Assembly: GCA_963708025.1 (NCBI GenBank)
Contig: CAVPSB010000014.1
Coordinates: 480,001 to 544,000, forward strand
DNA length: 64,000 nt
DNA from: an uncultured Candidatus Rokubacteria bacterium
Lineage (GTDB): Bacteria > Methylomirabilota > Methylomirabilia > Rokubacteriales > DASRDR01
Direction of reading: 5' to 3'
Shown here: positions 1 through 64,000 of the stretch, piece by piece
How the letters are laid out: every line of letters begins with the position of its first letter
How positions within the stretch are numbered: the first letter of the stretch is position 1
Made by a program: the position numbers and the translations under genes
Notes under the pieces: generated by a model
Seen by the model: the letters and a program-made list of their open reading frames with translations, nothing else
Told to the model about the DNA's origin: nothing
Databases searched by the model: none

Positions 1-1
1 C

Positions 2-3000
2 GTGATCGTCCCCTTCACCCACCAGGGGGGCGGGCAGGTCCGGATCGAGGCCCAGGTCAGGGACGACCTGGAGGCCGACAACGTCGTCTACGGCATCATG
101 CCGGCCCCGCGCAAGCTCAAGGTGCTGCTGGTCAGCCCGGGCAACCTGTTCCTGGAAAAAGCGCTCAAGTCCGACCCCCAGGTCGTGCTCGAGACGAAGG
201 CGCCGAGCGAGTACGCGGGCGGCATGGGGGCGTACGACGTGGTCGTGCTGGACAGCGTCTCGCCGCCGAAGGTCGGGCCCGGCCGGTTCGTGCTGATCAA
301 CGCGGTGCCCGGCGACGTGCCGATCGAGCCGCTCGGCACCATGGAGCAGCCGGTCATCCTCGACTGGGACCGCTCGCACCCGATCATGCGGTTCGTGGAC
401 CTCTCGAAGATCGGGGTCGAGGAGGCGCTGCGGGTCCGGCCGGTCTCGGCGGGCCGTACGCTCCTGGAGTCGGTCGGCGGCCCCCTCATCTACCTCATCG
501 AGGAGCAGCAGCGGAAGGCGGTCTTCGTCGGCTTCGACCTCTTCAAGACCGATCTGCCGCTCCGGGTGGCCTTCCCGCTCATCCTGTCGAACAGCCTCCG
601 CTGGCTCCAGCCGGTGGGGCTGGAAGACTCCGACCTGGTGGTCACGGCCGGCGACCCCTTCCTCGTCACCGTGGAGCACGGGATCGCCGAGGCGACGGTC
701 CGGGATCCCGAGGGCGGGTCCCGGAAGGCGGAGATCACCCGGGGCGCCCTGTCCTTCGCGCAGACCGACCGGGTCGGGGTGTACACGCTGGTGACCGGTG
801 CGCGGGAGACGCCGTTCGCGGTCAACCTCCTGGCGGCGGCCGAATCCAACATCCAACCGCAGCCGCTGCCGGTGGGGCCCCCGCCCGCCGAGGGCGCCGG
901 GGCCGACTCCTACACCTACCAGCGGGAGCTCTGGCCGCCGCTCCTGATCCTGGCGCTCATCACGCTCCTGCTGGAGGGGTTCCTCTACTGGCGCCGGCAG
1001 ACCGCCGGCCGGCGGACGTGGCCGCCTCGCCGGGTGGATCGCTGGGCCCTCGGCGCCCGCGCCGCCAGCGTGGCGGTGCTGCTGTGGGCGCTGACCCAGC
1101 CCCAGCTTTCCCGCTGGGTCGACCGGCAGAACGTGTTCTTCCTCCTCGACATGTCGGATAGCGTGAGCCTGGCCGCCCGCGAGACCGGGTACCGCTACGC
1201 GGCAGGGGCGCTGGAGGGGATGAAGGAGGACGATCGGGCGGGTCTCATCGTCTTCGCTCGGGATCCGCAGCTCGCCGAGCCGCTCCGTCCCAAGGCGGCG
1301 CTCGGGCGGCCGCAGCCTCCCGCCGCCACCGGCGCGACGAACCTGGAGCGCGCGGTCCAGCTCGCGCTCGCCTCGTTCCCGGCCGGGGAGGCGAACCGGA
1401 TCGTCCTGCTCTCCGACGGCCGCGAGAACGCGGGCAAGGTGCTCGGCGCCGCCCAGGCCGCCAAGGATGCCGGGGTCCCCATCTACTATTCGCCGCTCAA
1501 CCTCACGTTCCCGCAGGAGATCGTGGTCGAGCAGCTCCTGCTCCCGACCGAGGTCAAGTTCGGCGAGCCGTTCTACGCCAAGGTGGTGGTCAACTCCGTC
1601 AAGGAGACCGCCGGGCGGCTGTCTCTCTACCGGAACGGTGAGTTCCTCGGCTCCCAGGTGATCCGGCTGACCGCCGGCAAGAACGTCCTCACCTATCGCC
1701 AGGCCCTCGAGAACGCCGGCGTCCACGTCTACCAGGCCCTGGTCGAGGTGGAGGGCGACGTGATCGAGGAGAACAACCGGGCCATCGGGCTCACGGTCGT
1801 CCGTGGGCGGCCCCAGGTGCTCCTCGTCGACAAGGAGCCGGCCCAGGCCCAGAACCTGGCGTCGGCGCTCCGGTCCCAGCACATCGAGGTCAAGGTGGTG
1901 GGGCCGGAAGGGCTGCCGACCGCGATGCCCGACCTCGAGAAGTACGACGGGCTCATCCTGTCCAACGTGTCCTCGCTGAAGATGACGAAGAACCAGATGG
2001 TCCTGGTCCGCGACTACGTCCGCGACCAGGGCGGCGGGCTGGTCATGATCGGCGGCGAGGAGGCGTTCGGACTCGGCGGGCTCTACCGGACCCCCCTCGA
2101 AGAGGCCCTGCCGGTCACCATGGAGGTCAAGCAGAAGATCGAGATCCCGAGCCTGGCGGTCATGCTCGTGATCGACCGGTCCGGCTCCATGGCGATGGGC
2201 ATGAAGGACAACGACAAGATCAACAAGCTCGAGGTCGCCAAGGAAGCGGCCCATCTGGTCGTCGATCTGCTCGACGAGCGGAACGAGGTCGGGATCCTCT
2301 CCTTCGACACCGAGTTCGTGTGGCACGTGCCGATCACGACGGCCAAGGACAAGCGGGCGATCCACCGCGAGATCTCGGCGATCAAGGCGGGGGGCGGGAC
2401 CGACGGCTACCCGGCCGTGCGGGAGGCCTACAAGGCGCTCTACGAGCGGGACGCCCTGCTCAAGCACGTGATCTTCCTCTCCGACGGCCAGATGACCCGC
2501 GGCGATTTCACCTCGCTGATCCGCCGGATGGTGAAGGACAAGATCACGGTCTCCGGGGTGGCCATCGGGTCCGACGCCGACCTCCAGCTCATGATGGACG
2601 TGTCGAAGTGGGGCCGGGGCCGGTTCTACTTCACGGAGGAGACCGCGACGGTCCCGCGCATCTTCACCCTGGAGACCCAGCTGGCGTCCAAGGCCTCGCT
2701 GATCGAGCAGCCGTTCCGTCCGATCGTGACCAACCAGTACCACGAGGCCATCCAGGACATCGAGTGGGCGAAATCGCCGCCCCTGGGCGGCTACGTCGCA
2801 ACGACGATCAAGCCGACCGCCGAGCAGCTCCTGATGACGCACCAGGAGGATCCCCTCATGGCCGCCTGGCGTTACGGGCTCGGCCGGTCGGTGGCCTTCA
2901 CCGCCGACGCCAAGGCCAAGTGGGGGATCCTGTGGCTCCGCTGGCGCGACTTCAACAAGTTCTGGTCGCAAACGGTCCGCTGGACGCTGCGGGCCGGCAC

Positions 3001-3548
3001 CCGGAGCGATACCACCGCCACCGTCGAGCGCCGCGACGGTCAGGGGGTCGTGACGGTCGAGGCGATCGACCCCAAGGGCGAGTTCATCAATTTTCTCGAC
3101 AGCCAGCTCGGCGTCGTCAACCCGGACAAGAGCCAGGGAGTGGTCGAGCTGGAGCAGGTGGCGCCGGGCCGGTACCGGGGCGCCTTCCCGACGCGCGGTG
3201 AGGGTGTCTACCTGGCCGGGTTGTCGCAGCGGAAGGACGGCCAGCTGATCGGCTCCCAGATCGTGGGCACGGTCGTCCCGTACGCGCAGGAGTACCGCGA
3301 GCTGGGCCCCAACGAGGTGCGTGCTCCGGGAGATCAGCGAGCTGACGGGCGGCGGGGTGCTGAGCGAGGCCAAGGAGTCGTTCACGACCAACCGGCGGCG
3401 CTCCCGCATCCCCACCGACCTCTGGCCGTGGCTGGTGGGGCTGGTCGCCGTCGTCCTGGTCCCCGAGATCGCCGTCCGGCGGATCGGTCCGGCCATCGGC
3501 CGGTGGGGACGGCGGATCAAAGGAAGAGGGGAGGTCGCCGATGCGTAG
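2..3548 (+). CDS. Large membrane-anchored VWA-domain protein with a glutamine-amidotransferase-like domain (5'-partial; frameshift near 3320)
   Basis: Two MIDAS motifs (LLDMSDS, VIDRSGSM) and LLSDG/FLSDG motifs. The C-terminus continues in ORF 3321..3548 (LREISELTGG...DLWPWL). Confidence 0.85.
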
Positions 3549-4920
3549 AGGAGTGAGCGTCGCGCTCCGGCTGACTCTCACCGTGTGGGCCGCGACCGTG
3601 GTTGCCGGGCTTCCGGGTTCGGAACCCGCCGCCGCGACGAAGCCCCGCCCGGTGCTGATCCTGCCGTATCAGAACGTCACCCCGGGTGGCGCCGACGGCT
3701 GGTTCGGCGAGGGGATCGCGGAGACGCTCGGCCTCGCCGCCCGGACGCTCGCGTCGCTCTCCCCCATCGAGGCGAGCCGGGTGGCCCAGGCGGCCCGCAC
3801 CGGTGGCCTCGACCTCGACACCACGCCGCCGGACAAGGCGGCGGTGGCGCTGGCCCGGGCCCTCCGGGCGGAGGTGGTCTTCTACGGCGAGTACCAGCGG
3901 ACGGCCGACGGCGGGGTGTCCATCGTGCCGCGACTCCTGGACGTCGGGGGCAAGCCCGAGACGCAGACGCTCGAAGCGCTGGTCGGCGCGGCGGACCGCG
4001 TGGTCGAGGTCCAGGCCGACATCGTGTCGATCTACGCCAAAGCGCTCAAGCTCGGCCTCAAGCCGGACGAGCTGGCCCGGGCGGTCGCCGCCGCCAAGCC
4101 CACGACGAACCTCACCGCGTTCGAAGCGTACGCGAAAGGGCGTCGCTCCTACGTCAAGGGCGGCCAGGACGGGTACGAAGGGGCCGCCGAGCTGTTCGCC
4201 CGGGCCGTCGAGATCGATCCCACTTTCGCGGTTGCCCACTACCAGCTCGGGCTCGCCCATCTGGCGCTGGGCAACCGGTGGAAGGGCGCCGCCCAGTTCC
4301 GGGCGGCCACGCAGGTTGACCCGACCCTCCCCGAGCCCCTCAAGGCGCTCGGCGACCTGTTCATGCTCAGCCCCCGCCGCCTCTACGATCAGGCCATCGA
4401 ATCGTACCAGAAGGCGCTGACCCTCCGCCCGCACTACGCCGAGGCGCAGGTCGGCCTGGGGGACGCCAAGGCGGCCAAGGGCGACAACGAGGGCGCGATC
4501 GGCCACTACCAGAAGGCCCTCGGCCTGGATCCCCTGAACGCGCGGGTGCACTTCAGCCTGGCCAAGATCTACTACGGGGAGAAGGGCCTGTACTACGAGG
4601 CCGTGGGTGCCTACAAGAAGGCCATCGAGCTCGATCCATTCTTCCTGGACGCCCGCATGGGGCTGGGTGAGATCTACGAGGAGAAGGGCCTCTACAAGGA
4701 CGCGATCGCGGAGTACAAGAGGGTGGTGGAGGCCGAGCCCAAGCACACCGGGGCGCACTACAACCTGGCCCTGGCGTACGAGAAAGTGGACGTGAAGGAA
4801 GCGGTCGCCCAGTGGGAGCGCTACATCGCGCTCGCCTCCCAGATCCCGACCGAGAAGGAGTGGGTCGACGTGGCCCGCCAGCATCTCAAGAAGCTGCGGG
4901 ACAAGGAGAAGGCCCAGTAA
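3541..4920 (+). CDS. Exported tetratricopeptide-repeat protein with a TolB/CsgG-like N-terminal domain
   Basis: Signal peptide, VLILPYQN..GEGIAETL motif, multiple TPRs (AIESYQKALTL.P.YAEA). Confidence 0.85.
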   Translation: MRRGVSVALRLTLTVWAATVVAGLPGSEPAAATKPRPVLILPYQNVTPGGADGWFGEGIAETLGLAARTLASLSPIEASRVAQAARTGGLDLDTTPPDKAAVALARALRAEVVFYGEYQRTADGGVSIVPRLLDVGGKPETQTLEALVGAADRVVEVQADIVSIYAKALKLGLKPDELARAVAAAKPTTNLTAFEAYAKGRRSYVKGGQDGYEGAAELFARAVEIDPTFAVAHYQLGLAHLALGNRWKGAAQFRAATQVDPTLPEPLKALGDLFMLSPRRLYDQAIESYQKALTLRPHYAEAQVGLGDAKAAKGDNEGAIGHYQKALGLDPLNARVHFSLAKIYYGEKGLYYEAVGAYKKAIELDPFFLDARMGLGEIYEEKGLYKDAIAEYKRVVEAEPKHTGAHYNLALAYEKVDVKEAVAQWERYIALASQIPTEKEWVDVARQHLKKLRDKEKAQ

Positions 4921-4972
4921 GGAGCGGCCGGAACAGCCGGAGCGCCGCCGGGGCCGGAGGGCCCCGCCGGCG

Positions 4973-5222
4973 CTACGGGTTGGGTAGCTCGAGCAATCCG
5001 ACCAGGCGCGCGCGGTCGAACCCCACGACGACTTCTTCCCCGACCACGATCACCGGGACGGCCATCTGACCGGTCCGCCTGATCAGCTCCTCCCGGCCCT
5101 CGACGTCCGTGCGTGACGTCGATGTCGGTGAACGCGACCCCCTTGGACGAAAGAAACTCTTTCGCCGCTTTGCAGGGGCGTCAGGTGGGGGAACTATAGA
5201 CTGTGACAGGCTTTTCAGTCAC
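4973..5222 (-). CDS. Glutaredoxin/NrdH-like selenoprotein (UxxC); absent from the ORF track; one extra base near 5111
   Basis: Manual translation from GTG at 5222: MTEKPVTVYSSPT-U(TGA 5183-5181)-RPCKAAKEFLSSKGVAFTDIDV / TDVEGREELIRRTGQMAVPVIVVGEEVVVGFDRARLVGLLELPNP*. Glutaredoxin motifs (VP, GF) are present and a hairpin follows the UGA. Confidence 0.85.
5139..5183 (-). promoter_or_regulatory. Putative bacterial SECIS element
   Basis: mRNA UGA-CGCCCCUGCAAAGCGG-CGAAAGA-GUU-UCUUUCG-UCCAAGGGG: perfect 7-bp upper stem, G-first apical loop 23 nt after the UGA, CCCCU/AGGGG lower stem. Confidence 0.7.
5146..5221. repeat. Left att site of the island (76-bp direct repeat)
   Basis: Identical to 30685-30760 (GACGAAAGAAACTC...CTTTTCAGTCA). 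Confidence 0.95.
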
Positions 5223-6538
5223 GTGGCGTCCTCCGATATCGGGTCACCATTGGCTGGTTGTTGCGGATTTGTTGCGGATTGTACCGGCCTTGGCGCTCCG
5301 TCGTCGAGCCGATTCACGATCACCCGGCGCCGGGTGGGGACCAGGTGTCCATAGTAGTCCACGGTAATTTTGATGCTCGAATGGCCCAGTTGTTTGCTGA
5401 CATAGTGCAGGATGGCCTCGCCGTCCTGTCCGTGGTCCACCGCCTCAGCGATGAGTCGTGTCGCGTAAGTATGCCTCAACCCGTGCGGTTTCCGGTATCG
5501 AACACGGGCCCGCGACAGGAGTCGCCGCCAGATGTTCGAGAACGTCGTGTGGCCGATGGGTTCTTCGGCTCGGTACCACCCCGAGAGGCGGCGGTGGGCC
5601 TGAACCCGGAAATCTCGTCCTGACGGCGTACGTTTCTCGTGGGCTGTCACCCGGCTCTCGGATGGGGGCGGGAACAACCACGGGCCCGCGGGCCCCTCGC
5701 GCTGACGGATCGCCAGGTAGGCCTCCATGTCCGCGACGAGCTGATCGCTCATGTCCACCCGGCGCACCTGGTGGCTCTTCGGGGCGTTGAATCGAGCGGA
5801 GCCGTGCTTGCGCCCACGCCGGCCCTCCGTCCGGCGCACCCACAGCTGACGCACCGCGAGGTCGACGTCTGCGACCTGGAGGCATCGGCCCTCGCCAGGG
5901 CGAAGGCCGGTCCGGGCAAGCGTCAGTACGAGCACGTAGATCTCGCGTGGGAACTCCGCCCGTGCCACGTCTATGAGCTGGCGCAGCTCCTCCGCGGTGA
6001 ACACGGAGAGCCCCACCTCGCGCCGGCGTTCCACATGGCTCGCAAGGAGGAACCGTCCAGCCCGGGCGGCCGGGTTCGCCTGGAGCAGCCCATCCTCCAT
6101 CGCACTGTTCAGACACGAACGCAGGACGCTCAGGCGGAGTGCACGCGTTTTCGATCTGGTACCACTCTGGCGCATGGCGTCCAAGGCCGTCAGAATCTCC
6201 TCGCGACGGATGGCCGTCAACCTGCGGGAGCCGAGCAGCGGTAGCCAGTGCTTCCGAACGATCCGCTGATAGAGATCGGCAGATCCGATCGCGAGATCCT
6301 CCCGCCGGGCAAGCCACGTTTCGGCGTATCCGGCCAGGGTGACGTCGGAGCCTCTCCTCGCTTCGAGGATTCCGAGATCGTCGAGTGAGAGTCGACGCTC
6401 GAGCTCGGCCGCCGCCAGGTACGCCGCCTTGCGCCCGCCCCGGCCGCGCAGTCGGGTCGAGATACTCTTGCGTTGCCCCTTGTGGTCGACCACGAGATAC
6501 CACATCCCGTTCTTGCGGAGCCGCGGCTTGACGCCCAT
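5219..6538 (-). CDS. int: Tyrosine recombinase / phage-type integrase
   Basis: Catalytic residues intact: RTGLRPGE, PKS, HGLRH, QLGH, YYGH. N-terminal arm-binding-like region and SAM-like core-binding region. Confidence 0.95.
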   Translation of the reverse strand: MGVKPRLRKNGMWYLVVDHKGQRKSISTRLRGRGGRKAAYLAAAELERRLSLDDLGILEARRGSDVTLAGYAETWLARREDLAIGSADLYQRIVRKHWLPLLGSRRLTAIRREEILTALDAMRQSGTRSKTRALRLSVLRSCLNSAMEDGLLQANPAARAGRFLLASHVERRREVGLSVFTAEELRQLIDVARAEFPREIYVLVLTLARTGLRPGEGRCLQVADVDLAVRQLWVRRTEGRRGRKHGSARFNAPKSHQVRRVDMSDQLVADMEAYLAIRQREGPAGPWLFPPPSESRVTAHEKRTPSGRDFRVQAHRRLSGWYRAEEPIGHTTFSNIWRRLLSRARVRYRKPHGLRHTYATRLIAEAVDHGQDGEAILHYVSKQLGHSSIKITVDYYGHLVPTRRRVIVNRLDDGAPRPVQSATNPQQPANGDPISEDAT

Positions 6539-6556
6539 CGTGTGCTCGATCTCGGC

Positions 6557-6826
6557 CTACCGTCCGAGAAACTCGCGCAGCACCGGCGCCACCAGTCGCT
6601 CGACGTCGGATCGACCCTGATTGCGGTACCGGGCTATCCATTCATCGAAATCCGAGCGACGGACCAGGATCTTTCCCTCGACGCGGTAGCACGGGAGCGG
6701 ATGGACTGAGTGGACGAGCCGGTCGCGTAGCCACCGGATCGAGCAGCCCGAGTACGTGGCCAGCGCCCGCAGCGACAGGTAGGGATCCAGCCGCGTCGAC
6801 AGCTCGAGGTTGTCGACCACGACCAA
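6557..6826 (-). CDS. Excisionase / AlpA-like helix-turn-helix protein
   Basis: YLSLRALATYSGCSIRWLR...LPCYRVEGKILVRRSDFDEWI; directly upstream of int. Confidence 0.8.
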   Translation of the reverse strand: MVVVDNLELSTRLDPYLSLRALATYSGCSIRWLRDRLVHSVHPLPCYRVEGKILVRRSDFDEWIARYRNQGRSDVERLVAPVLREFLGR

Positions 6827-6847
6827 CCTTGGCCGGTGGAACGGAGC

Positions 6848-7273
6848 TCAGGGGTCCCTTGAGCCGGCTCCCACTGTTGTGGAGGCTGGTCGTCTGCTCC
6901 GGCCGGATCGCTGACCGTCACGGTATTCCCTCTTCATACCGTCTCGAGACCACGATCGACTCGCCGTGGTCGATATGCTCCTTTCGGGATCGGCACCCCG
7001 TCCCGTCATTGGCCGATCGCCTCCGTGGAGTTCGTTTGCGTGGAGGCAGTGTGGCTTGCATCGGGGCGTTACGTGGATGGCGTGCTGGGCACGCCACGCT
7101 CGGATGGCTTCCTCGTCACTGAGGGTGTCCGCAGAGATGAGAACATCAGTCGCGACGAATGCATTGGCTCGAGAGCCCACTATCAGGACTCCGCACCGCT
7201 GATCTTCGTGCGGTGTCCAGAGAATGGCGGCTCGGAGACTCGGGTCCTCCTGCCGCGTGCCTGTCGCTGCCAT
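6848..7273 (-). CDS. Hypothetical protein
   Basis: ATG-start ORF co-oriented with xis/int; no recognisable motif. Confidence 0.35.
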   Translation of the reverse strand: MAATGTRQEDPSLRAAILWTPHEDQRCGVLIVGSRANAFVATDVLISADTLSDEEAIRAWRAQHAIHVTPRCKPHCLHANELHGGDRPMTGRGADPERSISTTASRSWSRDGMKREYRDGQRSGRSRRPASTTVGAGSRDP

Positions 7274-7328
7274 CTGTCTTCCCGTTGCCCGTTAGGCACA
7301 AGACGCTGCGAGCGTCAGGGGGTGTCCT

Positions 7329-8000
7329 TCACGGAGTACCGTGCTCATCGTCCGGATAGGGCTCGGTTCCTGGCGCAGATCCACCTGGACAGGAGCGATT
7401 CGGATCGGGTGCGTTCCTAGCGGCATTCTTGGCCTTCCGGTGCCCGAACCAAGGAGGCGAAGCGGTCCATGCGGGCGCCAGGGCCCGCTCTGCGTCCGGC
7501 CGGCGCTTGAGGAACGCCGAGAGCGCGCGGCCGTCGGCAGCCAAGAGCGGCCAAGGAGCCGCCCCGGCCTCCGTGGCCGCGCGGAAAACGACTGCGGCGC
7601 TGTAGCGGCCCTTCGTGGGGAAGAAGCCGAGCTCCATGCCGTCGAGGGGGAGGGGCTCGCGATCCTGGCGGTGGTGCCGGAGGCGCTCACGGAGGCGTCC
7701 GACCCGAGCCTCGCCGGCCTGGAGGAGCGCCCCGAGCCGCCGTGTTTCGGTGTCATCGGGGACCGGCGCCTCGTCCACGGCCTCGAGGGCGGCCTGGCCG
7801 GCCGGACACCGGTTCACCCAGGGGCAGGTGCCGCAGGCGGTCGAGGGTCGCGGAGGAAAGGCGGCAGGATCTTCCGGGCGGGCCAGGGCGTCGGCGATGA
7901 CGGCCGCCGTCGTCTGTGCCCAGGCGAGCGTCTCGACGGCGTCCGCTCGGGCGAAGGTCGTCCGGGCGACACGGCCGGTGCGCAGGTCCCAACCCCCAAC
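7329..8000 (-). pseudogene. C-terminal part of a PD-(D/E)XK (RecB/Cas4-like) nuclease; N-terminus missing
   Basis: The frame of ORF 7329..7817 stays open upstream: WDLRTGRVAR...AFPPRPSTACGTCPWVNRCP (CxxC-x5-C). No start codon before the repeat array. Confidence 0.55.
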
Positions 8001-8008
8001 CTGACTCA

Positions 8009-8795
8009 GATCGGTGCCCCGCCCCCGAAGGGGCCCGAAAGCCGACGAGATGGAAGACGAACAGCGGCCCCCCCCACCGGATCAGACCGCCGCCGTCCCA
8101 ACTCGCCACCGACCTCCCACGACAGCGCGCGCGGGAGCCGAACGCGCCACGGTGTACCCCGATGTGTCATGCACGCTCTTTCCTCCGCAACCCGATCGAC
8201 CCAGCCCACCGCGACCCAGGGCGATCCGTCGGACGCCACACTTCGTCCCTCACCGACGGCCCGATCCGCAGGAGACCGGACTGCCACTCCCAACCCGACC
8301 CGACAATCCGACACGATCGCTGACAGACTCCTCCCGAGGGTGACGGGGGCCGACGTCCAAGATCGGTGCCCGCCCCCGAAGGGGCCCGAAGGCCGACGAG
8401 ACGGAAGACGGACAGCGGACCTCCCCACCGAATCAGACCGCCGCCGCCTCAGGCGATCACCGACCTCCCACGGCAACGCGCGCAGGAGCCGAAGGCGCCG
8501 ACCCCTCACCGACGACCGCGTTGCTCGGCCCCGGTCTTCCGCGTCCATCCGACAGCCCGTGGTCACCGCGCCACTCCCACAACCGCGACCCACCGACACC
8601 GCGACACGGCCGCAGGCAGACTCCTCCCGAGGGTGACGGGGGCCGACGTCCACGATCGGTGCCCCGGGCCCGAAGGGCGACGAGAGGGAAGATGAACAGC
8701 GGACCCCCAGCGAATCAGACCGGCGCCGCCCCAGGCCACCGCCGACCTCTCACGGCAGCGCGCGCGGGAGCCGAAGGCACCGACCCCTCACGGAC
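8009..8795. repeat. Three diverged tandem copies of a ~300-350 bp non-coding unit
   Basis: GATCGGTGCCC... starts at 8009, 8361 and 8654. CAGACTCCTCCCGAGGGTGACGGGGGCCGACGTCCA occurs at ~8324 and ~8617. Confidence 0.85.
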
Positions 8796-9071
8796 GATCA
8801 CACCCGCCGCGACGTGGGCGGCCCTGCCCTCCGCATGCCCCGCGCCGATCCGAGGCCCCACGGTCGGACCCCGTCGATCCTCCGGTGCCGCGCGCTGCCG
8901 CCACGCCACTCCACGATTGGTGATCGACTCGCCAGCATAGGAATCTCATTAGGCGTGCCGCTGGGCGGTGCCGCTCGGAGACCCGGCTGGAAGTCGGCGT
9001 CCCTCCAGCGGGTTTTTGATTCGGAGCGCGGCGACGTCGCCCTGACAGGGTGGCTCGTCCTGGCCGGGCCC

Positions 9072-9512
9072 TCAGCGGCGGAACGATCGCAGCAGCCGGT
9101 CGAGCCGGGCATCGGTGTCGGGCCACGGGTCCGGGGACCCGTCTGGCGCGCGCCCGCCATGGGGCGGATCCGGTCGGGTCACGAGCGCCGCCTCGTTCCC
9201 CGAGGCAGGTCCGTGCGATCGCCGATCGGGCCGGGAGGTCGGGACCCCCTCGCCCCCGGCGCGGCCGTCGTCGGCCCCGGGCGCGTGCCGTGACGAGCGC
9301 CCGCACGGCCTGGCGATCAAGAGCGGGACGATCCGCGTGGTGCGCGTCGGGATCGCCGCGCAGCCGGTCCGAAGGACCGCCTTGATGGCCCGGCCGCGCC
9401 CGCTGGGAGGGAGTGCCTAGACCAGGCCGAGGACCTCCAGGTCCTCGGACCGCTCGAGATTGAAGTACACGCTCAGGTAGGTCTGCGACGAAGACGCGCG
9501 AGACACGGTCAT
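9072..9512 (-). pseudogene. Small putative DNA-binding (ParR/StbB-like) protein with an internal TAG at 9419-9417
   Basis: MTVSRASSSQTYLSVYFNLERSEDLEVLGLV*ALPPSGRGRAIKAVLRTG...DARLDRLLRSFRR reads in one frame with ORF 9072..9320. Confidence 0.35.
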
Positions 9513-9565
9513 CGCGCGCGGCGAGCAGGGGGACACGCCGCGGCTCCTGCTGGGGCCATGCTCGG

Positions 9566-9606
9566 CGTCTATCAGATCTCTGATAGACGTCTGATATGAT
9601 TTGATA
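9566..9606. promoter_or_regulatory. Perfect 11-bp inverted repeat with additional TYTGATA iterons (operator or centromere-like site)
   Basis: CGTCTATCAGA-TC-TCTGATAGACG followed by TCTGATA and TTTGATA; AT-rich patch in GC-rich DNA. Confidence 0.55.
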
Positions 9607-9639
9607 CGCTCGCGGCGTCTCGGAGTTCGCCGCCCGGCT

Positions 9640-9930
9640 GCCGGGCGTTCTGGTGTTGACGCTCTCCATTCTCGCGGTCGCGGGCGCGGGAGACGGCTCG
9701 TAGGAGAGCGCGCCGCGCTCCTCGGGGCCGCCCTCTACGCCGCCAACGGGTTCCTCCTCGACCTCGCCGGCGGCCGGGTTGCGACGGACCACATCGACAC
9801 GCTCTTCGTGTCGCTGGTGGCGCTCGGGGCTTTTCTGTCCGTTGACGAGGCCGACGGCGAGCGCGAGGACTGGCGAAAGCTCGTCGGACTCGGCGCGATC
9901 ACGGGGCTCGCTCTCCTGGAGCGCCGCCAA
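9640..9930 (+). pseudogene. Fragment of an ArnT/GT39-like membrane glycosyltransferase
   Basis: GRRLVGERAALLGAALYAANGFLLDLAGGRVATDHIDTLFVSLVALG...GAITGLALL; no intact start or end. Confidence 0.45.
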
Positions 9931-10019
9931 CCCCTGCGCGGTGATCTTGCCCTCCGGCGCGCCGGCCCCGGGTGGGTCCGGCGCCCTGGGGCGGGGAGTC
10001 GACGCAGCGGTTTCCGCCA

Positions 10020-10890
10020 TCACCCCGCTTGGGCGCGGCTCTTCCTTTGCCACGGGACTCGCCCTGCCGGTGTCGAACCCTCACCAAACAGCAAACAGCT
10101 GCAGCTTCCCGAGCGCGCATGGTGCCGGTCGGGACCTGGCGGTCCTTCCGCTGCGCGAGAGGCCGGTCGGCTTGGTTCGCGCTCACCGATCCCGCGCGCA
10201 CGGCATCGACCAGGTCGGGCGGCCGTTCCCGGACGATCCGGTCCAGCTGCCGGGTGGCTCGCTCGCTCATCCCGACCGTCCGTCCTCGCCCACGCTGCGT
10301 GGGGACCGTCGGACCCGAGCCCGCGACGCGTCCACGCCGGAGGTTGGCCGCGCGTCGGTTCACGACGCTGAGCTGGACCTCGGCCTGGGTCAGATCGAGG
10401 ATCAGCCGCCGGAGGTGGGGGGCGTCGATGCGCCGCCGGCCGGCGTCGAGGGCCGCCCTCGTGCTCTCGAGCTGCATGCGGTCGCTCTGCGAGCCCGCCT
10501 CGGGTACGGCGACGAGTCGGACCGGGACCTCCGTCAGGCCGAACGCCCGTGCCAACTCGAGCCGATGCACGCGGTCCACGACGCGCCCGTCCGGCAGGAT
10601 CAGCAACGGGTCCCGGACGCCGGACTCCTTCAGGAGCTGCCGCAGCATCTCCCAGCTCGGCGTTCCGCGGAACGAGGGGATCTCGATGAAGCGGGGCGCA
10701 TACGGTCTGAGCCCTACGACTGACCGCCACTGGATGGGGCCGACCCGGTCGGCGGAGAGCTCCGATGCCCATACCGGGACGGGGATGGCGCCGCCAGGCC
10801 GCCGCCCCCGTCGGGCTCCAGGACTTCCCCGGAGGGTATGGGCGGGGCGTTGCCGCCGAATGCCGGGGCCAGGGAGAGCGGCTCGCTCAT
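10020..10890 (-). CDS. ParB-like N-terminal domain plus HTH protein (frameshifted, ends uncertain)
   Basis: SGVRDPLLILPDGRVVDRVHRLELARAFGLTEVPV and VGMSERATRQLDRIVRE..DLVDAVRAGSVSANQA. Confidence 0.6.
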
Positions 10891-10917
10891 AGTCAGGATG
10901 CCCTCGATGACTACTCG

Positions 10918-11273
10918 TCAGTCCGGTCCCGCGGACGCCGGGGTCCGCCATGGGAGAGATGGGAACGTGACCCGATGGCCGGCACCCCCGATATCGGCGC
11001 AACCGGTGGGCGCTCGGTGCGCCCCCTCGAGCCGCTGGGAGAGGAGCCGACGCGATGTCGCGACCATTGCGCGGATCTCCTCCACTGGCCGGTCGAGGAG
11101 GCGACCGATCTGGTGGGCGGATCGGGCGACATCGTCCTCGAGGCCCCAGTGGAGGGACAGGACGTGCTGGACCTCGGACGACAGAGCCTCGAAGGCGGCG
11201 CGTAGCCGCTCGCGCTCGATGCCTGCGGAGGCGTCTCCGGTCTACGCTGCCGCCGTTGTCGCTCGGTCGCCAT
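10918..11273 (-). CDS. Small sigma-70 region-4-like HTH protein (frameshift near 11221; not in the ORF track)
   Basis: Manual translation IERERLRAAFEALSSEVQHVLSLHWGLEDDVARSAHQIGRLLDRPVEEIRAMVATSRRLL; GGGAGG precedes the ATG at 11273. Confidence 0.55.
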
Positions 11274-11362
11274 GCCTCCCTTTCCGGGAGGCTGGCACCT
11301 CCGACCGCCCACACGTCGCTACGTCCGGGCCACCCTCCCGGGGCAGGATGCCCGACCGGGCA

Positions 11363-11478
11363 GGTGATCACGATGACCGATCTCGGTGATCACGACACCG
11401 ATCCCGGTGGTCATGATCGACCGATCTGGGTGATCACGATGGACCGATCCTGGTGCTCACGATGGGCCAAGACGCGCA
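11363..11478. mobile_element. Orphan IS21-family-like terminal repeat array
   Basis: Five 21-23 bp units GGTGATCACGATG(G)ACCGATC ending in ...ACGCGCA; no istA/istB nearby. Confidence 0.6.
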
Positions 11479-11661
11479 CAAGGTCCGCGTCACTACAGCG
11501 TCCCCGTCGTCTAGGCTAGCCTACTAGGACCCGAGATTTTCAATGGGCGGGCGGCGCCTGCACTTCCAGATACTTCCGGCCGGCTTTGGACGTCGGGTTG
11601 TAGCTCTCGTGACAGTTCTGCCATAATCCCGAGGGGATGGCCGACACGGCTTCGGTCGGTC

Positions 11662-14600
11662 ATGACCACCCTGGCTCTCCACAAGCCATGGGGCTACGGC
11701 CAAGGGGGCTTCGCCTCACATATGCTCGTAGCTGAACCGGACATTCCGCGGCCGCCACGTCGTGCACCGGGTAGGCCGCATCGCGTCGTCTCCGCATGTC
11801 TGGTTTCCTTGCGCTTCGCGGGCCGGAGCGCCCGGTCGGCTCTCCTGGCCCTCATGGCGCTCGGTCTGCTCGCCCCCGGTACCCTGGTGGCGGAGGAGCC
11901 AGGATCCCCGAAGGCCGTTCTCATCCTGCTCCCGGACCAGCCGACCCTTCCAGGGACCCAGCTCCTGCTGGCCGGGATACGCGGGCCGCTCGTCACGACC
12001 TGGGGGTCCCGCGTCAGCATCTACAGCGAACACGTGGACATCGAACGCTACCAGGGGGCGGACGTCGAGCGCAGGGTTCGTGATGCGTTCCAAGCCAAGT
12101 ACGCGGGCGTGCCGCTCGATGCCATCGTCGCCTTTCAACCCTCCCCGCTCGGGTTCCTGGCCCGCTGGGGCCGTGACCTCTGGCCCGGGGTGCCGGTCGT
12201 GGTGGCCGGGGTGGACGAGCTCTTGCTGACCCGGCTCGAGCTTCCTCCAAGGGTGGCCGCCATCCCGATGCGGTACGACGTCGAGGGCACGGTGCGCCTG
12301 GCCCTCCGCCTGCTGCCGGAGACCCGGCGAGTGGCGTTGATCAGCGGCGTGTCGCCGCAGAATCGGCACTTCGCCGACCTGCACCGGGAGCGGCTTCGAG
12401 CCTTCGGCGACCGGATGGAGCTGATCGACCTGACCGGCCTGAGCCTGGAGGAGATGCTGACGCGCGTCGCCGCGCTTCCCGAACACTCGATCCTCTTGGT
12501 GTCTCTGGTCTGGATCGACGGTGCCGGGCGATCCCTCGTCGGGCTCGACCTCCTGCCCCGGGTGTCGGCCGCGGCCAACCGCCCCGTGTTCTCCGTGTTC
12601 GGCCCGACGGTTGGGGCCGGCGCCGTGGGGGGCTCGATGGTCGACCTCCTGGAGCTGAGCGCGGAAGCGGGCCGGGTCGCGGTGCGCGTCCTGCGCGGCG
12701 AGGCGGTGCCGCCGTCGGAGGCCAGCCAGGTGAGCCAGCAGGTCGTCGTTGACTGGCGCCAGCTCCGGCGCTGGGGGCTCGACGAGCACCGGCTGCCGCC
12801 CGGCGCGCTGGTGCTCCACCGCGAGCCGACCCTGTGGGAGCAATACCGCTGGGCGGTCGTCTCGTCCCTGGGTGTTCTGGTCAGCCAGACGCTCGTCGTC
12901 GTGGCGCTGCTCTTCGAGCGGCGCCGGCGGCGGCGCGCGCAGGTCGCACTCGAGGACCGCCTGCGCTTCGAGACGCTGCTGACCGAGATCTCCACCGGCT
13001 TCGCCGACCCGCCGGGCGGCGTGCTGCGGGAGCCCGACCGAACACTCCGTCCGACGAACGGCGTCGAGGAGCAGGTCCGCGAAGGCCTCCGCCGGATCGC
13101 CGAAGGGCTCGGCGCGGAGGGCGCGAGCCTCTGGCGGTTCTCGACCGCAGGAGCGTCTCTCGCCGTGTCGTGGTCGCAGGAGGGGCTCAGCGCACCGCCC
13201 TCTGAGATCTCGCTCGATGACTATCCCTTCCTGCGGACGAGGGTGATGCGTGGAGAGGCCCTGCGGTTCCGGAGTCTGGACGAGCTGCCACCCGAGGCGG
13301 GCGTCGATCGGCAGAGTCTCTTGCGACTGGGGGTCCGGTCGTTGGTCGTGGTCCCGTTTGAAGCCACGAGCGCGGAGCCCCGCGCGACCGCCTGCCTGAC
13401 GCTGCGGAATGGGGAGACCTGGCCGGACGACGTCGTCCAGCGGCTTCGGACGGTCGGAGAGATGTTCGCGGGCGCCCTGGCCCGGGCCCAGGCGGTGGCC
13501 GCGCTGAGCGAGAGCGAGGCGCGGTTTCGCTCCATGGCGGATACCGCGCCCGTGCTTATCTGGATGTCCGGTCTCGACAAGGGCTGCACGTTCTTCAACA
13601 AGGGCTGGCTGGACTTCACGGGACGCACCATGGCGAGTGAACTGGGCAGTGGTTGGGTCGAGGGCGTGCATCCCGATGATGTCAACCGCTGTCTCGAAAC
13701 GTGTGTCAGCGCCTTCGACCGTTGACAATCGTTCGCGACGGAATACCGCCTGCGCAGGCACGATGGGGAGTACCGCACCATCGTGGACAAGGGCGTGCCG
13801 CGGTTCGCGCCGGACGGGACATTTCTCGGGTACATCGGGTGCGGCGACGACATCACCGAGCGCAAGCGAGGCGAGGAGCTGCGACGGCAGGTGCTGGAAG
13901 CGGCTCCAAACGCGATGATCATGGTCAACCAGGAGGGCCGGATCACCCTGGTGAACGCCGCCGCGGAGACGGTCTTCGGCTACGCCCGCGAGGAGCTCAT
14001 CGGGTCTGCCATCGAGATCCTGATCCCCGAGCGCTTCCGGTCTGACCACCCGCGCGATCGCACCCACTACTTCGCCGATCCCACGGTGCGGATGATGGGG
14101 GCGGGGCGCGAGCTCTACGGTCGTCGCAAGGACGGTAGCGCGATTCCGGTCGAGATCGGGCTCACGCCCGTCCAGACACCGGAAGGGCTGTTCGTGCTGG
14201 CGTCCGTCGTCGACATCACCAGGCGAAAAGCCGCCGAACTGGAGGAGCAGCGGCGTCGCGCGGAGCTCGCCCACGCGGCGCGCATCTCCACCATGGGCGA
14301 GCTGGCGGCGTCGCTGGCGCACGAGCTGAACCAGCCGCTCACGGCGATCCTGGCGAACGCCCAGACCGCCCAGGAGTGGCTCGCGGCCCCCGCCCCCGAC
14401 CTCGCGGAGCTCCGGGACATGGTGGACGACATCGTCGCCGAGAACATCCGGGCGAGCGAGGTGATCCGGCGGATGCGTGCGATGCTCAAGAAGGGCGAGC
14501 TCCGCTCGGACGCCGTTCGACCTCAATGAAATCGTCCGCGAGGTCACGCGGCTGATCGCCAACGACGCCCTGCTCCGCGGCGCCTCGATTGACCTCGACC

Positions 14601-15004
14601 TGTCGCCGGCGCTGTCGAGGGTCCGGGGCGACGCCGTCCAGTTCCAGCAGGTCCTGCTGAACCTGCTCGTCAACGGACTCCACGCGGTGGCCGATGAACC
14701 CCCGCACCGGCGCCGGTTGATCGTCCGCACCGCCGGCGTGGACGGCGGCGTCGAGGTGTCGGTGCGGGACACGGGCAAGGGGATCGCCGAGAGCGACCTC
14801 CCCCAGGTCTTCACGCCGTTCTTCACTACGAAGGGCGAGGGCCTCGGGGTCGGACTGTCCATCAGCCAGTCGATCGTCGAGACGTTCGGCGGCCGGATCT
14901 GGGCCGAGAACGAGCCCGATGGCGGCGCGATCTTCCGGATCCGCCTGCCGGCCGGCGCGACCGCAGCCGGGCCACCGGGACGCACCGCTGATCTTCCTGG
15001 TTGA
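11662..15004 (+). CDS. Sensor histidine kinase (periplasmic ABC-binding-like domain, TM, GAF, two PAS, HisKA/HATPase); frameshifts near 13722 and 14510
   Basis: ORFs 11662..13725, 13783..14529 and 14477..15004; [43 protein letters not shown]. Confidence 0.85.
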
Positions 15005-15584
15005 CGACGACGCGGGCGTCCGCAAGGCGCTCGCGCGCCTCCTCAGGTCGGCCGGCCACGAGGTCGAAGCGTTCGCCTCGGCCCGCGAGTTCCTCGCCCG
15101 CGAGCGGTACGATGGGCCCGGCTGCCTGGTCCTCGACCTCCGGATGCCGGAGATGACGGGCCTCGAGCTGCAGGACGCTCTGGAGCGCGCTGGTCACACT
15201 ATCCCGGTCGTCTTCATCAGCGGTCACGGAGACATCCCGGCGAGCGTGCAGGCCATGAAGGCCGGGGCGACGGACTTCCTCACCAAGCCGGTGCAGAACC
15301 GTCATCTCCTCGCGGCCATCGAGCAGGCCCTGGCCCGCGCCGCGGCGGCCCGGGCCGACCGGGCCGAGCGGGACGCGGCCCGGGCGCGCATGGCGGGCCT
15401 GACCCCACGCGAGCGCCAGGTGTGCGCGCTGGTGGCCACCGGCCTGCTGAACAAGCAGATCGCCGCCGAGCTCGGAACCGGCGAGAAGAACATCAAGCTG
15501 CACCGGGCCCACGTCATGCAGAAGCTCGGCGTGGGCTCGGTCGCCGAGCTGGTCCGCCTCGTAGACCGCGCCGGTCTCGCCTGA
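14919..15584 (+). CDS. FixJ/NarL-family response regulator (REC plus LuxR HTH); start uncertain
   Basis: LVDDD..VR, CLVLDLRMP, DFLTKP, LTPRERQV..LLNKQIA. Confidence 0.9.
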   Translation: MAARSSGSACRPARPQPGHRDAPLIFLVDDDAGVRKALARLLRSAGHEVEAFASAREFLARERYDGPGCLVLDLRMPEMTGLELQDALERAGHTIPVVFISGHGDIPASVQAMKAGATDFLTKPVQNRHLLAAIEQALARAAAARADRAERDAARARMAGLTPRERQVCALVATGLLNKQIAAELGTGEKNIKLHRAHVMQKLGVGSVAELVRLVDRAGLA

Positions 15585-15704
15585 CCCTCGCGGGCTCCCG
15601 CGGGTCAGGCGGCCCTCCCGGGCCGGGCAAAGCGGGCGAGAGTGCTCCGAGTCGTGGCTCGAGCGTAGCTCGGGTCCCGTCCGGTCCGCCCGTCGGCCCG
15701 GGCG

Positions 15705-16082
15705 CTAGCCCTTCGCCGTGGGCGTGATCGCGTGCCTGACAGCCTCCACCAGCCTGTCCCGGTCGAGCGGCTTGCGCAGCCAGGTGACGAATCCTGCGCT
15801 CCGAGATGTCTCGCGAGCGCCCGGGTCATCGCCCGCCGTGATGAAGACGATGGGGATCGCCACCCCATCCTCGAGCAGGGCCTGCCTCAGCTCCACGCCG
15901 CTCATCCCCGTCAGTTTGACATCGAGGACGAGGCAGTCCGGGGTGGATCCGGGCGAGTGCGCGAGGAACTCCTCGGCGGACTCGAATGGCGTCACCGTGA
16001 AGCCCGCGGCCCGCAGGAGGCGGGCGAGAGCCTTCCGAACCGCCGCGTCATCATCGACGAGCGCGACAGTGTGTGCGGTCAT
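15705..16082 (-). CDS. Single-domain response regulator receiver
   Basis: ALVDDDAAVRKAL, CLVLDVKL, ITA, LRKP. Confidence 0.85.
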   Translation of the reverse strand: MTAHTVALVDDDAAVRKALARLLRAAGFTVTPFESAEEFLAHSPGSTPDCLVLDVKLTGMSGVELRQALLEDGVAIPIVFITAGDDPGARETSRSAGFVTWLRKPLDRDRLVEAVRHAITPTAKG

Positions 16083-16410
16083 GCGGCTACCATCCAAGGC
16101 CATGGTCAGATATCCGCGAGGTGCCCGCTACTGGACCAAAGTCCAGTTGATGTCCCTCCGCCGGGATGCGAGAACTGACGTTCACAGAATACGGTCGAGT
16201 AGGGACACGTGAGACGACCCGCTTGCCGCTGATCGGCGCGTGAGTCGCGACAACGGACGGCGTCCGGGCAATTGCGGCGTGGCAAGGCGTTGCCCAAGTT
16301 CGAGCATGCGAACTAACGGCTGGGCTACGACGACGGAGGGGTGGCCCCCCCGCGTCGGGCGCCGCCGAGCCAACCAGGTACCAACGACCGACAGGACGAG
16401 GAGCAGTCAG

Positions 16411-17110
16411 ATGAAGCGCATTCGCGGATGGCAGATGGCGATGGTGATCACTCTCCTGACGCTCGGCGCCGCGGCGCCGGCCTCGGCGGAATGGTTCGCC
16501 GACCTCTACGTCGGCGGCGCGATCTACACGGACCCCACCATCGAGACGAACGTCCAGACGGCCGCCGGCAGCGTCTCGCGCGAGAGGACCAAGGCAGAAG
16601 CCGACAACGATGTCACCTTCGGCGGTCGCTTCGGCTACTGGCTGGAAAGCCTTCCCTGGCTCGGCTTCGCGAGCGACGTCTCCTACTTTCGAGCCGGAGT
16701 ATCACCCCCAGGGCGGGAGTGGCGCCCTCATCAAGGCCAAGCTCCGGGTGGTCCCGATCACGCCCCTGGTGATGCTGCGGCTGCCGCTGCTCCAGAGCCC
16801 CGAGTATCCGGCCGGCCGGCTCCAGCCGTACGTGGCCGCCGGCCCGGGATTCTTCGTGCTCGACACGACGGTCCGGGTCGCGTCCGGCTTGGGGCCGCAA
16901 GAAGTCTCGGAGACCGGCGTGGACATCGGCGCGGATCTTCGAGCCGGTGTCGCCTGGAACTTCACCCCGAACTGGGCGATCTTCGGCGAGTACCGGTTCA
17001 CCCACTTTTCCGTCTCGCCGAGCCGCAACACCCCGGGGGGGCGCATCTCCACCGACTTCGACATCGACACCAACTCCTTCCTGGCCGGGATCAGCTACCG
17101 CTGGCGATAG
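16411..17110 (+). CDS. Outer-membrane beta-barrel protein (frameshift near 16690)
   Basis: Signal peptide, AEWFADLYVG, LQPYVAAGPG, FGEYRF, C-terminal GISYRW. Confidence 0.75.
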
Positions 17111-17217
17111 CGCCTCGTAGTGCTGGACATAAGCTCCCGGCCTCGATGAGGCCGGGAGCGAGCTGAGGACGACATGACGGGAAGCAAGCTGGCCTGGTCG
17201 AGCGGGCGAGGGACTCG

Positions 17218-18147
17218 GTGACGGACATCGGGCGATGGGCTTGCCTCGGACTGATGACCATGGTCCTGGCGCTGCTCCCGTCGCGCGGCCATGCGGACGA
17301 ACCGGGGACGCGGGGCCGCGGGTTCGGGCTGCTCGAGTCCACCGCTGGAGGCGACCCCGCATCCGTGGTCGGCCAGAGCACCATCGCCTCGCCGATGCCC
17401 GGGTCCGTGCTGATCGCCCAGGCCGGCGGAACGGGGCCGGAGGTGGGACCGGACGCGCCGGCCGAGGGGTGGCAGTTCCGTCTGGCTCCCTATCTCTGGG
17501 CGCCGCGCACCAAGATGACGCTCGACGTGGGCCGGCTCAGCCAGTTCGACCACCATCGACTTCGTGGACATCGTCCCTCAGCTCCATTTCGCCTTCGCCG
17601 CTCACGTCGAGGCCACGCGGCGAGAGTGGACCGGGTTCCTCGACCTCCTGTACATGAGCGTGGGCCAGAGCGAGACACACGGCGGCATCCCCGTGAGCCT
17701 GGGCCTCCAGCAGGGGCTCTTCGAGTTCGGCGGGACGTACCGCCTCGGCCCCGTGTCGCTGGGCCGGGCGGGCCGGCTCACGTTCGAGCCGCTGGCCGGC
17801 GGCCGCTTCATCTGGGTGCACGGGTCGCTCGGCTTCCCGAACCAGAAGGTCTCGGACAGCGCCAGCGTGATCGACCCGATGGTCGGGGGCCGCATCACCT
17901 ACCACATCACGGACACGGTGGCGCTCTGGTTCCGCGGGGACGTGGCGGGCTTCGGGATCTCCGACAGCCAGACGAAGCTCACGTACAACCTCATCGCGGG
18001 GCGTCGAATGGCGGTTCCGCCACGCGTCCGCCCTGGCTGGCTGGCGCTACATGAACATCGATGTCGAGAAGGGCAGCGGGTCGAGGACCTTCAATGCGGA
18101 CATCGAGATGTACGGGGCCGTTCCTCGGGCTCAACATCCACTTCTGA
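17218..18147 (+). CDS. Outer-membrane beta-barrel protein (several frameshifts)
   Basis: WQFRLAPYLWAP, DPMVGGR, FRGDVAGFG; terminal FLGLNIHF* with C-terminal Phe. Confidence 0.7.
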
Positions 18148-18233
18148 ATCGCGGGGTCCGTCGAGGAGCGCGGGTCGAGAAGCCTGTTGGCCATGAAACA
18201 GGGACCGGCACGGCTCGTCGCTGGAGGCCACTG

Positions 18234-19655
18234 ATGAGATCGATCACGCGCGCAGCCGCCGCACTGTGTCTTGGGGCCATGACGGCGTTTCCGCTAGCCG
18301 CCGGCGCGGAGGAGGCCCCATCGCTGGGCGCGGTGGAGGCGGTCCGCATCGCCATGGACGCGTACATCTACGGCTACCCCCTGGTCACCTTCGACATGGC
18401 CCGCAAGCAGCAGACCAACGTGGCCACGCCGGACGCCGAGCACGCCCCGATGGGGCAAGTGATCAAGATGCGGTCGTATCCCGCGGTGGACAACCACTGC
18501 TGCGCCGCCCCCAACGCCGACACGCTGTACACCGAGGTCTGGCTCGATGTCTCCAAGGAGCCCTGGGTCGTCGGCATTCCCGACATGGGCGACCGCTACT
18601 ACATCGTGCCGATGCTCGACGGGTGGTCGGAGGTGTTCGAGGTGGCGGGCTCGCGCACGACGGGCGGGAAGCCCCAGACGTACGCCATCACCGGTCCGGG
18701 CTGGTCGGGCGCGCTCCCGAAGGATGTGACGCAGGTCAAGTCGCCCACCGGGATGGTCTGGATCCTCGGGCGCATCTACAGCACCGGCACGCCCGAGGAC
18801 TACAAGGCGGTGCACGCCCTGCAGGACAGGTTCTCGGTCGTTCCGCTGAGCGCCTACGGCAAGCCGTACACGCCGCCGCCGGGCGTCGTCGATCCCGGCT
18901 TCGACATGAAGACGTCGGTGCGCAAGCAGGTCAACGCCCTGGACATCGAGGTCTATTTCACCCACCTCGCACAGCTGATGAAGACCAATCCGCCGACCGC
19001 GCAGGATGCGCCGATGGTCGCGCGCATGGCCAGGATCGGGTTGGTCCCGGGGCAGGACTTCGACCCGAGCAAGCTGAGTGTCCTCGACCGAGAGGCCATC
19101 AGGATCGTTCCGAAGCTCGCGCTTCTGGAGATGGGGCTGCACCTGAAGCGGCAGAAGACGACCAACGGATGGCTGTACTTCACCAAGGGCGTGGGCAACT
19201 TCGGCACCGACTACCTGGTGCGGGGCATGGCCAACCTCCTCGGCCCCGGCTGGAACCGCCCGCAGGACGCCGTGTATCCGCTCTCGCAGAAGGATGCGAA
19301 CGGCGACGAGTACGACGGCGCGAAGCACCGGTACGTCATGCGCTTCGAGAAGGGCAAGCTGCCGCCCGCCGAGGCCTTCTGGTCGCTGACGATGTACGAC
19401 GCCGACTTCTTCTTCGTGCCGAATCCGATCGATCGCTACGACCTCGCCCAGCGCGACACGCTGATCGCCAATCCGGACGGCTCGGTGGACCTGTACCTCC
19501 AGGCGGACTCGCCGGGCAAGGACAAGGAGCCGAACTGGCTGCCCGCGCCGAAGGGCAAGTTCAGTCCTGGTGATGCGCATCTACTCGCCCCGGGACACGC
19601 CGCCGTCGATCCTCGACGGTTCTGGACGCCGCCGCCGGTGAAGCGCGTGCCGTAG
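18234..19655 (+). CDS. DUF1254/DUF1214 exported protein
   Basis: AYIYGYPLV, PNADTLY, FWSLTMY, NPDGSVDLY, NWLPAP. Confidence 0.9.
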   Translation: MRSITRAAAALCLGAMTAFPLAAGAEEAPSLGAVEAVRIAMDAYIYGYPLVTFDMARKQQTNVATPDAEHAPMGQVIKMRSYPAVDNHCCAAPNADTLYTEVWLDVSKEPWVVGIPDMGDRYYIVPMLDGWSEVFEVAGSRTTGGKPQTYAITGPGWSGALPKDVTQVKSPTGMVWILGRIYSTGTPEDYKAVHALQDRFSVVPLSAYGKPYTPPPGVVDPGFDMKTSVRKQVNALDIEVYFTHLAQLMKTNPPTAQDAPMVARMARIGLVPGQDFDPSKLSVLDREAIRIVPKLALLEMGLHLKRQKTTNGWLYFTKGVGNFGTDYLVRGMANLLGPGWNRPQDAVYPLSQKDANGDEYDGAKHRYVMRFEKGKLPPAEAFWSLTMYDADFFFVPNPIDRYDLAQRDTLIANPDGSVDLYLQADSPGKDKEPNWLPAPKGKFSPGDAHLLAPGHAAVDPRRFWTPPPVKRVP

Positions 19656-19838
19656 CGGTTGGCACATGCCATCGGCGGAACAGCTCGGCCACCGCCCTCC
19701 AGAATCGTCGCGAAAGGTGAGCTGTGGATGCAAAGGGCCAAAGGACTGCGGGCGCAGCTCGCCAGCGCCAGTGAACGAGGCCTTGCGAAGGCGGCGCCGA
19801 GATCGCAAACGCCGACGTTCTGACGCAAGGAGAGAACC

Positions 19839-20630
19839 ATGGAAACCAGGAAGAAGATCAAGTGGGCGATCGGCATCGTCGCCGCCCTCGTCGTCGTCGC
19901 CGCCCTCGTCGTGTATCCCAAGCTGGTCGTGACCCTGCCGAACGACGGCGCTGACGCCAAGCCGTTCACCTTCAAGGACGTGCGCGGGCACCGCTACACC
20001 GAGATGTTCCTCATCGGCGGGAACGCGATCACCAAGGACCTCAAGGCGAACGTCTACAACACCTGGGGTCTCAACGGCGGCGCCACCACCGGGGATTCAT
20101 GTCCCGCGGCGCTGCTGGACAAGGTCGATGTCAAGTCGGTGAAGGAGCAGTACGGTGTGCTTGCCTCGTACAAGAACGGTCCCCGCCTGTGGACGCTGGA
20201 CTGGATCGAGGTCGAGATGGGCAAGGAGCTGGACTTCGGCGGCATGAAAGCACGATGGGTGAACTGGCTGGACATGAAGGGCATCAGCACGGAGCCGGGT
20301 GCCGCCGACTACAAGAACATCACCGTCGGGCGCCACACCAAGTTCGGCTTCGACAAGGGCAAGCAGGTATTCATCCTGGATGACCCGGAGGGCAACTCGT
20401 GGGCCATGAAGTCCTTCAGCCTCATCACCCATCCCGATCAGAAGTTCGAGGAGGCCGGGACCCTCGGCAGCCGCCTGAAGCTTCCCCCGGGCTGGAAGTT
20501 CCGGGCGCCGGTGCTCGAGCAGGACCTGATCCTCACTCCGGACAAGGACGGCATCGCTCACATCACGCAGGATGACTTCGGCAACACCTACGACCGCGTG
20601 GGCGGCCCCTACAGCAACTACAAGCCATAG
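19839..20630 (+). CDS. Conserved hypothetical membrane-anchored protein
   Basis: RBS, N-terminal TM, intact 263-aa ORF with strong codon bias (LKLPPGWKF, QDDFGNTY). Confidence 0.75.
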   Translation: METRKKIKWAIGIVAALVVVAALVVYPKLVVTLPNDGADAKPFTFKDVRGHRYTEMFLIGGNAITKDLKANVYNTWGLNGGATTGDSCPAALLDKVDVKSVKEQYGVLASYKNGPRLWTLDWIEVEMGKELDFGGMKARWVNWLDMKGISTEPGAADYKNITVGRHTKFGFDKGKQVFILDDPEGNSWAMKSFSLITHPDQKFEEAGTLGSRLKLPPGWKFRAPVLEQDLILTPDKDGIAHITQDDFGNTYDRVGGPYSNYKP

Positions 20631-20677
20631 CCCGAAACCGCACAGACATCGGCGGGGCAAGTGATGAGGAGGCAGCC

Positions 20678-21237
20678 ATGAAGAGCGGAGACCTCGGCAA
20701 ACGTAGGAGGCACTTCCCGATCGGCGTTTCTCCTGGCGGCAGTAGTGTTGTCACTGGCGGCGTGTGCGACGACTACGACGACTTCTTCCGGAGCGCCCCA
20801 GCTCATGTTCGTGCAGACCGCGGAGGATCTCAAGGTAGACCCTGCCGCGAGCACCATCCGGCTGGTGAAGGTCAACCAGCAGACGCTGTACTTCTCGGAT
20901 CGGCCGCAGCGTATCGCCGGGCATCTCACGATGGCCGACTATCTCAAGGAATGGACAGCGAAAGCCGGCAAGGACAATTTTGGCGCAGACCCGCCGAATG
21001 CCGCGCTCTCCGTCTATGAGCCGGGACAACCCGACAATACGCTTGTCGTGGTCAAGATCACCAACCCGGTGGTCGACGGCGCGGACCTCGTCTACAGCTA
21101 CAGCATCATCAGACGGCACGATGCCCGCCAGTGGCGGCGCGACCTCGCTGTTCATCGACTGGATCGGGGTCGGCGGCGGCGTCGGGGCCGGCTTCCACGG
21201 CGTCGGCGTCGGCGGCCGCGGTCTCGGTGTCCGCTAG
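20678..21237 (+). CDS. Hypothetical lipoprotein (frameshifted)
   Basis: LAAC lipobox, LMFVQ, YFSDRPQR, DPPNA. Confidence 0.65.
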
Positions 21238-21379
21238 CTCGGGGCGTTGCATGATCACTCGGCGAGTTTCGATGAGTGAAGGGCGGCGCGCGGTTACGGT
21301 CCTCGCGCTGCGCACGGGCGCGCCTGCCGCGGGGCAGGCGCCGCCGGCCCGGCTGAACCAACCGGAGAAGGAGACCAGG

Positions 21380-22163
21380 ATGAGCACATTGAATTTCAGA
21401 ATGGCCGCAGCATTGTTCGCGCTCGGGGCGCTCGCGCTGTCGGCGACCGTCGCCACAGAGGTCCGGGCACAGGCACCGGCGGTGGATCCGGCCGCCACGC
21501 AGATCCTGAAGCGGATGACCGACTACCTCGGCAGCCTGCAGCAGTTCAGCGTGCATACGCAGAACACCCTCGAGGACGTGCTCGACTCGGGGCACAGGGT
21601 CGATTTCGACGTCTCGGCGAACGTGATCATCAGCCGGCCGAACAAGCTGCGCGCCGAGCGCAAGGGCGATCTGATCGACCAGATCTTCTACTACGATGGC
21701 AAGACGCTGACGCTGTACAACCCGTCCGACAAGGTCTATGCGACGGAGCCTGCACCCGGGACGATCGAGGAGCTGCTCGACTTCGCGCGCGAGTCGCTCG
21801 GGCTCGTCCGTCCCGATCGCCGACCTGGTCTACCGCAACGCCTTCCCGCTGCTGATGCAGGATGTGACCTTTGCGGCGGTGGTCGGCAAGGCGGTCATCG
21901 GCGGGGTCAAGTGCGATCATGTGCTCTTCAGCCGCCCGGGTGTCGACTTCCAGGTATGGGTCGCCGACAGCGGCCAGCCGTTGCCGCGCAAGTATGTCGT
22001 CACCGACACAGGAACCCCCGCGCTGCTGAGCGTCACAACGGTCATGAGCGACTGGAACGTGGCTCCGGCCGTGGCCGATGCCCAGTTCACCTTCGTGCCG
22101 CCCCAGGGGACCAAGCCGATCACGTTCATGCCACTGGATACAACCAGCGGCTCCAGCCGCTGA
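21380..22163 (+). CDS. DUF2092 periplasmic protein (frameshift near 21810)
   Basis: ILKRMTDYL, RPNKL, FYYDGKTLTL, VDFQVWV..G.PLP.KYV, F.F.PP. Confidence 0.8.
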
Positions 22164-22182
22164 CACCAACAGGAGGAAGCAA

Positions 22183-22676
22183 ATGAAGACGATGCTCAAG
22201 ATCGCCGTAGTCGCCACTACCCTTGTCTTGATGCTCATGGCCGATGTGCCGCTTCTGCCCGTGCAACTGGTGCCCGAAGCGCACGCGATCCTCGGCGTCC
22301 GGCGCCGCACGCCGTCGTGGTCGGGGCCGCAGTCCACGCTGCGGATTCGGCCCAGATGGCCCAGGCCCAGCAGCAGGCGGCCGCGGCCCAACAGCAGGCC
22401 GCCGCCGCCCAACAGCAGGCCGCCGCGGCCCAACAGCAGGCCGCGGCCGCTCAGCAGCAGGCTGCCGCTGCCAGCAGCAGGCCGCCGCAGCGCGTCCCGC
22501 TCCGCCGCCTGCAGCCGCCGGGACACCGTTGCCGCTGGGCACCGTCGTTGTCCGCCCTTCCCGCAGGTTGCGTCTCCACGCCGGTCGGCGGCGTGGAGTA
22601 CTACTACTGCGGCGGCAACTTCTATCGCGCGGTGTTTCAGGGGAACACCCTGGTGTATGTGACGGCGCAGCCGTAA
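22183..22676 (+). CDS. Exported Q/A-rich protein with a DUF6515-like C-terminus (frameshifted)
   Basis: 21-bp QQQAAAA repeats; LPAGC...GGVEYYYCGGNFY. Confidence 0.6.
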
Positions 22677-22971
22677 TGAAAAAGACAGGCGAACCTGGCC
22701 CGGAACCCGGCGGTCCTGGCGAGCGGAGTGAGCCCGGTCGTCGCGGCGGTCGAGGAGGTCCGCCGTATTCTCGGGCTGCACGCACGTCTGAGGAGGACCA
22801 CGAGTGAACGCCAAGGGCGAGGTCCTCATCTGAGGACCAGGAGGGCACCGGTGGGTGGAGGGAAGCCGCAGTAAGTCGCGCCATCACGCGATCGTAGCGC
22901 AGGGTCAGGGACGAGGCAGCGGAGCCGTGGCCGCAGGGAGCGTTCACCATGTCAGTGACAAGGAGGGGCGG

Positions 22972-23677
22972 ATGAGCCGAAGATGCGTTCTGATGAGAGG
23001 GGTCGTCGGTGTGCTGGCGGCCCTATTCGTGGCGGCCGGGACGATGCCCGCGTTCGCCGACGACACCGCGGATGCCAAGGAGCTGGTGGAGAAAGCTAAG
23101 CTCACCATCGAGAAGTTCTCGACCGATCCTGCCATGAGCGGCTTTCGCGACGCGGTGAAGCGGGCTAAGGGCGTATTCATCTCGCCCCAGGTGCTTCGGG
23201 GCGCGTTCATCATCGGGGTCTCGGGAGGCAGCGGCGTGCTTCTGGCGCGGGAGGAAAAGGGGAACCAGTGGGGAGGACCGGCGTTCTACACGGTCGGTGA
23301 GGCGAGCTTCGGCCTCCAGGCCGGGGGCGACGCGCAGGAGGTGGTGCTGCTCGCGATGACGGAGCGCGGCGTGACCAAGCTCCTGTCGGCCACCACCAAG
23401 CTCGGCACCGATGCCAGCGTGGCCGGGGGACCGGTCGGCGCGGGAGTGACGGCCGAGACCGGGCCTGAGCGCGGACATCATCAGCTTCGCGCTGAGCAAG
23501 GGGGTGTTTATCGGCGTCTCACTCGAAGGGGCGGTGGTCGGGGTCCGCGGGGTCCTGAACAACGCCTACTACGGCAAGGAGGTCAACCCCACCGATATCC
23601 TGATCCGCCAGACCGTCAAGAACCCACAGGCGGCGCCGCTGATCGCGGCGGTCGCCAAGGTGGCCGGCGGGAAGTGA
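22972..23677 (+). CDS. Lipid-binding SYLF (Ysc84) domain protein (frameshift near 23462)
   Basis: AKGVFISP...GAFIIGVSGGSGVL, SFGLQAG, N.AYYG. Confidence 0.85.
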
Positions 23678-24257
23678 GCCGCCGGTCTTCGGGCTCGAGC
23701 GACGATCCGGGCGTGGGCTGTGACGGCCGGAAGGCTCGGGCCCGGAGGCGAGCAGAGTCAGGGCGGCGTGCCGGGGACGGGCGGGGAGGCGTCGAGAACG
23801 CGGGAGCGCGATGTGTCGTGACACCGTGATGCCCCGGATCGACCCGTCAAGGGGCGGGACAGCCCCTCTTCGATCATGCATCAGATGTCCGGCCCGCGCC
23901 GTCTCCGCGCGCCAGCGGGATTCTCGACGAGAGGACGGTTGACCTCAGGCAAGGATGGTAGCGGTGGCTGATGGAAGGCATGGCGATGAGCACAGCGGAC
24001 GTGCCGCAAGGATGGAGGCTGAAGGAGTGAGCCAGTGACGAACGCTCGCGCGAGTCGATCCCGAACGGTTGACGGTTGGCGGATCGGTTGAGGTCTGGCC
24101 GACCGCCCGGATGACGCCGTGGTGGCCGTTCCCTATCGGGGCAAGATCGGCAAGGTGACGATCGAGCTGAAGGACGTGGAGACTGCCGATCCTCGCGAGG
24201 ATCAGCACGTCACAGGCTCGCCGCCATGAATAGGGCGCGGGCCGATTGACACGTCCG

Positions 24258-25290
24258 ATGGTGTGGCTGGGGCGCCTCCTGGTGGGGCTCGGGTGCAGCG
24301 TCGTGCTCGGATGGATGGCGCTGGCCATCTACTTCGACTTCTCGCGGCTCGGGCCCCCGTGGCTCCGCGCCGGGCTCGGCGTTCTCGTACCGGTGGGCGC
24401 GCTGGTCGCTCTCTGGCTCGTGCGCCCGCGCCGGCGGGCGCTCGCCGGGATCCTGGGGGCGTTCGTCGTGGTCCTCGTCACGTGGCTCGCCATCCCGCCG
24501 TCCAACGAGCGGGACTGGCAGCCCGACGTGGCAACGCTGGCCTTTGCCGACATCCACGGCGATCGCGTGATCGTGCACAACGTCCGCAACGCCGAGTACC
24601 GGACCGAGACCGACTACACGGTGCGCCTCGAGGATCGCGCGCTGGACCTCTCGAAGCTCCGCTCCCTGGATCTCTTCCTCGTCCACTGGGGATCGCCCCT
24701 CATCGCCCACACGATCATGAGCTGGGGGTTCGAGGGCGATCGGTACCTGGCCATCTCGATCGAGACGCGCAAGGAGAAGGGCGAGCAGTACTCGGCGCTG
24801 CGCGGGTTCTTCCGCCAGTACGAGCTCGTCTTCGTGGTCGCGGACGAGCGCGACGTCGTGCGCCTCCGCACGAATGTCCGCGGCGAGGACGTCCACGTCT
24901 ACCGGCTCGACGCGCCCCCCGCGGACGCTCGCGCGCTGCTGCTCCGGTACCTCGAGGAGGTCAACCAGCTGCGCGAGCGGCCCCAGTGGTACAACGCGCT
25001 GACGGACAACTGCACGACGGCGATCCAGCGCCTCGCCCGGGTCGGGCGCCCGCCGGTCGTGGTGGAGCTGGAAGCTCTTCCTGAACGGCTACCTCGACGA
25101 GCTGGCGTACGACATCGGCGCCATCGATCGCTCCCTGCCGTTCTCCGTCCTCAAGGCGAAGAGCCACATCAACGAGCGGGCCAAGGCCGCCGACGACGAC
25201 CCACGATTCTCGGTCCGGATCCGGGACGGGCTTCCTCGGATGTCCCGCGACCGCGGCGAGGCGATGACGCTCAGGGATGGAGCGGCGATG
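24258..25290 (+). CDS. DUF4105 (Lnb N-terminal-like) membrane protein (frameshifted, end approximate)
   Basis: PSNERDWQ, AHTIMSWGF, SIETRKE, YNALTDNCTT. Confidence 0.8.
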
Positions 25291-27188
25291 AGCTCCGACG
25301 TGCGGCTGCGCCCGCATCGGCTCGCGCTCGTCTCGGCGCCCTCGGGCTCTGGCGCCTGGCGGCCTGCGCGGGCCCGGTGGGCACGGTCCGGGTCGACCCC
25401 AAGGTCGTCCATCGCCACCTCGGCCGGAGCGCCATCACGACGGGCGAGCCGAGCCTGGCCCGACGCGCAACCTGCTCTTCGAGCGCGGTCTGCTTCGAAG
25501 CCTTCGACGAACGCCCGGAGGCCGCCATTGCCGAGCTGCACCGGGCGATGGTCGCGGCGGGGGGGGACCCGGACCTGCTCTTCGCCCTCGCCGAGCTCTC
25601 CTTCCTCCACGGCCAGGCGACCACGAAGCCCGACTACCACCTGGCCGCGGCCGTCTACGCCTACGCCTTCCTGTTCCCCGAAGGGCCCGGGTGCGCTCCC
25701 CGGGCGGTTCGACCCGCGCCTGCGGATCGCGGCGGATCTCTACAACTGGGCGCTCACGGCGAGCCTTCGCCTCGGAGGACCGCTCGGAGGTCGTCCCGCG
25801 GGGCGGCACGTTCACGCTGCCCTTCGGGCCGATCGAGGTGGCGTTCGATCCCGCCGCGCTCCGCGCCGGGGATCGGGAGCTCTACCGGTTCATCGCCGAC
25901 CGCGGAGCTGGAGGTGCACGGGCTGGCCATGCGGTATCGCTGGCCGGGCCTCGGCGCCCCGCTCGCCGCCTCCACCCGGCCCATCGATGCCTCGAGACCC
26001 GGCCGGGACCTGGTGGCGCCGCGGCTCCAGGTGCCGGTGACGGCCCTGCTCCGGATCGCCGAGGCCCGGCACGCCCTCGTGCAGGGGCGCCCGCTCGCGG
26101 GCACGCTCGAGCTCCACCTGGCCTGGGACGCGGAAACGGTCTCGATCGCCGGCGAGCCGGTCCCGCTCGAGAACGAGCCGACGGCGGCGCTCGCGCTCAC
26201 GTTCACCGGCGTGCCGATCATGGAGCTCGAGCTGCTCGGGTTCCTGGGCCGGCTGACCGGGCTGATGCGCAGCGGCCCCCGCTCGTCTCCGCCACGCCGT
26301 ACCGTCCCGGGCTCATCCCCGTGGTCTTCGTGCACGGCACGGAGTCGAGCGTGGTCCGCTGGGTGGAGATGTACAATCGTCTGCTGGCCGATCCCGAGAT
26401 CCGCAGCCGCTTCCAGTTCTGGTTCTTCCAGTACGATTCCGGCCAGCCCATCGCGCTGTCCTCTCTCCACCTGCGCGAGGCCCTGACGGCGGCGGTGGCG
26501 CGGCTCGACCCCGAGGGCAAGGACCCGGCCCTGCGCCGGATGGTCCTGATCGGGCACAGCCAGGGGGGTCTGCTGGTCAAGATGCAGGTCATCAGCAGCG
26601 GTGATCGGCTCTGGAACGCGGTCAGTCGCAAGCCGCTCGATCAGCTGGTCCTGTCCGACCACGACTCGCGACCTGCTCCGGCGTGGGCTGTTCGTCGAGC
26701 CGCTGCCCGAAGTCTCTCGCGTGGTGTTCATCTGCACGCCGCATCGGGGCAGCTTCGTCGCCGGACGCCATATCATCGCCAACCTCGTCCGGCGACTCCT
26801 GACCCTGCCCTTCGCTCTCACCGGGGTGGCGGCGGACATCGCCCGGAACCCGGACGCCCTGGCGAGCGGGGTGAGCCCGGTCGTCCCGTCGGCGGTCGAC
26901 AACATGTCGCCGCGTCACCCCTTCCTCCGGGCCCTGCAGGAGATTCCCGTCGCCCCGTCCGTCACGGTCAACTCCATCGTCGCGGTCGAGGGGGACGGGC
27001 CGGTCGAGCAGGGCAACGACGGCGTGGTGGAGTACTCGAGCGCCCACATCGAGCCGGTCGAGTCCGAGCTGGTCGTGAAGTCGAGCCATTCCACGCAGGG
27101 CAATCCCCACACCATCGAGGAGGTCCGCCGCATTCTCCGGCTGCACGTGGGTCTGACGACGGGCACGGTCCCGCTGGAGGCCCGATGA
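25288..27188 (+). CDS. Alpha/beta-hydrolase (esterase/lipase) lipoprotein (several frameshifts, start approximate)
   Basis: PVVFVHG, GHSQGG nucleophile elbow, TPHRGS, DGVVEYSSAH. Confidence 0.8.
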
Positions 27189-27271
27189 CCGCCGAGGACC
27201 ATGGCCGGGAAACACGACCATGCCACCCGATTCGTCGTGGTCGTCATGTCGATCCAGGAGGACTCACGCAC

Positions 27272-27847
27272 ATGAAGAGCTCCGTCGTGGGAATACTGAG
27301 TCTCGCCGCCGTCCTGGTGGGATCGGTGGTTTCGGCGCTCGGCCCGGCCGCCCTGGCTGGCGAGCTAGCGGGCGTGACGCTGCCCGACACGCTGAAGGCC
27401 GGCGAGAAGACGTTGAAGCTGAACGGGCTGGGCCTCAGGAAAAAGGCCGTGTTCGAGGTCTACGTGGGCGGGCTGTACCTCGAATCACCCTCCAAGGACG
27501 CGGCCGCCATCCTCACGGCCGACCGGGCGAAGGCCATCCGCATGCATTTCCTGCGCGATCTGACGAAGGCGCAGCTCGTCGAGGCCTTTCAGGAGGGCTT
27601 CGAGGCCAACGTGAAGGACCGGGCCCCCCAGAAGGCCGCGTTCGACAGGATGCTCGCGCTCGTGCCCGACGTGAAGATTGGCAGCACGCTGACGTTCACG
27701 TACCTGCCGGGAAAAGGCACGACGCTCTCTGCCGGGAGCAATGAGCTGGGTGTCTTCGAGGGGAAGGGGTTCGCGGACGCGGTCTTCGCGATCTGGCTGG
27801 GTCCCAAGCCGCCTACCGAGGATCTGAAGAAGGGGCTGCTGGGCTGA
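27272..27847 (+). CDS. Chalcone-isomerase-like (fatty-acid-binding fold) exported protein
   Basis: LKLNGLGLRKK..F.VYVGGLYL, F.IWLG..P...LKKGLLG. Confidence 0.85.
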   Translation: MKSSVVGILSLAAVLVGSVVSALGPAALAGELAGVTLPDTLKAGEKTLKLNGLGLRKKAVFEVYVGGLYLESPSKDAAAILTADRAKAIRMHFLRDLTKAQLVEAFQEGFEANVKDRAPQKAAFDRMLALVPDVKIGSTLTFTYLPGKGTTLSAGSNELGVFEGKGFADAVFAIWLGPKPPTEDLKKGLLG

Positions 27848-28030
27848 TGCGGTGGCGCCCGAGGAGCGCGCCCGCACGAGCGTCCGGCAACGGGTGACGA
27901 AAGAGATCATGCGATGCGCCGACGCGACCCTGGCAATGGGCGACACGAACCGACCAGTCGCTCTGGCGGGCTCTCCGCTTATCGTAGTCCCGGTCGACGC
28001 GGGCTCGGGTCGGGCGCGCGGGGGTTCTGA

Positions 28031-30491
28031 GTGATCGTCACGGTGTCGCTGGCCCAGATGCTCCTCGGCGTCCTCCTCCTGTTGACGCCCGTGGTCCGCG
28101 GCGAGGCGGCGGACCAGAAGGCGTCGGCTCCGCAAGAAGCGACGGTCCCGGCGCCGCCGCCGTTCCCGGCGATCCCACTCGCCGAGGTGGCGCCGCAGGC
28201 CACGGAGATGGAGGCGCTCCTGCGCGCCTATCGGACGCTGCAAGCCTCCACGCCGGCGACCTCGATGATCGAGAAGCAGCTTCCCGAGGCCAGCGCCCTC
28301 ATCAGCCGCGAGCTCGAGCGGACGCTGAGCCTCCTGCGGGAGCAGCCGACGCTCGAGACGCTCGAGGTGAAGCAGGAGCTCTGGGCAAGGCGGCAGCTCC
28401 TGACAACCACCTGGCTGGGTGCGCTCACGCGACGGGTCATCCACCTGCAGGAGGCCCTGACCCGCCTGGCGGACCAGCATCAGACGTGGACCCAGACCCA
28501 GGATGCCGCGCGTGCGGCAAAGGCGCCGGAGCCGATACTCGGGCAGATCGCCGAGGTTCTCGCCGCGATCGAGGCCGCACAGACGCCCCTGCAGGCCCAG
28601 CGCGCGGTCGCGCTCGAACTCCAGAGCCGTGTCGCCCGGGAGGTGGCCCGCTGTCAGACCGCCTTGGCGCAGGTGGCCGAGGCGCAGCGGCAAGCGGTGG
28701 GAGGGCTCCTGGAGCCGGAGCGCCCGCCGATCTGGAACACCCAGTGGTGGGTGGGCGCGCGGACCGTCAACGCTCGCAACGTCCGCGATATCGCCGCCGA
28801 CTGGTGGCGCGCGGTGATCCAGCACCTCCGCGATCCCGCCAACGGCCTGAAGGCGCATGCGGCACTCTTGGTGATCCTGGCCGCCTTGCTGTGGGCGGCA
28901 CGGCGCTGGACCCATGGTTCGGTCGCCATGGAGGGCGCCTCGTTCGCGACCGCGGTGTTCGATCGTCCCTTCTCCGCCGCGCTGCTCATCGGCCTGGTCA
29001 GCCATCCCTTCGTCTATGGCCCGGCGGGCCCGGAGACGCGGCAACTGTTCCAGGTCGCGCTGCTGGTCCCGGTGATCCGGCTGACGCGACCGGTCGTGGA
29101 CCCGCACGTGTTCCCTGGCCTCCTCGTGCTGGCAGCCGTGTTCACCCTTGATACCGTCCGAAGAGCCGCCGGCACGCTGGCGATCGAGCCAGCGATCCTG
29201 TCGGTGGAGATGCTCGCCGGGCTGCTCGGGCTGGGCTACACCCTGACGGTTGGGCCTCTCCGGCGCCCGCCTGCGCGGGATGCCGAGTCGGAGCGGTTGC
29301 GCGCCACTCGGGTGGTCGGCGCCCTCATTCTGGTCGTTGTTCGCCGCCGCGCTGGTGTGCACGGTCCTCGGGTACCTGCGCCTCGGGCGTGTGATCGCCT
29401 CCGGCGTGCTCGGCAGCGTCTTCCTGGCGCTCGTGCTGAGGCCCGTCGTCCGGGTGATCACCGGTCTGGTCGCGCTGACGCTCCGCATGTGGCCGGTCCG
29501 GCTCCTCCGGATGATCGAGCATCACCGCGACCTCCTCGAGCGCCGCACGCACCGCGTGCTGGTCTGGCTTGCGGTCGGCGTGTGGCTCACCCGCTCGCTG
29601 GACTACGTCGGCGTGCTGGGGCCGGCGCGGACGCTCGGGCAAAGCCTGCTCGGTGCCAAGCTCGAGCGGGGCGCGCTCAGCATCTCCGTCGAGGACGTCC
29701 TGGCCTTCGCGCTCACGCTGTGGGTCGCGTACCTGCTGTCCGCCTTCCTTCGCTTCGCACTGGAGGAGGACGTCTATCCCCGCGCTGGCCTGGCCCGCGG
29801 CTTGTCCTATGCCCTCTCGAGCCTGCTGAACTACGTCCTCCTCACCGTGGGCTTCCTGGCGGGCCTGGCGGTCCTGGGGCTGGACCTCACGAAGCTGACC
29901 ATCATAGCCGGCGCGTTCGGCGTCGGGATCGGCTTCGGCCTGCAGAGCGTGGTGAACAACTTCGTCTCGGGGCTGATCCTGCTCTTCGAGCGGCCGATCC
30001 ACGTCGGCGATACCATCGAGGCGGGCGGGATCACGGGGAGCGTGCGCCGGATCGGCATCCGCTCGAGCGTGGTGCGCACCGGGCAAGGGGCCGAGATCAT
30101 CGTCCCCAACGCGCAGCTCGTCACGGAACGGGTGACGAACTGGACGCTCAGCGATCGACAACGGCTCATCGAGCTGCCGGTGGGCGTGAGCTACAGCGCG
30201 CATCCCAAGAAGGTCATGGAGATGCTGGAAACGGTGGCGCAGGCACACCCCCAGGTGTTGCGGCAGCCACCGCCCAGGGCGTTCTTCACGGGCTTCGGCG
30301 ACAGCTCGATCAATTTCGAGCTGCGAGCCTGGACGGACCAGTTCGACCAGTGGTTCCAGATCCGGAGCGAGCTGGCCGCGGCCGTGTATGATGCGGGCCA
30401 GGCGGCCGGGATCTCGTTTCCCTTTCCCCAGCGCGAGGTGCGTCTGCTTCAGGACCCCTCGGCCCGGCCCGCTGCGGGCCCGGTACCCTAG
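28031..30491 (+). CDS. MscS/MscK-family mechanosensitive channel (frameshift near 29335)
   Basis: GVGIGFGLQ..VNNFVSGLILLFERPI.VGD, IIVPN, FGDSSINFEL. Confidence 0.9.
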
Positions 30492-30684
30492 AGAAGCTCG
30501 GCACGGCCGCCCCGGCCGGCGAGCTGGCGGACGCGACGTTGCCCGACACGCTGAAGGCCGGCGAGACCCGCACAGGGGCAAAGTGCTCCTGGAAGACCTG
30601 TTGCGGATTTGTTGCGTCTCCTGCCGCAGACTGCCGGGAAATGCCGACCAGAGAGCGAGAAGTTACCGTTACTTAGCGTGGACC

Positions 30685-30760
30685 GACGAAAGAAACTCTT
30701 TCGCCGCTTTGCAGGGGCGTCAGGTGGGGGAACTATAGACTGTGACAGGCTTTTCAGTCA
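30685..30760. repeat. Right att site (76-bp direct repeat; displaced 5' end of the glutaredoxin gene)
   Basis: Identical to 5146-5221. On the minus strand it is preceded by GAGGAG and an ATG at 30761. Confidence 0.95.
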
Positions 30761-30859
30761 TTCCGACACTCTCCTCTATGGTACCCATTGGCCCGAGTGG
30801 CCCCGTTTTGCGCCCGTTCGCGCCGCGTCGTTCCGGCTCCAGGGCTGGGGTCGCCGCGG

Positions 30860-31110
30860 GGAAAGACCGGCACCGCTGTCCGGAGTCATCGTCCAGCCGG
30901 TTCGTGATCTCCCGTTGGCCGCCCGGAAACGGTGGATGTAGCAGTTCATCGTCTTTTGGATGCTTCGGTGCCGCATCTGGCTTCAGCAGCAGCACCTCGC
31001 CCCCCCGGAGGCCTGTCCGGGATGATCAGCACGATGGGATAGAGGGCTGGGAAGTGTCGCTCAGCGGCGAGCAGCAAGGTTCTCAGCTCCGGCTCAGGGA
31101 ACAGTTTCCG
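30860..31110 (-). pseudogene. Internally deleted relic of a related tyrosine integrase
   Basis: LFPEPELRTLLLAAERHFPALYPIVL resembles int VFTAEELRQLIDVARAEFPREIYVLVL. HRSIQKTMNCYIH..PGGQREITNRLDD resembles int HSSIKITVDYYGHLVPTRRRVIVNRLDD. Confidence 0.75.
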
Positions 31111-31154
31111 GGCGTCGACGGCACGGCTGCCCCTTGGCCGGGTCAAGGCCGGGC

Positions 31155-31775
31155 TCAGCCGGGCAGCCTCCAGGCCGCGCAGAGGTCCGCCGAGGTTACG
31201 ACATCGCCGAAATACGCGCGGATGTTGTAGAGCGTCGCGTCGTGGGCCGGTCGGTGGCTGGTGGCGGCCGCGTCCTCGGGGAGGACGACGTAGTAGTCGA
31301 GCATGTGGCCGTCACGCGCCGTCGACTCGACGCACACGTTCGTGGCCGTCCCGGTCGGGACGATGGTGCGAATGCCCCGGCTGCGGAGGATGAGGTCCAG
31401 CGGCGTGTTGATGAAGGCGCTGTAGCGGTGCTTGGTGACGACGACGTCGCCCCCGTGTGGCCGAAGGTCCCCGTACCAATCCGCGCCCCAGGTGCCTTCA
31501 GTGCAGCCGGAGGCCGCGCGGCCGCGGCGGCGCTCGCGCCATGCGTCCGAGTTCGTCGTCTCGTCGTGGCTGGCTCGGATGAAGACCACCAGGACCCCCG
31601 CGCGCCGCGCCACGGCCGTCAGGGCCCCGAGCGTCGGCACGATGACCCGAACGAGGCGTACGTCGTCGCCGTTCTTCGCGCTGGCGCCCTGGTCGTCACA
31701 GAAGTCGTTCTGCATATCGATGACGAGCAGCGCGGTGTGCTTGGGAGCGACCTTCTCGGCTAGGGTGGTCAGCAT
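31155..31775 (-). CDS. Isochorismatase-family cysteine hydrolase
   Basis: ALLVIDMQNDF, KHRYSAF, GTATNVCVEST. Confidence 0.9.
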   Translation of the reverse strand: MLTTLAEKVAPKHTALLVIDMQNDFCDDQGASAKNGDDVRLVRVIVPTLGALTAVARRAGVLVVFIRASHDETTNSDAWRERRRGRAASGCTEGTWGADWYGDLRPHGGDVVVTKHRYSAFINTPLDLILRSRGIRTIVPTGTATNVCVESTARDGHMLDYYVVLPEDAAATSHRPAHDATLYNIRAYFGDVVTSADLCAAWRLPG

Positions 31776-32040
31776 GGGTCCTCGTCGCTCGCGCGTCGCG
31801 CCCCGCGCCCGCCGCCCGTCAGCCCGCGATGAGTCGCTCGAGCGCCTGGGCCATCCGCCGGTCCAGGCGCTCGTAGAAGCGCCGTTGCTCGAGCGTGCGG
31901 CCGCGCGGGCGAGAGGGTGATCACGGGATTGGTGTTGATTTCCACCTGAACCTTGCCATGGAGCACGCCGGAGTCCATGCGTCCGTATTCGATTCGCGCC
32001 AGCCGGAAGATTGCCCGCGGGGGTGGGGCCGGACGCCGCG

Positions 32041-33780
32041 TCAGGCCCTCTCCACGATGTACGCCTGCGGGAGCGTATGGTAGTACAGGTTGGTATCGAT
32101 GACGAGGTCGCCGAACCGGTTCCGCGGCACGCCGCGTACCCACGGCTTGAGCGCCGCGTAGGGTGTCCCCCAGGTGACCGGCACGTAGGCCACCTCGGAC
32201 TGAAGGATCTCCTCGGCCTTTCGGTAGAGGGCCATCCGCTTCGGGTGGTCGCGTTCCCCCTGGGCCGCTTCCAGGAGGCGGTCGAACTGATCACTGACCC
32301 ACGCCTGGCGTCGGCCGGCGGTGGTGTTGCCGTAGAACGTGTCGAAGTACTCGTTGTGAGGGTCCGGGTAGTCGATGGACCAGCGATGCCAGATCAGCTG
32401 GAAGTCATGCTTCCAGAGCCGTTCCAGGAACACTCGACGCTCGAGGACGACGAGTTCGGTCTTCATGTTGAGGTGCTCGTGGAGCATCGCCTGGATCGCT
32501 TCGGCCATGGGCTTGGCGCCTTCCCCCTGCTCGCGCATCGTCAGCGCGATGGGAGGCCAGTTCCGGCCGGCTTCGAACGGGGTGCCGCGAAGCGCCGCCA
32601 GGGCGGCCTTCGGATCGAACCGCTGCCGGTCGCGGATCCGGCTGTCCTCGATATGTCCCGGCAGGCCCGGCGGCACCATGGAGTGTGCCGGGATGGCAAC
32701 CCCCTGCGCCACCTTCGCCACCGCCTCCCGATCGATGGCCTGGGATACCGCCCGACGGACCCTGAGATTGTCGAATGGCGGTTTCGTGACCTGCGGCGTG
32801 AGATACCACGTCTGCGGGCGCGGATAGCGGAACACCTGCTTGCTCAAAACGGGATCGGCCAGGGCGCGCGTCAGTTCGCCGGGCGGCACGAGCGTGAAGT
32901 CCACCTCGTTGTTCTCGTATGGGAGGAACCCGGACGCCAGCGGGATGATCGGTACGACGACCCGCTCGAGCCGGACGTGCTGCGCGTCGAAATAGTAAGG
33001 GTTCCGCTTGAGCACGAATTGCCGGTGATGATCCCAGGACTCGAGAACGAATGGGCCGTTGCTCACGATGTTCGGGGGGAGGGTCCACTTGTCTCCGTGC
33101 TTTTCGACAGCCGGCCGATACGCCGGAAGCCCCACCAAGTACCCGGTGAGGACCGGGAAGTAGGCGCGGGGACCCTCGAGCGTCACCACCAGGGTGTGGT
33201 CGTCCTTCGCGTGCACCCCCAGGAGGGCCGAATCTTTGATTTGCCCATTGTTGAACGCCCTTGAGTTTTTGATGTCGTAGAGAAACGACGCGTGAAGCGC
33301 GCCGGTGGCCGGATCGAGCTTGCGCCTCCAGGACCAGACGAAATCGTGAGCGGTACACGCCGCGCCGTTGGACCATCGGGCGTCCTTCCGCAGGTAGAAG
33401 GTCCAGACGGACGCGTCCTCGTTGGATTCGAGTCTCGACGCCACGTGGGGGACCGGCAGGAAGTCGGCACTGAAGCGGACGAGGCCCGCGAACAAAGCCG
33501 GGTGGCCTCCACACCAGATGTCCTTGTTGAAATCGTGGCTCAGCGGGTCCTGCGCGAAGTACCCGCCGCCCCCGATCCGGAGCACCTGGTCCCGCGCGAG
33601 CTTCTCTCCGGGCGCGAGCTGCGGCGTCCCTGCGCGGGCGGATGGGGCGAACCCCGGTCCGGCGGCAGCCAGACCCGCGACGATTCGGAGAAAGCCGCGC
33701 CGGCTGACCCCGATCGTGGCAAGTCGCTGCTCGAGGAGCGTGAGCTGACGGTCCGGTATGCGCACGGTCGGCCCTCCCAT
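32041..33780 (-). CDS. Peptide ABC transporter substrate-binding protein (OppA-like, Tat motif)
   Basis: SRRGFL, WTFYLRKDARWSNG, SNGPF, PPFDNLRVRRA. Confidence 0.9.
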   Translation of the reverse strand: MGGPTVRIPDRQLTLLEQRLATIGVSRRGFLRIVAGLAAAGPGFAPSARAGTPQLAPGEKLARDQVLRIGGGGYFAQDPLSHDFNKDIWCGGHPALFAGLVRFSADFLPVPHVASRLESNEDASVWTFYLRKDARWSNGAACTAHDFVWSWRRKLDPATGALHASFLYDIKNSRAFNNGQIKDSALLGVHAKDDHTLVVTLEGPRAYFPVLTGYLVGLPAYRPAVEKHGDKWTLPPNIVSNGPFVLESWDHHRQFVLKRNPYYFDAQHVRLERVVVPIIPLASGFLPYENNEVDFTLVPPGELTRALADPVLSKQVFRYPRPQTWYLTPQVTKPPFDNLRVRRAVSQAIDREAVAKVAQGVAIPAHSMVPPGLPGHIEDSRIRDRQRFDPKAALAALRGTPFEAGRNWPPIALTMREQGEGAKPMAEAIQAMLHEHLNMKTELVVLERRVFLERLWKHDFQLIWHRWSIDYPDPHNEYFDTFYGNTTAGRRQAWVSDQFDRLLEAAQGERDHPKRMALYRKAEEILQSEVAYVPVTWGTPYAALKPWVRGVPRNRFGDLVIDTNLYYHTLPQAYIVERA

Positions 33781-33899
33781 CGGGTCAAAGAATGGCGAGA
33801 GGATAATTGCAAGAATCGATCCTCCAGCCGCGTCCACGCGACGTCCGGCGCCGCACATACGTGGGACAGCTCCCGGGTCATGTCGGCGGAGATCCTGAC

Positions 33900-34095
33900 G
33901 CGATCGGCTGGTCGACCAGATACTTGGCTGCGGGAGGGCCTCGAAGACGAACGGGAGGATGCCTTGGCCCACCTGTCCGGGTCCCCACCGGAGCCTACCA
34001 TACTACGCGCCTCCCGCCCGCCCCTCTTTCACCGAATGGGTGCGTGCCCTGGCAAGCCTGGCGCGGCCTTCAGCCCGTTGGCGCGGAATCAGGGG
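33900..34095 (-). mobile_element. Possible IS1380-family left-end fragment
   Basis: GTG-start peptide MGQGILPFVFEA resembles IS1380 transposase N-termini; upstream CCCTGATTCC may be the element end. Confidence 0.35.
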
Positions 34096-34108
34096 GAGCC
34101 CGGTTTCC

Positions 34109-34137
34109 TTGACAAGGGATCGGGGGGTCGATATCGT
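34109..34137 (+). promoter_or_regulatory. Sigma-70 promoter of the galT-like gene
   Basis: TTGACA-N17-TATCGT. Confidence 0.55.
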
Positions 34138-34216
34138 TAGCGATGTCATTGTTTTTACAGGCCGTTGCGTCGATGGGGCGGCTTCGGGCGGCGCCCTGGG
34201 CCGCGAGGGAGTGGCG

Positions 34217-35236
34217 ATGAAGGGTGAGCTACGAAAGGACCCGGCCACCGGCAAGTGGGTGCTCGTCCGCCGACCCGGGGCGCTCCCGTGGGACGGGAGC
34301 GTTGACGCATGCCCATTCTGCCCGGGGAACGAGCGCCTGACCCCGGGCGAGATCGCCGCCTACCGGCCGGCCGACAGCGCGACCAACGGGCCGGGGTGGC
34401 AGGTGAGGGTGATCCCGGAGGGCGATCCCTATTTCATGATCGAGGAGGAGCTCGTCCGCGAGGGCGTGGGGATGTTCGACCGGATCAGCAACCGGGGGGC
34501 CAGCGAGATTGTCATCGAAGACCCGCGACACGAGACCACCCTCCCGACCATGGACGAGGATCAGCTGATCCGGGTGCTCTCGATGTACCGGGACCGCATC
34601 CAGGACCTGAAGCGGGACAGCAAGATCCGCAACGTGGTGGTGACCCGGCGGCACGGCAAGACCGGGGCCCGGATCCGCCACCCGTACTCGCGGATCCTGG
34701 CCACGCCGATCGTCTTCGACGACATTCGGGCCGAGCTGACCCAGGCGCGTGAGTACTTCGGCTACAAGCGGCGCTGCGTTTACTGCGACGTGGTCCGCGA
34801 GGAGATGGCCAGCGCCGATCGCGTGGTGCGCACCACCGGGGAGTTCGTGGCGTTCGTCCCCTATGCCGCGCGGGCTCCGTACGAGCTGCGCGTCATCCCA
34901 CGGCGCCACGCCTGCGCCTTCGAGGATTTGTCCAGCGAGCAGGCCGCGGATCTGGCCCGTCTGCTCCGCGGCCTCATGGCGGTCGTCAGCAAGGCGCTGG
35001 GCGACCCTCCCTACGAGATGATGCTCCACACGGCGCCCAATCTCCAGGTGAAGGTCCTGCAGGGCGAGTGGGACACGGTGGCACGGGACTACCATTGGCA
35101 CCTGGAGATCACGCCCGGCCCCGACCGGCGGACCGGCGTGGCGGGCATTGCCGTCAACGAGATCTTCCCGGAGGAAGCGGCCCGGTTCCTCCGGGAGGGC
35201 GGCGCCTCGACGAACCAGCACGCGCCGGCGAACTGA
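34217..35236 (+). CDS. GalT/HIT-superfamily nucleotidyltransferase-like protein with an altered active-site motif
   Basis: ELRKDP..G.WV, CPFCPGNE..TP.EI, CVYCD, YHWHLEI; HPHxQ is replaced by HPYSR. Confidence 0.8.
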   Translation: MKGELRKDPATGKWVLVRRPGALPWDGSVDACPFCPGNERLTPGEIAAYRPADSATNGPGWQVRVIPEGDPYFMIEEELVREGVGMFDRISNRGASEIVIEDPRHETTLPTMDEDQLIRVLSMYRDRIQDLKRDSKIRNVVVTRRHGKTGARIRHPYSRILATPIVFDDIRAELTQAREYFGYKRRCVYCDVVREEMASADRVVRTTGEFVAFVPYAARAPYELRVIPRRHACAFEDLSSEQAADLARLLRGLMAVVSKALGDPPYEMMLHTAPNLQVKVLQGEWDTVARDYHWHLEITPGPDRRTGVAGIAVNEIFPEEAARFLREGGASTNQHAPAN

Positions 35237-35327
35237 GAGGGTGTGAAGGAATGGGGTCCTCCGGCTCCCCCTTCCCCCCGGTGGGTGGGGGAGGGGGGTT
35301 GGGGGGGTGGGCGGGAGGTCCCGAACT
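35235..35327. repeat. Single copy of the C-rich/G-rich intergenic repeat also arrayed at 57565-58178
   Basis: GAGAGGGTGTGAAG...CTCCCCCTTCCCCCCGGTGGGTGGGGGAGGGGGGTTGGGGGGGTGGGCGGGAGGTCCCGAA. Confidence 0.75.
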
Positions 35328-35369
35328 GAACCAATGCCGCCGGAGGCTCCGCTATCGCCGCCCGTCGGC

Positions 35370-35472
35370 TCCTCGCAACCGGCCCGCTTCGGCCGCGCGG
35401 CCCTGGCGTTCCACTTCGAGCCGCGGCTTCGCCGCGGCTTCCGACGGGGGGAATCGGGGGGCTTCCGAGACC
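35370..35472. repeat. Dispersed palindromic repeat (inverted copy at ~59745-59850)
   Basis: Core GGCCCTGGCGTTCCACYTCGAGCCGCGGCWTCGCCGCGGCYTCCGA is shared. Confidence 0.7.
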
Positions 35473-35486
35473 CCTCCCGAAGGATC

Positions 35487-36800
<1,314 letters not shown>

Positions 36801-36832
36801 CGCATCGACTGGGGAAGTCTCGGGTTTTCCTC

Positions 36833-36887
36833 TTGACAGGCTGTCGGCCGCGTGTGATCCTCATATACGACCAAATAGGTCGGCGAT
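36833..36887 (+). promoter_or_regulatory. isc promoter with an IscR/Rrf2-type operator
   Basis: TTGACA at 36833; ATATACGACCAAATAGGTCGGCGAT at 36863-36887 (CGACC-N5-GGTCG dyad). Confidence 0.7.
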
Positions 36888-36898
36888 CGGAGAGGTCG

Positions 36899-37345
36899 GT
36901 GTTACGGTTCACCAAGAAAGCTGACTACGGCCTCATGGCGATTCATTATATCGCGTTCCACCAGCATGACGGGGTGGCGAACGCGAAGCGGATCGCCGAG
37001 GACCTGGGCATTCCGGCGGAGCTGCTGGCGAAGATCCTGCAGCGGCTCGCCAAGCGCCGCCTGATCAAGAGCTCGAACGGTCCCAAGGGCGGCTACGTCC
37101 TGGCCCGTGAGCCCGGGCGGATCATGGTGGGGGACGTGCTCCGGGCCATCGAGGGTCCGCTGAGCATCGTCCAGTGCTACCAGGACCTTCAGTGCCCCCA
37201 GCTTGGCCGGTGCAACATCCGGAAGCCGGTGTGGATGATCCAGACGAGCATCGAGCAACTCCTGGATACGCTGAGCCTTGAAGAGATGAATCGTTTCCAG
37301 GCGCCGGCCGAGCTCCGCTTGCCGCTGGCCGGCGTGACCAACTGA
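36899..37345 (+). CDS. Rrf2-family transcriptional regulator (IscR-like)
   Basis: KKADYGL, L.KILQRL, GPKGGY.L, three Cys; first gene of the isc operon. Confidence 0.9.
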   Translation: MLRFTKKADYGLMAIHYIAFHQHDGVANAKRIAEDLGIPAELLAKILQRLAKRRLIKSSNGPKGGYVLAREPGRIMVGDVLRAIEGPLSIVQCYQDLQCPQLGRCNIRKPVWMIQTSIEQLLDTLSLEEMNRFQAPAELRLPLAGVTN

Positions 37346-37358
37346 GGAGATCCGGGTC

Positions 37359-38585
37359 ATGGCAGTGAAGCTTCCCATCTTCATGGACAGTCAGTCGACG
37401 ACGCCGATGGACCCGCGGGTCCTGGAGGCGATGCTCCCGTACTTCACGGAGAAGTTCGGGCACCCGGGCAGTCGCAACCATCCCTTCGGCTGGGAAGCGG
37501 AGGCCGGGATGGAGCGTGGCCGGGAGCAGCTCGCCAAGCTGATCGGCGCCCGGGACCCGAAGGAGATCGTCTTCACCTCCGGGGGGACCGAGTCCGACAA
37601 CTTGGCCTTGAAGGGCGTCGCCGAGATGTACCGGGAGAAGGGCAACCACGTCATCACCACGATGATCGAGCACCGAGCCGTGCTCGACCCCTGCCACCGC
37701 CTCGAGAAGCAGGGCCTGAAGGTCACGTATCTGCCGGTCGCGGCGGACGGCATCGTCGACCCCGACGAGATCCGGAAGGCGCTCACCGACAAGACCATTC
37801 TCATCTCGGTGATGTTCGCCAACAACGAGATCGGGACGATCCAGCCGATCGCCGAGATCGGGAAGCTGGCCAAGGAGAAGGGCATCCTGTTCCACACCGA
37901 CGCGACCCAGGCGGTCGGGAAGATCCCGGTGGACGTCGAGACGCTGGGGATCGACCTCCTCACCTGCTCGGCGCACAAGATATACGGCCCGAAGGGAATC
38001 GGCGCCCTCTACGTGCGGCGCCGGGCGCCGCGGGTCCGGATCGCGCCCATGATCGACGGCGGCGGCCATGAGCGGGGCACCCGGTCGGGGACGGTGCCGG
38101 TGCCGCTGGCGGCAGGCTTCGGAAAGGCGGCCGAGCTCTGCGGTCAGCTCATGGTCGAGGAGGGGGCGCGCCTGGCCAAGCTGCGGGACACGCTGCAGGA
38201 CCGGATCCTGTCGTCGGTGGACGAGACGTACCTGAACGGGCACCCCGAGAAGCGGCTGCCCCACAACCTGAACATCTCGTTCGCGTACGTCGAGGGCGAG
38301 TCGGTGCTGATGGGGCTGAACAAGGAGGTCGCGCTGTCCTCGGGATCGGCCTGCACGTCGGCGACCCTCGAGCCGTCCTACGTCATCGCGGCGCTCGGAG
38401 TGGGCGCGGACCTCGCCCACTCGTCGATCCGTTTCGGGCTGCATCGGTTCACGACCGAGGAAGAGGTCGGGTACGTCGCGGACCGGACGATCGAGGTCGT
38501 CAAGCGGCTGCGAGAGATGTCCCCGCTCTACGAGTTGGCGAAAGAAGGGGTCGATCTCAAGTCCATTCAGTGGAAGGCCGAGTAA
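37359..38585 (+). CDS. iscS: Cysteine desulfurase IscS
   Basis: SAHKIYGPKG, SSGSACTSATLEPSYV, MSPLYE. Confidence 0.95.
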   Translation: MAVKLPIFMDSQSTTPMDPRVLEAMLPYFTEKFGHPGSRNHPFGWEAEAGMERGREQLAKLIGARDPKEIVFTSGGTESDNLALKGVAEMYREKGNHVITTMIEHRAVLDPCHRLEKQGLKVTYLPVAADGIVDPDEIRKALTDKTILISVMFANNEIGTIQPIAEIGKLAKEKGILFHTDATQAVGKIPVDVETLGIDLLTCSAHKIYGPKGIGALYVRRRAPRVRIAPMIDGGGHERGTRSGTVPVPLAAGFGKAAELCGQLMVEEGARLAKLRDTLQDRILSSVDETYLNGHPEKRLPHNLNISFAYVEGESVLMGLNKEVALSSGSACTSATLEPSYVIAALGVGADLAHSSIRFGLHRFTTEEEVGYVADRTIEVVKRLREMSPLYELAKEGVDLKSIQWKAE

Positions 38586-38598
38586 AGGGGGACGTCAC

Positions 38599-39012
38599 AT
38601 GGCCTACAGCGAGAAGGTGATCGATCACTACAACAACCCCCGCAACGTCGGGTCCTTCACCAAGGACACGCCAGGGCTGGGCACCGGGCTGGTCGGGGCG
38701 CCGGAGTGCGGGGACGTGATGAAGCTGCAGATCAAGGTGAACCTGGACACCGGTGTCATCGAGGACGCCAAGTTCAAGACCTTCGGCTGCGGCTCGGCGA
38801 TCGCCAGCTCGAGCCTGGCCACGGAGTGGCTGAAGGGGAAGAGCGTCGACGATGCGCTGAAGATCAAGAACACCGACATCGTGAACGAGCTGAAGCTGCC
38901 GCCGGTGAAGATCCACTGCTCGGTCCTGGCCGAGGACGCCATCAAGGCGGCCATCAAGGACTTCCAGGAGAAGCTTGCCGAGAAGCAGGCCGAGGCGGCG
39001 GCCCGGCCGTAG
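38599..39012 (+). CDS. iscU: Fe-S scaffold IscU
   Basis: AYSEKVIDHY.NPRNVG, CGD, FGCGSA, LPPVKIHCS. Confidence 0.97.
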   Translation: MAYSEKVIDHYNNPRNVGSFTKDTPGLGTGLVGAPECGDVMKLQIKVNLDTGVIEDAKFKTFGCGSAIASSSLATEWLKGKSVDDALKIKNTDIVNELKLPPVKIHCSVLAEDAIKAAIKDFQEKLAEKQAEAAARP

Positions 39013-39030
39013 CGGAGGGAGCGACGGATC

Positions 39031-39357
39031 ATGGCCGTGAATGTGAGTCCCGGGGCGGTCAAGCGAGTGAAGGAGATGATGGAGAGCCAGAATCTCCAGA
39101 ATGCGTTCCTTCGCATGGGCGTCAAGGGCGGCGGGTGCTCCGGGCTCCAGTACAACCTGGAGTTCGACACCGAGATGGGCAAGTTCGACAAGCAGTTCGA
39201 GGTCGACGGCGTGAAGGTGGTGGTCAACGTGAAGAGCTACCTCTACCTGAACGGCACGACGCTCGACTGGGTGACTCAGGGGCTGACGGGCGGCTTCACG
39301 TTCGTGAACCCGAACGCGAAGTCGAGCTGCGGCTGCGGGACCTCGTTCACCACCTAA
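39031..39357 (+). CDS. iscA: A-type Fe-S carrier IscA
   Basis: GGGCSG, NPNAKSSCGCG. Confidence 0.95.
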   Translation: MAVNVSPGAVKRVKEMMESQNLQNAFLRMGVKGGGCSGLQYNLEFDTEMGKFDKQFEVDGVKVVVNVKSYLYLNGTTLDWVTQGLTGGFTFVNPNAKSSCGCGTSFTT

Positions 39358-39424
39358 GAGAAGCCAGCGGGCCCGCGCACGCCAATGACCGGGCCTCGAG
39401 GCCCGGTCTGATTTTGGGGAGACG

Positions 39425-40099
39425 GTGACGACGGACGGACCGCTCGTGAAGTGCCGGCAGTGCGGGACGGAGACGCCGGGTGGGGGAGTCTGTCCGGAGT
39501 GCGGCCACCTCCAGCCGCTCGCGGCCGGGATCGACCACTGGGCCGTGCTCGGCCTCTCGCGGAGCTTGCAGCTCGAGCGGGCCGATCTGGAGCGGCGCTT
39601 CCACGAGCTGAACCGGCGCTTCCACCCGGACTATTTCCGGCTGCGCGGGGCCGAGGAGCAGGCGACCAGCCTGGAGAACTCGGCGGCGGTCAACGCGGCG
39701 TACCGGACGCTCCGGGAGCCGGTGAGCCGTGTGGAGTACCTCCTCGAGCTCGAGGGCCTCGCCCTGGGGACGGCCGGCCAGGCGCGCCCGCCGGCGGACC
39801 TGTTCGAGGAGATCATGGAGCTGCAGGAGGCCCGCCAGGAGCTGGAAGCGGCCGGCGCCGACGCTCCCGGGGAGCTGCGCGCGCGGCTCGAGGCGGCCCG
39901 GGGCGAGCTGGAGGTGCGGCGACAGACCACCGACGGCGAGCTGGTGGCCCTCTTCCCCCGGTGGGACGCGGCGGGGGAGGACGAGCGGCGGCGTCTCCTG
40001 GGACGGATGCGGGACGTCCTGGCCACGCGGGCGTATCTCAAGACGGTCCTCCGCGACCTGGGCGCGACCCTGGAGACCGTCGGCGGAAGGGTGGGGTGA
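39425..40099 (+). CDS. hscB: Co-chaperone HscB
   Basis: N-terminal CxxC..CxxC, J-domain HPD, NAAYRTL..P..R.EYLL. Confidence 0.92.
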   Translation: MTTDGPLVKCRQCGTETPGGGVCPECGHLQPLAAGIDHWAVLGLSRSLQLERADLERRFHELNRRFHPDYFRLRGAEEQATSLENSAAVNAAYRTLREPVSRVEYLLELEGLALGTAGQARPPADLFEEIMELQEARQELEAAGADAPGELRARLEAARGELEVRRQTTDGELVALFPRWDAAGEDERRRLLGRMRDVLATRAYLKTVLRDLGATLETVGGRVG

Positions 40100-42006
40100 T
40101 GGCGGAGCTCACGATCAAGCCGGCCTCGCGGGCGAAGCCCGCCAGGGCGGGGGACGACCGGACCGGCGCGCCGAAGGAGTTGGTCGTCGGCATCGATCTC
40201 GGCACGACGAACAGCCTGGTCGCCTACATGGACGGGGACGTGCCCCGGATCATCACCGACGAGGACGGGCGAGGGCTCCTGCCCTCGGTGGTGGCGTTTG
40301 GACCGGACGGCCCGGTGGTCGGGGAGGCCGCCAAGCGGCAGCTGGTCCGGCGGGCAGAGCGCGCCGTGTACTCGGTCAAGCGCTTCATGGGGAAGGGGTA
40401 CGACGACGTCAAGGACGAGCTGCGCTACTTCCCCTTCCACATCACGCCCAGCCAGGAGGTCGTGCGCATTCGCATCGCCGACCGGGAGCTGACGCCACCG
40501 GAGATCTCGGCCCTGATCCTCAAGGAGCTGAAGCAGCGCGCCGAGCGGCATCTCGACCGGCCGGTGGAGAAGGCCGTCATCACGGTCCCGGCCTACTTCA
40601 ACGACAGCCAGCGGCAGGCGACGAAGGACGCCGGCCGCATCGCGGGGCTCGACGTCCTGCGGATCGTCAACGAGCCGACGGCGGCCTGTCTCGCCTACGG
40701 CCTCCAGCGGAAGAAGGAAGGGATCATCGCCGTCTACGACCTCGGGGGCGGGACGTTCGACATCTCGATCCTCAAGGTCCGGGACGGCATCTTCGAGGTG
40801 CTCTCGACGAACGGCGACACCCACCTCGGCGGCGACGATTTCGACCGCGTGCTCGTCAACCTGATCCTCGCCGACGTGCGGGCGCGGCACGGCGTGGACA
40901 TCGCCTCCGATCCGGAGGCGATGCAGGAGATCCGGCTCGGTGCCGAGGCGGCGCGGATCGTCCTGTCGAGCGCCGAGCAGACCACGCTGACGATCCCGAT
41001 GTCCCAGCACGGCTTCGAGTACCGGCGGGAGCTGGGCCGGGCCGAGCTGGAGCGGCTGATCGATCCCATCGTGGGGCGGACGCTCGAGCCCTGCCGGACG
41101 GCTCTGGCCGATGCTGGGATGACGCCGGCCCAGATCGACGAGGTGGTGCTGGTCGGCGGCGCGACCCGGACGCCCCTGGTCCGGCGGCGGGTCGAGGCGC
41201 TGTTCGCCCGGCGGCCCCACTCCGAGCTGAACCCGGACGAGGTGGTGGCGCTCGGCGCCGCGGTCCAGGCCGACATCCTGGCCGGCGGGACCACCCACCT
41301 GCTCCTCCTGGACATCACGCCGCTCTCGCTGGGCATCGAGACGCTGGGCGGGGCGGTGAGCGTCCTGATCCCCCGCAACACCACGATTCCGACCTCGGCC
41401 AAGGAGGGTTTCACCACGTCGGTGGATGGCCAGGCCGTGGTGGACATGCACGTGGTCCAGGGCGAGCGAGACCTCGCGAAGGACAACCGCAGCCTGGCCC
41501 GGTTCGATCTCCGGGGGATCCCCCCGATGCCGGCCGGGCTGCCCCGGATCGAGGTGTCCTTCCTGATCGACGCCAACGGCATGCTGAACGTCACGGCCGT
41601 GGAGACGCGGAGCGGTTCCCAGGCGTCGGTGGAGGTGCGGCCGACCTACGGGCTGACCGACGCCGAGGTGGAGCGGATGGTCGAGGAGTCGCTCACGTTT
41701 GCCGAGGAGGACGTGCGGGCCCGCCTGCTGATCGACGCCCGGAACGAGGCCGAGACGGTGCTCCGGGCCACCGAGAAGGCCCTCGGGCAGGGGGCAGGTC
41801 TGGTCGCCGACGACGAGGTCGAGCGGATCCGGGCGGCTCTGGCCAGGCTGCGAGCGGCCCGGGACGGGGACGACGCCGACGCCATCCGCGACGCCACCGA
41901 CCGGCTGAACCACGAGACCCAGCACCTGGCGGAGCTCTTGATGGACGGGGCGCTGCGGGCGGCCCTGCAGAACCGCCGGGTGACGGCCGCGATCGAGAAG
42001 CCGTGA
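40099..42006 (+). CDS. hscA: Hsp70-family chaperone HscA
   Basis: GIDLGTTNS, DLGGGTFD; position in the isc operon. Confidence 0.9.
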   Translation: MAELTIKPASRAKPARAGDDRTGAPKELVVGIDLGTTNSLVAYMDGDVPRIITDEDGRGLLPSVVAFGPDGPVVGEAAKRQLVRRAERAVYSVKRFMGKGYDDVKDELRYFPFHITPSQEVVRIRIADRELTPPEISALILKELKQRAERHLDRPVEKAVITVPAYFNDSQRQATKDAGRIAGLDVLRIVNEPTAACLAYGLQRKKEGIIAVYDLGGGTFDISILKVRDGIFEVLSTNGDTHLGGDDFDRVLVNLILADVRARHGVDIASDPEAMQEIRLGAEAARIVLSSAEQTTLTIPMSQHGFEYRRELGRAELERLIDPIVGRTLEPCRTALADAGMTPAQIDEVVLVGGATRTPLVRRRVEALFARRPHSELNPDEVVALGAAVQADILAGGTTHLLLLDITPLSLGIETLGGAVSVLIPRNTTIPTSAKEGFTTSVDGQAVVDMHVVQGERDLAKDNRSLARFDLRGIPPMPAGLPRIEVSFLIDANGMLNVTAVETRSGSQASVEVRPTYGLTDAEVERMVEESLTFAEEDVRARLLIDARNEAETVLRATEKALGQGAGLVADDEVERIRAALARLRAARDGDDADAIRDATDRLNHETQHLAELLMDGALRAALQNRRVTAAIEKP

Positions 42007-42329
42007 TGGCCCGATACCGGGTGACCTTCTTGCCTCAGAACGTGACGGTCGAGGTCGACGACAAGGACTTTCCCTATGGAGATCACGGGAAGCCCGGGTC
42101 GCTCCTCGACATCGCCCTGCACAGCAACGTCCGGGTGGAGCACAACTGCGGGGGCAACTGCGCCTGCACGACCTGTCACGTCGTCGTGAAGGAGGGCGAG
42201 GAAAGTCTCTCCCCGATGGAGTCGGACGAGGAGGACCGCCTGGACACGGCCCAGGGGCTGACGCTCCACTCGCGGCTCGGCTGCCAGGCGGTGGTGCAGG
42301 GCGACGTCATCGTCGAGCTGGTGGAGTGA
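42006..42329 (+). CDS. fdx: ISC-type [2Fe-2S] ferredoxin
   Basis: HNCGGNCACTTCH, SRLGCQA. Confidence 0.92.
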   Translation: MARYRVTFLPQNVTVEVDDKDFPYGDHGKPGSLLDIALHSNVRVEHNCGGNCACTTCHVVVKEGEESLSPMESDEEDRLDTAQGLTLHSRLGCQAVVQGDVIVELVE

Positions 42330-42334
42330 CGAGC

Positions 42335-42547
42335 ATGGGACTCAAGTGGGGCGAGGCCGAGGACATCGCGATCGAGCTCGCGGAGAAGTTCCCCGATCTG
42401 GATCCGCTGACTGTCCGGTTCACCGACCTCTACCGGTGGGTGACCGAGCTGTCCGGCTTCGACGACGACCCGAAGGCGTCGAGCGAGGGGAAGCTGGAGG
42501 CGATTCAGATGAGATGGCTCGAGGAATACCGGGCGTCGCGGGAGTGA
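42335..42547 (+). CDS. iscX: Fe-S assembly protein IscX
   Basis: LKW...EDIAIEL..K.PD.DP..VRFTDL..WV..L..F.DDP. Confidence 0.93.
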   Translation: MGLKWGEAEDIAIELAEKFPDLDPLTVRFTDLYRWVTELSGFDDDPKASSEGKLEAIQMRWLEEYRASRE

Positions 42548-42706
42548 CGCGCCGTGCCGATTACCTTCGCATCCCGGCGTCGTTCGGACGGCCTTCAGCC
42601 TTCGGGGGCGGCGCCCATCCTCGGCGTACCAGGGCGTACGCCTCCGGTGGGCGCCGCTCTGCGTCCTTGGGCTGCTCGGTTCTCGGCCCGGCGCGGTACC
42701 CTCCGC

Positions 42707-42964
42707 CTACCAGGTGACGACGGTGTCGGCGGCGAAGATCAGATCCAGCAGACGGCCATGATCGATCGCTGGGTAGGCGGAGAGCGAGTCGCCGTTGCCA
42801 TCGGCGAGACGGAAGACCTCGCCGGCCAGTGGCTCGGACAGCACCGCGGCGTCCTGCAGCAGGACGATCGAGAGCCGATTGTCCGGGTCCCGGGCTTGCG
42901 CCGCGAGCACGTCGAGGGCCGTGCGGTTACCGGGATCCTTGAGCAGGTGGAGGATGTGGGGCAC
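42707..42964 (-). CDS. DsrH/TusB-like protein
   Basis: ILHLLK, VLLQDAAV, IDHGRLLDLIF..D.VVTW. Confidence 0.7.
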   Translation of the reverse strand: MPHILHLLKDPGNRTALDVLAAQARDPDNRLSIVLLQDAAVLSEPLAGEVFRLADGNGDSLSAYPAIDHGRLLDLIFAADTVVTW

Positions 42965-42973
42965 GGCCGAGGC

Positions 42974-43330
42974 CTAGAAGACCAGGACGCGGTCGCTGCG
43001 GGCGATGAGACCCGCCAGCTCGTCGGTGGAGATGGGGACGACCTCGGGTCCGCCGGCGTTCCAGTCCCCGTGGTCCGGGATGGCCGAGCGCTCGACGTGG
43101 AAGACCTGGCCGAGCTTCTTCAGGGTGGCGACGTGCTTCAGCGTGTCCTCGCCGTCGATGCAGTCCTCGATCTCGGGGCTCAGGATCCTGGCCGCCGGGC
43201 CGAGGAGCACGAGGGTCACGTCGTTCTCCCCAGCCAGGATCCCGAGGGCGATGCGGACGGCCTCGTTGGCGCGGTGGGACGTCTCGGGATCGACGGAGAC
43301 GACGACCAGGACGTGCTCGGCCGCCGACGT
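42974..43330 (-). CDS. DsrE/DsrF-like protein (start obscured, probably by an indel)
   Basis: HVLVVVSVDPETSHRANEAVRIALG...ELAGLIARSDRVLVF. Confidence 0.7.
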   Translation of the reverse strand, partial: TSAAEHVLVVVSVDPETSHRANEAVRIALGILAGENDVTLVLLGPAARILSPEIEDCIDGEDTLKHVATLKKLGQVFHVERSAIPDHGDWNAGGPEVVPISTDELAGLIARSDRVLVF

Positions 43331-43384
43331 CCGTCGCGGGCCGAGAACCGAGGGCGAGTCGAAGGACGCAGGGTCTCGGCGCGG

Positions 43385-43717
43385 CTAGTTCAGGGCGACG
43401 AAGCGGTCGCAGCCGTTGATCAAATCCGTGAGGACGACCAGGCCGCAGTAGGTGGCCTTCTCGGTGATCGGGAGGCGGCGGCGCTGGCAGCCGTAGGCGC
43501 AGACGAAGAGCTTGGCGCCCCGGCGGCCCAGCTCGAGGACCCGATCGTCGTCGATGTTGGCCACGCCGTCGTCCACGAGGTAGAGGTAGAGACCGAGCCC
43601 GCGGTCGAGCGCCGCCCGGCTGAGCCCCAGGCAGGTCTCGAGGTTGGGGTGTTCGGGCCGGGTGGAGAGCAGGATCCCGAGCTTGCGGCCGCGCAGATCG
43701 CCTCGGGGTCGAGTCAC
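43385..43717 (-). CDS. DsrE/TusD-like sulfurtransferase
   Basis: LYLVDDGV, FVCAYGC, GLVVL.DLI..CDRFV. Confidence 0.75.
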   Translation of the reverse strand: MTRPRGDLRGRKLGILLSTRPEHPNLETCLGLSRAALDRGLGLYLYLVDDGVANIDDDRVLELGRRGAKLFVCAYGCQRRRLPITEKATYCGLVVLTDLINGCDRFVALN

Positions 43718-43776
43718 GTGATCACGCTAACACCCGCCCTGGACGGTGTCAACGCGAGCCGTTCGTTTTCGATGAG

Positions 43777-44946
43777 GTGAGCGCCATGCGTCGCGTCTAT
43801 CTGGATCACAACGCGTCGACCGCGGTGCACCCCGAGGTGCTGGCGGCGATGCTCCCGTACTTCGCCGAGCAATACGGCAATCCCTCGAGCATCCACGGCT
43901 TCGGCCGTGAGGCCCGCGATGCCGTCGAGGCGGCCCGGGAAGAGATCGCCGGCTTCCTCGGCGTCGCCCCGGAGGAGTTCGTCTTCACCTCGGGAGGCAC
44001 CGAATCGGACAACCTGGCGATCAAGGGCGTCGCCCACGGGCGCGGCCGGGGCCACGTGATCACGTCCCAGGTCGAGCACCACGCGGCCCTGAGAAGCTGT
44101 CAGGCGCTGGAGCGGGCCGGCTACACGGTCACCTACCTGCCGGTGGATGGCACCGGCATGGTGGATCCCGACGACCTCCGGCGAGCCATCCGACCCGACA
44201 CGATCCTCATCACGATCATGTACGCCAACAGCGAGGTGGGGACGATCATGCCGGTCACCGAGATCGGACGGATCGCCCGGGAGCACGGCATCCCGTTTCA
44301 CACCGACGCCGTCCAGGCCTTCGGGAAGATCCCGTTCAGAGTGCGCGACCTCGGCGTCAGCCTCCTGTCGTGCTCGTCCCACAAGATCTACGGACCCAAG
44401 GGACTGGGCGGCCTCTACATCGCGAAGGGGACGAAGATGGTGTCGATCCAGCACGGCGGCGACCACGAGCGGCGCCGCCGGGCGGGGACGGAGAACGTGC
44501 CGGCGATCGTCGGGTTCGGCAAGGCGGTGGCGGTGCGGGCGCGCGACATGCAGGAAGAGGCCGAGCGCGTCCGCGGGCTGCGGGACCGACTGTGGGAGAG
44601 TGTCCGCGCGAGCGTGGCGGATGTGCGGCTCAACGGGCATCCCATGGAGCGGCTGCCCGGGACGCTGAACATGAGCTTCCGCGGTCTCGAGGCCGAGTCG
44701 CTGATCCTGGCGCTGGACCTCAAGGGGATCGGGGCCTCGGCCGGCTCGGCGTGCACCTCGGGGAGCCTCGAGCCGTCATACGTGGTGACCGCGATGGGGG
44801 TGCCGACCGAGTGGGCGCTCGGCGCGCTGCGGTGCTCGCTCGGCCGCAGCACGAGCGCCGCGGACATCGACTACGTGCTGGAGGTGTTGCCGGCGGCGGT
44901 GGGGCGCATACGCGCCATGTCGCCGACCGCGGCGGCCACGGCGTGA
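43777..44946 (+). CDS. Second group-I cysteine desulfurase (NifS/IscS-like)
   Basis: YLDHNAST, SSHKIYGPKG, RAGTEN, SAGSACTSG. Confidence 0.92.
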   Translation: MSAMRRVYLDHNASTAVHPEVLAAMLPYFAEQYGNPSSIHGFGREARDAVEAAREEIAGFLGVAPEEFVFTSGGTESDNLAIKGVAHGRGRGHVITSQVEHHAALRSCQALERAGYTVTYLPVDGTGMVDPDDLRRAIRPDTILITIMYANSEVGTIMPVTEIGRIAREHGIPFHTDAVQAFGKIPFRVRDLGVSLLSCSSHKIYGPKGLGGLYIAKGTKMVSIQHGGDHERRRRAGTENVPAIVGFGKAVAVRARDMQEEAERVRGLRDRLWESVRASVADVRLNGHPMERLPGTLNMSFRGLEAESLILALDLKGIGASAGSACTSGSLEPSYVVTAMGVPTEWALGALRCSLGRSTSAADIDYVLEVLPAAVGRIRAMSPTAAATA

Positions 44947-45332
44947 ACTACAGCGAGACGCTGATCGAGCACTTCCGGGCGCCCCGCAACGTCGGGATGA
45001 TGCGCAACGCCGACGCGGTCGGAGAGAGCCAGGACCCCAGCTGCGGGGACCTGGCCCGCTTCTACCTGCGGGTCCTCGACGGCCGCATCGCCGAGGCGCG
45101 CTTCCAGACGTATGGCTGCGGGCCGTCCATCGCGGCCTCGAGCCTGGCCACCGAGCTGGTCCAGGGCCGCGCGGTCGGCGAGCTGGCCGAGCTGACCCCC
45201 CTGGCGGTGGAGCGGGCCCTGGGCGGGCTGCCCGACGAGCGCCGTCACGCGGCCAGCGTGGTGGTGGCCGCGCTGCACGCGGCGGCGACCCAGTACCGGG
45301 CGGCGCAATCCGGGGAGGCCGGTCGTGCTTGA
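44943..45332 (+). CDS. IscU/NifU-like protein lacking the third Cys and the LPPVK motif
   Basis: [28 protein letters not shown] in place of LPPVKIHCS. Confidence 0.85.
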
Positions 45333-45987
45333 CGCGATCCGCCGCGACATCGCGGCGGCGATGGCCCGGGACCCGGCGGCGCGCAGCCGGCTCGAGGTGG
45401 TGCTCTGCTACCCGGGCGTCCACGCGCTCGCGCTCCACCGGCTCGCCCACCGCCTCTGGGGGACCGGCTGGTACGTGAGCGCCCGCCTGGTCTCCCACCT
45501 GTCGCGCTTCCTCACCGGCATCGAGATCCACCCGGCGGCTCGCCTCGGCGAGGGCGTCTTCATCGACCACGGCATGGGCGTGGTGATCGGCGAGACCGCG
45601 GAGGTGGCCGAGAACGTCACCCTGTACCAGGGCGTGACGCTGGGGGGCACCAGCCTCAAGCGGGAAAAGCGCCATCCGACGCTGGAGCGCGACGTGGTGG
45701 TGGGAACCGGTGCGGCGGTCATGGGGGCGATCACCGTGGGGGAGGGGACGCGCATCGGCGCGGGGTCGGTCGTGGTCCGGGATGTCCCGCCCAACTCGGT
45801 GGTGGTCGGGGTTCCGGGCAAGGTCATCTCGCGGGACGGCAAGCAGATGCGGGAGTCGGTCGATCTCGAGCACGCCGATCTGCCGGATCCGCTGGCCCGG
45901 ACGATCGAGCAGATGCTGGACCGCATCCACGCGCTGGAGCTCGAGGTCGATACGCTGCGGAGATCTTCACGGGAGGTGAGCCGGTGA
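45325..45987 (+). CDS. cysE: Serine O-acetyltransferase
   Basis: [30 protein letters not shown]. Confidence 0.95.
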
Positions 45988-46172
45988 CGTTCAAGGACGC
46001 GATGACGGTCAAGGAGGCGTCGAGCTACCTGGCGATGGACGAAGGCACGGTGGCCCGAATGGCCGAGGCCCGCCAGATCCCGGCTGTCAAGGTCGAGGAG
46101 CAGTGGGTCTTCTCGCGCAAGTCGCTTCAGAAGTGGCAGCGCCTCCGCGAGCGCCGGAGCTGGCGCGCCTAG
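45984..46172 (+). CDS. Small excisionase-like HTH protein
   Basis: [10 protein letters not shown]......V..MA....IPA.KV..QW.F. Confidence 0.7.
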
Positions 46173-46254
46173 CTCTTCGACACGGCCACCAGCCGTCGCG
46201 CGATCCGGTGGGCCCCGGGCCAGGCAGCCCCGCACCGGTGGCGGGCGAATCCCG

Positions 46255-47433
46255 ATGAGTAGTCGGGCGATCCTCCACGTCGACATGGACGCGTTCTACG
46301 CCGCCGTGGAGCAGCGGGATCGCCCCGAGCTCCGCGGCCAACCGGTCGTGGTCGGCGCCGACCCGCGGGGGCGCGGGGTGGTGTCGGCGGCGTCCTACGA
46401 GGCCCGGCGCTACGGCATCCACTCCGCCATGCCGATCGGTCAGGCATATCGCCTCTGCCCCCACGCCGCCTATCTTCCGGTCGACATGTCGAAGTACGTC
46501 CGCGTCTCCGCCGAGATCATGGCCATTCTGGGAGCGTTCACCCCGCTGGTGGAGCCGCTGTCCCTCGACGAGGCCTTCCTCGACGTCACCGGCTCCCGGT
46601 CCCTCTTCGGGTCTTCGGTCGAGATCGCGCGCGCGATCAAGACACGCATCCGGTCCGAGGTCGAGCTGACGGCGTCAGCGGGGGTGGCGCCGAACAAGTT
46701 CCTCGCCAAGGTCGCCTCCGACCTCCGGAAGCCCGACGGGCTGGTCGAGGTCCGGCCGGGCGAGGAGGCCGCCTTCCTGCGCGAGCTGCCGATCTCCCGG
46801 CTGTGGGGGGTCGGGCCGGCGGCGGAGGCGGCGCTGGCCCGGCTCGGCGCCCGGACGATCGGCGAGCTGGCCGCGCTGGCCCCCCGGATCCTGGTCGAGC
46901 GCCTCGGCTCCTCCGGCGCCCACCTCCAGGCGCTGGCCCGCGGCGAGGACGATCGGCCGGTCGTCCCCTGGGAGGACCCGAAGTCGGTGGGCGCGGAGGA
47001 GACCTTCGAGCGCGACACCCGGGACCTGGCCCGGCTTCGCCGGACCCTGCTCGGGCAGGCCGATCGCGTGGCGGCCGAGCTGCGGGGGCTGGGGCTCCGG
47101 GGTCGGACGGTCACGCTGAAGGTCCGGTTCGCCGACTTCCAGACGCTGACCCGTCGCGCCAGCGCCCCGGTGCCGCTCGCCGACGGGGGGGAGATCTTCC
47201 GGTCGGCGTGGGAGACCCTGGTGCGCCTCCCCCGCCCGCAGCCGATCCGACTGATCGGGCTCTCGGTGTCCGGGCTCCAAAAGGACGCCGACCCTCGTCA
47301 GCTCCCGCTGTTCGGCCCGGGGGGGCGCGCCGAGCAGGTGGGACGGCTGTCCGACGAGCTGCGGGCGCGCTTCGGTCCCGGCGCCATTCGCCGCGCCAGC
47401 CTTCTTGTCCCGCCCCGGCCCGAGCCCCTATAA
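46255..47433 (+). CDS. dinB: DNA polymerase IV
   Basis: ILHVDMDAFYAAVE, SYEAR, SLDEAF, KPDG. Confidence 0.95.
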   Translation: MSSRAILHVDMDAFYAAVEQRDRPELRGQPVVVGADPRGRGVVSAASYEARRYGIHSAMPIGQAYRLCPHAAYLPVDMSKYVRVSAEIMAILGAFTPLVEPLSLDEAFLDVTGSRSLFGSSVEIARAIKTRIRSEVELTASAGVAPNKFLAKVASDLRKPDGLVEVRPGEEAAFLRELPISRLWGVGPAAEAALARLGARTIGELAALAPRILVERLGSSGAHLQALARGEDDRPVVPWEDPKSVGAEETFERDTRDLARLRRTLLGQADRVAAELRGLGLRGRTVTLKVRFADFQTLTRRASAPVPLADGGEIFRSAWETLVRLPRPQPIRLIGLSVSGLQKDADPRQLPLFGPGGRAEQVGRLSDELRARFGPGAIRRASLLVPPRPEPL

Positions 47434-47434
47434 T
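47405..47434 (+). promoter_or_regulatory. Putative sigma-70 promoter of the ABC operon
   Basis: TTGTCC-N18-TATAAT. Confidence 0.45.
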
Positions 47435-47506
47435 CCTGACAAGCACGGCGCGCGTCCGACATCGACCGGCACCGGAACCCACCACCCAGTCAGAGGAGGT
47501 CGAGCA

Positions 47507-48713
47507 ATGAGGCTCAGATTGCTCCTGGCATGCCTCGCGGTTGTCTTCGTGTCCTCCATCGCCCCGAGCGGGGTCTGGGCCCAGGCGAGCGTTCCTGGCG
47601 TCAGCGACACCGAGGTCGTGCTGGGGCTCACCACGCCGCTGTCGGGACCGGCCGCGGTCTGGGGCACGACGGCCCTGGCGGCCGAGGCCTGGGCCAAGCA
47701 CGTCAACGAGCAGGGTGGCGTCCACGGCCGCAAGATCAAGACGGTCCTGAAGGACGACGGCTACAATCCGGGGCGGGCGGTGGCCAACGTCGGCGAGCTG
47801 AAGGATTCGGTGTTCGCCCTCGTCGGCCTGCTGGGGACCGCCATCCTGAACGCGAACAAGGACAACGTCGCCGAGGCCAAGCTTCCCACCATCTGGCCGT
47901 ACGGCAACCCCCAGATCTTCGCCAAGCAGCCGAGGGAGAAGCTCCGCGACGGTCTTCATGGTCTACCCGGACTACGCTGGACGAGGGCGAGTTCCTGGTC
48001 CAGCAGGCGGCCAAGCTGGAAGGCGCCAAGAAGATCGCCGTCTTCTTCCAGAACGACGACTACGGCAAGGGGGGCCTGGACGGCGTGAAGCGCGGCCTCA
48101 AGGGCCTGAGCGGGGTCAGCCTGACCGGCGAGGTGTCGTACGAGGTCGCCGACCGCGAGCTGGGGACCCACGCGCTCAAGATCAAGGACTCGGGCGCCGA
48201 CACGCGTGATCTTCTATTCCACGGCGCCGCACTGCGCCGGCCTGATCAAGGAGATGGCGAAGGCCGGCTATCGCCCGAAGATCTTCGCGTCCTTCCCCCT
48301 GGGCGACCGGCACACCATGTTCCGGCTGCTCGGTGATCTCTGGGAAGGGGCGTACTACAACGTCACCGGCGCCGTCCCCGGCGAGCCCGACGCCGACCGG
48401 GCGGTCGAGGTCCTGCTCAAGCAGGATCCGAAGCTCAAGGGGCGGGAGAGCTTCGCCCTGGCCGGGGCGACGGCGATGATCGCCACCGTGGAAGGGCTCA
48501 AGCGGGCCGGCCGGAACCTCACGCGGGACGGCTTCGTCGAGGCCATGGAGACGATCAAGGACTGGACGCCGGAGAAGCTGACGGCGCCGATCACCTGGGG
48601 ACCGAACCGCCGGCACGGCCTGAACGCCGTCCGCCTGATGCAGGCCAAGAAGGCGGCCGACGCCTCGTTCGCGACCATCACCGGGCTACCAGATCTTCCC
48701 GCCGCAGTTCTGA
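47507..48713 (+). CDS. HAAT (branched-chain-type) ABC substrate-binding protein (frameshifted)
   Basis: PGVSDTEVVLG...PLSGP, GGVHGRKI..DDGY.P, QNDDYG. Confidence 0.85.
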
Positions 48714-48746
48714 CGGCGGAGGAGGGCTTCCCCCCGACGATCGGCG

Positions 48747-49500
48747 ATGGGCGCCCTGCTCGAGGTCCGCGGCCTGTCGCTCGCCTTCGGGGGGATCCAG
48801 GCGCTGTCCGGCGTCGGGGTGACCATCGCGGAAGGGGAGACCCTCGCGGTGATCGGCCCCAACGGCTCCGGCAAGACCTCGCTCTTCAACTGCATCACGG
48901 GGATCTACCGTCCCACCGACGGTGCCATCACGCTGGCGGGGGAGAGCCTGCTGGGGCTCTCGCCCGACGCGGTCACCCGGCGGGGTGTCGCCCGCACGTT
49001 CCAGAACCTGCGCCTGTTCCACAACCTGTCGGTGCTCGACAACCTGCTCGTCGGCCGGCACCTGCACTTCGAGCGGAGCCTCCTCCACGCCCTGCTCCGC
49101 CGGCGCGGCGAGGAGATCCGACATCGCCGGCACTGCGAGGAGATCGTCGAGTTCCTGAACCTGGAGCCGTACCGCAAGAGCCGCGTGGCCGACTGCCCCT
49201 ACGGCGTCCAGAAGCGGGTCGAGCTGGGCCGGGCGCTGGCCACCGAGCCACGGCTCCTGCTCCTCGACGAGCCGGTGTCGGGTCTGACTGCCGAGGAGAA
49301 GGAAGAGTTCGCCTACTGGATCCACGAGATCCGCGGGCGTTTCGGCATCACGGTCCTGCTGGTCGAGCACGACCTGCGCATCGCCTCGCGGCTCGCCAGT
49401 CGGATGGTCGCCCTCGACCACGGGGTGAAGATCGCGGAGGGGACGCCCGACGGAGGTCCAGCGCCACCCCGACGTGATCAGGGCGTACCTCGGGGCGTGA
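48747..49500 (+). CDS. ABC ATPase (LivG-like)
   Basis: GPNGSGKT, RTFQN, LLDEP, VEHD. Confidence 0.9.
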
Positions 49501-50319
49501 TCGCGGCCAGGCCGGACGCCTGCCGCGTGCGTCCCCGAGGCGGCCCGCCTCCCGTCACCAGCATCGAGACGCTGTACTTCGACCGGATCTACGCCCTGTT
49601 CGGCGTGTCGCTGGAGGTGCCCGAGCGCCAGATCTTCGCGGTGCTCGGCCCGAACGGCGCCGGCAAGACGACGCTGCTGCGGACGGTCGCCGGGCTCCTC
49701 AAGGACCAGCCGAAGAAGGGGACGATCGAGTTCGGCGGGCCGGCGCATCGAGCGGCGATCGCCGGAGCCGATCGCCAACCTGGGGATCGTCTACGTGCCG
49801 GAGGACCGGGGACTGTTCCGGGAGCTGACGGTGGCCGAGAACCTCGATCTGGGCCTGTGGGGTCGGCGGGACGCCGCCGTCGGGCGATGACCTCGAGTTC
49901 GTCTACGGGATGTTCCCGATCCTGCGGGAGCGCGCGCGCCAGCAGGCCGAGACGCTGTCGGGCGGAGAGCAGCAGATGCTGGCGCTCGGGCGGGCCATGC
50001 TCCGGCGACCCCGGCTCCTGATGCTGGACGAGCCCTCGCTCGGCCTCGCCCCCCAGGTGGCCCGCGCGGTCTTCGAGGCGCTCGGTCACGATCAGCGGGC
50101 GGGGCACCACGATCCTGCTCGTCGAGCAGAACGCGCGCCTGGCGCTCGGGGTGGCCCACCAGCGTGGCGATCCTGGAGGCGGGCCGCGTGGTGCTCCAGG
50201 GCACGCCGAAGGACCTCGAGGAGCACGAGGACGTCCGCGAGGCGTACCTGGGGCTGGGTGTCACCGAGAGCGCCTCGCCGCGGGGCTGGCGGCTCTACCG
50301 GAAACGGAGGCGATGGTGA
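49497..50319 (+). CDS. ABC ATPase (LivF-like; frameshifted)
   Basis: [27 protein letters not shown]. Confidence 0.85.
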
Positions 50320-52138
50320 TGACACCGACGGAGACGAGGGCCCGGACGCTCCCCGAGCTGTTCTTCGACCAGGTCCGGCAGCGCGGGGACGCGCTGGCCC
50401 TCCGCTACAAGGCGTACGGCATCTGGCACCGGGTGTCGTGGACGCGACTACGGGGAGTGAGGTGCGGAGGGTGGCCGGCGGCCTCCTGGCCTTCGGGCTC
50501 CGCCCCGCAGGAGAACGTGGCGGTGCTGGGCGACAACCGGCCGGAGTGGCTCTACTGCCACCTCGGGATCATGACCGCCGGCGGTCGCACGTGCGGCATC
50601 TACGCCACCTCGTCGGCCGAGCAGGTGACGCTACCTCTTGAACCACTCCGAGGCCAGAATCCTGTTCCTGGAGAACGAGGAGCAGCTCGAGAAGGTGCTC
50701 ACCGTCGTCGGCGAGACCCGGCGTCGAGCGGCTCGTCATCTGGGACGCCAAGGGACTGTGGGGCTTCGCCGACCTCGGGTCATCTTCTTCGACGACTTCG
50801 TCAAGGAGGGCCAGCTCTACCTCGACTCCCACCCGGGCGCCTTCGACGCGCGCCTGCCAGGCCATCTCGCCCGACGACACCGCCATGATCATCTACACCT
50901 CGGGCACGACCGGGCCGCCGAAGGGCGCGATGCTCGCCCACCGGAACATCCTGTGGGTGCTGGAAGCCACCCTCCAGGCCATCCCGTGGCGGCCGGACGA
51001 CGAGGTGATCTCGTACCTCCCCTTCGCCCACATCTTCGAGAACTTCACCTCGGTCTTCGACGCGATCCGTCTGGGCTACGTGGTCAACTTCGTCGAGAGC
51101 CCGGAGACCCTGTTCCAGAACCTCATGGAGCTGTCGCCGACCTACTTCGCCGGGCCGCCGCGGATCTGGGAGAAGCTGGCCTCGACGGTGGAGCTGCGGA
51201 TGGCCGACTCCACCGTGTTCAAGCGCACCCTCTACCGGTTGGCCGTCTCGGTCGGCCGGCGCCACGCCCGGGCATTGCACACCGGTCGGATCCCCGGGTG
51301 GCTCCGGGCCGCCTACGGCCTGGCCTACGGCACCGTCCTCTACCCCCTCAAGCGGCGGCTCGGCTTCGAGCGGACCCGCATCGCGATCTCGGCGGCGGCG
51401 CCGGCGGCGCCGGAGCTGTTCGAGTACTTCCACGCCCTGGGCGTGCCGCTCCTGGAGGTCTACGGTCAGACCGAATCCACCGGGATCATCTCCGCCAACC
51501 GGCCGGGACGGGAGCGGGTGGGGACGGTGGGGGAGGCGATCCCCGGGGTGGAGGTGGCGCTGGCCGATGACGGCGAGATCCTGACCCGGGGGCCTCACGT
51601 CTTCCAGGGCTACTTCAAGGATCCCGAGCTGACCGCCCAGACGGTCGACCGGGACGGCTGGCTCCACACCGGGGACGTCGGCGCCTGGGAAGACGGCTAC
51701 CTCAAGATCCTCGACCGCAAGAAGGACATCATCATCACCGCCGGCGGGAAGAACATCACGCCCGCCTACGTCGAGAACAAGCTGAAGTTCAGCCCGTACA
51801 TCCAGGACGCGGTGGTGATCGGCGACCGGCGCAAGTACGTGGTCGCCCTGATCCTGATCGACGAGGACAACGTCACCAAGTTCGCCCAGGACCACCGCAT
51901 CCCCTTCAGCACCTTTGCCGACCTGACCCAGAACCCCGAGGTCCAGCGGCTGGTCGGCCAGGAGGTCGACCGTGTGAACCGGACGCTCTCGCAGGTGGAG
52001 AGCGTCAAGAAGTTCGCCCTCCTGCCGCGCCGCTTCTACGAGGAGGAGGGCGACGTGACCCCGACCAAGAAGGTCAAGCGCCGGAACCTCGAGCAGCGGT
52101 ATGCGGAGGTGATCGAGTCGCTGTACCGGGAGCGGTAG
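50313..52138 (+). CDS. Long-chain acyl-CoA synthetase-like AMP-binding enzyme (frameshifted in the 5' half)
   Basis: [28 protein letters not shown]. Confidence 0.88.
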
Positions 52139-52144
52139 CCCGAC

Positions 52145-53127
52145 GTGGACCTGGTCGAGACCTACCGGGAGGACCTGGCGTTCGCGCGGAAGCCGCTGGC
52201 GCGCGCCCTGCTGGCGGCGCTGGTCGCCGCCCTCCTGGTGCTGCCCTGGTACGCGCAGGGCTCCTGGCTGGTCCGGCTGAGCCTGATCTACCTCTACGCG
52301 ATCGGCGTCATGGGCCAGAACTTGCTGATCGGCTACACGGGGCTGATCTCGTTCGGGCAGGCCGGCTTCCTCGCCATCGGCGCCTACGCCTTCGGCCACC
52401 TCCGGCTCCTCGGCGTGCCGTTCCTGCTCGCGCTGGCCGGGGCCGGGGTCGCCGCGGGGCTGGCCGGCGCCCTCGTCGGCTTCCCGTCGCTCCGGCTCAA
52501 GGGCCCGTATCTGGCCATCGCCACCCTCGGCTTCGGCGTCGCGGTCTACCAGGTGTTCGCCAACTCGGAGGTCCTGTCGGGCGGTCGCTCGGGACTCGCC
52601 ATCGCCAAGCTCCAGCCGCCGTTCGGGTGGCGGCGCGAGGTCTACGTCTACTACGTCTACCTGGGCCTCCTGCTCGTCTTCACCGCCGCCACCTACAACC
52701 TGGTCTCCTCTTACGTCGGCCGCGCCTTCGTCGCGATCCGGGACAGCGACATCGCCGCCGAGGTCATGGGGGTCAACCTGACCCGCTACAAGCTCCTGGC
52801 CTTCGCGATCTCGTCGCTCTACACCGGGCGTCCACGGCGCTCTCTTCGCCCAGTTCCTCGGCCACCTGGAGCCCCAGACCTTCAACGTCGGCGAGTCCCT
52901 CACGATGTTCGTCGCGGTCATCGTCGGCGGGCGTCGCCTCGGTCGAGGGGTCGATCTTCGGCGCCGCCTTCGTCATCCTGGTGCCGAGCCTGCTCTCCGA
53001 CTACCGCTGGTTCGTACCCGTGCTCTTCGGCGTCACCATCCTGGTCGTGCTGATCTTCGAGCCGCTCGGGCTGGCCGGCCGCTGGCTCAAGACCCGCCTC
53101 TACTTCCGGCTCTGGCCCTTCCGGTAG
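52145..53127 (+). CDS. ABC permease (LivM-like; frameshifted)
   Basis: GYTGLISFGQAGF, LKGPYLAIATL, AIRD. Confidence 0.85.
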
Positions 53128-53137
53128 AGCGCCGGCC

Positions 53138-54022
53138 ATGGACAAGCTCCTCCAGTACACGCTGACCGGGCTCTCGGCGGGCAGCCTGTACGCCCTGGTG
53201 GCGCTCGGGGTGGTGCTGATCTACCGCTCGACCCGGGTCCTGAACTTCGCCCACGGGGACGTGGCGACCTTCGGGACGTTCGTCGCGTTCGCCCTGGTCA
53301 CCCAGGGCTACCCGTTCGCGGTGGCGTTCCCGGCCGCGCTCCTCGCCGGCGCCGGCGTGGCCGTCGGCTTCTACTTCGCCGTCCTGGTGCCGGCCCAGCG
53401 GCAGGGGGCCAACCTGCTGGGACAGGTGATCCTGACCCTCGGGCTGGCCCTCATCTTCCAGGGACTGATCGTCTACTGGTGGGGCGCCGAGCCGGACCGG
53501 TTTCCGTTCCCGCTCTCCGACAGCCGAGACCTGGAAGCTCGGGCCCGTCTTCGTGAGCGAGCTGTCCCTGGGCACGCTGGCGGCCGGGCTGGTCGGCCAG
53601 CCTCCTCCTGTACCTGCTCGTCCAGAAGACGCGGCTCGGGCTGGCCATGCGGGCGACCTCCGAGAACCTTCCCGGCCGCCCAGACGCTCGGCATCCCGAC
53701 CCGGCGCATCCTCGCCTTCGCGTGGGGCGTCGCCTCCGCGCTGGCCGTCGTGGCGGGCATCTTCCTGGCCCCGGCGCTCCTGCTGGACCCGTTCTTCATG
53801 CTCGACCCGTTCCTCAAGGGGTTCGCCGCCGCCGTCCTGGGCGGGCTCAACAGCCTGCCGGGCGCGGTCCTGGGCGGCCTGGTCCTCGGCGTGGCCGAGA
53901 GCCTGGCCGGGGCGTACGTGACGATCCAGTTCAAGAACACGCTGGCCTTCGTCATCATCATCGTGGTGCTCCTGGTCCGCCCCGAGGGCCTCCTGGGTCG
54001 CGAATTCAAGGAACGGGTCTAG
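53138..54022 (+). CDS. ABC permease (LivH-like; local frameshifts)
   Basis: GSLYALVALG, NFAHG, AAVLGG, VRPEGLLG. Confidence 0.85.
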   Translation: MDKLLQYTLTGLSAGSLYALVALGVVLIYRSTRVLNFAHGDVATFGTFVAFALVTQGYPFAVAFPAALLAGAGVAVGFYFAVLVPAQRQGANLLGQVILTLGLALIFQGLIVYWWGAEPDRFPFPLSDSRDLEARARLRERAVPGHAGGRAGRPASSCTCSSRRRGSGWPCGRPPRTFPAAQTLGIPTRRILAFAWGVASALAVVAGIFLAPALLLDPFFMLDPFLKGFAAAVLGGLNSLPGAVLGGLVLGVAESLAGAYVTIQFKNTLAFVIIIVVLLVRPEGLLGREFKERV

Positions 54023-54056
54023 TGCGGGTCCGACCATCTGGGGTAGAATCGCCCTG

Positions 54057-54812
54057 ATGGAGCGCCCGATCGCCTACGACAAGCTCGCCCGCGAGGACCG
54101 GTTCGTCCGGATGCGGGCCCGCCGCATCGCCGAGCTGCGCACGGAGCAGGGGCTCCCGCCGATGCCGGACATGAGCTCGCGGGAGTCGATCCGGGAGCGC
54201 GTCCACGGCATCCTGGTCGGCGAGCTCCAGGCCATGGAAGGGGCCGGCAGGACGGTCTACGACTTCCCGGACGCGCCCTGGGAGTTCACGATGGACATGG
54301 CGCGGCAGGTGTGGGACGAGTCGCGGCACGTCGAGATCTACATCCGGCTGCTCGAGCATCTGGGCGGCTACGTCGGCGAGTTCCCGGAAAGCACCATCCT
54401 CTGGCGATGCGCCTGCGCGGAGGACGCCGCGGCCCGGGTGGCGGGGGTCAACCGCGGGCTCGAAGGGCTGGCCTGTGACGTCTTCGCCCAGCTGATCGAG
54501 ATCGCCCGCCGGCTCCCCGATCCGACGATCGCCCAGGCGGTCGACTACGTGCTGGCCGACGAGATCACCCACGTGCGGATGGGCTCGTACTGGCTGAACA
54601 AGCTGACCGAGGGCGATCCCGAGCGGCGCCGCCGGGCGGTCGAGTTCCAGGAGTCGATCGACGACCGGTTCAACCTGGGCGGCATGCGCCGGGTGGGGGC
54701 CGCCGACGAGGTGCCCATCGCGATCTCGACCGAGGTCCGCCGGCTGGCGGGGTTCACCGACGAGGAGATCCAGCGCCTCGTCAAGGCCACGCAGCGCAGT
54801 CCCGTCTACTGA
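54057..54812 (+). CDS. Ferritin-like diiron protein (DUF455-like)
   Basis: GELQA, WDESRH, EG.A.D, ADEITH (two ExxH motifs). Confidence 0.75.
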   Translation: MERPIAYDKLAREDRFVRMRARRIAELRTEQGLPPMPDMSSRESIRERVHGILVGELQAMEGAGRTVYDFPDAPWEFTMDMARQVWDESRHVEIYIRLLEHLGGYVGEFPESTILWRCACAEDAAARVAGVNRGLEGLACDVFAQLIEIARRLPDPTIAQAVDYVLADEITHVRMGSYWLNKLTEGDPERRRRAVEFQESIDDRFNLGGMRRVGAADEVPIAISTEVRRLAGFTDEEIQRLVKATQRSPVY

Positions 54813-54874
54813 CGCGGGGCGCGAACCCCGCCCTCGACCGCCGCCATGCGCCCGGCCTGCCGCCTGACCCGCGC

Positions 54875-55462
54875 GTGACCGCCCGCGACCCCGCCCGCGA
54901 GCTGGCCGGCTGGCTCGGCGTCGAGGCCACCGCCCGGCTCGTCCGCCGCTACCGCTACGCCGAGGAGCGGCTGATGCGGACCCTGGCCGGGTGGATCGCC
55001 CTGACGCCGGAGGTGCCCGCGAAGCTCCTGCTCGGTCGCCACGTCTGGGACTGCGCCCAGCACGCCGACCTGTGGGGCAAGCGGCTGCCCGAGCTGCGGG
55101 CTCCCGCCCAGGTCTCGGAGCCGCCGAGCGCCGACTTCGTCCGCTTCATGGATGCCCTGGAGAACCGGGAGGCGTGGGGTGAGACCCTGGAGCGCCTGAC
55201 CGGTGTCTATCGCGTGCTGAAGCCCCACCTGGCCGAGGCCTACGCCCGCCACCTGGAGCGGGCCAACCCCGTTTACGAGCCGCCGACCCGGCGGATCCTC
55301 GAGCGATGCCTCGCGGAGGAGCGCCAGCACATCACCGACGGGGAGCGGGTTCTGGCGGCCCTGGCCGACACGGACGCGCGCCGGCACCGGGTGGCGGCGT
55401 GGCAGGCCGAGCTAGGGCGCCTGCTGACCGCGGCCGGCGGCGTCACCGGGGACGTCGAGTGA
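54875..55462 (+). CDS. Ferritin-like-fold hypothetical protein
   Basis: Helical; AGWI..TPE...K..LGRH.WD.AQHAD and EERQH. Confidence 0.6.
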   Translation: MTARDPARELAGWLGVEATARLVRRYRYAEERLMRTLAGWIALTPEVPAKLLLGRHVWDCAQHADLWGKRLPELRAPAQVSEPPSADFVRFMDALENREAWGETLERLTGVYRVLKPHLAEAYARHLERANPVYEPPTRRILERCLAEERQHITDGERVLAALADTDARRHRVAAWQAELGRLLTAAGGVTGDVE

Positions 55463-55649
55463 CATCCATTCTGGATCAACCCCGTGAGCGCCGTGCCGAG
55501 CAGGCGGGGTGGCGGCTCCTCTCCCCTCCCCCCTCGGGGTGGGAGGGGTCGCCACGGGCCGAAGGCCGTCGAACGGTGCGGGGGGCCCCGCCACCGGAGG
55601 GGTGCGACGTCCCGAGGGGCTGCAGTCCCGAGGCGTCGCGGCGAGACGA

Positions 55650-55961
55650 ATGACTGAGCTGGAGGAGGCGGTCGAGGCGCATGCCCGCCGCGTCGTGGCG
55701 GGCGACGCGAACACCGGGGCCGATCTGGCGCCGAGCGCGGAGATCGAGCCCCCGGACCTCTTCGAGAGGCTCCTCGCCGGCGGCTTTCGCGACTTCGATC
55801 TGGTCGCCCACGCGCGGATCGGCGCCTATCACATCGTCAAGACCCGGTACCGCGGTCCGACGACGCTGGTCGTCCAGGAGCGGTGGGTACGCGGCGGCGA
55901 CGGACACTGGCGGGTTCACGAGGCCGTGCTCGTCCGGGTCGCCTCCGGGGACGCCGGGTAG
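55650..55961 (+). CDS. Small hypothetical protein
   Basis: ATG at 55650; the stop overlaps the next gene's start. Confidence 0.55.
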   Translation: MTELEEAVEAHARRVVAGDANTGADLAPSAEIEPPDLFERLLAGGFRDFDLVAHARIGAYHIVKTRYRGPTTLVVQERWVRGGDGHWRVHEAVLVRVASGDAG

Positions 55962-57346
55962 TGTTCCGGACGGTGCTGGTCGCCAACCGGGGTGAGATCG
56001 CGGTCCGGATCATCCGGGCCTGCCGGGCCCTCGGCGTTCGCGCGGTGGCCGTCTACTCGGACGCCGACGCCGGCGCGATCCACGTCCGGGCCGCGGACCA
56101 GGCCGTTCACCTGGGGCCGGCGCCGGCGGCTCAGAGCTACCTGGCCATCGAGCGGGTGCTGGACGCGGCACGGGCTTCCGGGGCCGAGGCCATCCATCCG
56201 GGGTACGGGTTTCTCTCCGAGAACTGGCGCTTCGCCGACGCCTGCCGGGCGGCCGGCCTGGTGTTCGTGGGCCCGCCAGCCGAGGTCATCCGGGCGATGG
56301 GGGAGAAGACGGAGGCGCGGCGGCGGATGGCCGCCGCCGGCGTGCCGGTCCTGCCCGGCTCGGACGGGCCGGTGGCGGACGTCGACGAGGCGAAGTCGGT
56401 GGCGGCGGCCGTGGGGTACCCCGTGATGCTCAAGGCCGCCGCGGGCGGCGGCGGCATCGGCATGGCCCTGGTGCCGGACGCGGGCCGGCTGGAGGCCGCC
56501 TTCGGGGCGGCGCGGCGCCGGGCCGAGTCGGCCTTCGGGAACGGCGCCGTCTACGTGGAGCGGGCCCTGGAGGCGCCCCGGCACGTCGAGGTCCAGGTCC
56601 TCGCCGACGAGCACGGGATGCTCGTCCACCTTCACGAGCGGGATTGCTCGATCCAGCGTCGGCACCAGAAGCTCGTCGAGGAGAGTCCGGCCCCCGGCCT
56701 GCCCGATGGCTTGCGGGCGCGGCTCCACGACGCGGGGGTGCGGGCCGCCCGGGCGACGGACTACCGGAACGCGGGGACGGTGGAGTTCCTCGTCGAGGGC
56801 GATGCCTTCCACTTCCTGGAGATGAACACGCGACTCCAGGTCGAGCACCCGGTCACCGAGGAGGTGACCGGCCTCGACATCGTCCAGGCCCAGCTCCGGG
56901 TCGCGGCCGGGGAGTCGCTCGGCTGGCGTCAGGCCGACATCCGGCCCCACGGAGCGGCCATCGAGTGCCGGGTCTACGCCGAGGACCCGGAGCGCGGATT
57001 CCTCCCGTCGCCGGGGACGATCACGGGGCTCGAGCTGCCCGCCGGACCGGGCATCCGCTGGGAGTGTGGCGTCGAGGCCGGCAGCGTGGTCTCCGTCCAC
57101 TACGACCCGTTGCTCGCCAAGGTCATCGCCGCTGGCGCCGATCGTGCCCAGGCGATCGAGCGGCTGCGGGCGGCGCTGGCCGGCTGCCGGATCGAGGGGG
57201 TCCGGACGACGGTGCCAGTCCACCAGCGGATCCTGGCCAGCGAGGGATTCCGGAGCGGAGCCGTTCACACGCGGTTTCTGGAGAGATCCTTGATGGGTCG
57301 AGCCGAGGGGGCCAGCCTCCCGGCCGGGAGCGAAAGGGGGCGCTGA
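55961..57346 (+). CDS. Biotin carboxylase subunit of an acyl-CoA carboxylase
   Basis: ANRGEIA, HPGYGFLSEN, ERDCSIQRRHQK, EMNTRLQVEH. Confidence 0.95.
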   Translation: MFRTVLVANRGEIAVRIIRACRALGVRAVAVYSDADAGAIHVRAADQAVHLGPAPAAQSYLAIERVLDAARASGAEAIHPGYGFLSENWRFADACRAAGLVFVGPPAEVIRAMGEKTEARRRMAAAGVPVLPGSDGPVADVDEAKSVAAAVGYPVMLKAAAGGGGIGMALVPDAGRLEAAFGAARRRAESAFGNGAVYVERALEAPRHVEVQVLADEHGMLVHLHERDCSIQRRHQKLVEESPAPGLPDGLRARLHDAGVRAARATDYRNAGTVEFLVEGDAFHFLEMNTRLQVEHPVTEEVTGLDIVQAQLRVAAGESLGWRQADIRPHGAAIECRVYAEDPERGFLPSPGTITGLELPAGPGIRWECGVEAGSVVSVHYDPLLAKVIAAGADRAQAIERLRAALAGCRIEGVRTTVPVHQRILASEGFRSGAVHTRFLERSLMGRAEGASLPAGSERGR

Positions 57347-57350
57347 GTCG

Positions 57351-57566
57351 ATGCCGGAGGAAGTGCGAGCGCACATCACGGGGGTGGTCTTCCAGGTCGT
57401 AGCGTCGGCCGGCACCAGGGTGGGGGCAGGGGACCCGATCCTGATCCTCGAGTCGATGAAGATGGAGATCCCGGTCGAGGCGCCCCGTGCCGGGGTGGTG
57501 CAGGCGATCCGGGTCGCCGAGGGCCAGACGGTGCAGGAAGGGGACGTCGTCGCGCTCCTCGACTGA
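57351..57566 (+). CDS. Biotin carboxyl carrier protein
   Basis: ESMKME biotinylation motif. Confidence 0.92.
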   Translation: MPEEVRAHITGVVFQVVASAGTRVGAGDPILILESMKMEIPVEAPRAGVVQAIRVAEGQTVQEGDVVALLD

Positions 57567-58178
57567 GAGCGTGTGAAGAACTGGGTTCTCCGACTCCCCC
57601 TCCCCCCGGTGGCCGCCGGAGGGCGGGACGTCGCGAGGGCCGCAGGCCCGAGCCGTCCCGGCGATCCGGTCAAACGGAGGGGGGTTGGGGGGGCGGGAGG
57701 TCCGGAACCGAGGGCAGGTGCGGCGGGCAGCTCTTCCGACTCCCCCCTCCCCCCGGTGGCCGCCGGAGGGCGAGACGTCGCGAGGGCCGCAGGCCCGAGC
57801 CGTCCCGGCGATCCGGTCAAACGGAGGGGGGTTGGGGGCGGGAGGTCCGGAACCGAGGGCAGGTGCGGCGGGCAGCTCTTCCGACTCCCCCCTCCCCCCG
57901 GTGGCCGCGGAGGGCGAGACGTCGCGAGGGCCACAGGCCCGAGCCGTCCCGGCGATCCGGTCAAACGGAGGGGGTTGGGGCGGGAGGTCCGGAACCGAGG
58001 GCAGGTGCGGCGGGCAGCTCTTCCGACTCCCCCCTCCCCCCCGGTGGGTGGGGGAGGGGGGTTGGGGGGCGGGCGGAGGTCCGGAACCGAGGGCAGGTGC
58101 GGCGGGCAGCTCTTCCGACTCCCCCCTCCCCCGGTGGGTGGGGGAGGGGGGTTGGGGGGGCGGGCGGGAGGTCCCGAA
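57565..58178. repeat. Tandem array: three ~145-bp units and two short units
   Basis: CCGACTCCCCC starts at 57590, 57736, 57881, 58023 and 58115. Confidence 0.92.
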
Positions 58179-59731
58179 TGTCCATGCGGGAGCTGGTCGA
58201 GGAGCTGAACCGCCGCCGCGCGCGGGTGGCCGAGCTTGGCGGAGCCGCCGCCGTCGCCCGGCAGCACGAGGCGGGCAAGCTGACGGCTCGCGAGCGGCTA
58301 GCCCTCCTGTTCGATGCCGGCAGCGTCGTCGAGCTCGGCACCCACGCGACCCACCACGCCGACCATCCGTCCATGGCCGGCCGCGAGACGCCGGCCGACG
58401 GCGTGGTCACCGGGTTCGGCCGGATCGACGGCCGGCCGGCGTGCTTCATCGCTTACGACTTCACCGTGATGGCCGGCTCGATGGGGCGGACCGGAGAGAC
58501 GAAGTGCGCGCGGGTTCGCGAGATGGCCCTGACCCAGCGCGTCCCCCTCGTCTGGCTGATCGACTCGGCCGGGGCGCGCATCCAGGAAGCCGCCGGTGGC
58601 GGCTGGTTCGCCTCCTCGGGGTACCTGTTCCGCGACGAGGTCATCCTGTCGGGGGTGGTGCCGCTCGTGGCCGCCATGATGGGGCCGGGGGTCGCCGGGA
58701 CGGCCTACATCCCGGGGCTCGCCGACTTCGTCCCGATGGTCAAGGGGACGAGTCACATGGCGCTCGGCGGGCCGCCGCTGGTGAAGGCGGTCGTGGGGGA
58801 AGACGTGGACCCCGAGGAGCTGGGCGGCTCCCGCGTGCACACCGAGATCTCCGGGGTGGCCGACCTCGAGGTGGCGGACGACGCCGCCTGTCTCCAGGCC
58901 GTCAAGGACTACCTCTCCTACTTCCCGTCCTCGAACCTGGCGCCGCCGCCCGATCGGGTCACGGACGACCCGGCGGACCGCCGGGACGAGGCGCTCCTCG
59001 ACGTGGTGCCGGAGAGCCCGCGGCGGGCCTACGACATGCACGGGGTGATCGAGCGGATCGTGGACCACGGGCGCTTCTTCGAGCTGAAGCCGACCTGGGC
59101 GAGGAACCTGATCGTCGGGCTGGCCCGCCTGGGCGGCCACAGCGTGGGCCTGGTGGCCAGCCAGCCGCTCCACCTGGGCGGGGCCCTCGACGTCAACGCC
59201 GCGGACAAGGCGGCCCGGTTCATCATGCTCTGCGACGCGTTCAACGTCCCGCTGGTGTTCCTGCAGGACGTGCCCGGATTCATGGTCGGCTCGAAGGTCG
59301 AGCGGGAGGGAATCATCCGTCACGGGGCGAAGATGCTGTACGCGGTGGCGGAGGCGACCGTGCCGAAGCTCACCGTGGTGGTGCGAAAGGCCTATGGCGC
59401 AGGGTACTACGTGATGTGCGGCCGCGCCTACGAGCCGGACCTGATCGTCGCCTGGCCAACCGCGGAGATCTCGGTGATGGGGCCGGAGGGCGCGGTCAAC
59501 ATCATCTTCCGGAAGCAGATCGGGGGGGCGGCCGACCCCGAGGGGGAGCGCCGGCGGTTGATCGAGGAGTTCCGGCGGATGATCGGTCCCTACGTCTCCG
59601 CCGGCCACGCCCACATCGACGACGTCATCGATCCCCGGGAGACGCGCCCGACGCTCATCCGCGGGCTCGAGCTGGCGCGCGGCAAGCGGGTCGAGCGGCC
59701 CTGGAAGAAGCACGGCGTGATGCCGGTCTGA
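58178..59731 (+). CDS. Acyl-CoA carboxylase carboxyltransferase (beta) subunit
   Basis: GKLTARER, DSAGARIQE, DVPGFMVG, RKAYG, KKHG.MP. Confidence 0.93.
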   Translation: MSMRELVEELNRRRARVAELGGAAAVARQHEAGKLTARERLALLFDAGSVVELGTHATHHADHPSMAGRETPADGVVTGFGRIDGRPACFIAYDFTVMAGSMGRTGETKCARVREMALTQRVPLVWLIDSAGARIQEAAGGGWFASSGYLFRDEVILSGVVPLVAAMMGPGVAGTAYIPGLADFVPMVKGTSHMALGGPPLVKAVVGEDVDPEELGGSRVHTEISGVADLEVADDAACLQAVKDYLSYFPSSNLAPPPDRVTDDPADRRDEALLDVVPESPRRAYDMHGVIERIVDHGRFFELKPTWARNLIVGLARLGGHSVGLVASQPLHLGGALDVNAADKAARFIMLCDAFNVPLVFLQDVPGFMVGSKVEREGIIRHGAKMLYAVAEATVPKLTVVVRKAYGAGYYVMCGRAYEPDLIVAWPTAEISVMGPEGAVNIIFRKQIGGAADPEGERRRLIEEFRRMIGPYVSAGHAHIDDVIDPRETRPTLIRGLELARGKRVERPWKKHGVMPV

Positions 59732-59990
59732 GAACGTCAGGGCGGTTTCGGAAGACCTCCCCGATGCCCCCCTCGGAGGCCGCGGCGATGCCGCGGCTCG
59801 AGGTGGAACGCCAGGGCCGAGCGACTGAGCCGGTGGGTGCGAGAAGCGGATGGGCAACGGGCACGAGAGCCGCGGCACCTCTTCGCGGGCTCTGAGCCCG
59901 AGGTGCCGCGCCCCCTCGGTCGGAGCGAGAACGGCCGGCCCGCCGCGCGGCGAGCCGGCCGTTCGTGGCGCCGGGCCGGTGGCCTGGCGC

Positions 59991-61568
<1,578 letters not shown>

Positions 61569-62264
61569 CTTCCTCTACTCTCTCGTTGGTTCCCGGGTCT
61601 GCCCTCCATGAGACGGTCGGGGCGCGAGAAAAGTTTCCGCACCGTGTCATTTCGGATCCGCCCGTGACGGACCCGGAGCGGCGAGTCGCAACTGCCCGTG
61701 CGCGCAGGCCGAACCGATTCCCGGATCGGCCCGATGCGCCCGGGCCCCAGGACCCATCCACCGGGACTTGCAAAAGGCTGGCCTTGGTCGTCGGCGCCAC
61801 CCTCCCCGTGCTATGATCCGCAGCCGGGGCCCATGCGTGAGGAGATCGCCGCGGCTCGTTCGGAACCGCCGCTGGTTCGTGGATGCCGGAACCGCCTGTA
61901 TCGACAGGCATTTGACACCTAATCTGCCGCGACGTGCTCCGCTAGGTCATGGTCCAGGGCAACCGCTTCCGGATCGGGAGGGCCCGACCGGGGTCCCAGC
62001 CGAAACGCCCCCCTGTCGTAATCACGACAGGGGGCCCCTGGGTCACAGGGCGTACGTCCCCATGCACAGGGACGGCCCAGTCGACGAGCCGGGCGCGGCC
62101 GAGCGTGCCGGTCGCTTCGGGGGGATCCGCGCCTGGGTGCGTGAGCGGGCCGCCATGACGACGCCGGGTCGGCTGCGGCGCGCCCCGTCGGCGGGAGACG
62201 TCTGATCCGCGCGCCGCTGACGCGCCTCACGGCCGAGGAGGCCGTAGGCCTCCTCCGTCCGGGG

Positions 62265-63482
62265 ATGTACGTGCTCCTGCCGCCCGGCTGCGCCGAGCCG
62301 CCGACCCTCATCGAGGAGCTGGTCCGCCAGGCGTCGCGGCTCCGCCCCCTGACCCTCATGGGTGGGCTGCTCCTCGGGGACTATCCATTCTGTGCTCCGG
62401 AGCTGGGCGACGCCTTCCGCTGGGCGACGTTCCACATCATGCCCGGCCTCCGGGACGCCATGCGGCGCGGGCGGGTCGAGTTCCTGCCGATCCGGTACTT
62501 CGACACGCTGGCGGTGTTCGGGCCCGGCGGGCCCTGGGCGGCCGACGCGGTCCTCGTCCACACCGCCCCTCCCGACGATGCGGGGCGACTGTCGCTCGGC
62601 GTCTCGACCAGCTACCCGCTGGCCCTGGCCCGAACCGCCCCCCTCGTCATCGCCGAGGTCAACCGCCGGATGCCGCGCACGCTGGGAGACAGCGGACTGC
62701 CCGCGGACCGGGTGGCGGCCGCGGTCGAGACGGATCGGCCTCTGCGGCCGTACCCGTCGCCGCCGGTCGGTGAGGTCGAGCGTCGCATCGCCGCCCACGT
62801 GTCCGAGCTGATCCCCGATGGCGCCACCCTCCAGATCGGGATCGGCGCCGTGCCCGAGGCCGTCGTCGGCGTCCTCGGTGATCGGCGGGACCTCGGGGTG
62901 CACTCGCTGCTGGTGGACGCGATGCTGCCCCTCGTCACCCGGGGCAGCATCACCAACGCCCGGAAGAGCCGGAACCCGGGGCGAATGGACCTGGGCGAGA
63001 TCATGGGGACCGACCCGCTCTTCCGCTTCGTCCACGAGAACCCGGTGGTGAACATGGAGCCGTCTTCTCGGATCCACAACCCGCGGGTGGTTGCCACGCT
63101 CGAGCGTTTCGTGTCGATCAACTCGGCGATCGAGGTGGATCTGACCGGGCAGGTGAACGCCGAGTCCATGGGTGACCGGCAGGTGGCCGGGGTGGGCGGG
63201 CAGTTCGACTTCGTCGAGGGCGCCTACTGGGCGCCGGGGGGACGCTCGGTGATCGCCCTCCCGTCCACGGGACGGGAGGGAGCAGTCTCGCGTATCGTGA
63301 CCCGGCTCGGCAGCGGCGCCCGGGTGACGACACCCCGCCACCTGACCGACTGCGTGGTGACCGAGTTCGGCCGCGCCGAGCTCCGGGGCCGGAGTGTCGA
63401 GCAGCGGGCTCGCGCCCTCATCGGCCTCGCCCACCCGCGATTTCGAGAGCAGCTCGAGCGCGAGTGGCGGGCGATGAATTGA
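62265..63482 (+). CDS. Acetyl-CoA hydrolase/transferase family protein (4-hydroxybutyrate CoA-transferase-like); true start probably upstream
   Basis: IAEVN..MP, GATLQIGIG, EVDLTGQV, GVGGQ.DF, VVTEFG.A.L.G. Confidence 0.9.
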   Translation: MYVLLPPGCAEPPTLIEELVRQASRLRPLTLMGGLLLGDYPFCAPELGDAFRWATFHIMPGLRDAMRRGRVEFLPIRYFDTLAVFGPGGPWAADAVLVHTAPPDDAGRLSLGVSTSYPLALARTAPLVIAEVNRRMPRTLGDSGLPADRVAAAVETDRPLRPYPSPPVGEVERRIAAHVSELIPDGATLQIGIGAVPEAVVGVLGDRRDLGVHSLLVDAMLPLVTRGSITNARKSRNPGRMDLGEIMGTDPLFRFVHENPVVNMEPSSRIHNPRVVATLERFVSINSAIEVDLTGQVNAESMGDRQVAGVGGQFDFVEGAYWAPGGRSVIALPSTGREGAVSRIVTRLGSGARVTTPRHLTDCVVTEFGRAELRGRSVEQRARALIGLAHPRFREQLEREWRAMN

Positions 63483-64000
63483 GGGTCAGCGCGCCTGACG
63501 CTTCCGGATCTCGGCGAAGACCTCGTCGTTGGTCGGGAACCGAAACGTCTTGTCTTTCGAGTAAACGACCTCGCCATCGACCTCGACGTCGAAGATGCCG
63601 CTATGGCCACCCGTCAGGTCAGCCGTCACCCCGAACTCGTTCTTGATTGCGGCCTGCAAACTGGAGGCCTGGGGGGTATAGTCTCATTCCAGGCAATACG
63701 TGATCTGGATTCGCATCTCCTCTCACCTCCCTCCGGCAAGGAGCGTGACTCCGCGGTCATGATACCAGACTGGCACCGGGGTCCCGGTCCACCATTTCGA
63801 CGCCAGGACGGGGTTGAAGGATGCGGGTCGGTGGGGCACTACGGGCCAGCCAAAGCGCCGGTCGGGGCCCGCCGGTCGAAAAGGGGGGTGGGGTGGCGAC
63901 GCCAGGGGATCATCCGAGCTACCTCGAGATCCGGTGGGACGTCGAGAAATGGATGCTGTTGCGGCTCACGAACTTCGGGAGCCAGCTCTCCTTCGGTCCG

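Follow-up and report, generated by a model that had tools for sequence, protein, structure and literature searches.

Which feature of a selenoprotein gene can serve as the attachment site of an integrative element? The question is raised by a locus of Candidatus Rokubacteria (phylum Methylomirabilota), in which the 5′ part of a glutaredoxin gene occurs at both ends of a 25.5-kb island. We analysed a window of 64,000 nucleotides, the whole stretch of DNA presented here, and give positions in the window unless stated otherwise.

An island bounded by two copies of the start of a glutaredoxin gene

A repeat search identified one two-copy family, a direct repeat of 76 nt with 100% identity (5146–5221 and 30685–30760, 25,539 bp apart), and whole-genome blast returned no third copy of the block. 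Read on the minus strand, the repeat starts at the second base of the glutaredoxin start codon (gTG in the left copy, aTG in the right one) and contains the first 25 codons of the gene, with an in-frame UGA and a 9-bp hairpin. Its end (5146 and 30685) is 2 bp beyond the dyad CGAAAGA-N3-TCTTTCG (5148–5164) and coincides with that of a longer dyad, G(G/A)CGAAA-GAGTTTC-TTTCGTC (5146–5166). A first-pass annotation had claimed that an exact 76-bp repeat bounds the island, and that it spans the gene from start codon to UGA and ends within 2 bp of the dyad; the repeat search bore out the former and reading of the sequence the latter.

The integrase-proximal att copy (5146–5221, minus strand) covers the glutaredoxin GTG start (5220–5222), codons 2–25, the UGA and the upper hairpin of the presumed SECIS, and continues into the rest of the gene. 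It overlaps the integrase stop codon TGA (5219–5221). The distal att copy (30685–30760, minus strand) lies 3′ of a GGAGAG Shine-Dalgarno and an ATG (30760–30762); downstream of it follows island DNA, giving a dead-end ORF (...KEFLSSVHAK, then TAA). In a relative (G013), window 4300–5216 matches G013:C13:455753–454800 and window 30685–30984 matches 454870–454565, so that both flanks are contiguous around a single block copy, as in an empty site. Because that genome has the flanks side by side with one copy, the interval is an insertion. Together with an integrase, an Xis-like protein and arm-type repeats at both ends, this empty site supports the assignment of 5146–30760 as a site-specific integrative island.

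The target gene (4965–5222, minus strand, ~85 codons) encodes a glutaredoxin-family selenoprotein, whose orthologue matches Pfam Glutaredoxin (E 2.3e-18). Its in-frame UGA, the Sec codon of the UxxC motif SSPT-U-RPC, lies at 5181–5183, with a second copy at 30720–30722. Glutaredoxin matches were found in 201 of 251 genomes of the phylum; among the matches listed, nearly all orthologues retain the UGA and one (G011) is a Cys orthologue of this gene, in a genome with no integrase match. As assembled, the window gene has a 1-nt frameshift caused by an additional base at 5112, a position not covered by the repeat, and the orthologue match splits in two; a variant without this base is present in contigs of run X4. 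The target gene of G015 is also frameshifted, by an extra C before the UGA. Because of the frameshifts in these two genes, restoration of the target gene may not be functional. The conserved left-flank neighbour, a TPR-repeat protein gene (Pfam; 3541–4920, plus strand), is convergent with the glutaredoxin gene and syntenic in relatives.

Integrase, candidate arm-type sites and cargo

The tyrosine integrase (439 aa; 5219–6538, minus strand) was assigned by Pfam Phage_integrase (E 6.7e-19) and its homologues. Its stop TGA overlaps the glutaredoxin GTG, and a GGAGGA Shine-Dalgarno for glutaredoxin lies within its last codons. Immediately upstream of it, an 89-aa HTH_17 protein (6557–6826, minus strand; Pfam E 4.8e-7) is, judging by family and position, likely an excisionase or AlpA-type regulator.

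The integrase gene contains, in its 3′ end, two CGCAAC repeats 11 nt apart (5259–5276, minus strand), at a distance of 103 nt from the centre of the dyad. The same two repeats recur in direct orientation near the far end of the island (30599–30616, minus strand), starting 68 nt past the att block, with 18/18 identity. We propose that they are candidate arm-type sites of the P and P′ arms, respectively. Their position is kept in both integrase lineages described below: they stand 103 nt (two lineage-1 loci) or 112–113 nt (four lineage-2 loci) from the dyad centre. Unlike this constant spacing, the ATG-to-UGA distance varies between the targets of the two lineages (39 versus 60 nt).

Pfam scans of the island body (5222–30684) identified PAS/GAF/HisKA/HATPase sensor pieces (11662–15004), a LuxR-type response regulator (14919–15584), a receiver protein (15705–16103), an OMP beta-barrel (16610–17110), DUF1254/DUF1214 (18051–19655), DUF2092 (21131–22186), Lnb_N (24246–26486), a chalcone-isomerase-like protein (25691–27847) and an MscS channel (29250–30491). 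No Pfam family was matched by the four ORFs located between 6848 and 11371, nor was any phage-structural or conjugation family matched among the island ORFs scanned.

Recurrence of the target among integrase relatives

In all six cases that include the integrase 3′ end and downstream DNA (the window, G020:C39, G015:C1, G020:C5, G020:C75 and a G012:C11 fragment), a block copy immediately follows an integrase, whole or fragmentary, of at least 72% identity; a seventh homologue, G020:C6, is interrupted by the contig end and falls outside this count. Three to four block copies occur in G012 and G020, as in tandem arrays. In 5/5 contigs with downstream DNA (L049, L136, L138, L143 and L161), integrases of a sister lineage (41–47% identity) precede, in the same arrangement, a second selenoprotein gene that is a paralogue of the first. 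The sites of the integrase homologues, a check proposed with the first-pass annotation, thus spoke for the proposed target, with close homologues at this gene in 6/6 readable cases and the sister lineage at another selenoprotein gene with nearly the same dyad. The longest stretch common to both target genes is the dyad GACGA[A/G]AGAGTTGCT[T/C]TCGTC. A dyad common to the two genes is expected from paralogy alone.

More distant relatives (27–35% identity) have a complementary-strand tRNA gene 3′ of the integrase in 21/34 genome loci and 35/80 metagenome loci. In L066/G251, a 60-nt repeat, its copies 59 kb apart, covers the first 3 nt of the tRNA-Leu T-loop and stops there. This end is the block edge far from the integrase, ~52 nt from the integrase stop; the corresponding distance in the window is 63 nt. 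The wider clade is thus tRNA-targeting, and its one mapped block has the T-loop at its end.

Position of strand exchange

We propose the following mechanism. The integrase would recombine the island attP with the 5′ part of the Sec-glutaredoxin gene, the island bringing its own Shine-Dalgarno and GTG start and the first 25 glutaredoxin codons, with both the UGA and the 5′ half of the SECIS hairpin. The most likely place of strand exchange would be the dyad GACGAAA-GAGTTTC-TTTCGTC, the upper stem of the SECIS, in the apical loop region that makes up its 7-bp centre (GAGTTTC). The integrated gene would join a front supplied by the island to a back supplied by the host, each contributing one arm of the re-formed hairpin, and the host's own front end, displaced, would persist as a dead-end fragment where the island ends on the other side. 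In the window, the proposed recombination core is the dyad GGCGAAA-GAGTTTC-TTTCGTC, which corresponds to the upper stem and loop of the SECIS, with 7-bp arms and a 7-bp centre (5146–5166, minus strand; the same 21 nt at 30685–30705).

On balance, we favour a crossover at the SECIS dyad. The two repeat copies appear homogenised and polymorphism mapping is therefore ambiguous, for which reason the crossover position stays an inference. The earlier interpretation stood as to a site-specific island, a UxxC glutaredoxin target and a SECIS at the repeat edge; its placement of strand exchange in the dyad is the favoured but still putative reading. Comparing the window block with the island-type block of genus g5, identical runs of at least 7 nt are confined to positions 27–34, 36–53 and 58–76, which excludes the vicinity of the start codon for any crossover that depends on identity in the overlap. 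The common dyad boundary of types A, B and C counts as one observation, not three, because their far ends are homologous.

A possible, if less probable, alternative retains the same island, gene and SECIS and places the exchange elsewhere in the 76-bp block, the hairpin then marking no more than the end of the host DNA copied in the island, or acting as an outer core-type binding site. The likeliest such sites are the invariant stretch at the UGA and second Cys codon (positions 36–53, window 5169–5186), which is as invariant as the dyad among the blocks compared, or positions 27–34. Supporting this alternative, G020:C39 and G015:C1 have integrase genes that are 99.5% identical (100% in the last 300 nt), and their integrase-linked blocks differ at 4/56 positions before the dyad (20, 32, 54 and 56), against ~0.3 differences expected if this segment were purely island-borne. 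Alleles at 54–57 vary by host: G015 has AAGCTG, as do G004, G017 and G010, and G020:C39 has AAACAG, as does the promoter-linked copy G020:C13. Moreover, at the G020:C5 junction (72% integrase), identity reaches only position 56 and is lost before the dyad. The allele in both window copies is K-A-A, the host type seen in genera g2, g3 and g7, and not the K-Q-T of the 94%-identical islands. Such allele patterns would need either gene conversion between copies or a crossover further upstream. However, the 76/76 identity of the window copies indicates that homogenisation occurs, which weakens the linkage argument under either model. By sequence reading, there is no dyad symmetry around positions 27–53, and an exchange there would leave the far-side identity to position 76 with no restoring function, yet this identity persists until precisely the last base of the dyad. 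In the one relative mapped, too, the block has a stem-loop at its far edge.

Present-day mobility

A crossover at the dyad, like one elsewhere in the block, is compatible with a fossil element, once site-specific and now immobile, in which the 76-bp identity comes from gene conversion in a fixed insertion; this reading rivals only the claim of an active system, and we consider it somewhat doubtful. Pointing to it are the frameshift in the target gene, an apparently split sensor kinase (13783–14529 and 14477–15004), remnants of integrases that precede the gene in G013, G018 and G012, and the absence of junction evidence for excision, with no attP or attB junction reads recovered and no junction information obtained from contigs. 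Against it, the integrase and HTH_17 ORFs are open and full-length. Furthermore, recent transfer is indicated by the integrase DNA, which shares 93.7% identity with copies in another genus, against only ~75% for the genes that flank them. The element may still be mobile.

The hairpin as a probable bacterial SECIS

The hairpin at the repeat edge folds with a GUU loop and a 9-bp stem 23 nt past the UGA (MFE −21.7 kcal/mol), and agrees with all four criteria of the bSECIS consensus, as given in the part of PMC13188914 available to us. Its stem uses codons that are rare in this genome (71% GC): across 1,616 long ORFs, AAA accounts for 2.9% of its codon family, TTT for 3.4% and CTT for 2.3%. Despite these codons, AAAGAGTTTCTTTCG is near-invariant among 50 Sec sequences, and the G011 Cys orthologue has AAGGCCTTCCTCACCTCG in its place; only Sec forms retain the rare codons, which are lost in Cys forms of both genes (G011; G151). 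In the covariation analysis, 94.9% of cells were paired and 3 pairs had double changes, which 0/500 shuffles reached. The second gene has clear compensatory stems (GACGAAAG/CTTTCGTC, GACGAGAG/CTCTCGTC and GACGCGAG/CTCGCGTC). Consistently, the genome has complete Sec machinery, with selA, selB, selD and a tRNA-Sec reported at 206334–206431 (contig coordinates), and the same source, as far as available, describes a Methylomirabilota MAG with 63 predicted selenoprotein genes.

It is very improbable against this evidence that the hairpin is instead kept as a DNA site or by protein-coding constraint on K-E-F-L-S, with the UGA read otherwise or no translation past it, although Rfam SECIS families gave no match to the hairpin, the stem varies little, its covariation rests on 7 cells in 3 pairs, and the evidence is non-experimental. 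The earlier SECIS reading is thus credible and well supported by consensus fit, rare-codon conservation, compensatory changes, loss in Cys forms and Sec machinery.

Relation to known integration sites

In sublocation classes that Williams is said to have described in Nucleic Acids Research in 2002, tyrosine integrases reportedly cross over in the T-loop or anticodon loop of tRNA and tmRNA genes. Islands of such integrases carry the displaced gene end. The integrase studied here is homologous to them at 27–35% identity and has tRNA-adjacent relatives; in L066, the identity block likewise runs from near the integrase stop, there to the T-loop, and, like its tRNA-targeting relatives, the island has CGCAAC-type repeats within the 3′ end of its integrase gene and a block whose far edge is a stem-loop dyad. 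In contrast to those stable-RNA genes, the target here is an element of a protein-coding mRNA, constrained at both protein and RNA level, and the island replaces the 5′ end of the gene (promoter, start codon and active-site Sec codon) and not the 3′ end. Given that the other targets of the clade are tRNA genes, and that in the one relative mapped the block stops in the T-loop, the SECIS would be a new member of a class of DNA dyads, frozen by RNA-structure constraint, which these integrases exploit.

Enterobacterial pathogenicity islands integrate in selC, the tRNA-Sec gene. In both cases a Sec-decoding component is the target of tyrosine-integrase islands; selC is a tRNA gene, whereas the target here is a cis-acting SECIS in a selenoprotein mRNA. 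Phage 21 and e14 integrate in icd, a protein-coding gene, and restore the displaced end. As in icd-type elements, the identity block reaches an exact gene boundary, here the start codon, so that coding sequence is kept; unlike in those, the restored part contains a recoding signal.

TIGER/Islander surveys cover islands and prophages in protein-coding genes with a restored end (PMC12424338, as partly available). In the literature searched, much of it available in part and the surveys' supplementary target tables excepted, no selenoprotein gene or SECIS was named as an integration target, and a SECIS hairpin does not seem to have been described as one before. The attB of phiEf11 in ffs, the 4.5S RNA gene, was recently reported as a new class of structured-RNA attB (PMC12540744, in the part available); we liken it to the island by its structured-RNA target alone, not by integrase family, and ffs, unlike the mRNA element here, is a non-coding RNA gene.

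Sec-containing UxxC glutaredoxins are described in Geobacter, Clostridia and Moorella (PMC1794560 and PMC13188914, each in the part available). Those parts link no mobile element to them, and the present family differs in being phylum-wide in Methylomirabilota; it shares with them the Pfam Glutaredoxin fold, the UxxC motif and, 3′ of the UGA, a bSECIS.

A site-specific island bounded by repeats from a selenoprotein gene

A repeat search of positions 4000–32000 returned a two-copy, 76-nt repeat of 100% identity (76/76) at 5146–5221 and 30685–30760, and inspection of both copies confirmed the coordinates and description given in the first-pass annotation. A BLAST search of the whole 8.17-Mb assembly found just these two copies and no third. 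Read on the minus strand, the block starts with the last two bases of the start codon of the selenocysteine (Sec) glutaredoxin gene (4965–5222), encodes V-T-V-Y-S-S-P-T, an in-frame TGA and R-P-C-K-A-A-K-E-F-L-S, and ends on the final base of the dyad GGCGAAA-GAGTTTC-TTTCGTC (5146–5166). Upstream of the left copy lie the final codons of a 439-aa open reading frame (ORF), whose stop TGA overlaps the GTG start of the glutaredoxin gene; GGAGGA stands 6 nt upstream of this GTG, and the copy runs on into the remainder of the glutaredoxin-like gene. Ahead of the right copy stand GGAGAG and an ATG; past its end the DNA is unrelated to the gene, and a TAA comes six codons further on.

An uninterrupted site was found in a related genome: the relative G013 carries a single block with the left and right flanks of the window contiguous around it, so 5222–30684 is an insertion. 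With end repeats, one of them at an integrase gene, and an uninterrupted site in a relative, the 25.5-kb segment has the attributes of a site-specific integrative island. Assembled contigs of four public sequencing runs (about 0.65 of the sampled words) were placed on 4300–24299, an interval that ends short of the right island end; in their noisy, multi-strain cover no joint or loose end was seen at 5146 or 5221.

The 439-aa ORF (5219–6538, minus strand), whose stop falls within the left repeat copy, matches Pfam Phage_integrase (PF00589, E 6.7e-19, residues 179–398), and matches to the integrase central and SAM-like N-terminal domains lie below the cut-off. In the alignment with homologues, PHGLRHT and LGHSSIKITVDYYGH are conserved, which we take to be the catalytic residues (the HxxR box and the C-terminal LGH...Y segment); the ORF has the characters of a tyrosine (lambda-type) integrase. 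Directly upstream of it is an 89-aa HTH_17 protein, probably of the excisionase/AlpA kind (6557–6826, Pfam). Inside the 3′ end of the integrase gene, an 18-nt string at 5259–5276 contains CGCAAC twice, 11 nt apart, and a second copy of the string lies in the same orientation at 30599–30616, 68 nt beyond the far-end block. In lambda-type attP sites, arm-type sites flank the core on both sides. By analogy, the CGCAAC repeats at both island ends have the layout of arm-type sites around a core.

The hairpin in the block as a predicted SECIS element

The dyad forms a hairpin that is very probably a SECIS element. The genome that contains the island carries adjacent selB and selA genes, selD and a tRNA-Sec gene (ARAGORN). 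With U read as C, the glutaredoxin orthologue matches Pfam Glutaredoxin (PF00462, E 2.3e-18) and contains the motif SSPT-U-RPC; the orthologue combines the fold and the UxxC active site of a Glutaredoxin-family selenoprotein, the window's own copy being frameshifted. The orthologue query has matches in 201 of 251 genomes of the phylum (a tally that includes five genomes marked unpublished), and nearly every listed match has exactly one in-frame TGA, the match in G011 having none. The pattern N-CGAAAGA-GTT-(T/C)CTTTCG lies 17–18 nt 3′ of the TGA in all of 49 Sec-type orthologues and paralogues compared. A 52-nt stretch folds at −21.7 kcal/mol (z −2.3 against shuffles). Its upper stem has 9 bp, and its loop, GUU (or AGUUU should the uppermost A-U pair open), lies 23 nt after the UGA; the loop begins with GU, and G30 and U31 are invariant in 50 sequences. 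As set out in PMC13188914, the bSECIS consensus has a loop of 3–9 nt on an upper stem of 4–16 bp, a G within the loop's first two positions with, in most cases, G or U after it, 16–37 nt between UGA and apical loop, and a minimum free energy of −7.5 kcal/mol or lower; the hairpin agrees with all four consensus criteria found there.

In the 50-sequence alignment, pairing is kept in 94.9% of cells, with changes on both sides in three pairs (7 cells); none of 500 shuffles reaches the observed pairing values, and slid registers pair in 46–68% of cells. Because the stem varies little, covariation alone is a modest argument for the hairpin, and codon use is the stronger one. Among the 1,616 long ORFs of the genome, AAA makes up 2.9% of Lys codons, TTT 3.4% of Phe codons and CTT 2.3% of Leu codons. 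The string AAA-GAG-TTT-CTT-TCG for K-E-F-L-S has a joint expectation of 8e-6, yet it is near-invariant in the Sec forms. The sole Cys orthologue seen (G011) reads AAG-GCC-TTC-CTC-ACC-TCG and has no hairpin. Binding of SelB and insertion of Sec at the hairpin are predicted indirectly, from the presence of selB, selA, selD and tRNA-Sec and from the loss of the hairpin in Cys forms. An Rfam scan of 4900–5300 contained no SECIS family at E up to 10; its three microRNA/sRNA matches, at 4931–4987, fall on the terminator and were discarded as chance.

The selD gene (G000:C7:91381–92304, in the island's own genome) has an in-frame TGA and would itself encode a selenoprotein; a TGA-free selD-like gene is found at C23:88505–89419.

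Recurrence at the glutaredoxin gene

The first-pass annotation had proposed testing whether homologous integrases also lie at selenoprotein genes. The outcome was favourable in two lineages: of the loci with downstream DNA, six of six in the lineage of the window integrase (lineage 1) adjoin the glutaredoxin gene, and five of five in a sister lineage (lineage 2) adjoin a second selenoprotein gene. Among 183 genomes of the order, five contain an integrase matching at E 1e-40 or better, and the matches above 60% identity added by a scan of the whole collection came from uncultured Candidatus Rokubacteria bacterium only. In lineage 1, a block copy directly follows the integrase gene in every close homologue with both its 3′ end and downstream DNA, at loci that are not fully independent because their genomes all belong to one bacterial family. 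Besides the window, these are G020:C39 (95%), G015:C1 (95%), G020:C5 (72%), G020:C75 (86–95%, its upstream part cut by the contig end) and G012:C11 (a 51-aa fragment); the integrase on G020:C6 is cut by the contig end and stands outside the count. Three block copies are spread over 34 kb on G012:C11 and four lie on different contigs of G020, as expected for tandem arrays or mixed strains. Remnants of integrase C-termini were found just upstream of otherwise uninterrupted glutaredoxin genes in G013 (L024, G013:C13, 1431–1676; 35% identity over 82 aa) and G018 (L018, G018:C5, 1257–1423; 65% identity over 37 aa). They look like fossils of older integrations at this site, which therefore has a long history of use.

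Three types of sequence follow the far-end block: A in the window and on G012:C9, B twice on G012:C11, and C on G020:C13 and C75. All three diverge from the gene within 2–5 nt of the 3′ end of the dyad; since they are mutually homologous, they represent one inherited boundary rather than three independent ones. At the type-D junction on G020:C5, identity extends no further than position 56 of the block (counted from 1 at the start codon to 76 at the dyad end), and ABC-transporter genes come next, with no adjoining transposase. A separate integrase for the type-B far end was sought on G012:C11 among the ORFs upstream of the full gene and not found; their products are an alpha/beta hydrolase, an ABC transporter and a SET/ATP-grasp protein.

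Two further arrangements were seen near block or gene. In the middle of a 312-kb contig, L037 (G012:C9:213570–213646) joins the last ~45 nt of an integrase gene to a block and a type-A far end; its block has an extra A in the 5′ arm of the hairpin, no glutaredoxin gene is nearby, and the arrangement is a remnant of attP-like or tandem-junction type away from its usual setting. The distance from the TPR gene to the glutaredoxin 3′ end is 45 bp in the window, 22 kb in G009 (C66, 7263–30066) and 3.5 kb in G017 (C149, 5364–9672), the latter two being insertions on the other side of the glutaredoxin gene.

A sister lineage at a second selenoprotein gene

The lineage-2 integrases are 41–47% identical to the window integrase and fall between it and the tRNA-targeting relatives in the alignment. 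Their layout is the same in all five contigs with downstream DNA (L049, which is G003:C188, L136, L138, L143 and L161, with L143 and L161 nearly identical): a Shine-Dalgarno sequence and the ATG of the second selenoprotein gene lie within 0–50 nt of the integrase stop. This gene (L049, G003:C188:1058–1804; G000:C19:253464–254198 in the window's own genome) encodes a 249-aa fusion with a glutaredoxin-like N-terminal part, a C-terminal part that is DinB-like by eye, and the motif R-(P/Q)-G-U-S-S-C. Most genomes have one copy of it, and it is conserved: 151 of 183 genomes of the order give a match (three unpublished genomes included), nearly all with one TGA. The window's own genome has the gene on contig G000:C19, where no integrase belonging to this family was found.

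The hairpin of the second gene, GACGA(A/G)A-GAGTTGC-T(T/C)TCGTC, has the compensatory variants GACGAAAG/CTTTCGTC, GACGAGAG/CTCTCGTC and GACGCGAG/CTCGCGTC, and in the Cys form of G151 it is degraded and common codons are used. In metagenome contigs, its arms are identical to those of the first target, with a single-base difference in the centre; no stretch common to both targets is longer than the dyad. The last CGCAAC repeat is 103 nt from the dyad centre at two lineage-1 loci and 112–113 nt at four lineage-2 loci, and this spacing holds though the distance from ATG to UGA differs by 21 nt between G003 and the metagenome contigs. A second copy of the lineage-2 block was not found in G003, an assembly of about 1,070 contigs.

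Relatives at tRNA genes

Distant homologues (27–35% identity) mostly have a complementary-strand tRNA gene next to them. Among genome loci, a tRNA gene lies 22–119 nt past the end of the integrase match in 21 of 34 cases (18 Leu, 2 Phe, 1 Ala); among metagenome loci, it was found in 35 of 80, many others having too little downstream DNA. One such relative, L066 (G251), is bounded by a 60-nt direct repeat with its second copy 59 kb away. Starting near the integrase stop, the identity takes in the 3′ flank, CCA, acceptor strand and T-stem arm and ends 3 nt into the T-loop of tRNA-Leu, the classical T-loop integration site. This edge of the block is the one far from the integrase, about 52 nt from its stop, and in the window the dyad centre lies 63 nt from the integrase stop. 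CGCAAC-type repeats are also present in the integrase 3′ ends of tRNA-targeting relatives. Candidate second att copies for the tRNA-Leu relatives L068 and L079 amounted to a 20-nt inverted match and a weak spacer match and were left out.

For intermediate integrases on G115:C58, G020:C18 and contigs C16 and C11 of the window's own genome, neither a tRNA gene nor the hairpin was found downstream. In a third group, comprising L050 (G115:C58), L141 and L149 (38–43% identity), the integrase adjoins the 3′ end of an opposite-strand gene whose product looks, by eye, like a sigma-54-dependent activator and which may be another protein-gene target.

Position of strand exchange

Of the earlier interpretation, the island, its target and the SECIS prediction proved solid; crossover in the hairpin is favoured, and polymorphism mapping was ambiguous. 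The proposed descent of the integrase from a tRNA-targeting clade and the second selenoprotein target add new support. We lean towards strand exchange within the dyad, that is, in the SECIS hairpin, as the somewhat likelier but unproven location. On the side where the front of the gene comes from the island, identity ends precisely at the start codon, so exchange would be expected at the other edge of the block. Recombination cores usually consist of inverted arms around a centre. The dyad has 7-bp inverted arms around a 7-bp centre, and the final base of its outer arm is also that of the block. In addition, the dyad is common to the sister lineages, the spacing of the arm repeats is tied to the UGA/dyad region and not to the start codon, and the block of the one mapped tRNA-targeting relative ends in a stem-loop at the same relative place. 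Finally, the window block and the island-type block of genus g5 have 7 or more identical nt in a row only at positions 27–34, 36–53 and 58–76. With integrase genes 93.7% identical in hosts that have flanks of about 75% identity, an element able to transfer needs its overlap within one of these runs.

Exchange elsewhere in the block, chiefly at positions 36–53, is a less probable alternative. In favour of exchange outside the dyad, the integrase genes of G020:C39 and G015:C1 are 99.5% identical, with the last 300 nt identical, and their blocks differ at positions 20, 32, 54 and 56; downstream, the host parts are 77% identical. The window's identical block copies, moreover, both carry host-type K-A-A codons and not island-type K-Q-T. 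The block patterns of these three loci require gene conversion between copies under every model, and once gene conversion is granted, marker linkage says little about the crossover; we therefore set polymorphism mapping aside as a means to fix its position. Between G020:C13 and C75, identity over the 4.4 kb downstream is 97.1%. Eight of their first 57 block positions differ: five lie in the first 12 nt, and the others (30, 33 and 54) are within background.

Other cases share the remaining probability; crossover close to the start codon was rejected, as positions 1–20 contain no identical run of at least 7 nt between the window and g5 island-type blocks, and the distance from arm repeat to dyad is conserved and the position of the start codon is not.

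A recoding signal as a proposed integration target

Integrative elements favour tRNA and tmRNA genes, a preference usually ascribed to the freezing of short DNA dyads by RNA structure in many hosts. The island resembles tRNA-targeting islands in that it works in the same way and its integrase belongs to such a clade; it differs from them in its probable target, a cis-acting recoding signal that lies in coding sequence and at a gene's 5′ end. A SECIS element would be new in kind as an integration target, although this gene may be listed as a target somewhere: the full-text literature, searched with few subscription journals and without the TIGER/Islander target lists, returned no report of a SECIS or a selenoprotein/glutaredoxin gene as attB. 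PMC12540744 presents ffs as a novel attB, which suggests that new classes of structured-RNA target are still reportable.

We tentatively propose that a clade of tyrosine integrases switched its target from tRNA T-loops to SECIS hairpins in selenoprotein mRNAs, with exchange in the SECIS apical loop. At each integration, a 5′ arm brought by the island and a 3′ arm supplied by the host would then be joined into a working recoding element. Compensatory pairs make the stem differ from host to host, as observed in the second target gene. If this is true, island and host arms must match for the selenoprotein to survive integration, SECIS stem variants would be a host-range determinant for the island, and recoding signals, not stable-RNA genes alone, would be conserved landing pads for mobile DNA. 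A SECIS hairpin used like tRNA sites would independently test the idea of frozen dyads, and would add a class of attachment site constrained jointly by protein sequence and recoding RNA structure. The two related integrase/target pairs, in two paralogous selenoprotein genes, form a natural set usable for studies of specificity shifts.

The islands would also tie mobile DNA to the selenoproteome of Methylomirabilota; a 2026 review credits a metagenome-assembled genome of this phylum with the largest predicted bacterial selenoproteome (PMC13188914). For annotation, pipelines that do not read UGA as Sec will miss islands bounded by what appears as a 'stop-codon-containing' gene fragment.

A frameshift in the rebuilt gene

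As assembled, the window's glutaredoxin gene shifts frame after D-I-D-V-T owing to one extra base at 5112, a feature absent from the first-pass annotation, and a protein search splits the gene into two matches. Without this base the gene reads D-V-T-T-D-V-E-G-R, like its orthologues. In run X4, contigs lack the base (depth 32.7 of 48, three contigs); in runs X1–X3, contigs over 5112 show no such deletion (depth 5–11), but these runs may be the source of the assembly and so offer no independent proof of the frameshift. At E 1e-8 or better, no further copy of the gene turned up in this genome. As assembled, the rebuilt gene here is broken by a frameshift outside the repeat.

Single-base insertions occur in two of three full integrase-linked glutaredoxin copies, at 5112 in the window and as an extra C just before the UGA in G015; the copy on G020:C39 is intact, and no indel was seen in the 54 nt around the UGA among 49 aligned orthologues. 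These insertions could reflect relaxed selection after integration, or assembly error.

Island cargo

According to Pfam, the cargo includes PAS/GAF/HisKA/HATPase sensor pieces, two receiver proteins, an outer-membrane beta-barrel, DUF1254/DUF1214, DUF2092 and Lnb_N proteins, a chalcone-isomerase-like protein and an MscS channel. No phage structural or lysis, relaxase or type IV secretion family was found among the 30 window ORFs scanned; with these hallmark families absent, the island was not classed as a prophage or an integrative conjugative element. The viral contig collection held no relative of the integrase, and four ORFs at 6848–11371 had no Pfam family match.

The contigs listed for the assembly have a GC content of 71%. 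The highest GC of the window profile (73%) is at 8018–8781, a stretch with no family match in which a 131-nt unit occurs three times (100/86/60%) together with a 72-nt pair (89%), at spacings of 282–351 nt. A 21-nt tandem repeat of the GCCCAACAGCAGGCCGCCGCC type (translated A-Q-Q-Q-A-A-A) lies at 22365–22469 in four overlapping 42-nt copies. Diverged duplications (83–90% identity) link 22688–22802 with 26831–27167 and 27337–27407 with 30496–30566, which suggests paralogous gene ends. Finally, a histidine kinase is spread over two overlapping ORFs (13783–14529 and 14477–15004), one with its PAS/HisKA part and the other with its HATPase_c part, possibly a further frameshift in the cargo.

Follow-up and report, generated by a model that had tools for sequence, protein, structure and literature searches.

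Glutaredoxins in which selenocysteine (Sec) takes the place of the first active-site cysteine form a family that is already known and characterised, to which the gene described here adds a further case. The selenoprotein glutaredoxin (Grx, PF00462, UxxC) appears among the experimentally verified entries of Table 1 of PMC13188914, and Grx1 of Clostridium oremlandii (cGrx1) is described, in the accessible part of PMC7642778, as a native selenoprotein whose Sec-to-Cys form has Cys13 as catalytic and Cys16 as resolving residue. For the phylum of interest here, the accessible part of PMC13188914 cites Deng et al. (2026, Cell Rep) for a Methylomirabilota MAG with 63 predicted selenoprotein genes. 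The new locus lies in a 64,000-nucleotide stretch of Rokubacteria DNA, the whole of which was analysed and is called the window below. Positions 5222..4973 on its minus strand are very probably a YruB-family Sec-glutaredoxin gene with a SECIS-recoded UGA, which is at the same time the att site of a 25.5-kb element. The features that bear on the gene itself are these:

4973..5222, minus strand: Sec-glutaredoxin-like gene of the YruB family, here called grx (translation, PF00462, TIGR02196)
5220..5222 and 4973..4975, minus strand: GTG start (5222-5220) and TAG stop (4975-4973) of grx (sequence read)
5181..5183, minus strand: in-frame TGA, read as selenocysteine (aligned with the first Cys of CxxC)
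5172..5174, minus strand: TGC, codon of the resolving Cys in the UxxC motif (sequence, homologue alignment)
5146..5166, minus strand: predicted SECIS upper hairpin, stem of 9 bp, GUU loop at 5157-5155 (folding, covariation)
5135..5183, minus strand: predicted extended structure whose lower stem takes in the UGA, with weaker support than the upper hairpin (folding)
5108..5114, minus strand: stretch with one extra base relative to orthologs, which breaks the frame (ortholog alignment)

Read on the minus strand, grx begins with its GTG, continues as VTEKPVTVYSSPT up to the TGA (5183-5181) and then as RPCKAAKEFLSSKGVAFTDIDVTH. The peptide around the recoded codon is VTVYSSPT-TGA-RPC-KAAKEFL, giving an active-site motif U-R-P-C with the TGA in its first position (residue U14, resolving Cys17). 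When the TGA is taken as U and one base is skipped (GGAC read as D), the read-through product has 82 residues, aligns with its homologues without gaps and ends in ...LELPNP ahead of the TAG. Between the TGA and the end of the gene the window contains no in-frame start codon, so that without read-through no glutaredoxin could be produced.

Assignment of the read-through product to the glutaredoxins is straightforward. It matches Pfam Glutaredoxin (PF00462) over positions 1-60 of 60 with an E-value of 1.6e-19 (70.3 bits, the cutoff being 22.9) and the NCBIfam YruB model TIGR02196 over positions 2-73 of 74 (90.9 bits, cutoff 88.55); Cys-containing homologues carry the JGI name YruB-family. The best match in the PDB, over residues 4-79 with E 1.1e-16, is 7c10, an 84-residue glutaredoxin. 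Its Cys13 and Cys16 align with U14 and C17 of grx, and the two proteins have KEFLS and VPV...VVVGFD in common. From the Cys13/Cys16 numbering and the existence of a C16S variant, 7c12, we infer that 7c10 is the cGrx1 entry.

Two related families were considered and rejected. Scores against the NrdH-redoxin models fell well short (TIGR02194, 53.2 bits where 85.75 are required; PRK10329, 28.4 where 131 are required), and a Pfam scan of the window found no nrd genes nearby. The preliminary description had spoken of a glutaredoxin/NrdH fold: the glutaredoxin half of that label is borne out by PF00462, TIGR02196 and 7c10, but the NrdH half must be dropped, both NrdH models having scored below cutoff. 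The Uxx-star family NF041212 came closer, at 65.4 bits against a cutoff of 66; in grx, the Sec is N-terminal and the protein ends ...LELPNP followed by TAG, while the Uxx-star family names are taken here to denote a C-terminal U-x-x-stop.

The TGA and hairpin occur twice in the window since they belong to an exact 76-bp repeat with copies at 5146-5221 and 30685-30760, and the DNA enclosed (5222..30684) is a tyrosine-integrase integrative element inserted at the start of grx. Its features are as follows:

5146..5221, no strand: attL, one copy of the exact 76-bp direct repeat (repeat search)
30685..30760, no strand: attR, the second 76-bp copy (repeat search)
5222..30684, no strand: body of the 25.5-kb integrative element (Pfam, locus comparison)
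5219..6538, minus strand: tyrosine recombinase, or integrase (PF00589, E 6.7e-19, plus Phage_int_M)
6557..6826, minus strand: small helix-turn-helix protein beside the integrase (PF12728 HTH_17, E 4.8e-07)
5259..5275, minus strand: 17-nt motif GCAACAAATCCGCAACA, 38 nt inside the element from attL (motif search)
30599..30615, minus strand: second copy of the 17-nt motif GCAACAAATCCGCAACA, 70 nt inside the element from attR (motif search)
30669..30761, minus strand: displaced 5' fragment of grx with an ATG start, the UGA and the SECIS, then ...SSVHAK and a stop (sequence read)

Within grx, the attL copy begins at base 2 of the start codon and ends with the final base of the SECIS hairpin, thereby including the UGA, and the two copies are 100% identical. 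Only the copy at 5222 runs on into a glutaredoxin. The fragment at 30761, which has a GAGGAG ribosome-binding site upstream, departs from the grx sequence immediately past the hairpin and would be terminated after 30 codons. It had been pointed out earlier that the TGA is present in both repeat copies. This is correct, and the second copy does speak against a one-off read error, but the copies are attL/attR duplicates of a single site and not copies of a gene, so that the second cannot be counted as an independent case. Searches for a third att copy found the hairpin core, allowing up to two mismatches, only twice in the window, and a short-word blastn comparison of the att region with 30800-36000 returned chance matches of 8-11 nucleotides only. 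The presence of a decayed integrase beyond attR, at 30761-31150, was considered but is not claimed: tblastn gave E 0.006 in a search space of 701 bp, Pfam gave nothing at E up to 5, and there is some nucleotide resemblance immediately 5' of the start codon.

At the other end, the insertion changed the start codon of grx from ATG to GTG and swapped out the region upstream. The TGA stop of the integrase overlaps this GTG (ACGTGA), and GGAGG lies 8 nt before it. The helix-turn-helix protein at 6557..6826 is, from its position, a candidate excisionase. Likewise, the 17-nt motif, for which the window contains two matches only where none would be expected by chance, provides candidate integrase arm sites. 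According to Pfam, the element carries, besides the integrase and helix-turn-helix genes, those for a sensor kinase, LuxR-type and single-domain response regulators, an outer-membrane protein, DUF1254/DUF1214, DUF2092 and Lnb_N proteins and an MscS channel.

Related loci show the site both empty and occupied. In 11 of them (L002-L012) the insert is missing and a GalT-like gene adjoins grx upstream instead; the order grx-TPR-VWA is found in ten of these, the sequence of L012 reaching only into the TPR gene. Among the 80 related loci compared (see below), the integrase is the only gene of the insert to have a counterpart, in L013, where it is 94.7% identical (93.6% at the nucleotide level) and forms the same junction with grx. 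The flanking DNA of L013 is 77-80% identical to that of the window, its cargo is unrelated, and the 17-nt motif recurs at the same place. The other TGA loci were surveyed for an integrase beside grx through their 21 upstream ORFs, 15 of which were scanned, the six GalT-like duplicates in L004, L005, L006, L007, L010 and L011 being left out; among the 15 scanned, only L013 had one.

As assembled, and with the UGA set aside, the frame of grx is interrupted. The single extra base that the preliminary description had assumed near 5111 is indeed there: compared with 10 of 10 aligned orthologs the window carries one surplus base, for which MAFFT puts the gap at 5111, each grx alignment has one gap opening, and the frame breaks after ...DIDVTH. 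The base can be confined to about 5108-5114 because the nearly invariant Asp39 must be kept. It is most likely an assembly error, since frame breaks also affect six or more further conserved genes of the 64-kb window, both inside and outside the element. Thus the VWA gene next door shifts its frame around 3317-3320 relative to 3 of 3 orthologs, HisKA and HATPase_c domains sit in different frames, and the Peripla_BP_6, ABC_tran and AMP-binding domains are each split over frames.

The most serious alternative is that the additional base is real and grx a true pseudogene of the Sec-glutaredoxin family, the defect having perhaps been tolerated after the element replaced the promoter and 5' end. 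The break does, after all, stand in the sequence as given, and the insertion did alter both the start codon, from ATG to GTG, and the upstream region, but the element also provides a good GGAGG site and a start codon. So much breakage, in no fewer than six conserved genes besides grx within 64 kb, would be unusual for a free-living bacterium and is typical of an error-prone assembly; on the other hand, the breaks are clustered rather than evenly spread, with several at 47.9-53 kb and none seen at 34-47 kb, a pattern that fits local decay as well as it fits local assembly trouble. In L013, which shares the integrase-grx junction, grx is frame-broken as well, at a different place upstream of the TGA. 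Set against these points, the perfect identity of the att copies implies a recent insertion that has left little time for decay, and, one base aside, grx is without other defect and aligns with its homologues without a gap. Overall we consider a pseudogene unlikely, and an intact gene with an assembly error the better account.

Whether the TGA is truly recoded is best judged from the related loci. These were obtained by a search of genome contigs with a nine-sequence alignment as query, the best match having 73% identity, and 80 were compared. The codon at the first-Cys position is TGA in 32, TGC in 29 and TGT in 19. TGA is present in 19 of the 20 loci labelled Rokubacteria or Methylomirabilota and is found further afield in Nitrospinota, Chloroflexota and Tectomicrobia. 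The frame upstream is open to a start codon in 31 of the 32 TGA loci, among which the eight codons 5' of the TGA read V-x-V-Y-S-S-P-T. Pairwise differences within these eight codons are 0.315, 0.312 and 0.518 at the first, second and third codon positions, the third being the most variable, and the active site among orthologs is U-G/V/R-P-C. The original proposal that the TGA occupies the first-Cys position of a glutaredoxin CxxC motif is therefore upheld, homologue alignment and the 80-locus codon comparison being in agreement, and conservation of the UGA in orthologs, whose absence had been named at the same time as a ground for refutation, is seen in 32 of the 80 loci, with TGC or TGT at the same aligned codon in the other 48. 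Many database homologues begin 'MPC...', immediately 3' of the Sec position; a start just after the Sec codon is the usual truncation artefact of selenoprotein genes.

The second line of evidence is the hairpin, GGCGAAAGA-GUU-UCUUUCGUC at 5166..5146, whose loop begins 23 nt past the UGA. It is the predicted minimum-energy structure and, as a 27-nt piece, has an energy of -10.3 kcal/mol (z = -3.6), which none of 200 shuffles matched. The rules for bacterial SECIS elements, as given in the accessible part of PMC13188914, specify a loop of 3-9 nt, a stem of 4-16 bp, a G in the first two loop positions, a spacing of 16-37 nt and an MFE of -7.5 kcal/mol or lower. With its 3-nt loop, 9-bp stem, 23-nt spacing and -10.3 kcal/mol the hairpin passes all four published rules, in line with the earlier suggestion that a hairpin with a GUU loop 23 nt downstream fits the bacterial SECIS model.

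The hairpin is also conserved as a structure. Across the alignment 89.9% of cells are paired and six of the nine pairs have changed on both sides, in compensatory fashion, and the observed covariation score was reached by no shuffle and no slid register. At least eight of the nine pairs form in 27 of the 32 TGA loci, compared with 0 of the 48 Cys loci; similarly, the loop columns are GTT in all 32 TGA loci but in only 7 of the 48 Cys loci. Conservation of the hairpin, a further check put forward in the preliminary description, is thus evident both in compensatory changes and in its being tied to the TGA (27 of 32 against 0 of 48). The hairpin sequence CGAAAGAGTTTCTTTCG is nearly invariant in the Rokubacteria loci; conservation at this level is partly that of the protein, because the hairpin overlaps the conserved peptide KEFLSS. 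The extended structure (5135..5183) has an energy of -21.7 kcal/mol (z = -3.1, with 1 of 200 shuffles as good), its lower helix being 74.1% paired with changes on both sides in three of nine pairs. RNAalifold, unaided, recovered six of the nine hairpin pairs, at a consensus energy near zero. An Rfam scan of 4800-5400 with E up to 10 matched no SECIS family. The same scan gave two weak matches to miRNA models, on a GC-rich hairpin 3' of the grx stop codon.

Searches for the Sec machinery itself covered the window, in which neither a tRNA-Sec nor selA, selB or selD was seen, and 33 related loci, in which the tRNA-Sec search returned only tRNA-Glu and tRNA-Asn. TGA ends the integrase (5221-5219) and several orthologous grx genes and, to judge from these sequences, still works as a stop in this organism. 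Scanning for other in-frame TGAs with a two-sided coding signal yielded one candidate, at 16409 on the minus strand, without a redox motif.

It could be argued from the failure to see Sec machinery genes or tRNA-Sec in the window, and from the lack of an Rfam SECIS match, that the TGA is an ordinary stop or nonsense codon, the hairpin incidental and the region non-coding or a dead gene without Sec. Yet TGA occupies the same codon in 32 loci of several phyla, flanked on either side by a conserved frame; the hairpin covaries and strictly accompanies the TGA; the window offers no in-frame start 3' of the TGA; and the family is one of the experimentally verified selenoprotein families in Table 1 of PMC13188914. 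An ordinary stop is accordingly very improbable. Least credible of all is that a genome-wide code change makes TGA a standard amino acid such as Trp or Gly, as one database homologue recorded with W at this position (P0004) might suggest, since TGA terminates the integrase overlapping the grx start as well as several orthologous grx genes, the aligned residue in non-TGA loci is always Cys and never Trp or Gly, and a local hairpin linked to the TGA is the hallmark of SECIS-dependent recoding.

Under the preferred reading, that of a SECIS-recoded gene, the UGA at 5183-5181 would be recoded by the hairpin inside the coding sequence, which, by analogy with Escherichia coli, would recruit SelB with Sec-tRNA(Sec). 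The product would be a small glutaredoxin-like thiol-disulfide oxidoreductase with the Sec of T-U-R-P-C as attacking residue. If it behaves as its closest characterised relative does, it would alternate between a selenolate/thiol state and a selenenylsulfide formed with Cys17, disulfides or oxidised partner enzymes being reduced in the process. Once integrated, the element would furnish what is left of the host gene, its 3' part, with a ribosome-binding site, start codon, UGA and SECIS from its own copy.

Gene callers overlook or shorten grx and many of its Rokubacteria relatives. Recognising such genes adds a widespread small selenoprotein to a phylum reported as unusually selenoprotein-rich. 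Of greater interest is a side result, namely that the part of a selenoprotein gene responsible for recoding is both the target of a mobile element and rebuilt by it. This raises the question, which we would answer in the affirmative only tentatively and at somewhat less than even chances, of whether a family of tyrosine integrases has for its att site the DNA of a SECIS hairpin together with the UGA and the beginning of the selenoprotein gene, a site chosen as tRNA genes are. The hairpin might suit as a target through its nucleotide-level conservation across species and its dyad symmetry, and the element's spare start codon, UGA and SECIS would rebuild the selenoprotein gene directly behind the integrase gene. 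If true, this would constitute a new kind of attachment site and a route for UGA/SECIS cassettes between genomes. A full-text literature search found no report of a SECIS-containing att site.

Of the systems already described, Clostridium oremlandii Grx1 is the most similar: both proteins have around 80 residues, a thioredoxin fold and Sec in first place of a U-x-x-C motif near position 13-14, and, as in other Sec-Grx genes, the SECIS is part of the ORF and follows closely on the UGA. They differ in that the site is U-R-P-C here but U-P-x-C in cGrx1, as given in the accessible part of PMC7642778, and in that the host is not a clostridium but a high-GC member of the Rokubacteria/Methylomirabilota. 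With the YruB family (TIGR02196) the relationship is closer than the curated cutoff demands, although the model was built on CxxC proteins and the window protein has Sec for the first Cys. The NrdH-redoxins are alike in size, fold and CxxC-type site, but the window protein is not a member, and the Uxx-star selenoproteins (NF041212, NF041114, NF041211) are distant glutaredoxin-like proteins, to the first of which it scores the 65.4 bits noted above. For the element, the nearest parallel is with the dusA-specific integrase islands described in the accessible part of PMC4482086, in which a tyrosine integrase likewise sits at the 5' end of a conserved protein gene and is accompanied by variable cargo. 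Unlike in those islands, as far as that part of the paper describes them, the target here is a selenoprotein gene, the att repeat spans its start codon, UGA and whole SECIS, and the stop codon of the integrase overlaps the regenerated start codon.

The minus-strand frame with an in-frame TGA that the preliminary description proposed for the glutaredoxin gene, here grx, can be read directly at 5222-4973, and that description of the sequence is accurate throughout. A GTG start (5222-5220) is followed by VTEKPVTVYSSPT, the TGA at 5183-5181 and then, in translation, RPCKAAKEFLSSKGVAFTDIDVTH. Beyond this the original frame gives Gly/Arg-rich nonsense and the adjacent frame carries grx on as DVEGREELIRRTGQMAVPVIVVGEEVVVGFDRARLVGLLELPNP, with a stop at 4975-4973. 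A read-through protein of 82 residues, P0002, was built with the TGA as a residue and GGAC as a single step, one base being skipped. Its match to Pfam Glutaredoxin spans model positions 1-60 of 60 (E 1.6e-19) and it passes the curated cutoff of NCBIfam TIGR02196 ('glutaredoxin-like protein, YruB-family'; 90.9 bits against 88.55), showing the product to belong to the glutaredoxin family. Of the glutaredoxin/NrdH fold originally suggested, only the glutaredoxin half stands, NrdH models scoring far under their cutoffs (53.2 bits where 85.75 are required, and 28.4 where 131 are). The Uxx-star selenoprotein subfamily is narrowly missed, at 65.4 bits for a cutoff of 66.

Among solved structures the nearest is 7c10 (E 1.1e-16), a glutaredoxin of 84 residues whose C16S variant is 7c12/7c13; its Cys13 and Cys16 align with U14 and C17 of P0002. 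According to the available text of PMC7642778, Grx1 of C. oremlandii is natively a selenoprotein; the form studied there has Cys in place of Sec, Cys13 being catalytic and Cys16 resolving, in dithiol and monothiol versions. We infer that 7c10 and 7c12 are the proteins of that work.

A protein search retrieved 185 homologues. CxxC is present in the full-length ones, the closest being P0003 (80% identity, TCRPC). One JGI-sourced homologue, P0004, has W at the Sec position (YSSPTWTPC), which may reflect gene calling at the source that rendered TGA as Trp. A large number of records, 65-68 residues long, start 'MPC...', immediately past the Sec position, and a start just past the UGA is the usual look of selenoprotein genes when gene callers stop there. 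In a scan of genome contigs, 80 related loci were found, the best of them in MAGs labelled Rokubacteria, Rokuibacteriota or Methylomirabilota at identities of up to 73%. The codon at the Sec position is TGA in 32 of the 80, TGC in 29 and TGT in 19, so that the Sec/Cys pairing at the active site, with the TGA at the first Cys of CxxC as first proposed, is shown by the aligned loci themselves. A Rokubacteria or Methylomirabilota label is borne by 20 loci, of which 19 have TGA and one, L001, has TGC. TGA is found also in loci labelled Nitrospinota/Nitrospinae (L050, L073), Chloroflexota, Chloroflexia or Dehalococcoidia (L054, L075, L076, L077, L080) and Tectomicrobia (L078), and in an unclassified bacterial MAG (L071).

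The frame upstream of the TGA is open to a start codon in 31 of the 32 TGA loci; the exception, L013, has a frame break of its own. Immediately 5' of the TGA, eight codons specify a conserved strand, V-x-V-Y-S-S-P-T, with pairwise differences of 0.315 (codon position 1), 0.312 (position 2) and 0.518 (position 3). Coding selection thus acts on the DNA 5' of the TGA, in one frame with the DNA 3' of it. TGA keeps its stop function in organisms carrying grx, since it terminates the integrase that overlaps grx as well as several orthologous grx genes. Elsewhere in the window, the only other TGA with coding-type GC3 on both sides lies at 16409 on the minus strand (...CHPRMRFI-TGA-LLLVLSVV...); it lacks a redox motif, and a gene boundary is its probable explanation.

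The GUU-loop hairpin described previously, GGCGAAAGA-GUU-UCUUUCGUC at 5166-5146, is part of the minimum-energy fold. As a 27-nt piece it folds at -10.3 kcal/mol (z = -3.6, none of 200 shuffles being equally good), while the 49 nt from the UGA, which itself lies within the lower stem, reach -21.7 kcal/mol (z = -3.1, 1/200 shuffles). The bacterial SECIS model, as set out in the available part of PMC13188914, has four rules: an apical loop of 3-9 nt on an upper stem of 4-16 bp; G in loop positions 1-2, usually then G or U; 16-37 nt from UGA to loop; and a minimum free energy of -7.5 kcal/mol or lower. The window hairpin satisfies them all (3 nt, 9 bp, GU, 23 nt, -10.3). The 32 TGA loci and the window aligned gap-free, and across this alignment pairing in the upper helix stands at 89.9%, with changes on both sides in 6/9 pairs; neither shuffled columns nor slid registers attained its covariation score. 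Pairing drops to 74.1% in the lower helix, the weaker of the two, and RNAalifold by itself recovers 6/9 upper-helix pairs at an energy near zero.

The strongest control for the hairpin is the contrast between Sec and Cys loci. At least eight of the nine pairs form in 27/32 TGA loci but in 0/48 Cys loci, mean folding energies are -9.9 and -1.9 kcal/mol, respectively, and the loop columns read GTT in 32/32 against 7/48. TGA loci encode the region by AAA-GAG-TTT-CTT-TCG, AT-rich against genomes of around 70% GC, whereas L001, the Cys locus from a Rokubacteria MAG of 72% GC, encodes ...KAFLTS... in GC-rich codons without the hairpin. A SECIS-type hairpin tied to the TGA is thereby shown. An Rfam scan found no family matching the hairpin region. 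Its only matches, at chance level, came from a GC-rich inverted repeat at 4932-4981, right past the grx stop where grx and the TPR gene converge, which looks like a terminator, though without a clear U-run.

The U-G/V/R-P-C motifs of the grx clade resemble the CGPC active site of thioredoxin, and by this likeness thioredoxin-like behaviour of the product is possible. As established for Sec decoding in bacteria, a complex of SelB and Sec-tRNA(Sec) would bind the hairpin and put Sec at the UGA. By analogy with the characterised clostridial relative (the available text of PMC7642778 and the title of Kim et al. 2011), Sec14 would then attack oxidised partner enzymes or the disulfides of substrates, and would itself be resolved by Cys17.

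A second type of Sec-glutaredoxin paralogue, VYWSST-U-QSC-HAAKEFLSS, carries the same hairpin and was found in L015-L018, L021, L022, L029, L039, L068 and L074; both types occur in one MAG (L011 and L029). Its upstream neighbours, a MerR regulator in L018 and a MerB-like alkylmercury lyase in L068, hint at a mercury-related context. The window also holds two cysteine desulfurases:

36833-42006, Rrf2-IscS-IscU-IscA-HscB/HscA iron-sulfur cluster operon
43777-44946, second NifS-type cysteine desulfurase

Neither desulfurase reaches the cutoff for the selenocysteine lyase SclA, so they give no evidence for Sec metabolism. Tandem repeats with units of ~108-147 nt lie at 57589-58180, between biotin carboxylase and carboxyltransferase genes.

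The one extra base near 5111 noted at the outset is borne out: window grx has a base more than 10/10 orthologs, placed at 5111 by multiple alignment, and exactly one gap opening appears in each blastn alignment between this region and an ortholog. Asp39 is present in 90% or more of homologues, and for this residue to be kept the surplus base must fall within ~5108-5114. Other conserved genes are broken too:

~3317-3320, frame switch in the VWA-domain gene adjoining grx (against 3/3 orthologs)
~14.5 kb, frame break in a sensor kinase, with HisKA and HATPase_c in different frames
47.9-50.8 kb (47900-48200, ~49800, ~50650-50800), frame breaks, with Peripla_BP_6, a second ABC_tran and AMP-binding each divided over different frames

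At least seven breaks in 64 kb (grx and at least six others), both within and outside the mobile element, suggest indel-prone assembly or local gene decay, and on this density the extra base in grx is quite probably an assembly error. A uniform error process fits less well, however, because the breaks are clustered and a 13-kb stretch (34-47 kb) has none. Further possible mid-domain frame changes lie at 24-29 kb and 52.8-53.1 kb.

The TGA is indeed present in both repeat copies, as previously reported, but these are the ends of a 25.5-kb integrative element. Self-comparison gives a single direct repeat, 76 bp long and exact, at 5146-5221 (attL) and 30685-30760 (attR), which begins at base 2 of the start codon (GTG at 5222, ATG at 30761) and finishes on the last base of the SECIS hairpin, so covering the UGA. 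The element contains:

5219-6538, tyrosine integrase (PF00589, E 6.7e-19), its TGA stop overlapping the grx GTG
6557-6826, small HTH_17 protein
~24 kb between the repeats, cargo: sensor kinase, response regulators, outer-membrane protein, several DUF proteins, MscS channel

Each end of the element carries one copy of a 17-nt motif, GCAACAAATCCGCAACA, that is found nowhere else in the window: it lies 38 nt in from attL and 70 nt in from attR. In a circular form both copies would flank the core, like integrase arm sites. Tandem repeats inside the element (8018-8781) have 131-nt units spaced 282-351 nt.

In 11 loci (L002-L012) the upstream neighbour of grx is a divergent GalT-like gene, followed by GDH in some and the isc cluster, with TPR and VWA genes downstream as in the window. 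Of the 25.5 kb, only the integrase has a counterpart among the 80 related loci, so the window arrangement is an insertion in the grx 5' end. That counterpart, in L013 from a different Rokubacteria MAG, occupies the equivalent junction, shares the ACGTGA overlap and the 17-nt motif, and is 94.7% identical in amino acids and 93.6% in nucleotides, although the flanking chromosome is just 77-80% identical and the cargo unrelated. This points to a site-specific element family recently spread between species. The L013 grx has its one-base break 5' of the TGA, at about 7594-7640 (extra base in ...AGTTCGCCCGACCTGA...), a different place from the break in the window.

After integration, the element-borne copy would give GGAGG, start codon, UGA and SECIS to the 3' part of the host grx; the displaced host 5' copy at 30761 could encode a peptide of at most 30 residues. 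Between attR and the GalT-like gene, 3.2 kb (30761-33958) with SBP_bac_5 and isochorismatase genes is absent from orthologous loci and may be what is left of an earlier insertion. Searches with the hairpin core (up to 2 mismatches) across the window and with the att region across 30800-36000 found no third att, and a candidate integrase remnant at 30761-31150 (E 0.006, no Pfam match) was unsupported.

The grx observation is confirmed and its interpretation as a selenocysteine glutaredoxin supported. The kind is already known, and the window gene is a further member of it: the available part of PMC13188914 lists 'Glutaredoxin (Grx), PF00462, UxxC' among experimentally verified prokaryotic selenoproteins (Table 1) and reports 63 predicted selenoproteins in one Methylomirabilota MAG, and that of PMC1794560 already counts Sec-Grx in Geobacter, Alkaliphilus and Moorella. 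Literature searches on Rokubacteria with selenocysteine and Methylomirabilota with selenoprotein found no description of this grx gene. The selenoprotein itself is of modest interest, and the mobile-element angle is the part worth following. No counterpart of an att site within a SECIS was found in the literature searched, where 'SECIS' matches include staphylococcal mobile-element papers unrelated to selenocysteine. The nearest analogue is the family of integrases acting at the 5' end of dusA, as presented in the available text of PMC4482086.
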